Origin: a virus
Lineage: Duplodnaviria; Caudoviricetes
DNA: 33,312 bases
Reading direction: 5' to 3' (one strand)
IMG/VR virus record: IMGVR_UViG_3300033407_000083
Span: 1 to 33,312 of that record
Every line of letters begins with the position of its first letter. The stretch's first letter is position 1. Under the pieces are notes generated by a model. The model saw nothing but the letters and a program-made list of their open reading frames with translations. It had not been told where the DNA came from and ran no database searches. A program made the position numbers and the translations under genes. This document shows, one piece after another, positions 1 through 33,312 of the stretch.

Positions 1-1
1 T

Positions 2-100
2 GGGTGCGACGAAGTTCAGCACCATCGCCGGATGTTTGGAATATTCGTCGCTGGAAACCGTTTTTCCATCCACGGTCTTGATCGAAAAGCTCGGCGCCTC
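2..100 (-). pseudogene. Fragment of host redoxin/TlpA-like (thioredoxin-fold) gene interrupted by the prophage; continues off the left edge
   Basis: Minus strand translates EAPSFSIKTVDGKTVSSDEYSKHPAMVLNFVAP, matching the APxFxLxTxDGKTVSxxDYxxKxxVLNFWAxWC start of redoxin domains; similarity stops at 100/101. Confidence 0.75.
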
Positions 101-104
101 TAAG

Positions 105-145
105 GCGCACCACGGTTTTGCACTGAGCGCACCGGTTTTGCACTG
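105..145 (+). repeat. Tandem direct repeats at the prophage end, candidate transposase-binding sites (R1/R2-like)
   Basis: CGGTTTTGCACTG at 113-125 and 133-145 (20-bp period), each preceded by GCGCAC, a few bp inside the host junction. Confidence 0.65.
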
Positions 146-223
146 GGCATATAACGCATAAACCCCCTGCACACCGCCCGACCATCCGATCAAGGGCTGC
201 AAGGGGTTTCTGTGAAATTCGCG

Positions 224-263
224 TTCAAACAGCCCTCGAAGGGGCTTCGATCCGCCCTCAAAT
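224..263 (+). repeat. Four YTCRA-type motifs phased at 11 bp
   Basis: TTCAAAC(224), CTCGAAG(235), TTCGATC(246), CTCAAAT(257). Confidence 0.5.
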
Positions 264-695
264 CGGCGGATTCAGACCATCATCGGTCTCCGTCCATTCG
301 ACAAATCGCGGACGAAGCAGCGGGCACCTGCACGCCGCCTTCGTCGTCTTGTATTCTTGGTCCGATCCGACCCTTCCGATCTGCCAGACCGGGCATCCGC
401 AGCACCCGCAATAATGCTTCTCGCCGACCCGGTGTACGTACTCGCACGCCGCGCAGCGGCCCACTCGTTCGGCCGCGATCTCGGCGGGAACAGGTCCGGA
501 CGCAAGGACGATCGCGAGACTGATCGCCTTTCGGACGACGTTCTGTTTCGGACAAGGATTACCGGCGATCCGATTCGGATCGCTCGCCGGCCCGCAAGCG
601 ACCGCCTCGCTCGGCTCGCCCAAGTGCGGCCTGCGCTTCGCCCCGTAATGAAGCTCGCGCATCGACTCAGCGAAGTCATGGAAGTTCCTTTTCAT
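258..695 (-). CDS. Cys-rich putative zinc-binding phage protein (145 aa)
   Basis: ATGA overlap with upstream stop at 692-695; motif ERxxxCxxC...CGCCGCP...K...CRCP. Confidence 0.7.
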   Translation of the reverse strand: MKRNFHDFAESMRELHYGAKRRPHLGEPSEAVACGPASDPNRIAGNPCPKQNVVRKAISLAIVLASGPVPAEIAAERVGRCAACEYVHRVGEKHYCGCCGCPVWQIGRVGSDQEYKTTKAACRCPLLRPRFVEWTETDDGLNPPI

Positions 696-2212
696 CCGCA
701 TAGCTGAACGGGTGAGACGGTCATCCCGATCACCACATCGCCCTCGAACCGTTGCGTCGCATCCGGGTTGGTCGTGTCGTTCACCTCGCCCCGGATCACG
801 CACCCGTCCAGCGCCTCCAGGAAGTCGCAGCACGCGATGCCTGCGCTGGGAATCTCGTAATCGAATGGCCCTCTCGCGAACGGTCGCGGGCCGTTGATGC
901 CCCTCCACTTCACCTTGCGCTGAATCGAGCTGCATCCATCCGTTCCGGCGAGAGTGACGACGGCGTCGTCGTTCCACGCAAACTCGCACGGCGAACTGAC
1001 CGCCAACTTTACATCGCAATCCGTATCATCCCAGCCCGGCCGCAGGCGCACGTTGAGTGTCACCTGGCAATCGAACGTTGCCGGGATGCGTATGGCGTGG
1101 ATGTATCGGGGATTGTTGCCCACGGCCGGATTGCGGACGCACGCCCGGTCGCCCGATGCGTGCAGCTCCATCGCCACGCTCTCGATGACCAGGTCGGCCT
1201 CGAAGACGCAGTCATGCCCGTAGGGCCTCACGTAAACCGTCCACGGTTCGCCCGTACCGCCGTTGCGCAGCACGCGCGGCGCATTCGCACAACCCCAGGT
1301 CTTCGCCCGAGACCACCGATTAAGATCGGCAGCGTCATAACGCCGTCGCCGCGATCCCGGACGGTCGAGCTTGTCCAATCCGTCAGTCAGCTTCAGTTGT
1401 TGCAAGACGTCGTTGTATAGCGTCAGGCATTCCGGCTCGTTCCACGGATACCGCACCGGGTCTACCGCCAGTAGCATGTCCAGATCAATGTTCAAGGTAT
1501 CGAGCACCGTCAGTTGCTCCTCCGCGTCACCCAGGTGCTCCCAAAAGTCAGGATACTCGTCCGTAATATCGTGCAGCCCGGAAGTCAGACAGAATTGATC
1601 GGACAGTATGAAACATGCCGAGTTTGCATCGAACCCGAAGTGAATGTGCATGATCTGCCGACCTGGGTGGAGCGAGAAGGAACGCGGCAACCGTTGCCGT
1701 GCCTGATTCGGATATTGCCCTTTGATCGGCTTGTTGCAGGTAATGACCCACGCAGGGCCGACGCCGTTGTAAACGATCCAGTGGCAAAGCCACGCACAGC
1801 ACACGTGTTCGATATTGTGGCTCGGCCAGGTCGGCAGAACGCGCGCCCTTGTCCCCGCAAGGTGATACGTCGTTCGGATGTTCGGCGCCTGATTCGTTCC
1901 CGCCGTGAACGTCGGTTGCTCGAATAAATCCAGCGGACCCACCGAGTCGAGTTCTATCGCCGCCCCCGGAGCGGCTGGACTATTCTCCCCGATGCCGCCG
2001 ACCGCGCACGGAGTCTGATCCCGGTCAAACTCAATACCGCACTCCGCTTCATTTGGAGCCTTAACGCAGTAGATGCAGTCGAGGTCTGTTTCGCAGTCGG
2101 CTCTGATCGGTTGGGGATCGGCAAAGGGCATCCCGGCGTCCACGCCCATGCAACCGCCCACGGTCCGACCCGTTGTGTTGCAGAAATCGAATACTGACGG
2201 GTCTTCAGTCAT
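692..2212 (-). CDS. Cys-rich hypothetical protein (506 aa), possible tail-tip/receptor-binding accessory
   Basis: Long ORF, ATGA coupling at 2209-2212 (MTEDPSVF), about 25 Cys, distal tail position. Confidence 0.7.
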   Translation of the reverse strand: MTEDPSVFDFCNTTGRTVGGCMGVDAGMPFADPQPIRADCETDLDCIYCVKAPNEAECGIEFDRDQTPCAVGGIGENSPAAPGAAIELDSVGPLDLFEQPTFTAGTNQAPNIRTTYHLAGTRARVLPTWPSHNIEHVCCAWLCHWIVYNGVGPAWVITCNKPIKGQYPNQARQRLPRSFSLHPGRQIMHIHFGFDANSACFILSDQFCLTSGLHDITDEYPDFWEHLGDAEEQLTVLDTLNIDLDMLLAVDPVRYPWNEPECLTLYNDVLQQLKLTDGLDKLDRPGSRRRRYDAADLNRWSRAKTWGCANAPRVLRNGGTGEPWTVYVRPYGHDCVFEADLVIESVAMELHASGDRACVRNPAVGNNPRYIHAIRIPATFDCQVTLNVRLRPGWDDTDCDVKLAVSSPCEFAWNDDAVVTLAGTDGCSSIQRKVKWRGINGPRPFARGPFDYEIPSAGIACCDFLEALDGCVIRGEVNDTTNPDATQRFEGDVVIGMTVSPVQLCG

Positions 2213-2610
2213 ACGGGAATGCACCCCACCATCGACGACCATTGGACGATCGTGCCTTCCAGCGGCGACCGCACCATACCTCTGACGCGACCGCCGACGT
2301 TGCCGAATCCGCCGACGCATTGTTGATTGCCCGTGCGGACCGCCAGTTGCACGGTTCCCCGCGCGTGGTTTACGACCGCCTCCGCGAAGATATGCTTATA
2401 CATTCCCCGCCCCGCTCCGCTCACCCGTTCATTCACCGCAAGAGTCGTGTGCCTGGATATCCACACGATCACCCCAACGCCGTCTTTCACCACGTACTGC
2501 GGCACGAAGTGAACGATCGGACACAAGTCCCGCGTCGGCCTCTGCGGCTTGGGTTCCGCCGGATAGATCACCGGGCTTACCGGCTCTGCCACGATCGGTT
2601 CGTCCGCCAT
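2209..2610 (-). CDS. Hypothetical protein (133 aa)
   Basis: Coupled to both neighbours (TGATG at 2608-2612, ATGA at 2209-2212). Confidence 0.65.
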   Translation of the reverse strand: MADEPIVAEPVSPVIYPAEPKPQRPTRDLCPIVHFVPQYVVKDGVGVIVWISRHTTLAVNERVSGAGRGMYKHIFAEAVVNHARGTVQLAVRTGNQQCVGGFGNVGGRVRGMVRSPLEGTIVQWSSMVGCIPV

Positions 2611-3032
2611 CAGCCCTGCCCTCCCCCGTAGACCACCGCACTGGGATCAAGCACCGAGTAGTCGGCCTTCATATAGAGTTCGATGATCCACGCCCCCCTC
2701 CGCTTCGTGGCGAAGATCGGCAAGGCCAGCGCCGTCACCGTGCCCGGGCCGAATACCCAGTGCTTGTAGTGCGCCACGATCGCCGTCTCGATCGGGTATC
2801 CGTCCTTGATTTCTCCGAACGCTTCATAGCGCCCCACCTGCGGCGGATTGTCCGCGTAGCGGATCCGCTGCCATTTGAGGATGTCACCTTCGATCTTCCG
2901 GATGATCCCGATGAACCGGTTCTCGCCTCCGCCCCCCGGCGCTGCCGTGGGAATCGGCTGGCTCGTCGTCGTCTTTGAGCCGCGTACGATCCGCTCCGCC
3001 CGCCGCCTGCTGTGTTCGCCGTCGTAAGCCAC
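2610..3032 (-). CDS. Hypothetical protein (140 aa)
   Basis: GTG start at 3032 with GGAGG upstream, immediately after the previous stop; globular composition. Confidence 0.65.
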   Translation of the reverse strand: MAYDGEHSRRRAERIVRGSKTTTSQPIPTAAPGGGGENRFIGIIRKIEGDILKWQRIRYADNPPQVGRYEAFGEIKDGYPIETAIVAHYKHWVFGPGTVTALALPIFATKRRGAWIIELYMKADYSVLDPSAVVYGGGQG

Positions 3033-3034
3033 TC

Positions 3035-3778
3035 TTATCGCCTCCCCTGCTGCCCGCTCGCAATGGACGCGAGTTGCGCTTCCGTCGTCTCCATCGCCGT
3101 CACCGCCGCCGTCGTCCGCGTGTTTCGCTCCGCCGCGCCGCCGCTGTTTCGCCCGCGCACGCCGAAGACCCGCACCGTTCCCTGCGCGTAGGCCCCCGTG
3201 GTGAACGAGAAGCTCCGCTGGTCCCCGACCACGCGCACGTAATCGAGTCCCGTCGCCGAGTCCGTCAGTGGCGCGGTGTAATTCACGCTTCCCGGATCGG
3301 CCCCCGCGAACACTTGAAAATCCTTCGGCCACGCCCCCTGGCCGTAGGGGTCGTATTCAAAGAACACGCGGAACTTCCCGCCCGCGATCGGCTTCGCCGA
3401 CAGATGGAGCGGGAACATCGGCAGCGGCGGATCGATCCGGTCCCCCGCCCCGTCAAAATCCACCCGCACCGGCTCGGCGAAAGCGCTGGCGAACCCGTTG
3501 CCGTAGACCACGGCTGCGTCGTACTGAAAACCCATGTCCGCTTCATGATCGAAGCCCGGCATGTTCCTGATCTGCGTGGCCGAGAGCGCGGCGCTACCGC
3601 AAAACGTCCACGCCGAGACGTCCGGATACATCCGCCGCCGCCGCAGGATCACCGCCCCATTCCGCGGCGGGAAGAGCAGCCCGTCCGTCAGGATGAACCC
3701 CAGCGCCGCGTGCTCGAAGCTTCCGTAGCCCAGGAGGAAGGGGTCGGCCCCGCGTTGAAATTCCTCAATCATCCTCAT
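3035..3778 (-). CDS. Hypothetical virion protein with beta-sandwich/FN3-like segments (247 aa)
   Basis: ATGA overlap at 3775-3778; FQVFAG...VFGVRGRN pattern reminiscent of FN3 strands. Confidence 0.65.
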   Translation of the reverse strand: MRMIEEFQRGADPFLLGYGSFEHAALGFILTDGLLFPPRNGAVILRRRRMYPDVSAWTFCGSAALSATQIRNMPGFDHEADMGFQYDAAVVYGNGFASAFAEPVRVDFDGAGDRIDPPLPMFPLHLSAKPIAGGKFRVFFEYDPYGQGAWPKDFQVFAGADPGSVNYTAPLTDSATGLDYVRVVGDQRSFSFTTGAYAQGTVRVFGVRGRNSGGAAERNTRTTAAVTAMETTEAQLASIASGQQGRR

Positions 3779-6000
3779 ACCGGCACATATCCGATCTTGT
3801 CCGCATCGATCTCCGTGAGTTCTCGCGTGCCGCGCGCCGTGGTCCCGTCCGCCTTGTAAGCCGTGATCTGCCCCGTCGAACGATCCACGACGATCTTTTC
3901 GGTCGACAGTTTGTCGAGCACCGTCTCGCCGACCTGGTCGGCGGTTGGTGCGGATGCGCCCGGTATCGTGCCGAGCGGGAGAATGCGGAACTGCGAAGTG
4001 GCGTCGGGAGCCGTCGCCCAGCTCGCCGCCATCGTGGCCACTCTCGTCGCGCCGACATACGACGCGATGATCTCGCATTCTCCCGCACCAGTACCGCCCA
4101 CGATCGCACAGCGCTGGTTCTTGTAGAAGTCGTTCACCGCCGACGCCCCCGCGTCCAGCGTAATCGTGGCTGCCCCGCCCGCCTGGGCCGTGCCTTCGTG
4201 GTTCCGCGTTTCCGACGACCCTCCGCCCGACGGCGCCTGCTCCAGGGCGTTGGTGGTGAATCGCTGCGTTCCCGCGTCATCCTCGGTGAGTTCGGCGAAG
4301 AGCGATCCTGCTGCGGGCGCCGCCATCGACGCCGCCAGCAGTTGATTCAGTCGTGCGTCGGCGATCGCCGTGTCGCATTCCGTGTTCACCTGTGCGGGCG
4401 TCGCCCGCGTGGCGATGTCGGCGGCGATGGACGCCCCGGCGGGCGCTCCCAGCCGCGCCATCACCGCGTCGGTCGCCGCGATGATGAGGCTCTCGTCGGC
4501 GGGATCCGTGGGCAGATTGTCGGTCTTGGTCTTCACCGCCGCCGTATCGGCTTTGACTGCGGCAATGTCCGCACTGATCGACGCGCCGACCGGCGCGCCC
4601 AGTCGCGCGAAGGCATCGCCCGTCTGCGGCTGAATCACGCCCGGAATCCGCGTGTCGTGCAGGGTGTCGAGCTTGGTTCGATCGGCGCTGGTGAAGTCCA
4701 CCGCCGTCGTGTCCACGATCTGCGCCGCCGCCCCGTGCAGCCGCGTGGCTCCGCCCTCCACGATGCTCCACTCGAAGAGCAGTTCCTCGATCACGTGCGC
4801 CGAGCTGACCGTGTACGTGACGCTATAGTGCCCCGTGCCCTCGAGCGTCACCGCGCCCAGGTTCGCCGAGCGGTCCGTGCCCGCCTCATTGACCGCCGTC
4901 AGCGTCGGGGTCGAGTCCGGCGCCTCCATGTTGCCGACCTGGTCGTAGAGATAGAGGTGCAGCTTGTACGCCGTCGAGCCGCTGTCGGGGCGCTCGATCA
5001 TTGGGGGCACGATCACCCGCACGCGGGTGTTGTTTTGAATGGCCGTCACCTCTCCGCTGCTCGCGACGTTGCCGGTGATGTTCAGCTTGTCCAGGTATCC
5101 GCCGCGCGTGGCGGTGTAGTTGTCGTCCAGCGTTTTGACCCGTTCGTTGATCGAGTCGCTCGTCGGCGTTCCGGGGATCGCCGTATCGAGCGCCGCGTCG
5201 ACCTCAGCGTTAACGTCGGCCTTGGCCTGGGCGGCCAGGGAACCGACTGACCCGCTGAGGTCGCCTGTAATGTTCGCAGTGAGCGCGGTCGTCACGCTGG
5301 TGGCCGCGTTGGCGCCCGCGATGAAAACGCCTCCCGCCGCCCCGGCTGTCGCCGAGGGAAGAAAATCCGTCTTCGTCTTCACCGCGGCGGTGTCTGCGGC
5401 GATGATGTCGAGTATGAGATCGAGCCGCCCGGCGTCGATCCAGTCGGTCAGTGCGCCCATGCGCACCGCCGTAACTTCGTCCGTATTCGCCAGCTTCGCG
5501 TCGAGGTCCAGTCCGCCCGCGTCGCTGATGGGCAGCCCGCCCGCCGCGTCGGCTGCGGCGTTTGGCAGGGCGGTCATCCCCATGCGTACCGCGTCCTGGC
5601 GGTCCACCGCATCCAGCGCGACCTCGAACGGGCACGGTGCAACACCCGTCGCCCGCACCATGCCGGAGACAAACCGACTCGCGTCCGCCGTTCCGCCCGC
5701 CGCCTGTTCCAGGTGAATCTCGTACCAGCCCGGCAGGTTCGTCGCGTCAATTTCCTTGAACCGGCAGTTTGCGGACGTGGGGGCGGCATAGGTTCCCAGC
5801 GTGGTGATATCCTCAACGGACGTCCCGCCGACGTAGTTTGTGGACGCTGCCGATAACGCGCGTATCACGTTGATCTTCAGGTCTGCCTGCGTCCGCACAA
5901 TGCCGGTCTTGCCCGCTCCGGTCGTGACGGCGGAGTCTTGCAAGAATACCCGCACCACCAGATTGGGCGTCGCCGATCGAGCAATTGAGAACTTCGCCAT
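3775..6000 (-). CDS. Large Ala/Thr/Asp-rich putative virion fibre/decoration protein with internal repeats (741 aa)
   Basis: Repeats ADTAAVKTKTD(F/N)LP and ARLGAP(V/A)GASI(S/A)ADIA; C-terminal GTAQAGGAATITLDAGASAVNDFY segment; tail-region position. Confidence 0.75.
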   Translation of the reverse strand: MAKFSIARSATPNLVVRVFLQDSAVTTGAGKTGIVRTQADLKINVIRALSAASTNYVGGTSVEDITTLGTYAAPTSANCRFKEIDATNLPGWYEIHLEQAAGGTADASRFVSGMVRATGVAPCPFEVALDAVDRQDAVRMGMTALPNAAADAAGGLPISDAGGLDLDAKLANTDEVTAVRMGALTDWIDAGRLDLILDIIAADTAAVKTKTDFLPSATAGAAGGVFIAGANAATSVTTALTANITGDLSGSVGSLAAQAKADVNAEVDAALDTAIPGTPTSDSINERVKTLDDNYTATRGGYLDKLNITGNVASSGEVTAIQNNTRVRVIVPPMIERPDSGSTAYKLHLYLYDQVGNMEAPDSTPTLTAVNEAGTDRSANLGAVTLEGTGHYSVTYTVSSAHVIEELLFEWSIVEGGATRLHGAAAQIVDTTAVDFTSADRTKLDTLHDTRIPGVIQPQTGDAFARLGAPVGASISADIAAVKADTAAVKTKTDNLPTDPADESLIIAATDAVMARLGAPAGASIAADIATRATPAQVNTECDTAIADARLNQLLAASMAAPAAGSLFAELTEDDAGTQRFTTNALEQAPSGGGSSETRNHEGTAQAGGAATITLDAGASAVNDFYKNQRCAIVGGTGAGECEIIASYVGATRVATMAASWATAPDATSQFRILPLGTIPGASAPTADQVGETVLDKLSTEKIVVDRSTGQITAYKADGTTARGTRELTEIDADKIGYVPV

Positions 6001-6001
6001 G

Positions 6002-7141
6002 CTATCCTCTCATTCCGCCCGCCATGCCGGGATGCGTAATCAAGCCGCCGCCTCCGCCCCCGCCGCCCGACCCGTCGTCGAGTTGATCTATGACCAGCCG
6101 CAACGTCGGGAACTCGGAATCAACATCCGTCCATCCGCCCGACCCGTTGTCGTCGCACCAGTAAAAATCCGTCGTCCCCAAAACTTGCGTGAGTAGCGCG
6201 TTGGATTCGACGTTCCTGGAATAAAGTATGCCATGCACCCCCGTACCTGTGCATGTTGCCCGGTACCATGTGCCCGCCGCCGCCTCATAGGGCGTGGCAA
6301 AACGAATGATCCCGCTCGCATTGACGGTCGTTGGATTGTCAGATAAATCCGAATCGATGTCCGCCGTCGATGCCAGTCTGACTCCGCCCGGGGAAGTGGC
6401 GTCTGCGATGAGATGCCGCTGAAAGCTGGTTTGGCCGCTGGCCTTCGTGTAGAGAAGGTAATCTATAAGACCCGCAATTCTCGCCGGGAACGGCAAGCGG
6501 AATCTCGCTCCCTTTTCCTCGTTGTTGGCGGATACGGAGGTGTTCGATATCCCGCCAAACTCAGGAGCAACAACGTAGGCGGACGATGCGTATTCGAGCA
6601 CCACATTCGGCGCAACCGCCGCATTTGCCGTCTTCGCCCAAGCCGCCGTATAAAGATCGACATAGGGAAGATTCATGCGACTCCGAATGTTCACATCTAC
6701 ACCCTGCACCGTTACCGAGTCCGCTCCGCCGCGAACGGTCATTTCAAACACGACCGCAAACGGATCGCCCTTTGCAACCGCCGCAGCCCCACTGCCATAG
6801 GTTACGTCCGTAAAATCAAACCACGTCCACGCATTCGCGGTGAGGATACTCGCCCCAGTTCGTTGCCACTGTCCATTCGCGGCGTCGAGCAAAGTTCCGC
6901 TTGGATGCCCATCGGCGTCCAACGTCTGCAACGACACGGTGATCTGCGTTGCGGCGTTAGCGTTGGTGACAGCGCCGAGTTTGATGCCTACGCGACTGAT
7001 CGCCCCCGTCGAGGGAATCAGACCACAAAAGGCGCACTTTTCCCCGGTTACATCGCAGATCGCTGCGGTTATCAAACCGGAGGCGAATCCATGCGTGTTT
7101 CCGCCCGGCCAGATGAATGGCGCTACGTCAACAAGTGCCAT
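6002..7141 (-). CDS. Beta-rich putative receptor/carbohydrate-binding virion protein with Gly linker and C-terminal HPGMAGGMRG tail (379 aa)
   Basis: TAATG overlap at 7139-7143; lower GC than core genes; ends DGSGGGGGGGGLITHPGMAGGMRG. Confidence 0.7.
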   Translation of the reverse strand: MALVDVAPFIWPGGNTHGFASGLITAAICDVTGEKCAFCGLIPSTGAISRVGIKLGAVTNANAATQITVSLQTLDADGHPSGTLLDAANGQWQRTGASILTANAWTWFDFTDVTYGSGAAAVAKGDPFAVVFEMTVRGGADSVTVQGVDVNIRSRMNLPYVDLYTAAWAKTANAAVAPNVVLEYASSAYVVAPEFGGISNTSVSANNEEKGARFRLPFPARIAGLIDYLLYTKASGQTSFQRHLIADATSPGGVRLASTADIDSDLSDNPTTVNASGIIRFATPYEAAAGTWYRATCTGTGVHGILYSRNVESNALLTQVLGTTDFYWCDDNGSGGWTDVDSEFPTLRLVIDQLDDGSGGGGGGGGLITHPGMAGGMRG

Positions 7142-7383
7142 TAGATCGCCACCTCCACTCCGGCAATAAGGGCGTTGCGGACTTGCGCCCTCGTTTTCCC
7201 GACAGCGTAGAGCTTCAGGAGCGCCGCGACCGCTGCGTCCCGGCCCTCCTGATCGAGCGCGGTTTCGATATCGTCGCGCGTCAAGGCGATGATGCGTTTC
7301 GCCCCTCCGTCCAGGCGCACGCCGATGTCCAGATGCCCGCCGCCGCCGCACGCCGATTCAAGGGTGATCGTCAACGTCGCCAT
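7141..7383 (-). CDS. Hypothetical protein (80 aa)
   Basis: GAGGA SD upstream of ATG; coupled to downstream gene. Confidence 0.7.
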   Translation of the reverse strand: MATLTITLESACGGGGHLDIGVRLDGGAKRIIALTRDDIETALDQEGRDAAVAALLKLYAVGKTRAQVRNALIAGVEVAI

Positions 7384-7437
7384 GTCGTCCTCACGGTGCG
7401 CTCGTTCCCAGTTCCGTCGAAACCGCCACCCACTCCT

Positions 7438-8418
7438 CTACTCTGTCCCCGCCTTCAGAAACGCCATCAGGTGCCTTCGGTCCGGGTCCGCGATCCTGGG
7501 ATCAAACGGATGTGGGTAGACGGCTACCGTGCTCGGACATGCCATGAACCGCCCAGGCTTTCCGCAATGCCACTTCCCGTAGAGTTCGCGGGCTACTTCG
7601 GCGGTATAAAACGTGAACGGTTCGGCCTCCCAGACAATGTGCTGGTAGGTCGTATCGAAGGTGAACACCTGCCCCGCGCCGGGCGCGAGCACCCACGCGG
7701 CCGTTTCGGCAATGCCGACTGAGTCCGCCAGCGCCCGCGCCCGCCGCGACGCCTCGCGCATCCCGATGATCTCGCCGCGCAGGTACGCTTCCCATCCGAT
7801 GCTCTGAAGACCGTCAAACGGGACCGCCCACTTCTGCGTACACCAAGAATCAGGCTCGCACGGACCCGGCCACGGCCCCCAGCCGTACCATTCCACACGC
7901 TCGCACTTGCACACCGCCCGGATGAAAGCATCGTAGGCTGAGTACAGGTCCGCCACCTGCGAACGGTTCGGCTCGTTGCGGGCGTCGAACGTCTCGCTAT
8001 CGACCAGGCACACCACGCCGGGGCGGTAGGTGCTGGCGTCCAGCGCAGCCTGCACCTTGCGCCAATTCCGGTAGGTCGCGTAGAACTCCGCAGACGCTTC
8101 GGGGCTGTCGGGCGCGACCGCCGCGTCCCACGGGCGGAACAGCACGCCGAGTTTGATCGGCGAGCCGCGTTCCGTTTCCGCCAACTTGGCGATGGTGAGT
8201 GCGGCTAGCGCCTGGTCTTTCGTCGTGTACCCGGCATCGACGGTGACGGCGCCGAGAATCCGTGTCAGTTGAATCATCTCCGCGTCGTCGACCCGGTAGC
8301 GTTCCTTCGGCGCGCCCCACGGGATCGTCAATTTCGGAAGCGGCTTGATCGCCTTCCACTCTTCGGTCGTCGGCGGGGCCGCGAGCACCGCCAGCATGAT
8401 CGCCCAAATCATCGCCAT
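7438..8418 (-). CDS. Secreted hypothetical protein (326 aa), possibly hydrolase-like alpha/beta fold
   Basis: Hydrophobic N-terminus MAMIWAIMLAVLAA; alternating strand/helix pattern with VCLVDSETF; GGAG SD. Confidence 0.7.
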   Translation of the reverse strand: MAMIWAIMLAVLAAPPTTEEWKAIKPLPKLTIPWGAPKERYRVDDAEMIQLTRILGAVTVDAGYTTKDQALAALTIAKLAETERGSPIKLGVLFRPWDAAVAPDSPEASAEFYATYRNWRKVQAALDASTYRPGVVCLVDSETFDARNEPNRSQVADLYSAYDAFIRAVCKCERVEWYGWGPWPGPCEPDSWCTQKWAVPFDGLQSIGWEAYLRGEIIGMREASRRARALADSVGIAETAAWVLAPGAGQVFTFDTTYQHIVWEAEPFTFYTAEVARELYGKWHCGKPGRFMACPSTVAVYPHPFDPRIADPDRRHLMAFLKAGTE

Positions 8419-8600
8419 CGTTCACTCCATTCATTGAACACTACTGCTACGTCGAACAGGTCAAGATCGCCGTCGCCGTCCACGTCGTATTTTCCGCCCA
8501 CGTTCACCCCCACGGATATACCGAGTCGTTCCTGCGGGTTCGGGCCGGTCATGCAAAACGCGACGCCGATCCACAAAAAAACTGCCGGGTGCACGCTCAT
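8409..8600 (-). CDS. Small membrane/secreted protein with dockerin/EF-hand-like Ca-binding motif (63 aa)
   Basis: Hydrophobic N-terminus, then FCMTGP...DVDGDGDLDLFDVAVV; overlaps next gene start. Confidence 0.6.
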   Translation of the reverse strand: MSVHPAVFLWIGVAFCMTGPNPQERLGISVGVNVGGKYDVDGDGDLDLFDVAVVFNEWSERWR

Positions 8601-8689
8601 TTCGCTGCCGCTCCCTGCGCCGCTTCGCTTCTCCCATCCCCAGTTGTTCCATACCCTTGGTCTTCTTCGTACCTTCGTGGTTCAAAGTT

Positions 8690-10294
8690 CTACGGCTGCG
8701 CCGTCGCCTCCATGTACGCCTCCAGGCTCACCCCCAGATCCGCCGCCGAGCTGGCCGTCGCCACCTGGATGGTCAGCCGGTCCCCGACCGCGAAGCTGAC
8801 GTCGATCAGGTCCGAGGTATCGGTGAACGCCGCGCTGGCGATGTTGATGGCGTTGGCGTCCGCCGCGAACACGCTCGCCCCATTCTTTTTGATCTGCACC
8901 ACGCAGCTTCCGCCGGAGGGCGCGGTGACCACCCGCCCCCGCGCCCGCCGCAAGCGCATGGCGAAGGATAGATCGAGGTCCGCCACCAGCAGTCCGTCGG
9001 TCAGCGTGCCGGTCCTTACGAACGTCTGCTGCCAGGGGATCACTTCCCCCGTGCCGACCAGGTGCGATAGTTTCCATGCGGCCCGTGCGATTTCCTGCCA
9101 GGTGCTTCCGCCGTTGTTTCGCAGCAGCAGCCATTTGCCAGCCTCATCGAGCAACAAGCTTCGTCCGCTGACCGCCAGTTCAATGTTCACCCCGCCCACT
9201 TCGGAAGAGTCGATCACCGTGATCTGCGAAGTGGATTGCCGTTCGATCAATAGCAGATCGCCGTCCGCACCGCCCACGATCTCCGCCAGGTCGTCGAATA
9301 CGCCGCTTTCCGCCAGCACCTTGTGAGTGGAGTGCGTCGGGGTGATGGCCCCGCTGGCAATCTGGAGCACGGAACCGAGCTTCAGGTTAAGCTTTTTTAC
9401 GTTGATGATAGATCGCTCATTGGCATCCACGTCCTGCTGGAGGGTCTTGGGGCTGTTGAAGTTGCGGCTCAGTTCCACCCACTGCGTCGCGTTGTGTTGC
9501 ATCAACACGATGAACTTGTCCACGTCGTCCAGGACCAGGTCCCCGTCCTTGATTCTGATGTTCCCCGTGCTCTTGACCGTCACCACCCGCGCCGCGTTCT
9601 CCACGCGGAGGAAGAGCAATCGCCCGATCTTCGCCGCGTCGGCGGTGATCGTGACCAGGTTGTCGCTCGCCGCATCGGCCTCCGTATCCAAGCGGTGCAG
9701 CGCCTGCGTCGGCGTGATCGTATCCGCCGCCAGGGTCAGTTCGGTGAAGTCCTTGAAGCGCAGATCGGCGACGTTCTTGAGGGCGAAGCTGTTCACGTCC
9801 ACGTCGCTGCCCGCCTGCACGCTCGACCAGGCGTTGACGATGCCGATCAGATAATTGTGCATCCGCGCGTCGATCAGCGCCGTGATGTCGCTTCCGCTGG
9901 TGGTCGCCTTGGCCAGCCGCAGATGATCGCCCGCCGGCCACGCCGTGGTGCTGATCTTCAGCGTCTGGTCCGCGTCCAGGTACAGGTAATTCACCGCGCT
10001 GGCGGTCAGCGCTTGCGTGGCGGTTCCCGCGAAGCTCTTCTCCGTGGCCCCAATGCGGTACTCGCAGGCGAAGACCCCGACGTTGAGTCCGCCCAGGTCG
10101 ATCACCATCCCCCCGATTCGCCCCAGCGTGGCCATCAGTTGCGCGAGTTGCTGCATGACCCGCGTGTAGTGCGTCGGGGTGGTGGCGTCGTTGGCGTTCT
10201 TCAGCAGATGGCGGATGCCGGTGGCGGCGTCGACCACGCCGCTCAGGGCGTCCGCCTCCGCCGCCGTGATGTCCGGATAAATCGGGTTGCTCAT
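8690..10294 (-). CDS. Tail fibre-like protein with tandem repeated domain (534 aa)
   Basis: Two related units ELTLAADTITPTQALHRLDTE...WVELSR and VLQIASGAITPTHSTHKVLAE...WQEIAR; C-terminal beta-sandwich-like segment. Confidence 0.7.
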   Translation of the reverse strand: MSNPIYPDITAAEADALSGVVDAATGIRHLLKNANDATTPTHYTRVMQQLAQLMATLGRIGGMVIDLGGLNVGVFACEYRIGATEKSFAGTATQALTASAVNYLYLDADQTLKISTTAWPAGDHLRLAKATTSGSDITALIDARMHNYLIGIVNAWSSVQAGSDVDVNSFALKNVADLRFKDFTELTLAADTITPTQALHRLDTEADAASDNLVTITADAAKIGRLLFLRVENAARVVTVKSTGNIRIKDGDLVLDDVDKFIVLMQHNATQWVELSRNFNSPKTLQQDVDANERSIINVKKLNLKLGSVLQIASGAITPTHSTHKVLAESGVFDDLAEIVGGADGDLLLIERQSTSQITVIDSSEVGGVNIELAVSGRSLLLDEAGKWLLLRNNGGSTWQEIARAAWKLSHLVGTGEVIPWQQTFVRTGTLTDGLLVADLDLSFAMRLRRARGRVVTAPSGGSCVVQIKKNGASVFAADANAINIASAAFTDTSDLIDVSFAVGDRLTIQVATASSAADLGVSLEAYMEATAQP

Positions 10295-10300
10295 GGCCTT

Positions 10301-10340
10301 CTCGACGCTCCTTCAAACGCCCTTCGAACGATCCTCGAAT
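10301..10340 (+). repeat. Second copy of the 11-bp-phased YTCRA array
   Basis: CTCGACG(10301), TTCAAAC(10312), TTCGAAC(10323), CTCGAAT(10334). Confidence 0.5.
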
Positions 10341-10376
10341 CGCTCGTCATCGAATTCATAATCTTGGCGTTTCGCC

Positions 10377-10871
10377 TCATTCCGTGTTTCTCTCGAACGC
10401 GAACACCGCCTGGTCGTTCACCGCGTCGTAACTCTCCAGTTCAAACCTCGACAGCGTCGGCGGTTCCGTGGCGGCGACGAACACCGCGATCTCCGGCAGC
10501 GTCCCGCCCTGGGCGTTGCCCGCCGCATCCACGATCTGCCCCGCGAACTTGTGCATCGCGTAGGCCGCCGGCAGGTGGACGGTAACGTCCACGTAGCGGA
10601 TGAATTCCGTCATCCCCTTCCCAAACGGCTGCCTGCCGAACATCTCACTGAGCCGCGTTGGCGGCCGCCCCGTGGGAAACGTCCCGCGCAGCCCCTGTCC
10701 CCCGAAGTCCTTCGTCCGCGTCACGATCGCCTCAAACAGCGCCGCGGGCCGCGCCAGCAGCGGCCGGGCGAGGTCGATCGTCCCGTCCCCGAAGTCGCTG
10801 TAGACTTGCAGCCCGTCGCCCGCGTCGGCCCCTTCGGGGATCGGAATTCGTAATTCCACGGGGACCAGCAT
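10377..10871 (-). CDS. Hypothetical tail protein (164 aa)
   Basis: ORF directly after the 799-aa gene, same strand. Confidence 0.7.
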   Translation of the reverse strand: MLVPVELRIPIPEGADAGDGLQVYSDFGDGTIDLARPLLARPAALFEAIVTRTKDFGGQGLRGTFPTGRPPTRLSEMFGRQPFGKGMTEFIRYVDVTVHLPAAYAMHKFAGQIVDAAGNAQGGTLPEIAVFVAATEPPTLSRFELESYDAVNDQAVFAFERNTE

Positions 10872-10877
10872 CGCCGT

Positions 10878-13277
10878 CTACTCCGCGCCTTCCTCGGGCG
10901 CATGCCGCAGGTCCGTCAGGTGCATCACCGTCCGGTATCCCGCTCGGGGGTCCTTCATCCACTCGATCGAAACGCACGTCGGCCAACTGCGAAAGTCGAT
11001 GCCCAGTCCCGACACCCCGCGAAACGAATCCCCGATGCGCACGTCCGTCTTGATGTAGGGCGCTTCCCACGATCCCGCGACCTTGACGGCGTCCATCAGC
11101 GCCCGCGCCCGATCGGCGAAGTCGTGCAGCTCCACCGTGTCCTCCCGCGTCTCGTAATTCGGATCGGGATCGACGGGCATGGCGTTCAGGGCGCTGTTCT
11201 GCCCGCGACGGCTGCACAGGACGAACTGCTCGAAGCCCAGGTCGATCACCCTGGCCCGCGCCCGCTGGAGCACTGCGCTCGACGGCGCCGGCGCGTAACG
11301 CAGCCGCCGGTCCCCGCGCACCGTGCAGGTGATCCGCACGAACAGGTGCGGAGCGCGAAACTCGCCCGTCTCGAAATCGATGCCCAGGTACGCGGAGAGG
11401 TAGTTGTTTTCTTCGTCTTCGCCCGGCGGGCGGAGCTTCGCCGACTTCCACAGGTTGTCTTCCTTGATCCACAGCGCCGCCCGCTCCTTGTCGAGGACCG
11501 GCGTGCCCGTGAAGGGGATCCAATTGGGGTCGGCCAGCGCCGTGAAGGGATCGACGGCCGTGAAGTTGATCTCCATTCGCGGCGTCCGCTCCGTCGTGCT
11601 CGGGTTGATCCGCGCGATGAGCTCTCCGAACGGGCGGCGGTGCAGGACCCAGTCGGCGACTTCCGACACCGGAATGTCCCCGCCGATCTCGCCGTCCACG
11701 TAGATGAGCTTGTCGATCGTCCCTTCAAAGAGATACGGACTGTAGAACTGCGGACTGGCCCAGGGTCCCGTGTTGCGTGCAAACGGCGAATTTTCCACGC
11801 TCGAAAATCCCGTCTCCGGATCGACGTCCATGTACTCGAGCGTGTCCGGAAAGACCCACAGCCGCCCCACGTCGGCGTAGCGATGATGTTCCGGATGCCG
11901 CGTGTCGTAGACGCTGAGCACGATTTCGCCCGAGTCATCATCCTCTTCCTCGGCGAACTGCTCTTCCCAAAACGTTTTAGCCGCCTGCGCCTGGCCGTCG
12001 CTCAGCATGTCGTCGAGGTTGGGGTCCGGCTTCCATCCCGGACGCAGAAGCAACGAGCACTCCCAGTCCCGCGCCCCCGCGAGAAACACCGGGGCGTTGA
12101 TCGCCCGATCGTCAATCGCCAGTTGGCTCTGCCGCGCTTCGTTGCGCAGAGCGATGTCCCACGCCGTCAGCCCCTGGTAATTCGAGAAGGGCCGATCGCG
12201 GGGAATGTCCAGCGCTCGCGGCGCGGCCATCATCCGCTCCCGGGTGGCGGTTTCCTCGGCGAGCGTTACGATCTCGGCGAACACGCGCAGGAAGTATTCC
12301 GGATCGTTCGATTCCGGCTTGTTTCGCACCGCGATTTCAAAGTGCAGCCCCGCCCCCCTGCACAGCGCCGCGATCGCTTCCCGCGCGTTCATCGACGCCA
12401 CGGCCGCGTGCTCGATCCGTTGCACGTTCCGCCGGGCGAAGGGATCGTCCGGGCTTCCTCCCTCCAGACCGACGTAAGCGTCCGTATCCAGCAGGAAGTC
12501 ATCGACGCTGACCCCCGCCTTGACCGCGTAGTGATAGGCCACGTAGCGCAGGGCGTCGGCCGCGTTCCAGAACTTCGCACGGGGATCGCCGTCCGCGGTG
12601 AACGCGAAAATCCGGTGGGTCCCCGACTTGCCCTCCGTTCGCGGAAATGTCAGCGCGTAGTCCAGCCGGTTGGGCTTGCCCTCCGCGTTGAACACCGGCG
12701 GAAGGGCGTCCACCTCCACCAGGTCGTCGCTTTGCACCGTCGCCGGATCACGGAAGGGGTATTTCCGCATCAGCCGTCCGCTGATCTGGCATTGCGGATC
12801 GCTCGCCAGCCGTTCCTCGCCCTCCGCGATCGCCGCCAGGGTGATCGCCTGGTGCCGTTCGCTCCACGACGCCGTCCGCGACAGGGCGTAGCCCTGGAAG
12901 AGGATGATCGGCGGGTCGGCCCCGCGGGGCATGGCGACGCGCACGCGGCGGTCGGGGTGCAGTTGATCCAGTAGTTGGCTGAGGTGTTCGGCGCCGATGC
13001 TCGCTGCGGCGTCCAGCTTGTCCGCGTCCAGGGCGCGGACGATCAACGCCGCCTTCGTCTCCGTGCCGTCCATTCCCCGCGCCACCGACTCCCAGTCCAC
13101 GCGCTCCGCGAGCTGGAAAATTCCGCTTCCCGTCGCCGTCTCGATGTAGACGTGGACCGCGGGCGGATCGAATGAAAATCCGCTGGGCACCGTGCCCGCC
13201 GGAAAGGCGCGGTTCAGGCTGTTGCGCTCCGCGCGTCCGATGCCCTTGCTCAGGATGGTCGTTATCAGCGGCGGCAT
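10878..13277 (-). CDS. Putative baseplate hub/central tail protein (799 aa)
   Basis: Large ORF two genes after the tape measure; hub-like N-terminus (HPDRRVRV...ILFQGY) and C-terminal GD...V.SIEW...YRT pattern. Confidence 0.65.
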   Translation of the reverse strand: MPPLITTILSKGIGRAERNSLNRAFPAGTVPSGFSFDPPAVHVYIETATGSGIFQLAERVDWESVARGMDGTETKAALIVRALDADKLDAAASIGAEHLSQLLDQLHPDRRVRVAMPRGADPPIILFQGYALSRTASWSERHQAITLAAIAEGEERLASDPQCQISGRLMRKYPFRDPATVQSDDLVEVDALPPVFNAEGKPNRLDYALTFPRTEGKSGTHRIFAFTADGDPRAKFWNAADALRYVAYHYAVKAGVSVDDFLLDTDAYVGLEGGSPDDPFARRNVQRIEHAAVASMNAREAIAALCRGAGLHFEIAVRNKPESNDPEYFLRVFAEIVTLAEETATRERMMAAPRALDIPRDRPFSNYQGLTAWDIALRNEARQSQLAIDDRAINAPVFLAGARDWECSLLLRPGWKPDPNLDDMLSDGQAQAAKTFWEEQFAEEEDDDSGEIVLSVYDTRHPEHHRYADVGRLWVFPDTLEYMDVDPETGFSSVENSPFARNTGPWASPQFYSPYLFEGTIDKLIYVDGEIGGDIPVSEVADWVLHRRPFGELIARINPSTTERTPRMEINFTAVDPFTALADPNWIPFTGTPVLDKERAALWIKEDNLWKSAKLRPPGEDEENNYLSAYLGIDFETGEFRAPHLFVRITCTVRGDRRLRYAPAPSSAVLQRARARVIDLGFEQFVLCSRRGQNSALNAMPVDPDPNYETREDTVELHDFADRARALMDAVKVAGSWEAPYIKTDVRIGDSFRGVSGLGIDFRSWPTCVSIEWMKDPRAGYRTVMHLTDLRHAPEEGAE

Positions 13278-13290
13278 CGTTCAAAAGAAT

Positions 13291-13371
13291 TCAGAAGACA
13301 GAATACAGGAGTCAGAATGACATCCCGCAGTCTTTACTCTTCTGTCTCCTGTCTCCTGTCTCCTGTCTTCT
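13291..13371. repeat. Inverted pair of heptamer arrays: (CAGRAKA)n ... (TCCTGTC)n
   Basis: TCAGAAGACAGAATACAGGAGTCAGAAT (13291-13318) faces TTCTGTCTCCTGTCTCCTGTCTCCTGTCTTCT (13340-13371). Confidence 0.8.
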
Positions 13372-13372
13372 C

Positions 13373-13864
13373 TTACCCCAGCCTCTTGAACACGATCCGC
13401 ACCTTCGGATGGATCAGCGTGTAGGGCGCCGAGTTGTGCAGGGTGAACACCTCGCCCATGCTGAAGTCCTCGAGCACTGCCTGCTCGCTCAGGATCGTTC
13501 CGAAGGCGTTGGTCAATCTCGTCGCCCGCATCTGTCTGGGGTCCGGCGGGTCGAGCACGCCGTTCGTCCGGCTGCTGCCGTGTTTGTACCGGTTCAGTTC
13601 GCCGACGATCGCCGCCCGCACGTCTTCCGTGCTCGTCTTCAGGCTCCCTTGCCAGACCACCCGACCCGAGGTGAACCCCAGCCGGTCTTCGTAGGCCACG
13701 TTTTGTTGCACCACCGCCTGGTCCACCCGCGTCGCCTCGTCGGCCCCCTCGATCACCTTCAACGTGAACCGCGCCGTGTTCTCCGCGTATCGCTCCGACC
13801 CCGGCTGCCCGGCGTCGAGCTCATCCACTCCGTTGGTCCCTCCAAATTGCGGCGTCGCGCTCAC
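13373..13864 (-). CDS. Putative distal tail (Dit-position) protein (163 aa)
   Basis: Immediately follows the tape measure gene. Confidence 0.6.
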   Translation of the reverse strand: MSATPQFGGTNGVDELDAGQPGSERYAENTARFTLKVIEGADEATRVDQAVVQQNVAYEDRLGFTSGRVVWQGSLKTSTEDVRAAIVGELNRYKHGSSRTNGVLDPPDPRQMRATRLTNAFGTILSEQAVLEDFSMGEVFTLHNSAPYTLIHPKVRIVFKRLG

Positions 13865-13906
13865 AGCGTTCCGATCTCAAACCTTAGATTTCAAATCTCA
13901 AATTCG

Positions 13907-15337
13907 TTAGGGGAAGATCTCCGCCTCCCGCGCCGCGCTCTCTCCGTTGACCCGCACAAGCGTCTGATACGCCGCTCCCGGAACGATCTTCTTGGAGTTG
14001 AATTCGTTGTGGATGTTGATCGACGTCGGTTCACCCTTTTTGATTCGTTCGCGCATCATCCCCTTGGTTTCATCCACAGCCTCCTTGATATCGGGGGTGA
14101 CGGTTGGCACATCGGGGGCGATAGGATGCTCACCGCCGGACTTCGAGGAAACCGGTAATGAGGAGGTCGGCCCCTCGCGCAGCCTCTTGTCCAGCAGCCG
14201 CCCGATTTTGATGGCATCGGCCTCTTCGGGCGACGGGGCGCGCGTCACCTTCCTCATGCCTCCGGACAGTTGTCCCCCGAAATTCTTCAGGCTCACCAGC
14301 CCCGCTTCGATCGCCTTGAAGCCTCCTTTTTCTTCGAGCTTGGCGATGGCCGCCTTGACCTGCTCGTCCGTCACGCCCTTGCCCAACGCTTCCCTCGCCA
14401 GATCCTCCAGCGCCGTTTTCCCTCCGCCGATGGATTGCTTCTCGCGGAATGCTTCTTCCGCCGTATCGTAGCGTTGCTTCGCTTCCCGTCTGAATTGCGA
14501 CTCGACCGCCTCCCGGTTACGCCCCGCCGCTTTATCAAACCGCGCTCGCGCCCGCTGCTTCGATTCCTTTCCAGTGAGTTGCAGCCGCCCCGTCTGCATC
14601 AGAAACGTGGCGCTCGCCATCTCTTCATCGCTCAGTCCCACGTCCCCCAGATGGCCTGCCGCCTTCTTGGCCGCCTCCGCATCGAGTGCGGGATTCCGCG
14701 TCAATACACGTCCGATCTGCTCGTCCGCCGCTCGCGCCGTGGCCGCATCGAACCCGCCGCGTTTTCGGGCATCGGAGATATCCTCGATCGCCTGCTTGCG
14801 TTCCCCCTCCGCGCGTTTCAGCGCGTTCATCGCGTCCTGCTGGTCCTTGATCTTGGCGTTGACCTTTTCGAGTTCCGCACCCATCTTCGCCCAGGCGGCG
14901 GTGATCGCCCCGATGCCCGCGGCCAACGCCCCTCCCGCCGCGAGCAGTCCGAGCGTCGATCCGAACTTGGTGACGATGCCTACCAGCCCCGTCCCCACCG
15001 CCGAAAAGTCGATCGCCTTGCTCCCCAGTTCTCCCATCCCCACGGCGGCGTTAAGCAGGCCACGCGCCATGCTGGCCAGCCGGGGGTCGATGGCTCGGAG
15101 CACGCCGAGGAAATCGTCCATCGCCAGCGTGTGCTCTTCCTGTTTGCCCGCCGCTTCGCCCGCCGCTTCACCGAGCGCCGTGACCGCCTCTCCCGCCGCC
15201 GACACCGCCGGCGCCTGCTGCCCCGCGGCCCCCGCGACGCCTTGCTGGGCGGCGACGAGCTTCTGCAAGTTGGCGACGACTTCCTTATCGCCCAGCAGCT
15301 CCGCGATCAGGGTTAGTTTTTGGGTCAGGTCAGCCAT
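13907..15337 (-). CDS. Tail tape measure protein, short (476 aa)
   Basis: Ala/Gly/Lys-rich helical sequence, hydrophobic GLLAAGGALAAGIGAI segment, C-terminal SINIHNEF, position after tail tube. Confidence 0.75.
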   Translation of the reverse strand: MADLTQKLTLIAELLGDKEVVANLQKLVAAQQGVAGAAGQQAPAVSAAGEAVTALGEAAGEAAGKQEEHTLAMDDFLGVLRAIDPRLASMARGLLNAAVGMGELGSKAIDFSAVGTGLVGIVTKFGSTLGLLAAGGALAAGIGAITAAWAKMGAELEKVNAKIKDQQDAMNALKRAEGERKQAIEDISDARKRGGFDAATARAADEQIGRVLTRNPALDAEAAKKAAGHLGDVGLSDEEMASATFLMQTGRLQLTGKESKQRARARFDKAAGRNREAVESQFRREAKQRYDTAEEAFREKQSIGGGKTALEDLAREALGKGVTDEQVKAAIAKLEEKGGFKAIEAGLVSLKNFGGQLSGGMRKVTRAPSPEEADAIKIGRLLDKRLREGPTSSLPVSSKSGGEHPIAPDVPTVTPDIKEAVDETKGMMRERIKKGEPTSINIHNEFNSKKIVPGAAYQTLVRVNGESAAREAEIFP

Positions 15338-15380
15338 CGCAATACTCGAAACCGGAAACTAGAAACTCGACCTCCGTTCA

Positions 15381-16307
15381 TCACGCAAAGTTGATCAGCC
15401 GATCGGCCGGCGTCGCATCGTTGATCGTTCGAATGAGCGGCGGAGCGCCGCTCGGATCGCGCCATTGCATGACGCCGCTGAGCGTGTACCCGCTCCAGTC
15501 CCGTCCCCCGGCCCGCGCGGATTTCCGGAACTTGCAGTTCCGCAGCGTCAGCACGGCGTCGGGCGTATCGCCCACCCCCTCAAAGGAAACAACCAGGTCC
15601 TTCACCCCGTTCTTGAGCAGCGCCGTGGGCATGTTGTGCGTGGGAGGCCCCGTTTGTTGCCCGCTGTCCCGGATCGTGAGCGTCACCGCTCCCAGGGCGA
15701 ACCCCGCCACGTCCACCGCCGTCATGCCCTTGTCCGTGTCGCCGTAGTCTTCCAGCACCCGCCCGGCCAGCGAAAACGCGACGCTCTGCACGGCGCTCGG
15801 CAGAAGGGATCCATGGACCACGCTCTTGGGCTGCCAGAGCCGCAGCGGGTGACGTAGCGTCGGCGCCGCCTGGTGCTCGGTGAATCCTTCCACGTCCGCG
15901 AACTCGCTGGCGGCCAGATTGAACCGGCACATGCCGTCGATGGTGGCCGTCGCGTACTGTCCGCGTTGCGCCTGGAAATCCAGCGCGTGCGGCACGGGAA
16001 CGATCAGCACGACCTTGCCGTAGTTGTTGGGCGGGGCCACGCCGCTCTCGTGCCCGAAGAACTGCATGGAGGCGTGCGTGCCGATGAGGATCGGGATCCC
16101 CTGCATGACGTCCGTGGTGACGATCCGGAACGTCTCGCGTTGCCCGGCCTCGTCGGCGTCCGAGGGGCCTTGCACGCCGTCCGAAAGACTGTCCACGTTG
16201 TGCGTGAAGCTCTGTTCGGTGCCGATGGAGGTCACTCCGCCGACCTCGATGTCGGACGTCGTGAACTTCAGCCCGTCGACTTCGTCGTAGATTCGCTGGT
16301 TGGCCAC
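15381..16307 (-). CDS. Putative major tail tube protein (308 aa)
   Basis: GTG start with AAGGAGA SD; beta-rich; lies between tail-terminator-like gene and tape measure. Confidence 0.65.
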   Translation of the reverse strand: MANQRIYDEVDGLKFTTSDIEVGGVTSIGTEQSFTHNVDSLSDGVQGPSDADEAGQRETFRIVTTDVMQGIPILIGTHASMQFFGHESGVAPPNNYGKVVLIVPVPHALDFQAQRGQYATATIDGMCRFNLAASEFADVEGFTEHQAAPTLRHPLRLWQPKSVVHGSLLPSAVQSVAFSLAGRVLEDYGDTDKGMTAVDVAGFALGAVTLTIRDSGQQTGPPTHNMPTALLKNGVKDLVVSFEGVGDTPDAVLTLRNCKFRKSARAGGRDWSGYTLSGVMQWRDPSGAPPLIRTINDATPADRLINFA

Positions 16308-16346
16308 TGCATTCTCCTTCGTGCGCCGCTCAGCGCTCTATTGCCC

Positions 16347-16862
16347 CTAGAGCGCCTTGGGCACTTCGTCGACGATCACGTTGGCCCGCATGATGCACAG
16401 GTTGGAGCTGTGCCAGACCACGTCCGCGCCCGCGTAGTGCGACTTATCCGTGATCGTCGAGCCGGCCGTGACGCCGGGTTTCTTCTGATTGAACGCCGCC
16501 TGGAGCAGATCGCGCATGGCGTTCGTTCCCCAGCTCGTTTCCGCTCCCCGCACCTCCCCGCGTCGCGCGGCGGCGGGCGTGTGGTTGCGGATGCCGATGA
16601 GCACCACGTAGGTCGGCGACAGCTTGATCTGGCTGTCGGCCAGCTCCTCGGTTTCCTCGCCCGAGAAAAACACCCGGGCGACATGGTCGCGCGTCGCGGA
16701 CATCAGTTCTTCCGCGAATTGCCCGACCGTCCCGCTCTCGGTCCCTTCCCACGGTTTCACTTCGACGGCCTCGAACGCCGCTGCCCCGTTGAACTGGATG
16801 GCTTGGATCTGCGCGATGATCCAATCCTCCACCTTGCTGGCCATCGATCCGTCGTTCGCCAC
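16347..16862 (-). CDS. Putative tail terminator, Mu gp37 position (171 aa)
   Basis: Synteny after gpG; KVEDWIIAQIQAI N-terminus and AAARRG motif. Confidence 0.65.
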   Translation of the reverse strand: MANDGSMASKVEDWIIAQIQAIQFNGAAAFEAVEVKPWEGTESGTVGQFAEELMSATRDHVARVFFSGEETEELADSQIKLSPTYVVLIGIRNHTPAAARRGEVRGAETSWGTNAMRDLLQAAFNQKKPGVTAGSTITDKSHYAGADVVWHSSNLCIMRANVIVDEVPKAL

Positions 16863-16918
16863 GTCGCTCCGCTCCGCTGAAATCTCAAATCTGAAATCTC
16901 AAATTTGAGATTTGCCAT

Positions 16919-17572
16919 TCATTTCCCGTCGAGCCACTCCGGCACGATCTTCTCGTTGATCTCGGCGATGTCCTTCTCATCGAAGTACAGAAACGGCCTC
17001 GCCTCCTGCTTCACCCAATAGGCCAGGGCGTAGACCGGCCCACGGAATTGTTTCACCCGGACTTGCCCTTTCCTTTTCCCGCGACGCACGATGCCCGTGC
17101 CCCGGCCGATCGCTTCATCGGCCACCAGCAGTCCGAAGATGTTGGGCTTGCTCCCCGTGTACGGCACGAACTTCAGCAGCTTCCCGGATGGGTCCAGTTC
17201 CCGCGGCCCGATTCCATGACGTTTCAGATGGTCTTGCAGCGGAATGGCCAGGGCCTTGGCGTTTTTGGGTTCGATGATCCCGCCGTAGTGCACCTGCGCC
17301 GCGTAGGGCAGATTGCTGCCGACCTCAACCTTCAAATCCGAGATTTCAAATACGTTGCCCGCTCCGCCTTCGCTCAGCGACGCGGCCAATCGTCCCGTGC
17401 GGATCGCGCCCTCTTTCTTGAGCACGGTCGTTAGTCTGCGTCCCGCGGATGACAGCGCCAGAATGCCCACGCGGCGCATGAGCCGCTTGGGTTCTCGAAA
17501 GGCTTTCGCGGCGCGTTCGAACATCGTTCGATCGCCCGTGATCGCCACCCGCATGTTCAGTCCGCTGGCCAT
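16919..17572 (-). CDS. Virion morphogenesis protein (Mu gpG / P2 gpS-like)
   Basis: RTGRLAASL...VEVGSNLPYAAQVHYGG...ARPFL family motifs. Confidence 0.85.
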   Translation of the reverse strand: MASGLNMRVAITGDRTMFERAAKAFREPKRLMRRVGILALSSAGRRLTTVLKKEGAIRTGRLAASLSEGGAGNVFEISDLKVEVGSNLPYAAQVHYGGIIEPKNAKALAIPLQDHLKRHGIGPRELDPSGKLLKFVPYTGSKPNIFGLLVADEAIGRGTGIVRRGKRKGQVRVKQFRGPVYALAYWVKQEARPFLYFDEKDIAEINEKIVPEWLDGK

Positions 17573-17578
17573 TTTTCG

Positions 17579-17659
17579 TTCACCACCAAGTCACCCTCTG
17601 AAATCTCTAATCTCAAATTTCAAATCCTCTTCTTCGTGCCTTCGTGTCTTCGTGGTTAA
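17579..17659. repeat. Nested repeat: TTCACCACCAAG / CTTCGTG arms enclosing an AAATCTC array
   Basis: TTCACCACCAAGTCACC (17579), AAATCTC-type array (17599-17626), TCTTCGTGCCTTCGTGTCTTCGTGGTTAA (17631-17659); same layout at 26042-26101. Confidence 0.75.
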
Positions 17660-18090
17660 AGCCCTCTCATCTTCGCCGCGTTCTGCGCATTGCTTCCCCA
17701 GCTCGGTTTGGGATCGTCCGCGCCTGTGCTCGCCGGCGTCGTCGCCGCCGGCAGCACGATCTTTCCCTCGCTGACCATCTTCAGCCATTCCACGGCGTTG
17801 CTCCGCGCCTTGCTGATGTCTTCCGGAACGGGCGGCCGCCGCAGGTGCGCCCGGTACGCGGCCAGGTCCAGGCAGAACCCCTTGAGCGTGGCCTGCACGT
17901 CCGCATGCGCCGTGAGGTCCACGGGCACGGCGTAGCGCCGGGCGAGGTATCCGTTGACCTCGCCTTCGGCGCTGCCCATGATCTCGGCGACCACCGCCGC
18001 GTCGATGGTCGCCCCGCTGTCCGTGGTGAGTTGCAGGAGCTTTGCAGCCCCGACTCGCCCTTCCAGATCCGCCTGTACGATGTACGCCAT
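17656..18090 (-). CDS. Head-tail adaptor, Mu gp36/DUF1320-like (144 aa)
   Basis: MAYIVQADL...VNGYLARRYAVP...DLAAY...AVEWLKMVSEGKIVL family pattern. Confidence 0.88.
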   Translation of the reverse strand: MAYIVQADLEGRVGAAKLLQLTTDSGATIDAAVVAEIMGSAEGEVNGYLARRYAVPVDLTAHADVQATLKGFCLDLAAYRAHLRRPPVPEDISKARSNAVEWLKMVSEGKIVLPAATTPASTGADDPKPSWGSNAQNAAKMRGL

Positions 18091-18095
18091 CGCCG

Positions 18096-18118
18096 TGTGC
18101 CACTGCTCGCAAGCAGTG
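18096..18118 (+). repeat. REP-like 23-bp palindrome TGTGCCACTGCTCGCAAGCAGTG, copy 1 of 3
   Basis: Identical copies at 18096, 25324 and 32528; CACTGCT/AGCAGTG stem. Confidence 0.85.
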
Positions 18119-18186
18119 CTCCGTCGTCCGCTCGGGATCTCCGTTCCTGGCTCTCAAATCTCAAATTTGAAATCTGAGATTCGTCA

Positions 18187-19176
18187 TCAAGTCAGCAGCG
18201 TGTCGTGGAACAGATAGCCCGCGTCATTGGCCACCAGCACGACTTTCGTCGTCTCCACCACCTTGATCGCCGTGCTCCCGTCCGCGCCCCGGTTCGGATC
18301 AAACCAGGTCATCACCCGCAGCGGCTGCTTCCACATCATCTGCATCCCCCAGACCAGGTCGGCGACCTGGTCCTGGGCCACGCGCAGGAAGGCCGCGCCG
18401 CCCTTGGTCGCGTTGGGCAGGTCCCACACCCGCGCCTTGGTGATGGTCTGGCCCTTCTTGCTGCTCGCGTACCACGCCGATCCGATCATCACCCGATCGA
18501 CGCCCAGGGCTTGGGCCAGCGCCGGGCAGAAGACCGAATCCGGGATCATCGCCGATCCCGTCTTCGCCGGTCCGCTGGCCTGCTCGATGAATTGCGGGGC
18601 GAGGGTCCCCTTGATCGCCGCGAGGATGGTGGTGTTGGCCTGGAGCTTGCGGAAGGTGGCGATGTCCACGACGAACACGTTGGGCCGCGCCGCGCACGCG
18701 TCGAGTCCGGTGAGCAGTTGCGACCAGGCGTCGGTGGTAAGCGTCGCCCACGCCCCGGCCACGTCCAGCTTGTTGGCCGTCGCGTAGTTGCCGGTGTTGA
18801 GCACCGCCTGGGCCACCCGCCGCTCGCGGATCAGCAGGATGTTGTTGGTCACCTTTCGCGTCATCGCCTCCATGGGCGTGATCGGCGCTTCGGCGTTGTC
18901 GATGTCCTGCTGGCTTACCCAGCCGACCTTGCCGTAGTCGTCCATCGCGAAGGACGTCTCGCTCACCTCGAACGAGTATTCATCGGCCTGGGAGGTCGGT
19001 CCAAGCTGACCTCCCTCGATCCCGAAGACGTCGTATGCGCTATACGACTTGTACCGCCCGGTCTTGGCCGAGTGCGGCACGATGGGCAGCACCCGATCCG
19101 CGATAAGCTCCTTGTTCTGTTGCTCCACCGCGATCCGGGTCAGCCCCGGTGAGAATGATCCCTGTTCTGGCGTCAT
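18187..19176 (-). CDS. Major capsid protein (HK97 fold, lambda-E-like rather than Mu gpT-like; 329 aa)
   Basis: AAGGAG SD; LTRIAV...IADRVLPIVP...RERRVA...RPNVFV...AGYLF pattern; position after protease and cement gene. Confidence 0.85.
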   Translation of the reverse strand: MTPEQGSFSPGLTRIAVEQQNKELIADRVLPIVPHSAKTGRYKSYSAYDVFGIEGGQLGPTSQADEYSFEVSETSFAMDDYGKVGWVSQQDIDNAEAPITPMEAMTRKVTNNILLIRERRVAQAVLNTGNYATANKLDVAGAWATLTTDAWSQLLTGLDACAARPNVFVVDIATFRKLQANTTILAAIKGTLAPQFIEQASGPAKTGSAMIPDSVFCPALAQALGVDRVMIGSAWYASSKKGQTITKARVWDLPNATKGGAAFLRVAQDQVADLVWGMQMMWKQPLRVMTWFDPNRGADGSTAIKVVETTKVVLVANDAGYLFHDTLLT

Positions 19177-19274
19177 TTTTTCGGCTCCTTCCGAATGCGT
19201 CCGCGGGCTCCATCCCGCGCCGCCGGTTTCCTGGTTTCCGTTGTCCGTCCGTTACTTCGTCGCCCGGCCTCGGC

Positions 19275-19652
19275 TTACGCCGTCACCGCCGACCACAGGC
19301 TGATCAGCACCGGGATGATGTCCCCGGTCACGCCGCTGGCCATCGCCGTGCCCACGCTGCTCTTGATCGTCGCCGCCGCGGAGAGCGCCACGCCCACGCC
19401 GGCCGCGCCAGAGGTGACGTCGTTTCCGCGGGTGACGGTCCCGCCGAGTTTGATCTCGGCCACGCCGGCCAACTGCACTTCGACGCGCGCCCCCGAGACC
19501 GCGTCCGCGAGGGCCACGCCTATGAGCAGATCCGTCGCCGCCGTGGCCACCACGACGGTGTTGTCGTCGGATCCGAACATCACGATCGCCCCCTTGGTGA
19601 TCGTTCCACCCGCGAGAAAACTCTTAGAGAGGGTATTGCTTAACTGAATCAT
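19275..19652 (-). CDS. Capsid cement/decoration protein (DUF2190-like, 125 aa)
   Basis: Small Gly/Ala/Val-rich protein (GVAEIKLGGTVTRG...GDIIPVLI) between scaffold and capsid. Confidence 0.8.
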   Translation of the reverse strand: MIQLSNTLSKSFLAGGTITKGAIVMFGSDDNTVVVATAATDLLIGVALADAVSGARVEVQLAGVAEIKLGGTVTRGNDVTSGAAGVGVALSAAATIKSSVGTAMASGVTGDIIPVLISLWSAVTA

Positions 19653-19732
19653 CCGTGATTCCTTTCAGATTGCCGCCGTCCTGGCGGACTCGGTTCCTTG
19701 AATGCGGCCTGCCGCCGCTTAACGGAACGCGC

Positions 19733-20386
19733 CTACACCGCGAAAATCGTCGGAAACTGCTCCGCGCACCTCGCGTTCGCGGCCCTATTGGTCAGCCCCT
19801 GGAGGAGATAGGGCTGCTTGAGTTCAAGCTGAAGCTCGGCCATCGCCGCGCCGTAGTCGCCTTTGTGCTCCTTCACCGCGTTGGCGATCAGTTCCTCTTC
19901 CTTGGAGCTTCCCGTTTTCGCCCCGCCCGCCGGCGGCGTGGTCCGCCCCGGCTCGACCAGCGCCGGGCGTTCGGCCATCAGCTTCTTGAACGTCTCCGGA
20001 TCGCTCTTGGCCAGGTTGCGGCAGACCCTCACGTCCTCGGTCGCGTTGGGATTGATCTTGTTCGCCGTGATGTACGGGCGCATCAGGTCGTCCGCCTCCC
20101 GCTCCGCGAACTTTTCCTTGAGCGTGGCGAGTTCCGTGGCCTGCGTGCCCGCCGCGTCCTTGGCCTGCTTGTGGCTGTTGATCGCCACTTCCACGGCGCT
20201 GGCGTCCGCGTCGTCTTTCAGTCCCAGCGCTTTCCTGGCCGCGTTGGCCACCAGCACCGCCTTCGCCGTCTCCGGCGCGGGCTTCGCCCGTTCCTTGAGT
20301 TCGCCGATTTTGTTGACGATGGTCTCGACCTTGCAATCGGCTTCCGCCAGGCCGAGATCCTTTCCGATGAGCAATAGCTCATTCAT
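19733..20386 (-). CDS. Nested in-frame scaffolding protein (Mu Z-like)
   Basis: Internal AGGAGA SD just before ATG of MNELLLIGKDLGL, followed by a coiled-coil region. Confidence 0.65.
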   Translation of the reverse strand: MNELLLIGKDLGLAEADCKVETIVNKIGELKERAKPAPETAKAVLVANAARKALGLKDDADASAVEVAINSHKQAKDAAGTQATELATLKEKFAEREADDLMRPYITANKINPNATEDVRVCRNLAKSDPETFKKLMAERPALVEPGRTTPPAGGAKTGSSKEEELIANAVKEHKGDYGAAMAELQLELKQPYLLQGLTNRAANARCAEQFPTIFAV

Positions 20387-20950
20387 GGCTTTCTCCTGTG
20401 TAAGAGGTCTCTGGCCGGCGGCCAGCTCCATGTTCACGTCTTTCGCCGCGAGTTTCTGCATGCTGTCCTGAATCGCGGGTTTATTGGTGAGCGCCGCGGA
20501 ATGCAGCGCGACGGCCTTCGCATCACTCTTCCGCACGACCAACACCGGCGACAGCCAGCGGTACTCGTCGTTGCGGATCATGTCCCGCGCCTGATTGTTC
20601 CACTTCACCAATCCGAAGATCCCCACGCCCGGCGTTGCACTTACAGTGGTGATCCATCCGGCGGCGGGCGCCGCGCCCGACGGCGTACCGTAGCGTCCTC
20701 CCATCGTGGCGTGCTCAAAGTCGATGGGCAGATCCCGCCCCTCTTTGGCGAAGGCTTCACTGATGAGCCGCGCCGATTCCTCATCAACCGTGAAATCTCC
20801 CATGAGACTGCGCACCAGTCCCCACGGCGCGAGCATGACGCGAATGAGGCCGTCTCCCTCCTTGGGGGTGCACACCACCATACGGATCCCCATATCGCCC
20901 GCCCCTGAATGGCTCCGCCGATCCGTCGTCTCTGTGTCGCCCTGCGTCAT
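19733..20950 (-). CDS. Mu-like prohead protease I with C-terminal scaffold (405 aa)
   Basis: DLPIDFEH, APAAGWI, VKWN, EYRWLSPV, LHSAALTNKPA motifs; start moved to MTQGD because the ORF-track extension is repeat-derived. Confidence 0.9.
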   Translation of the reverse strand: MTQGDTETTDRRSHSGAGDMGIRMVVCTPKEGDGLIRVMLAPWGLVRSLMGDFTVDEESARLISEAFAKEGRDLPIDFEHATMGGRYGTPSGAAPAAGWITTVSATPGVGIFGLVKWNNQARDMIRNDEYRWLSPVLVVRKSDAKAVALHSAALTNKPAIQDSMQKLAAKDVNMELAAGQRPLTQEKAMNELLLIGKDLGLAEADCKVETIVNKIGELKERAKPAPETAKAVLVANAARKALGLKDDADASAVEVAINSHKQAKDAAGTQATELATLKEKFAEREADDLMRPYITANKINPNATEDVRVCRNLAKSDPETFKKLMAERPALVEPGRTTPPAGGAKTGSSKEEELIANAVKEHKGDYGAAMAELQLELKQPYLLQGLTNRAANARCAEQFPTIFAV

Positions 20951-21032
20951 CTGGGATCCCTCTTCGTGACTTCGTGGTTCAACACTCTGAAATCTCAAAT
21001 CTCAAATTCGCCTTCTTCGTGCCCTTCGTGGT

Positions 21033-21737
21033 TCAGCCGAGCATTTCGCTCAACGCCGCCGCCAGTTCCGCGTCGATCCCTTTCAGTTCGCCTTCCCCGC
21101 TCCGCTCAAAAGCCGCATTGGGTCCGATCTTCAGTTCCCTTCGCGCGTAGCCCAGGCTGCGCAGCTCTTGCCCCGTTCCCCGCGCCTGTCCCGGCGTCAG
21201 CGCTGCGACGTAGCAGCGGCAGTTGTAGTCCCACGGCGGGTAGTGGCTCAGCCAGAACGGATCGTCCGCCCGGAAGATGAGTCCGTGCAGCGCCGCATGC
21301 GTCGCCCGCACGCCGTTGACCCCCGCCACTCCGTTGCCCACCGTCAGGTACTGCCAGAACGGAAACGTCTCCCTCTCCTGCTCGAAGAGTTCCCGCCGGG
21401 CGTCGTTGTACGCCTGTTGCGTGTTGGTGATGAACACCTGCCGCAGCCGGCCCAGCGAGGGCAGCTCCTCGCCCGCCACGTCGAAGAGCCTGGTGATCTC
21501 GCGGCGCACGTCCGGCCAGGTCGTGCCCCGTTTGATCGACGCGGCGATGCGGTTGCGGACGGCCTGGATGAGCCGCGCGTTGTTGACCCCCGCGATGCGG
21601 AAGGCCTTCTGCTTCGCCGCCGTGGACAGCCGCTCGAAGACCGCGCTGTTCAGCGCCGCCTTCTTGGCGAACGCTTCCCGCGCCGCCTCCGGCGTCTTCG
21701 GAACAAAGTCGCTCTCGGTTAGTACGGAAACAGGCAT
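21033..21737 (-). CDS. Head morphogenesis protein (Mu gpF / SPP1 gp7-like)
   Basis: AFRIAGV, RLRQVFITN, WQYLTVG, VRATHAALHG, DDPFW...PPWDYNCRC motifs. Confidence 0.9.
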   Translation of the reverse strand: MPVSVLTESDFVPKTPEAAREAFAKKAALNSAVFERLSTAAKQKAFRIAGVNNARLIQAVRNRIAASIKRGTTWPDVRREITRLFDVAGEELPSLGRLRQVFITNTQQAYNDARRELFEQERETFPFWQYLTVGNGVAGVNGVRATHAALHGLIFRADDPFWLSHYPPWDYNCRCYVAALTPGQARGTGQELRSLGYARRELKIGPNAAFERSGEGELKGIDAELAAALSEMLG

Positions 21738-21742
21738 TCACT

Positions 21743-22033
21743 CTAGTTTCCAGTCTCCAGTTTCTTGTCTCTGTGCACCGCCGTCGTTCGTCCGATCAGT
21801 GCGCTCTGCACCATCGCTCCCGCCGCCGCCTCGCCCACCGCGTCCAGGTCCATGCGCCTAAGCAGTTCCCCGCCAAGGCTCCTCTTCGCGTCCTCTGCGT
21901 CCTCCGCTGATTCGACCGCCTCCAGCAGCGGTCCGATGACTCCGTCGCGATAGCGCCCGACCATCCTCCGCACCGCCTTGCGGTTCATCCGCTCCAGGTG
22001 CCCCAGCACTTGCCTTTGACTACGTAGCGCCAT
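21743..22033 (-). CDS. Small ORF resembling the C-terminal domain of DUF935-type portals (96 aa)
   Basis: PLLEAVESAEDAEDAKRSL...MDLDAVGEAAAGAMVQSALIGR resembles Mu-type portal C-termini. Confidence 0.6.
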   Translation of the reverse strand: MALRSQRQVLGHLERMNRKAVRRMVGRYRDGVIGPLLEAVESAEDAEDAKRSLGGELLRRMDLDAVGEAAAGAMVQSALIGRTTAVHRDKKLETGN

Positions 22034-22098
22034 TGACCAATCTCAAATCCGGAATCTCAAATCCCAGATTCTCTTCGTGGCTCGCTCTTTGCCGTTCG

Positions 22099-23427
22099 TC
22101 ATTCGTCATTCGCCGGCAGTTCCTCTTCCGGCGCCGCGCCTTCGGGCGCGAACGCATCGCTCGGTTCCAGCACTTCCTCGTCTTCATCCGGCTCCGGGAT
22201 GTTCAGCCGGTCATAGGCCCACTTTTTCGGGATAGCGATCCCCGCGGTCTGCGCCGCCTTCATGGCCTGCGCTTCCTTGATCCGGTCCACCGTCTCCGGC
22301 TTGATCCGCCGGAAGATCGGCAGCTTCGCGCCCCGCCCGGGAAACTTGAATTCCACCATCGGAGCGATGATCTGTTCGCGCACCGTCCTTGATTCGCGCC
22401 TGATGTCGTCATCGCGCAGATCATCACGCACGTCGTCTTGCACCTTCGCCGATGCGAAGGTTCCGGTCCCGCCCGTGGTGTCGCCGGTGAGGTTGCCCCC
22501 CAGCCACAGCACGGCCTGTTCCCGATCGCAGTAGTTGACGATCGCCTCGAACGGCGCGACTCCCCGCTGGCTGGTCTCCGTGAACTCGATCGACGTGGCC
22601 TCGCTCACCATCGCCCACGCCGCCGCCCCGATGTTGGCCAGCATGTCCGTCAGCACCCGCTTTTCCTCGGGCGTCGCCGCCGGTCGGTATTTGCCCACCC
22701 GGATGGGCATGCCGAAAATCTCGCAGAACGTGGCCCAGTCCGCGATCGCCAGCTTCTTGATGAGCCAGATGGTCGCCTGCGCCATGGACAGGCTCTTGAG
22801 CAGCGGGCTTCCGCTCACCGCGTGCGGCGTGTGCACGATGAACTTCACTCCGCTCATCTCCATGCCCAGCCGCTGTTGTTCGGTGATGATCCGTACGGCG
22901 GGCGATTGGTTGAGGTCCATCGTCAGGCGTTGGGTGGGGACCTCGAAGATCGCAATCGGGCGGGAGGATTCCCATTCCATTTCGCAGACCGCCAGGTTCG
23001 GCCCGATCGCCGTGGCCAGGTGTTCGAGCGCCGCAGGGAATCCATCGAGGGCGTCCAGTGTTTCCCGCACGTAATCGGCGGCTTCCTCGGCCAGCTTCTC
23101 GTCGGCCGTGTCCGTCACTTCCCCCGCCGAGACGATCTCGTATTCGAGTCCGGTCAGCGCCATGCGCCGTTTTTCGGCGTTGCTCTTCAACCGTGGGTCG
23201 ACTTGCTCCATCTCCTCGAAGAGCAGCATGGCTTCCGTAATGTATCCGTCGCGAGCGCCTTGCAGCACGGCGTTGATTCGGCTGAAGGTGATTTGATTCG
23301 TTTGCGCGGCGCGGTAACTGTCCAGCGTCCGCGACCAGGCGTAGACCCGCCCTTCCGGCGCCCGCCCGCGCAGGGCGTCCGCCGCGCTCCTCACCCGGTT
23401 AACGATCGTGTTCAGCCTCGCGCCCAT
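22099..23427 (-). CDS. Portal protein (Mu gp29/DUF935-like, 442 aa)
   Basis: LFEEMEQVD, DWATFCEIFGMPIRVGKY, LGGNLT motifs; follows TerL. Confidence 0.92.
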   Translation of the reverse strand: MGARLNTIVNRVRSAADALRGRAPEGRVYAWSRTLDSYRAAQTNQITFSRINAVLQGARDGYITEAMLLFEEMEQVDPRLKSNAEKRRMALTGLEYEIVSAGEVTDTADEKLAEEAADYVRETLDALDGFPAALEHLATAIGPNLAVCEMEWESSRPIAIFEVPTQRLTMDLNQSPAVRIITEQQRLGMEMSGVKFIVHTPHAVSGSPLLKSLSMAQATIWLIKKLAIADWATFCEIFGMPIRVGKYRPAATPEEKRVLTDMLANIGAAAWAMVSEATSIEFTETSQRGVAPFEAIVNYCDREQAVLWLGGNLTGDTTGGTGTFASAKVQDDVRDDLRDDDIRRESRTVREQIIAPMVEFKFPGRGAKLPIFRRIKPETVDRIKEAQAMKAAQTAGIAIPKKWAYDRLNIPEPDEDEEVLEPSDAFAPEGAAPEEELPANDE

Positions 23428-23452
23428 AGTCCCCTGATCTCAAATCTGATAT

Positions 23453-24778
23453 TCACCCTCGACTGCCCCTCAGTCCCGCCATCGCCCTTCGCGGCCCCAT
23501 CGTCACTTCGATCGGTCCGCCCGCATTGCCGCCCGCGTACACTGCCAGCGCCCCCGCCCAGAACCGGTCCGCGTGGCTTCCCTCGCTCCGCGGGGCGTCC
23601 AGGCGGACGTTGCCCGCCGCCGTCACCGTCTTGCGGATGCTGTGCAGGTCGTTACGGATCTTCTCTTCCGCGGGGATGCGCATGAGCTTGTCGATGAACT
23701 TGTTGCGCATCAGCGAAGCGATCTGTTCCTTGAACGGCCCAGTCAGCGTACACGCCTCCACCGTGTGCTCGCCGAAATCCAGCGCCAGGTTCTGGCCCAT
23801 CTCCATGCCCAGCCCGCTGGCATCGATGGCGCAGCGCCGCACGCAGGGGTTTCGGAGCACGTTCGAGATGCGTTCAAATTGTTCTCGAAACGGCATCGCC
23901 GACCATTCCAACATCCCCAGGCTCAGCAGCGTCCGATCGCGGACTTCAAATGCCCAGACCACGGTGAGGTCCTTCTTGCGTCCCACGTCGATGCCGACGA
24001 CCACGTCGCCCTTGAGTTCGCGCAGCGCCGCCAGGTCCAGCTCCAGCGGAAGATCGCCCACCTCGCACTCGCAGATCTGTTCGTAGGTCAGGAACGCCGT
24101 GGCCTCGTCCACGAACTCGCACAGATATTCCTGCCGCCATTTTTCGTCGTCGGTGATCCCCCGGCGGAGCTCCTCGGCGTTGAGCGGCGATCCCCCCGCG
24201 ATCGCGTCGTGGATGTTCACCGTCTCGCGGTGGAACATGGCGTTCTGTCCGAGGCGGTAGAACATGTTCTGCCGTCCCATCGGCGTGGAGCACACGTCCA
24301 TCTCCCCGCCGTCCCGCGAGACGGTGGGGAAAGCCGCCGCGTAGATGTCCGCGTCCCGCTGGTGCATGGCGAATTCGTCCAGCAGCAGGTCTCCGGTGAA
24401 TCCCCGCGCCGTCCGCGGATTGGCAGGCAGCCCGATGATGCGAAACGGCCGTCCGCCCTTGCCCACCGGCGGCACCGCGATCTCCAACTGTTTGAACTTC
24501 ACCTCGTCGAAGACCTCGCTCTCCATGATGGAGCTTGCCGCGATCTGCATGGCCCGGAGGTGCTGCTCGGCCTTCATCATCAGTTCGCGGCTCTGCGTCT
24601 GGCTGGCCGACAGGAAGATCTGGTTCCTGCTCCGCTCCAGCCCCCGCAGGATTCGCCGCAGGGAGAACGCGAAGCTCTTCCCCGTCTGCCGGCTCCAGTT
24701 GTTCCAGGTGAAGCGCGCGGGCCGCGCGATCACCCGCTTCTGGTAGTCGTAGAGCACGTCCTGGAGTTCATGGGCCAT
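23453..24778 (-). CDS. terL: Terminase large subunit (Mu gp28-like, 441 aa)
   Basis: Walker A SRQTGKS, Walker B LLLDEFA, nuclease GIDVGRKKD and HADRFWA. Confidence 0.95.
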   Translation of the reverse strand: MAHELQDVLYDYQKRVIARPARFTWNNWSRQTGKSFAFSLRRILRGLERSRNQIFLSASQTQSRELMMKAEQHLRAMQIAASSIMESEVFDEVKFKQLEIAVPPVGKGGRPFRIIGLPANPRTARGFTGDLLLDEFAMHQRDADIYAAAFPTVSRDGGEMDVCSTPMGRQNMFYRLGQNAMFHRETVNIHDAIAGGSPLNAEELRRGITDDEKWRQEYLCEFVDEATAFLTYEQICECEVGDLPLELDLAALRELKGDVVVGIDVGRKKDLTVVWAFEVRDRTLLSLGMLEWSAMPFREQFERISNVLRNPCVRRCAIDASGLGMEMGQNLALDFGEHTVEACTLTGPFKEQIASLMRNKFIDKLMRIPAEEKIRNDLHSIRKTVTAAGNVRLDAPRSEGSHADRFWAGALAVYAGGNAGGPIEVTMGPRRAMAGLRGSRG

Positions 24779-25274
24779 CGAGAGGTTTCCGCTTAACGCC
24801 GTACAGATCGAGAATCCGAGCCACCACGTCCGCCGCGCTGACCATGCCCTGTTTCGCATCCGCTTGTCCTTCACGCTCCCGCTCCGCCTTTTCGTCCGGG
24901 GCCATCATCCCGCCCAGTGTTTTGGCGAATTCCAGCATCAGGTCCACGGCGCGTTGCTGGGTGGACTCCTTCACGCTCGTGCTCACCGCGTGCTCGGCGA
25001 TGACCGCCAGCGCCTTGCTGAACTTCGGTCCCAGTTCCGCGCCCGCGCTCAGCAGGTTCTGTTTGAATCCGTCGAACAGGATCAGCCGCCGTCGCGGTCC
25101 GTACTTGCGGGCGTACAGTTGCAGGCTGCGCAGCTTGCTGGCCGGGACGTTGAGCTCCCGGATGATGTCGGGCGTGTCCCATCCGTCGTGCAGCAGCTCG
25201 TTGATCCGCTCCCACGTCGCGTCTCCCAGTTCCGCCGCCCACCGCGGGATTGCCTTGTCCTTGCCGTCGCCCAT
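24768..25274 (-). CDS. Putative terminase small subunit (Mu gp27 position, 168 aa)
   Basis: N-terminal HTH-like segment then helical region; overlaps TerL start. Confidence 0.6.
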   Translation of the reverse strand: MGDGKDKAIPRWAAELGDATWERINELLHDGWDTPDIIRELNVPASKLRSLQLYARKYGPRRRLILFDGFKQNLLSAGAELGPKFSKALAVIAEHAVSTSVKESTQQRAVDLMLEFAKTLGGMMAPDEKAEREREGQADAKQGMVSAADVVARILDLYGVKRKPLDGP

Positions 25275-25323
25275 TCATTCGCTCTTCGTGCCTTCGTGGC
25301 TCATTCCGCATTCGCTCTTCACG

Positions 25324-25346
25324 TGTGCCACTGCTCGCAAGCAGTG
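25324..25346 (+). repeat. REP-like 23-bp palindrome, copy 2 of 3
   Basis: Identical to 18096-18118. Confidence 0.85.
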
Positions 25347-25357
25347 CCGCTTCGCGG

Positions 25358-25651
25358 CTACGGTTCCAGCGCCGGGTCCACGTTCACTTTGATCGCCACG
25401 TCCACGCCCTTGTCCGTCAGCCGCAGTCGTCGCCCCTTCCAGGGCGCGTTCGGCCGGCTGTTGATCCAGGTCACGTACCCGCGATCGATGAAATACTGCA
25501 CATCTCGCTGAATGTAGTGCTCTTCCACCAGGGGCAGGACGTTGCACAGGTCCTCGTAGGAAAGCTCCCCGGGAAAGGCCATGTTCAGCGACGCGATCAC
25601 GTCGCGGCGAATCTGTTTGATCTGCGCCACCCGCACCCGTTCAGCGTCCAT
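25358..25651 (-). CDS. Mu gp26-like winged-helix protein (97 aa)
   Basis: RRDVIASL...DVQYFIDRGYV...LTDKGVDVA pattern and synteny. Confidence 0.75.
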   Translation of the reverse strand: MDAERVRVAQIKQIRRDVIASLNMAFPGELSYEDLCNVLPLVEEHYIQRDVQYFIDRGYVTWINSRPNAPWKGRRLRLTDKGVDVAIKVNVDPALEP

Positions 25652-26018
25652 CCCGCTCTCCCTTGCCGCCCATCCGGCTTTCCGCCAACTGTTCAATCGC
25701 CTTGGCGGTGCGTTGAATGCTCGCTCCGATGCCCAGGCTGGCGTCGTATTTTGCGGACAGCGCCGCGATGTCCCGCCCGATGACGTCGATCTTCGCCCGC
25801 ACGCTCACTTGTTCTCGTATCCAATCCGTGCGGTTCACCTTTTCGAGTTCGACGCTGCGCATTCTGCTTTCCAGTCCGCCGACATCTTCGGCGACGCTCG
25901 CGCGGAAGATCGCCGTATCGCTGCGCAGCGCCCGCACGGAGAATGTCAGCACCGCCACGGGAGTTCCCACGAACGCCGCCAGCAATCCCGCGATCGCCAG
26001 GTAGTCACCCGTCGTCAT
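25641..26018 (-). CDS. Membrane-anchored coiled-coil protein (Mu gp25/DUF2730 position, 125 aa)
   Basis: Single N-terminal TM (LAIAGLLAAFVGTPVAVLTF) then heptads. Confidence 0.65.
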   Translation of the reverse strand: MTTGDYLAIAGLLAAFVGTPVAVLTFSVRALRSDTAIFRASVAEDVGGLESRMRSVELEKVNRTDWIREQVSVRAKIDVIGRDIAALSAKYDASLGIGASIQRTAKAIEQLAESRMGGKGERDGR

Positions 26019-26104
26019 TCACTGCGCTCCGCTCCAAAACATTCACCACCAGGTCACCGCCTCTGAAATCTCAAATCTCAAACTGGCGTCTTCGTGGTTG
26101 ACGT

Positions 26105-26572
26105 TCAAACCTCCGCCCACGCCGTCTGCCGTGCGCCGTCGAACAGTGTCCCCTGTTCGGTGTTCCGTTCCCGAGCCGCCGTTCCCATATCCCTCACCAT
26201 CGCGAACTCGAACCGTGCATTCGCCTTGCGGCTCTCCAGATAGTCATGCCACTCCGCGTCGTCCCGCGCCAGCCAATACCCAAGCTCCGCTGGAGGGTGG
26301 AACAGTGGATCAGTGGATGCTTCCCTCTCCTGTCTCCTGTCTCCTGTCTCCTCTCTTCGGACCCCTGCGACGATTCTCCATCCTTCATCTCGCAGTTCCG
26401 CGATCAGTTCCCGCACTCGTCGCCGTTTGGTCTCGTGGCTCTGGCGTACCCAGTAGTGCATGTCCACGATCCCGCACGCCGCCGCGATTTCGATGGCCGA
26501 CAGCGGTCGCCGGCAACAGCCTTTCAGCGCCGTCAGCGCCGCCTGTTTTCTGGCTTCGAACACCGCGCTCAT
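26105..26572 (-). CDS. Winged-HTH DNA-binding protein with an in-frame repeat insertion (155 aa)
   Basis: LSAIEIA...RRVRELIAELRDEGWRI...GYWLA; ATGA coupling at 26569-26572. Confidence 0.75.
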   Translation of the reverse strand: MSAVFEARKQAALTALKGCCRRPLSAIEIAAACGIVDMHYWVRQSHETKRRRVRELIAELRDEGWRIVAGVRREETGDRRQEREASTDPLFHPPAELGYWLARDDAEWHDYLESRKANARFEFAMVRDMGTAARERNTEQGTLFDGARQTAWAEV

Positions 26573-26775
26573 CGCTTTCCCTTGGTGGTTCCCTCGATGC
26601 TCAGTTCCGATCCGTCCAATGCGTCTCGATAGCGCAGCTTGCACGCCGCGCAGCCCCATATCTTCGCAAGGTAGTAGTCCGCGTCGCACAACTTCCGTCC
26701 GGGCCGCGTCTCCGCCCCGCGGGGCTTGAGTTTCCGTCCGCATCCCGGGCACTTCGGTGGATCGTCATCCCGCAT
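26569..26775 (-). CDS. Zinc-ribbon protein (68 aa)
   Basis: CPGC...CAAC; coupled to next gene. Confidence 0.6.
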   Translation of the reverse strand: MRDDDPPKCPGCGRKLKPRGAETRPGRKLCDADYYLAKIWGCAACKLRYRDALDGSELSIEGTTKGKR

Positions 26776-26875
26776 TGCTTCGCTCGCTCCGCTCGCTTCG
26801 CGAGAGAGGAGAACAGTGGATCAGGCGAGCAGTTGATTCTGTTCTCCTGTCTACTGTCTCCTCTCCAGCGGAGAC

Positions 26876-27355
26876 TCATTCGCCGCTCGCCAGCTTCATC
26901 ACTTCCCCGCTCAGTTGGATCGCGCGTCGCGCCTCCGCGTTGCTCTGCTTCTCGGCTTCCCGTCCCATGCGCCACGGGCGCAGGACCAGCATGTAAAACA
27001 GCCCGCCGCCGATCACGCACACCACTACCGCGCCGAGCAGCCCGACCAGTCCCGCGGCCAGAATCCACGCCGTGACGCTGTCTCCGCCCCCGCCGATGCG
27101 TGCATTGCCTCCCGCGATTCCCCCTATGTGTTCCAGTCGCGTATCCCTGCCGGACACTCCGGCGACGTCCCGTGCCTGCACATCCGACCGGCTCTCCACG
27201 CTCACGGCGGCATTCCGGTCCTCGATTCTCACAGTTCCCGCGTCCGCCGTTGCCATAGGATCGTGTTTTTGTGTGGCAATGCAGGAAGGGACTGATCCAC
27301 AGATGACGCAGATTGCCACATAAAAGGTTAAGTTCTTTGTGAACTCTATGAACAT
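26876..27355 (-). CDS. Putative lipoprotein with C-terminal TM, u-spanin-like topology (159 aa)
   Basis: Hydrophobic N-terminus with Cys (ICVICGSVPSC), beta-rich middle, TM AWILAAGLVGLLGAVVVCVIGGGLFYMLVL, basic tail; lysis-cassette position. Confidence 0.55.
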   Translation of the reverse strand: MFIEFTKNLTFYVAICVICGSVPSCIATQKHDPMATADAGTVRIEDRNAAVSVESRSDVQARDVAGVSGRDTRLEHIGGIAGGNARIGGGGDSVTAWILAAGLVGLLGAVVVCVIGGGLFYMLVLRPWRMGREAEKQSNAEARRAIQLSGEVMKLASGE

Positions 27356-27454
27356 GCGGAGGTTACTTTCTCTCGCCATTTACCATATACCTTATGTGAA
27401 TTCTGCGCTCTCTGTGGATCAGCCGTTCTTTGAAATCTGGAATCTCAAATCTCT

Positions 27455-27865
27455 TTACGGCCCCCCCGGCGTCGCCGCGCGGTTCCAGCCCAGGATCGTC
27501 AGGATCGCCGTCCTCTGCTCGTCGCTGATGGGGCCGTCGAGTTGCCTGAGCAGCGTCTCGCGCGTGCCCGCCGGCAGCCGCGTGGAATCCCCGTGTCCCC
27601 GGGCGATGATATTGCCGTTGATCCCCCTCGCCCGCACGCCCGAGGCGAACGTCGCGGAGACATAGCTTTCCAGGCCGGGATCCTGCACGTGGCCGTCCGC
27701 GTCCATCATCCAGTCCTGCAACACCCCTTCGTCCTGGATTTTCCTTGCCAGCGTCTGGGCGCTGTCCGCCATGGCGTTTTCCAGCCGTTGCCCCGGCATC
27801 TGGCACCCCGCCCCCAAGATCAGCAGCCATCCCAAGACCAATCCGATAAAAATCTTCCAGTTCAT
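27455..27865 (-). CDS. Lipoprotein, first gene of the late operon (136 aa)
   Basis: MNWKIFIGLVLGWLLILGAG-C lipobox; AAGGA SD. Confidence 0.75.
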   Translation of the reverse strand: MNWKIFIGLVLGWLLILGAGCQMPGQRLENAMADSAQTLARKIQDEGVLQDWMMDADGHVQDPGLESYVSATFASGVRARGINGNIIARGHGDSTRLPAGTRETLLRQLDGPISDEQRTAILTILGWNRAATPGGP

Positions 27866-27876
27866 CCGATCCTTCC

Positions 27877-28401
27877 TTTCTACGTTTCTACGTTTCCGCG
27901 TTTCCTTCGTGGTCAAGTAGTTCGAAAAGTGTGGGGCGGTCGCATCCTCCCTGATCCGCCCGCCCCGCGGCCGGCCGACTCTGCCGTTGGTCTCGCCGGT
28001 TCTTGTTGTCGTGCCCTTGTCCGAACCCGGAGCGCAAGCGACGGGCCGCGCCTTCCAGTTTCCAGTCTCTTGTCTCTGGAAAGGGGGTCCGCCGGGCCGG
28101 GTTGGCGCTCCCGGCCACGGCGGATGAGGTAAGGAAAATGTAGGCCGTGCCAAACAGAGCCGCGACCGTGAGGGAGCGGTTCCGCTCGGCGGATGAATGA
28201 GATCGTGCCAAACAGAGCCGCGACCGTGAGGGAGCGGTTCCGCTCGGCGGATGAATGAGGCCGTGCCCGGCCGGGGGGTCGGAGTCGCCCCGACCGGGCT
28301 TTGGAGGGGGAATAACTTTGGTCCACGCGCCAAACAGAGCCGCGACCGTGAGGGAGCGGTTAGTCGCCGTCCCTCTGCGTTAATCTGCGTAATCTGTGGA
28401 T
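27877..28401. repeat. Mosaic of REP-like palindromes and short tandem arrays, including a 58-bp-period duplication
   Basis: AACAGAGCCGCGACCGTGAGGGAGCGGTT at 28153, 28211, 28333; 28146-28201 duplicated at 28204-28259; plus several other motif types. Confidence 0.85.
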
Positions 28402-28478
28402 CGTTCGGCATCCGTGCCGCTCCGCGCTCATCCGTACCGCGACAGGTATGGAGCGGTCCGTGCTCCAACCGGCGCAAC

Positions 28479-28518
28479 AAAAAACCCGATGCAGCTCATT
28501 CCGAGCCACACCGGGTTT
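28479..28518 (-). terminator. Intrinsic terminator between the late-leader promoter/repressor and the late operon
   Basis: Minus-strand RNA CCCGGUGUGGCUC-GGAAU-GAGCUGCAUCGGG-UUUUUU: 13-bp stem fully paired only on this strand (3 G-U pairs), then U6. Confidence 0.85.
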
Positions 28519-28530
28519 GTATCCTTGGCG

Positions 28531-28542
28531 CGCGCTACGACC
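28531..28542 (-). promoter_or_regulatory. ops-like element
   Basis: GGTCGTAGCGCG matches ops GGCGGTAGCGTG at 9/12 positions, about 15 nt before the terminator stem. Confidence 0.35.
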
Positions 28543-28624
28543 GACCGGTCATGCCCGCGCGATACACCCTAGTTTTGCGGAGATCAAAGGCTTTGCGGCG
28601 GGATTGTCCCGCTCACGGGCGCAT

Positions 28625-28653
28625 CATCTAACCGATCCCGAACCGCCTGTCAA
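28625..28653 (-). promoter_or_regulatory. Candidate sigma70-type late-leader promoter
   Basis: TTGACA (28653-28648), 17 nt, TAGATG (28630-28625); -10 is weak. Confidence 0.5.
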
Positions 28654-28666
28654 ATGGAATCTGGAA

Positions 28667-29434
28667 TTATTTTTTGGACTCCTTTCTCTCCGGTGCGGCC
28701 TCTTTGCCGGCCTGCCGTCGCTGCTCTGCCTCTTCCGTCCGCTCTTTGGCGTACTCCCGTTCGTCCGCATCCATTGCCTCGACCCAAGATTTCCGCTTCC
28801 CTCCGCTTTGGTTCTTTGCCTGTCCTTCCCATAAGTCGATGAGGACCACTGCCAACCGCTCGCTCAGATAGTCCTTGACTCGGTCACCGGAGAAATCCGG
28901 CGCCCTTGGTTCCATCACCGCCGGTTGCTGCACCCGAAAGAAGCAAATCGCCTCATCCAGCGTGAATTGTCCTTCGTCGATCGCCGTGGCCAGCGAAACG
29001 CACATGCTCCTTATATGTAGGCTCTGCATCTGATGCGACAGGGTGAGCGCCGTCAACATGCGTTGCACGGTCAGCCCGGACCGCCACCGCTCTTCTTCCA
29101 TGGTTTCGATCACCGACTTGGGCAGCGCCTGCCTCAGAACCGCGATCAGCGCCCGATCGACTCCTATGCCCGCCACCGCATACGAAAACGCCGCATCCCG
29201 ATCCGCCGAGGGCGGCGGCGTCACAGTTTCAATGTCCACTTGCAGCAATGTTGCCAACGCGACCGCCCGCGCGGGAGGGATCGGCTGCGTGCCCCGCTCA
29301 TACGTACTAATAGTCTGCCCGGAGACGCCCAGCTTCGCTGCCAATGTTTCCTGCGTCATCTCCTTGCGAACGCGGGCTTCTCGAAGTCGGGCTCCGAAGT
29401 CCTTCAGCCACTCGATTTCCATGCCCCTATTCAT
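28667..29434 (-). CDS. XRE-family HTH prophage repressor (about 255 aa; start uncertain, 29422-29500)
   Basis: FGARLREARVRKEMTQETLAAKLGVSGQTISTYERG HTH; divergent from the early operon. Confidence 0.85.
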   Translation of the reverse strand: MNRGMEIEWLKDFGARLREARVRKEMTQETLAAKLGVSGQTISTYERGTQPIPPARAVALATLLQVDIETVTPPPSADRDAAFSYAVAGIGVDRALIAVLRQALPKSVIETMEEERWRSGLTVQRMLTALTLSHQMQSLHIRSMCVSLATAIDEGQFTLDEAICFFRVQQPAVMEPRAPDFSGDRVKDYLSERLAVVLIDLWEGQAKNQSGGKRKSWVEAMDADEREYAKERTEEAEQRRQAGKEAAPERKESKK

Positions 29435-29454
29435 ACCAATTCCCCTTGTTCCAA

Positions 29455-29501
29455 GAAAATTCATATTTTCCGCTTGACTCGCTTGAATCATGTGATACAC
29501 T
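29455..29501 (+). promoter_or_regulatory. Early promoter with adjacent palindromic operator candidate
   Basis: TTGACT (29474-29479), 16 nt, TGn-TACACT (29496-29501); GAAAAT-TCAT-ATTTTC palindrome at 29455-29470; AT-rich divergent region. Confidence 0.6.
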
Positions 29502-29637
29502 TCACTCTGAAGTTAGGAGTCTGCTGTGGTCCTCAACCTGATTGAAACAACGAAATGCGCGGAGGCGGGGTTCCTTCCATTTGGACCATGCGAAGACTCC
29601 GCCCCGCCTCCCGCATACTTTTCAAGGAGATCTTCGC

Positions 29638-30288
29638 ATGAAGGGAATCGCTCCTAACCCCCCGCCCATCGTGGCCGAGGCCGAGTACGACCAGGATCAA
29701 CTCGTCCAGGCCATCTTCAACGCCGCCCTCCGGGACAACTTCGCCGTCGGCCGTTACGCCCTGCAATGGTGCGAGCGTTATTCCCGTGGTCGCACTGACG
29801 CCGCGTTGGCCCAGCTCGTTAACGATATAAATCCAGACGGTGAAGTAACTGGCGATTTTGTTCGCGAGTGCAGGGTGGTCGCCAAGGAATTTCCGGCGCG
29901 CGTCATAAATCTGTCCTGGACCCATCACCGGGTCGCCCTTGAGCTCGACCGTTCCAACGCCCGCGAGTGGTTGGACAAGGCTGCCAAGGAGGAATGGTCC
30001 GTCCGCCAGTTGGAGCAGGCCATCCGCCGCAAGGTCTGTCCCGGCAAGGTCCGCTCTCCCAACCTCCAGCGCTCCATCAGCCTGGAATACGCCCACTTCC
30101 GCCGCCACGTCGAGGAGCTCTCCGATACCGCCAAGATTAGCGCCTGGATCAAGACCAGCCCCGACTTCCTCATCCACAACAAGGACTTCCTCAAGACCAA
30201 AATGGTCCATGTCCAAAAAAGCGCCCAGGTGATCCTCGACGCCCTCGCCGGCGTCCGTCGCGACCGCTCCGCGGGAAAGGAGGCGTAA
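29638..30288 (+). CDS. LmbU/DUF1016-N-like HTH DNA-binding protein (216 aa)
   Basis: AAGGAG SD; LSWTHHRVA...WLDKAAKEEWSVRQLEQAI motif. Confidence 0.7.
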   Translation: MKGIAPNPPPIVAEAEYDQDQLVQAIFNAALRDNFAVGRYALQWCERYSRGRTDAALAQLVNDINPDGEVTGDFVRECRVVAKEFPARVINLSWTHHRVALELDRSNAREWLDKAAKEEWSVRQLEQAIRRKVCPGKVRSPNLQRSISLEYAHFRRHVEELSDTAKISAWIKTSPDFLIHNKDFLKTKMVHVQKSAQVILDALAGVRRDRSAGKEA

Positions 30289-30598
30289 CCCGTGGCCGCA
30301 AAAACAACTCATTTGGCCGGCTTTCCGTTCGACGTCGTGCGCTTCGATCTCTGCCCGTCCGATGTGGACAAGGTCTTCAACATCTCCGAGTCCTTCCAGC
30401 GCGTCGCCCCTCGCGGCGCTGACGAACCAAGAGTGAATCCGCGGCACTCCGAGCCCGCGGAGATTAAAGGCTTTGGCCCGGATCGGGCGGGGCGGAGGAA
30501 CGAGAATCGGTCGGTCCATGAGCGACTGCGGTGCGTAGCGCCGCGGTCCTTAGTCGATGGCGCTCCCAGTGCGTTCGACTCCGATCGTTCGTCGTCTG

Positions 30599-30651
30599 GT
30601 TTCGACGTTTCGACGTTTTGACTTTTCGACGTTTCGACGTTTTGACGTTTC
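30599..30651 (+). repeat. Octamer tandem array (TTTYGACK)x6
   Basis: GTTTCGACGTTTCGACGTTTTGACTTTTCGACGTTTCGACGTTTTGACGTTTC; related TTTCTACG array at 27877-27904. Confidence 0.85.
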
Positions 30652-30678
30652 CTCCTGTCCCGTCCGCTCCTCGGCCTG

Positions 30679-30711
30679 CCTCTCCCCTTACCAAGGGGAG
30701 ACACAGAGGGG
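30679..30711. repeat. REP-like palindrome CCTCTCCCCTTACCAAGGGGAGACACAGAGGGG
   Basis: TCTCCCCTT-ACC-AAGGGGAGA hairpin. Confidence 0.7.
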
Positions 30712-30727
30712 TCGGCGTTTCGGAGTT

Positions 30728-31231
30728 TCACGACGATGGCTCGTTCATCCAAAACCGTTCCGCCCAGCAGCCCAGGTAGCGCCCGACGTCCGCGTCGCCG
30801 CCCCGCGAAAGCCACTCGGCGTAGCCGGAAGTCCACGCGAGTGACCGGATCAACGGCCAATCGACCTTCGAAACGTCTGCGGCTCGCAACGGCGCGTCGA
30901 TCCACGCGCGGAACTTTCTCCTCGATAGACGAACTGCGCCGGATGGTGGCGCGGAACAAATCCGAGAAGAAAGCCATTCCCAAAGCGCTTTTTGGTCATC
31001 CGTCGACCAACTGGAAAGCAACTCCCGCCGTTTCCAAAAGGGCGTCCGCAGCAGGCGACGGATCGGCAGCCGCCCCGCAATCATCGTCCCCAATATTTGA
31101 TCCGGTTCGATGGGATGATCCCCCAACCGGGCCATATCGGAGTCCATCCACAGTTCCCCGGCGAAGCTCGCCAGACAAGACCCATACGCCTCCGCCGGAA
31201 TCACCATCGTCCTCGGAAATTTGTCTTTCAT
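30728..31231 (-). CDS. Hypothetical Trp-rich protein antisense to the early operon (167 aa); competing plus-strand ORF 30736-31320
   Basis: More protein-like composition than the overlapping Arg/Ser-rich plus-strand ORF; strand not resolved. Confidence 0.4.
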   Translation of the reverse strand: MKDKFPRTMVIPAEAYGSCLASFAGELWMDSDMARLGDHPIEPDQILGTMIAGRLPIRRLLRTPFWKRRELLSSWSTDDQKALWEWLSSRICSAPPSGAVRLSRRKFRAWIDAPLRAADVSKVDWPLIRSLAWTSGYAEWLSRGGDADVGRYLGCWAERFWMNEPSS

Positions 31232-31409
31232 GCCCGCATGGTATGCGTGTCCTCATCGACTACCAGCCGGGCCTCGTTGTGATGACCCGTTCCGGAGACG
31301 TCTTGTTGCGGTTGTCGTGACTCAGAGCCCCGGCGTCCGCGCCGGGCGGCCTCTGGTTTGTAATCGAACTCCGGCGGCGGACCAACGGATTTCCGCCGCG
31401 TTTTCACCA

Positions 31410-31430
31410 GTAGGGCGGGCTCGGCCCGCC
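31410..31430 (+). repeat. GTAG-type REP-like hairpin
   Basis: GTAG then GGCGGGC-TCG-GCCCGCC stem-loop. Confidence 0.65.
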
Positions 31431-31447
31431 GTTAGGCAGGGACGCCG

Positions 31448-31969
31448 ATGGAAGACATGCGTTGCGACGTTGAACTGCTGAACGCCATGCTCAACGAGTC
31501 GCCCCACGTCCACGACGTGCACACCGATCGTTGGGTCTGTCTCAGCGCCAAGCAGCTCGCCGACTGGACCAATCGTTCGCTCCAGACCATCAGCGACTAC
31601 CGCACGGGCAAGACCAACATCCCCATCGAGTTCTGGCGGGCGGTTTTCAATCGCACCTGCGACCTGCGCGTCGTGGCCCTGCTGGTCCCCATCGACCTCT
31701 ACAACGTCGAGATCAATCCCAGGCAGGAGCGCGGTCCGGAGAGTCCGGGCGCCTTCTTCCGCGAGGCCCTCGTCGCGGAGTCCGAGTATCACGAGCAGGC
31801 CAAAGCTTTGTGCGAGATTCTCGCCGACGGCAAGATCGACGATCTCGACGCCCGCCGCGTGACCGCCTACGACGACGCCTACTGGCGTCATCGCGTCCGC
31901 GACGCCTCCTTGCACCGCGCCGTCCTCCGCCGATACAGCGATTACGCGGGAAGGCTCGGTGTCTCTTGA
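31448..31969 (+). CDS. Phage regulatory protein, CII(186/CP76)-like (173 aa)
   Basis: N-terminal HTH (SAKQLADWTNRSLQTISDY) and C-terminal ILADGKIDDLD motif. Confidence 0.65.
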   Translation: MEDMRCDVELLNAMLNESPHVHDVHTDRWVCLSAKQLADWTNRSLQTISDYRTGKTNIPIEFWRAVFNRTCDLRVVALLVPIDLYNVEINPRQERGPESPGAFFREALVAESEYHEQAKALCEILADGKIDDLDARRVTAYDDAYWRHRVRDASLHRAVLRRYSDYAGRLGVS

Positions 31970-32295
31970 CTCTTCGCGCCTGCGTCCTTGTCGCCGCCTT
32001 CTTCTTTGCGGCTCCGATGCTGAAACTCTTTTTTCTCTGCGTTCTCTGTGTCCTCTGCGGATGCGTCGTCTGGCGCTTCGCCGACCTGGTCGCGGGCGTT
32101 GATGAGATGAAGTGCGATCTCTCCTGCCCTTGCGGTCGTCGCACCATGAACAACGTGATCGCCGATCCCGCCCGTCGCCCGGCCATCGTCGATCTTCTCG
32201 CCCGCAACTGTCCCTGGTGCCTGTCCCATCGCGAGCCGCGAACTTCAGTTCGCGCGGACGCACCCGCCGATGGAGTCTCCCATGTTGACCCATGA
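31966..32295 (+). CDS. Membrane-anchored Zn-finger-like hypothetical protein (start TTG 31966 or ATG 32017)
   Basis: TTGA overlap; hydrophobic N-terminus; CPCG...CPWC. Confidence 0.55.
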   Translation: MTLRACVLVAAFFFAAPMLKLFFLCVLCVLCGCVVWRFADLVAGVDEMKCDLSCPCGRRTMNNVIADPARRPAIVDLLARNCPWCLSHREPRTSVRADAPADGVSHVDP

Positions 32296-32524
32296 ACTGC
32301 ACGAATGCCCCCGATGCGAATCGCCCGTCCCGCGCGAGGATTACGCCCGCGTGCGGATCGACGATCGCACCGACGAGTTTATGCACTGTCCGTTCTGCGG
32401 CTACGGCCTCGAGGTCTCGCGTTACTCCGACGGCGCCATCTACGTTCTCGATTATCAGGAGCGCACCGAGCCGGTGAACTTCGGCAGGTTTCTCCAGCGT
32501 TTGGAGGATGCTCGCGCCGCCTGA
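32282..32524 (+). CDS. Zinc-ribbon protein (80 aa)
   Basis: CPRC...CPFC; GGAG SD. Confidence 0.7.
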   Translation: MLTHELHECPRCESPVPREDYARVRIDDRTDEFMHCPFCGYGLEVSRYSDGAIYVLDYQERTEPVNFGRFLQRLEDARAA

Positions 32525-32527
32525 TTT

Positions 32528-32550
32528 TGTGCCACTGCTCGCAAGCAGTG
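32528..32550 (+). repeat. REP-like 23-bp palindrome, copy 3 of 3
   Basis: Identical to 18096-18118. Confidence 0.85.
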
Positions 32551-32589
32551 TTCGTTGTCGTCTTCGTGCCTTCGTGGTGAGTGTTGTTT

Positions 32590-33312
32590 GTGGCCGCAAT
32601 CGCCAATCGACAATCGGGAATCGACAATTCCGAGGACTGGCTTCCCCTCGACGAAGCCGCCGCCGAGCTGGCCGAACCGCTCCGCACCCTACAATGGCGT
32701 TGCAGATCGTCCCTCGCCAAACAGCACCAAGCCCACCTATCGCCTCCGCGCGACGGGCGTGGCAAGCCGGTCTGGTGGCTGCATCGCTCGATTGATCCGC
32801 GACTTTCCCGATCGCTCGATCCTCAGACCCGCGCCGATCAGCAGCGCCCCTCGCTGCTCGCGCGTCATGCCCAGCACCACGTCGAGCGTGCCTATAGAAA
32901 GGCCCGCTGGGTGGGGCATTGGCGCTCGATGCTTCATGACGTCCGCCCCGCGGGATTGACCGGCGCGGCGATAGCCGCCCGCGTCGTCGCCGAGGCCAAA
33001 CAGGTGGAGGGCGAGGATTTTCCCATCAGCGTCCGCTCTCTCTATTTGTGGAACGCCTCCATGACGGCGCGCGATGCGGAGGGCGCGATCCGCGGCGTCG
33101 AGGCCTTGGTCCCTCGTTACGGCGATGGCGGAGGCGGGCGCGACGTGCGCTCCCCGGAAGCCGTCGAGTTTTTCTACGAACTTTATCACTGTCAAAGCAA
33201 ACCCACGGTACGGACGTGCCACGAAGTGACACTGCGTAAGTCCCGCGCGAACGGTTGGACCTGGCCGACAAGCTACTCCGCGACGCGCAAGTGGCTTGCA
33301 GCTCACGACGAC
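32590..33312 (+). CDS. MuA-like transposase, N-terminal 241 codons (3' partial; absent from the ORF track)
   Basis: Open frame from GTG 32590 to the edge: DWLPLDEAAAEL HTH, ISVRSLYLW...GVEALVPRY (I-beta-like), FFYELYHCQSKPTVRTCH...GWTWPTSY (I-gamma-like). Confidence 0.85.
   Translation, partial: MAAIANRQSGIDNSEDWLPLDEAAAELAEPLRTLQWRCRSSLAKQHQAHLSPPRDGRGKPVWWLHRSIDPRLSRSLDPQTRADQQRPSLLARHAQHHVERAYRKARWVGHWRSMLHDVRPAGLTGAAIAARVVAEAKQVEGEDFPISVRSLYLWNASMTARDAEGAIRGVEALVPRYGDGGGGRDVRSPEAVEFFYELYHCQSKPTVRTCHEVTLRKSRANGWTWPTSYSATRKWLAAHDD

Follow-up and report, generated by a model that had tools for sequence, protein, structure and literature searches.

Genes and repeat arrays of the window

As judged from its genes, the window (the whole 33,312-nucleotide stretch of DNA that was analyzed) is a Mu-like transposable phage. 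Family matches identified a Mu-type transposase together with a Mu-type head and structural set of portal, protease, gpF, and gp36, and the early operon diverges to the right of a repressor-like gene. Early genes likewise diverge from late genes in B3 and BcepMu. Transposable phages of this layout (KS10) resemble the window in the transposase, in the Mu-type portal, protease, gpF, and gp36, and in host DNA past the phage end. Named transposable phages differ in the capsid, which has only 28% identity to that of the window (KS10 being the capsid relative), and junction plugs are missing from the majority of distant terminase loci. Terminase relatives of the window phage carry the labels Phycisphaerae/Planctomycetota. 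An early-gene search matched only G003, in which transposase A and B are both present, and G004, while a portal search of species genomes gave no planctomycete host, only two remote loci from Bacteroidota.

A single phage end was defined, by a motif common to the window and G003 with unrelated flanks. The contig runs approximately 98 nt past this end and is therefore an integrated or packaged copy; the frame cut there looks by eye like a redoxin-type host gene, with no family match. The features are as follows.

1..98, minus: flanking non-phage DNA, open frame interrupted at the phage end (NCBIfam search blank)
99..175, no strand: right (late) phage end, two 12-nt direct repeats (layout matches the G003 end)
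8665..8684, plus: CTTCGTG array in spacer 8601-8689 (word match)
13283..13370, no strand: CTGTCTC/GAGACAG hairpin with two arms, occupying the 13373/10878 junction (fold z -6.9)
13874..13903, plus: AAATCTC array after the 13907-15337 gene (word match, TRF)
15346..15370, minus: CAGTTTC-family array in reverse orientation, the window's sole unpaired exception
16877..16914, plus: self-folding AAATCTC array, with a GGAG-bearing box next on the mRNA (fold, TRF)
17597..17654, plus: composite CTTCGTG and AAATCTC module, gp36/neck junction
18094..18177, plus: REP-like hairpin (18094-18119) and AAATCTC array (18152-18177), MCP/gp36 junction
20962..21032, plus: CTTCGTG-AAATCTC-CTTCGTG composite, MuF/protease junction
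21743..21770, plus: CAGTTTC array within the final codons of gene 21743-22033
22039..22112, plus: AAATCTC, CTTCGTGG, and TTCGTCA arrays, portal 3' end
23436..23450, plus: short degenerate AAATCTC array, terL/portal junction
25283..25347, plus: CTTCGTG array and REP-like hairpin, upstream of the gene in the small terminase position
26062..26098, plus: AAATCTC and CTTCGTGG composite
26297..26356, plus: CTGTCTC array, a frame-preserving insert where the conserved gene 26105-26572 (minus) encodes a variable loop
26839..26865, plus: CTGTCTC array, spacer 26776-26875
27292..27453, no strand: GxxExxY-type two-armed hairpin (27292-27422) and AAATCTC array (fold z -8.5); one arm is likely translated as the hydrophobic N terminus of 26876-27379 (minus)
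27877..28402, plus: late leader with TTTCTACG, CTTCGTGG, CAGTTTC, and ATCTGCG arrays, together with a 58-nt REP-like hairpin in three copies
28667..29422, minus: repressor-like HTH gene (early operon diverges to its right)
30599..30651, plus: TTTCGACG array in the early region, on the DNA strand of the late arrays
31411..31435, no strand: 25-nt REP-like hairpin, same site empty in L007 (relative comparison)
32033..32059, plus: CTCTGCG 9-mer array, in frame in the hydrophobic N terminus of early gene 31966-32295
32528..32628, plus: REP-like hairpin with a CTTCGTG and an AATCG array, the latter array likely within the transposase N terminus
32581..33312, plus: Mu-type transposase, truncated where the contig ends (family match)

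Every position at which a sequence-only reading of this DNA had placed a short repeat array does carry the word it had named. AATCTCAAAT has 12 matches in the window (11 plus, 1 minus) where 0.02 are expected, and CTTCGTGNCTTCGTG, with at most one mismatch, has 6, all on the plus strand, against 0.03. A word-blind detector of 7-, 8-, and 10-base periodicity identified 14 arrays, compared with 0.97 ± 0.91 (maximum 3) in 30 codon-block shuffles, and TRF agreed with it. By our own gene calls, the stretch from cI to the 10878-13277 gene has 21 junctions, 15 of which carry an array; leaving aside overlapping ones, the total is 18, with the same 15 filled. The genes at 258-8600 are free of arrays, as had been stated (0 of 9 junctions filled), but eight of those nine gaps measure 12 nt or less. 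Most arrays indeed lie at junctions; those at 26326, 27400, 32033, 21743, and probably 32597 instead lie inside reading frames. The arrays at 13340 and 27400 each proved to belong to a hairpin with two arms (z -6.9 and -8.5, respectively); inverted arms occur at 13283 and 27292, and most other arrays in the window are single-armed. We added the reverse-orientation array at about 15346-15370 and REP-like hairpins at 18094, 25322, and 32528, at 28146-28383, and at 31411, the family labels of these hairpins being our assumption. One composite module recurs in the same order at four junctions (17597, 20962, 22039, and 26062). An Rfam search of the window gave no match to known structured RNA families.

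Origin of the words

The words had been described as orphans. We found instead that hairpin elements of bacterial chromosomes carry them as first arms. CCACGAAG/CACAGAG are the arm words flanking GxxExxY genes, and the link to these genes that had been suggested was borne out, with the words in 13 of 26 upstream and 12 of 26 downstream flanks (controls, 4 and 3 of 156). A GxxExxY/four-helix-bundle cassette in the complete chromosome G041 bears the window's word, and CCACGAAG arrays retain the conserved outer end found at GxxExxY cassettes. The suggested link to four-helix-bundle genes found only partial support: such a gene lies beside 1 of 14 AAATCTC and 0 of 7 CTGTCTC sites in Bacteroidota chromosomes. 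The same small set of words turns up in both phages and bacteria, with the outer end fixed, and units inside one array vary by family-typical variants. REP-like elements are multicopy short palindromes, present or absent between relatives. A four-helix-bundle-type origin is likely for some arms, with GxxExxY-type and REP-like elements also among the sources.

In line with the sequence-only reading, searches for TIGR02436 and for GxxExxY/four-helix-bundle genes were blank in the window. Neither the window nor its clade yielded a cargo gene between arms, and none was seen in 174 mostly phage sequences. GxxExxY genes occurred in five viral loci, none from this clade, cargo-protein motifs gave chance matches only, and the Y1 transposase family (PF01797) had no match among 40 window ORFs.

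STRR are a related class of bacterial short repeats. Available passages describe Xanthomonas GGGAATC and Nostoc repeats as bacterial heptamer or long simple-sequence repeats (PMC4692102) and Beggiatoaceae TAACTGA repeats as forward to start codons (PMC4679880). The window arrays resemble bacterial heptamer repeats in having degenerate units of 7 to 9 bases in 2 to 7 copies, mostly intergenic, with common inverted pairs and quick turnover; those repeats are chromosomal and single-family, whereas in the window clade many families share phage sites and are locked to one strand across divergent operons. Arms of GxxExxY (TIGR04256) and four-helix-bundle (TIGR02436/S23p) elements share the words, the outer end, and the hairpin layout at 13283 and 27292; unlike these elements, which include rRNA intervening sequences in the available text of PMC4990558, the clade has no cargo and mostly single arms, outside rRNA. 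REP/REPIN sequences of RAYT/TnpA-REP and IS200/IS605, as far as covered in PMC6006769 and PMC3971601, are likewise short intergenic multicopy hairpins with clean insertion and strand bias, but no Y1 transposase gene was seen in the window and tandem arrays are not palindromic REPs.

Variable sites in related phages

Across approximately 20 syntenic relatives, the same junctions hold other repeat families, REP-like hairpins, or nothing. The empty and filled sites expected of a repeat-deposition process were thus seen, and close relatives show clean presence or absence, including REP insertions, and array lengths that differ by one unit. Arrays also sit in frame within genes, several of them mid-gene in G003, one insert of which starts and finishes in a local 8-nt match; several inserts terminate in GGAG or provide a start codon. 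Most close relatives carry 3 to 17 arrays per 10 kb, and samples of Bacteroidota, which are not the host, 0 to 2 per 20 kb. Many Mu-like loci, including the majority of distant terminase loci, lack arrays. A composite-word search of viral contigs gave no match. The run of a second study was identical across four array clusters, and therefore no event was caught in progress.

One strand across divergent operons

The unpaired arrays hold to a single orientation on the DNA even though the early and late operons diverge. Counted as first arms on the late-sense strand, they number 46:6 in the middle region, 66:12 in the late region, and 20:1 in the early operon, the last from 7 genomes with shared sites that amount to about 13 distinct sites against 2 or 3. 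The ratio is 14:1 beside or inside minus-strand genes and 84:5 for plus-strand genes. Exact 15-mers common to distant sites are direct in 273 cases and inverted in 28 (early versus rest, 69:11), and in G003 one 8-mer family lies 12 of 12 times on the late-sense strand, five of them in the early operon and several in frame mid-gene. REP-like hairpins are polarized 61:3 overall, only about 6:3 in early regions, and a more distant terminase group is less polarized (37:13). In phages elsewhere with the GGGACGAA word, genes are mostly co-oriented, so that strand and transcript are inseparable.

The GATTG word is distributed 23:27 by strand in early genes, while its arrays are 11:0; thus, seed words do not explain the polarity. 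First arms are often purine-rich. Base composition as the sole cause was rejected, since the GATTGNC, GAATTAC, and AAAGTTC families have little purine or G excess and are equally polarized. A rule placing first arms past stops and second arms ahead of starts also failed: late arrays are first arms even right before starts and mid-gene, and early arrays are second arms mid-gene.

In all 8 genomes, silent-site G-C skew changes sign with the strand of the gene, and array polarity parallels a strand-wide mutational skew. Mu replication is one-directional, although the available Mu literature passages contain no statement of this; from the skew we infer the same of the window phage. In G041, unpaired arms show no mirror-image replichore bias (about 22 leading and 32 lagging, counted by hand), and the available text on Xanthomonas heptamer repeats reports no leading/lagging preference (PMC4692102). 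Fork direction alone therefore does not orient arms.

Possible routes of spread

We put at about evens the reading that the arrays derive from bacterial hairpin elements as arms without their genes, sit at variable sites of a Mu-like phage clade in one strand orientation, and likely spread by same-strand copying during phage replication. The first copies would derive from the host. Replicative transposition would proceed mostly from one end and always expose the same strand, on which nascent 3' ends could mispair with short matches in arrays, copy a few units, and return. Insertions would last only where a stop meets a start or, if they keep the frame, in loops and termini that tolerate them; late mRNA would tolerate purine-rich arms, fixing the founding orientation, and some arms may later have come to serve as ribosome-binding sites, start codons, or hydrophobic segments. 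This mechanism of strand-locked spread is an unproven proposal because the bacterial chromosome G041 lacks such polarity.

It is possible but unlikely that each array is instead deposited afresh by host element proteins on one fork strand, often stopping after the first arm. Candidates are the GxxExxY nuclease, an Avd-like four-helix bundle perhaps with reverse transcriptase, and RAYT for REP-like hairpins. We know of no biochemical activity for GxxExxY or the Avd-like four-helix-bundle protein. The cassette outer end held by CCACGAAG arrays, the 61:3 polarity and clean insertion of REP-like copies, and the orientation of IS200/IS605 HUH elements by the lagging-strand template in the available text of PMC3971601 and PMC6006769 all favor deposition, but the missing cargo gene in the 174 sequences, G041 without replichore bias, and composite modules common to several junctions of one phage speak against it.

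Rather improbable is insertion in both orientations with selection retaining the one that makes late mRNA purine-rich and early mRNA pyrimidine-rich, for example through Rho avoidance late and Rho-sensitive silencing early. Silent-site skew has the same sense and purine-rich first arms are frequent, but selection would need to act strongly on every 20- to 40-nt insert, and the three low-skew families are equally polarized.

We consider improbable an RNA-level code that sets expression gene by gene through processing sites, S1/ribosome-binding enhancers, or sites bound by proteins, perhaps with antisense pairing between early and late. The filling of 15 of 18 nonoverlapping junctions and the inserts with a GGAG end or start codon are in its favor, as are, in the available passages, a translational role proposed for TAACTGA repeats (PMC4679880) and RNase III cleavage of heptamer arms of an rRNA intervening sequence (PMC4990558). 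The cis-code of RNA processing or binding sites put forward earlier is nevertheless not supported: a junction does not keep its word, which swaps or vanishes in relatives, some copies are in frame mid-gene, window arrays are mostly single-armed, and mRNA sense reverses between operons, so that orientation tracks the DNA strand rather than the transcript. One strand orientation across divergent operons thus counts against such a code.

Ordinary slippage microsatellites of independent local origin are very improbable: single-unit differences between close relatives and the G003 insert bounded by a local 8-nt match would fit, but one small set of words, its outer end fixed, is common to phages and bacteria, units vary in family-typical ways, many Mu-like loci lack arrays, and slippage was already disfavored because the words are identical to chromosomal hairpin arms.

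The source of bacterial 7- to 9-base repeats is a long-standing question. It is possible but unlikely that a DNA-writing system, widespread and so far undescribed, built on the GxxExxY nuclease, an Avd-like protein, or both, and perhaps a reverse transcriptase, pastes short tandem words onto one fork strand, with transposable phages that replicate from one end recording the polarity and words becoming ribosome-binding sites, start codons, and membrane segments; if true, it would account for bacterial heptamer repeats. A literature search, largely without subscription papers, found nothing on such repeats in phages or on a GxxExxY/TIGR02436 tie. New here are arrays in frame within genes and the one-strand lock across divergent operons. 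By decoupling transcription from DNA strand in one small genome, with matched empty and filled sites, the phage clade offers a direct test of DNA-level against RNA-level models, of which the DNA level is now favored. It also presents essential phage genes in which repeats have become part of the protein sequence or act as signals for translation.

Phage layout and host

The window record is a linear viral contig of 33,312 bases, in which PHROGs and Pfam searches identified the following genes.

32581 to end, plus strand, Mu-type transposase
minus strand, HTH repressor
minus strand, large terminase, portal, gpF, protease, capsid, gp36 and neck genes

With the transposase on the plus strand and the repressor and head genes on the minus strand, early and late genes are divergent. 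Named terminase relatives (50 to 55% identity) carry Phycisphaerae/Planctomycetota labels, which makes this group the likely host. Bases 99 to 175 match the end of the related phage G003 and bases 1 to 98 are an unrelated open frame: here a phage end adjoins host DNA. The tail/accessory block, 258 to 8600, has overlapping or long opposite-frame ORFs, no family matches and no arrays, and is only partly present in G003. The first early gene (29638 to 30288, plus strand) has extremely C-ending codons and weak ParB-HTH/DUF1016/LmbU-like matches; none of the relatives examined has a match to it. The G003 early operon, transposase A and B included, is on the minus strand; in its record (L184) it contains a RecQ-like helicase gene, identified by eye, with an in-frame 8-mer array (3475 to 4971, minus strand), and a truncated second transposase-like gene lies near the left end (2023 to 2793, minus strand). 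We use the labels REP, RAYT, STRR, Avd-like and "redoxin" provisionally, in part on inspection by eye.

Arrays are real and lie between and within genes

The arrays are a real feature: all words listed in the sequence-only reading were present at the claimed positions, far above chance. Gene calls came from ORFs, a codon model and tblastn and are uncertain for small genes; on these calls, the stretch from cI to the 10878 gene has 21 junctions, of which 15 hold an array (15 of 18 non-overlapping). The region 258 to 8600 was indeed array-free (0 of 9 junctions), but 8 of its 9 gaps are 12 nt or shorter. Five of the listed arrays lie within reading frames. At 26326 the array is an in-frame insert in a loop; 12 aligned relatives have a shorter loop there, and the relative L007 has a different 9-mer in it. 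The array at 32033 codes for part of a hydrophobic N-terminus, that at 21743 forms the end of a gene, and that at 32597 probably lies within the N-terminus of the transposase, a placement also seen in four relatives. The array at 27400 pairs with a second arm to form a hairpin, and this second arm likely codes for a signal-like segment.

Two-armed hairpins occur at two window sites, and the AAATCTC word self-folds in part. In two genes, translation turns 9-mer arm words into hydrophobic stretches of Cys, Val, Leu and Ile, giving a signal-like N-terminus (26876 to 27379, minus strand) and a membrane-like one (31966 to 32295, plus strand; likewise in L007). The protease start codon apparently falls within a degenerate CACAGA-type arm (window 20925 to 20955; L007 about 12375 to 12420). 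A recurring GGAGCG-AGCGAC box, likely a ribosome-binding module, terminates many inserts just 5' of the start codon (late junctions of L009, L011, L019 and L021; window 16863 to 16876).

Related phages carry filled, swapped and empty sites

Terminase searches yielded 80 metagenome and 80 viral loci, about 20 of them syntenic. In these relatives the same junctions hold other families (GAATTAC, GAAAGTT, GAGAAGT, GACGATT, GAAGGAT, GGGACGAA and others), REP-like hairpins or nothing, and each phage reuses its own families. In L028, four junctions have a one-base stop-start overlap and no array; gaps at such junctions are 1 to 6 nt in L012, L027, L029 and L030. Pairwise alignments of relatives revealed one-unit length changes and clean hairpin insertions, including a 25-nt hairpin present in the window and absent from L007. 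Many distant Mu-like loci lacked arrays. Contigs from a second-study run, with X1 left out as a possible source, were identical to the window across four array clusters, and the arrays are therefore stable within a strain. In L007, the protease N-terminus and MuF C-terminus are apparently duplicated around a repeat-rich junction (11576 to 12400 region).

Arrays are locked to one strand

The main new result is the strand polarity of the arrays. The word list used for scoring came from 39 hairpins that do not belong to the clade. Across 21 clade sequences, unpaired arrays had first-arm orientation on the late-sense strand at 20:1 (early), 46:6 (middle) and 66:12 (late), with 2, 12 and 30 unclassified, respectively, and 31 paired arrays set aside; relatives share some sites, and independent early sites number about 13 versus 2 to 3. 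By predicted gene strand, the ratios were 14:1 beside or in minus-strand genes, and plus-strand genes gave 84:5. At co-oriented junctions of a more distant group the ratio was 37:13. Hand-written family patterns, picked after the data were seen, gave 24:3 and 163:8. One 8-mer family of G003 was on the same strand in 12 of 12 cases, in frame within early and late genes. Exact 15-mers common to distant sites were direct in 273 cases and inverted in 28 (early versus rest, 69:11). Six REP-like patterns gave 61:3 overall and only about 6:3 in early regions. Seed-word abundance fails to explain the bias in orientation.

In 8 of 8 genomes, silent-site G-C skew was positive in late-sense genes (+0.14 to +0.48) and negative in genes of the opposite sense (−0.18 to −0.49), and window GC skew had one sign throughout; both are asymmetries of the replication type. 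L028 and L012 have the fewest arrays among relatives and also the weakest GC skew (0.066 and 0.078, versus 0.11 to 0.17 in most others).

A possible phage-specific copying process

The earlier proposal of an RNA cis-code acting gene by gene is not supported on present evidence. Same-strand copying among many replicating phage copies would produce strand-locked arrays, and we give this mechanism an even chance. It fits because four window junctions have one composite module in common and because some of the reverse exceptions are, on inspection, members of families found as hairpins in the same genome. The arrays are a variant, carried by phage and locked to one strand, of short-repeat hairpin elements that are known but unexplained.

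In the complete bacterial chromosome G041, with its origin near 2.2 to 2.3 Mb by skew and dnaA, hand counts of unpaired arms from three families gave about 22 for the leading versus 32 for the lagging strand; relative to mRNA the ratio was 13:11. Xanthomonas repeats show no leading/lagging preference (PMC4692102). Given no replichore preference in either, phage polarity needs something phage-specific. The ACGTTG family of G041 has a plus-strand preference (43 matches to 11, compared with 10 to 5 in the control) that holds in each replichore. A start mostly from one end is probable for Mu forks. The accessible part of PMC3334882 states only that each end acquires a fork, and that of PMC10052514 does not address the matter. 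For IS200/IS605 elements, lagging-strand orientation is described in PMC3971601 and PMC6006769.

Words match arms of chromosomal hairpin elements

The association with GxxExxY genes was borne out in Bacteroidota: CCACGAAG/CACAGAG-type words lay upstream of 13 of 26 such genes, the complementary words downstream of 12 of the 26, with 5 and 5 in the opposite placement and 4 and 3 of 156 control stretches. These words were at 0 of 10 four-helix-bundle loci. GAGATTT and GAGACAG are first arms of chromosomal hairpins; a four-helix-bundle gene adjoined only 1 of 14 sites for GAGATTT and 0 of 7 for GAGACAG. As claimed, TIGR02436 is absent from the window, and also from G003 and G004. A search of 174 sequences, mostly from phages and totalling 2.24 Mb, with profiles made from Bacteroidota members turned up no cargo gene. 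G041 contains 16 instances of the window's word, among them a pair on either side of a GxxExxY gene. Whole GxxExxY cassettes can enter viral records, as shown by the viral contig L243, which holds an intact GxxExxY gene flanked by inverted arms (8001 to 8330).
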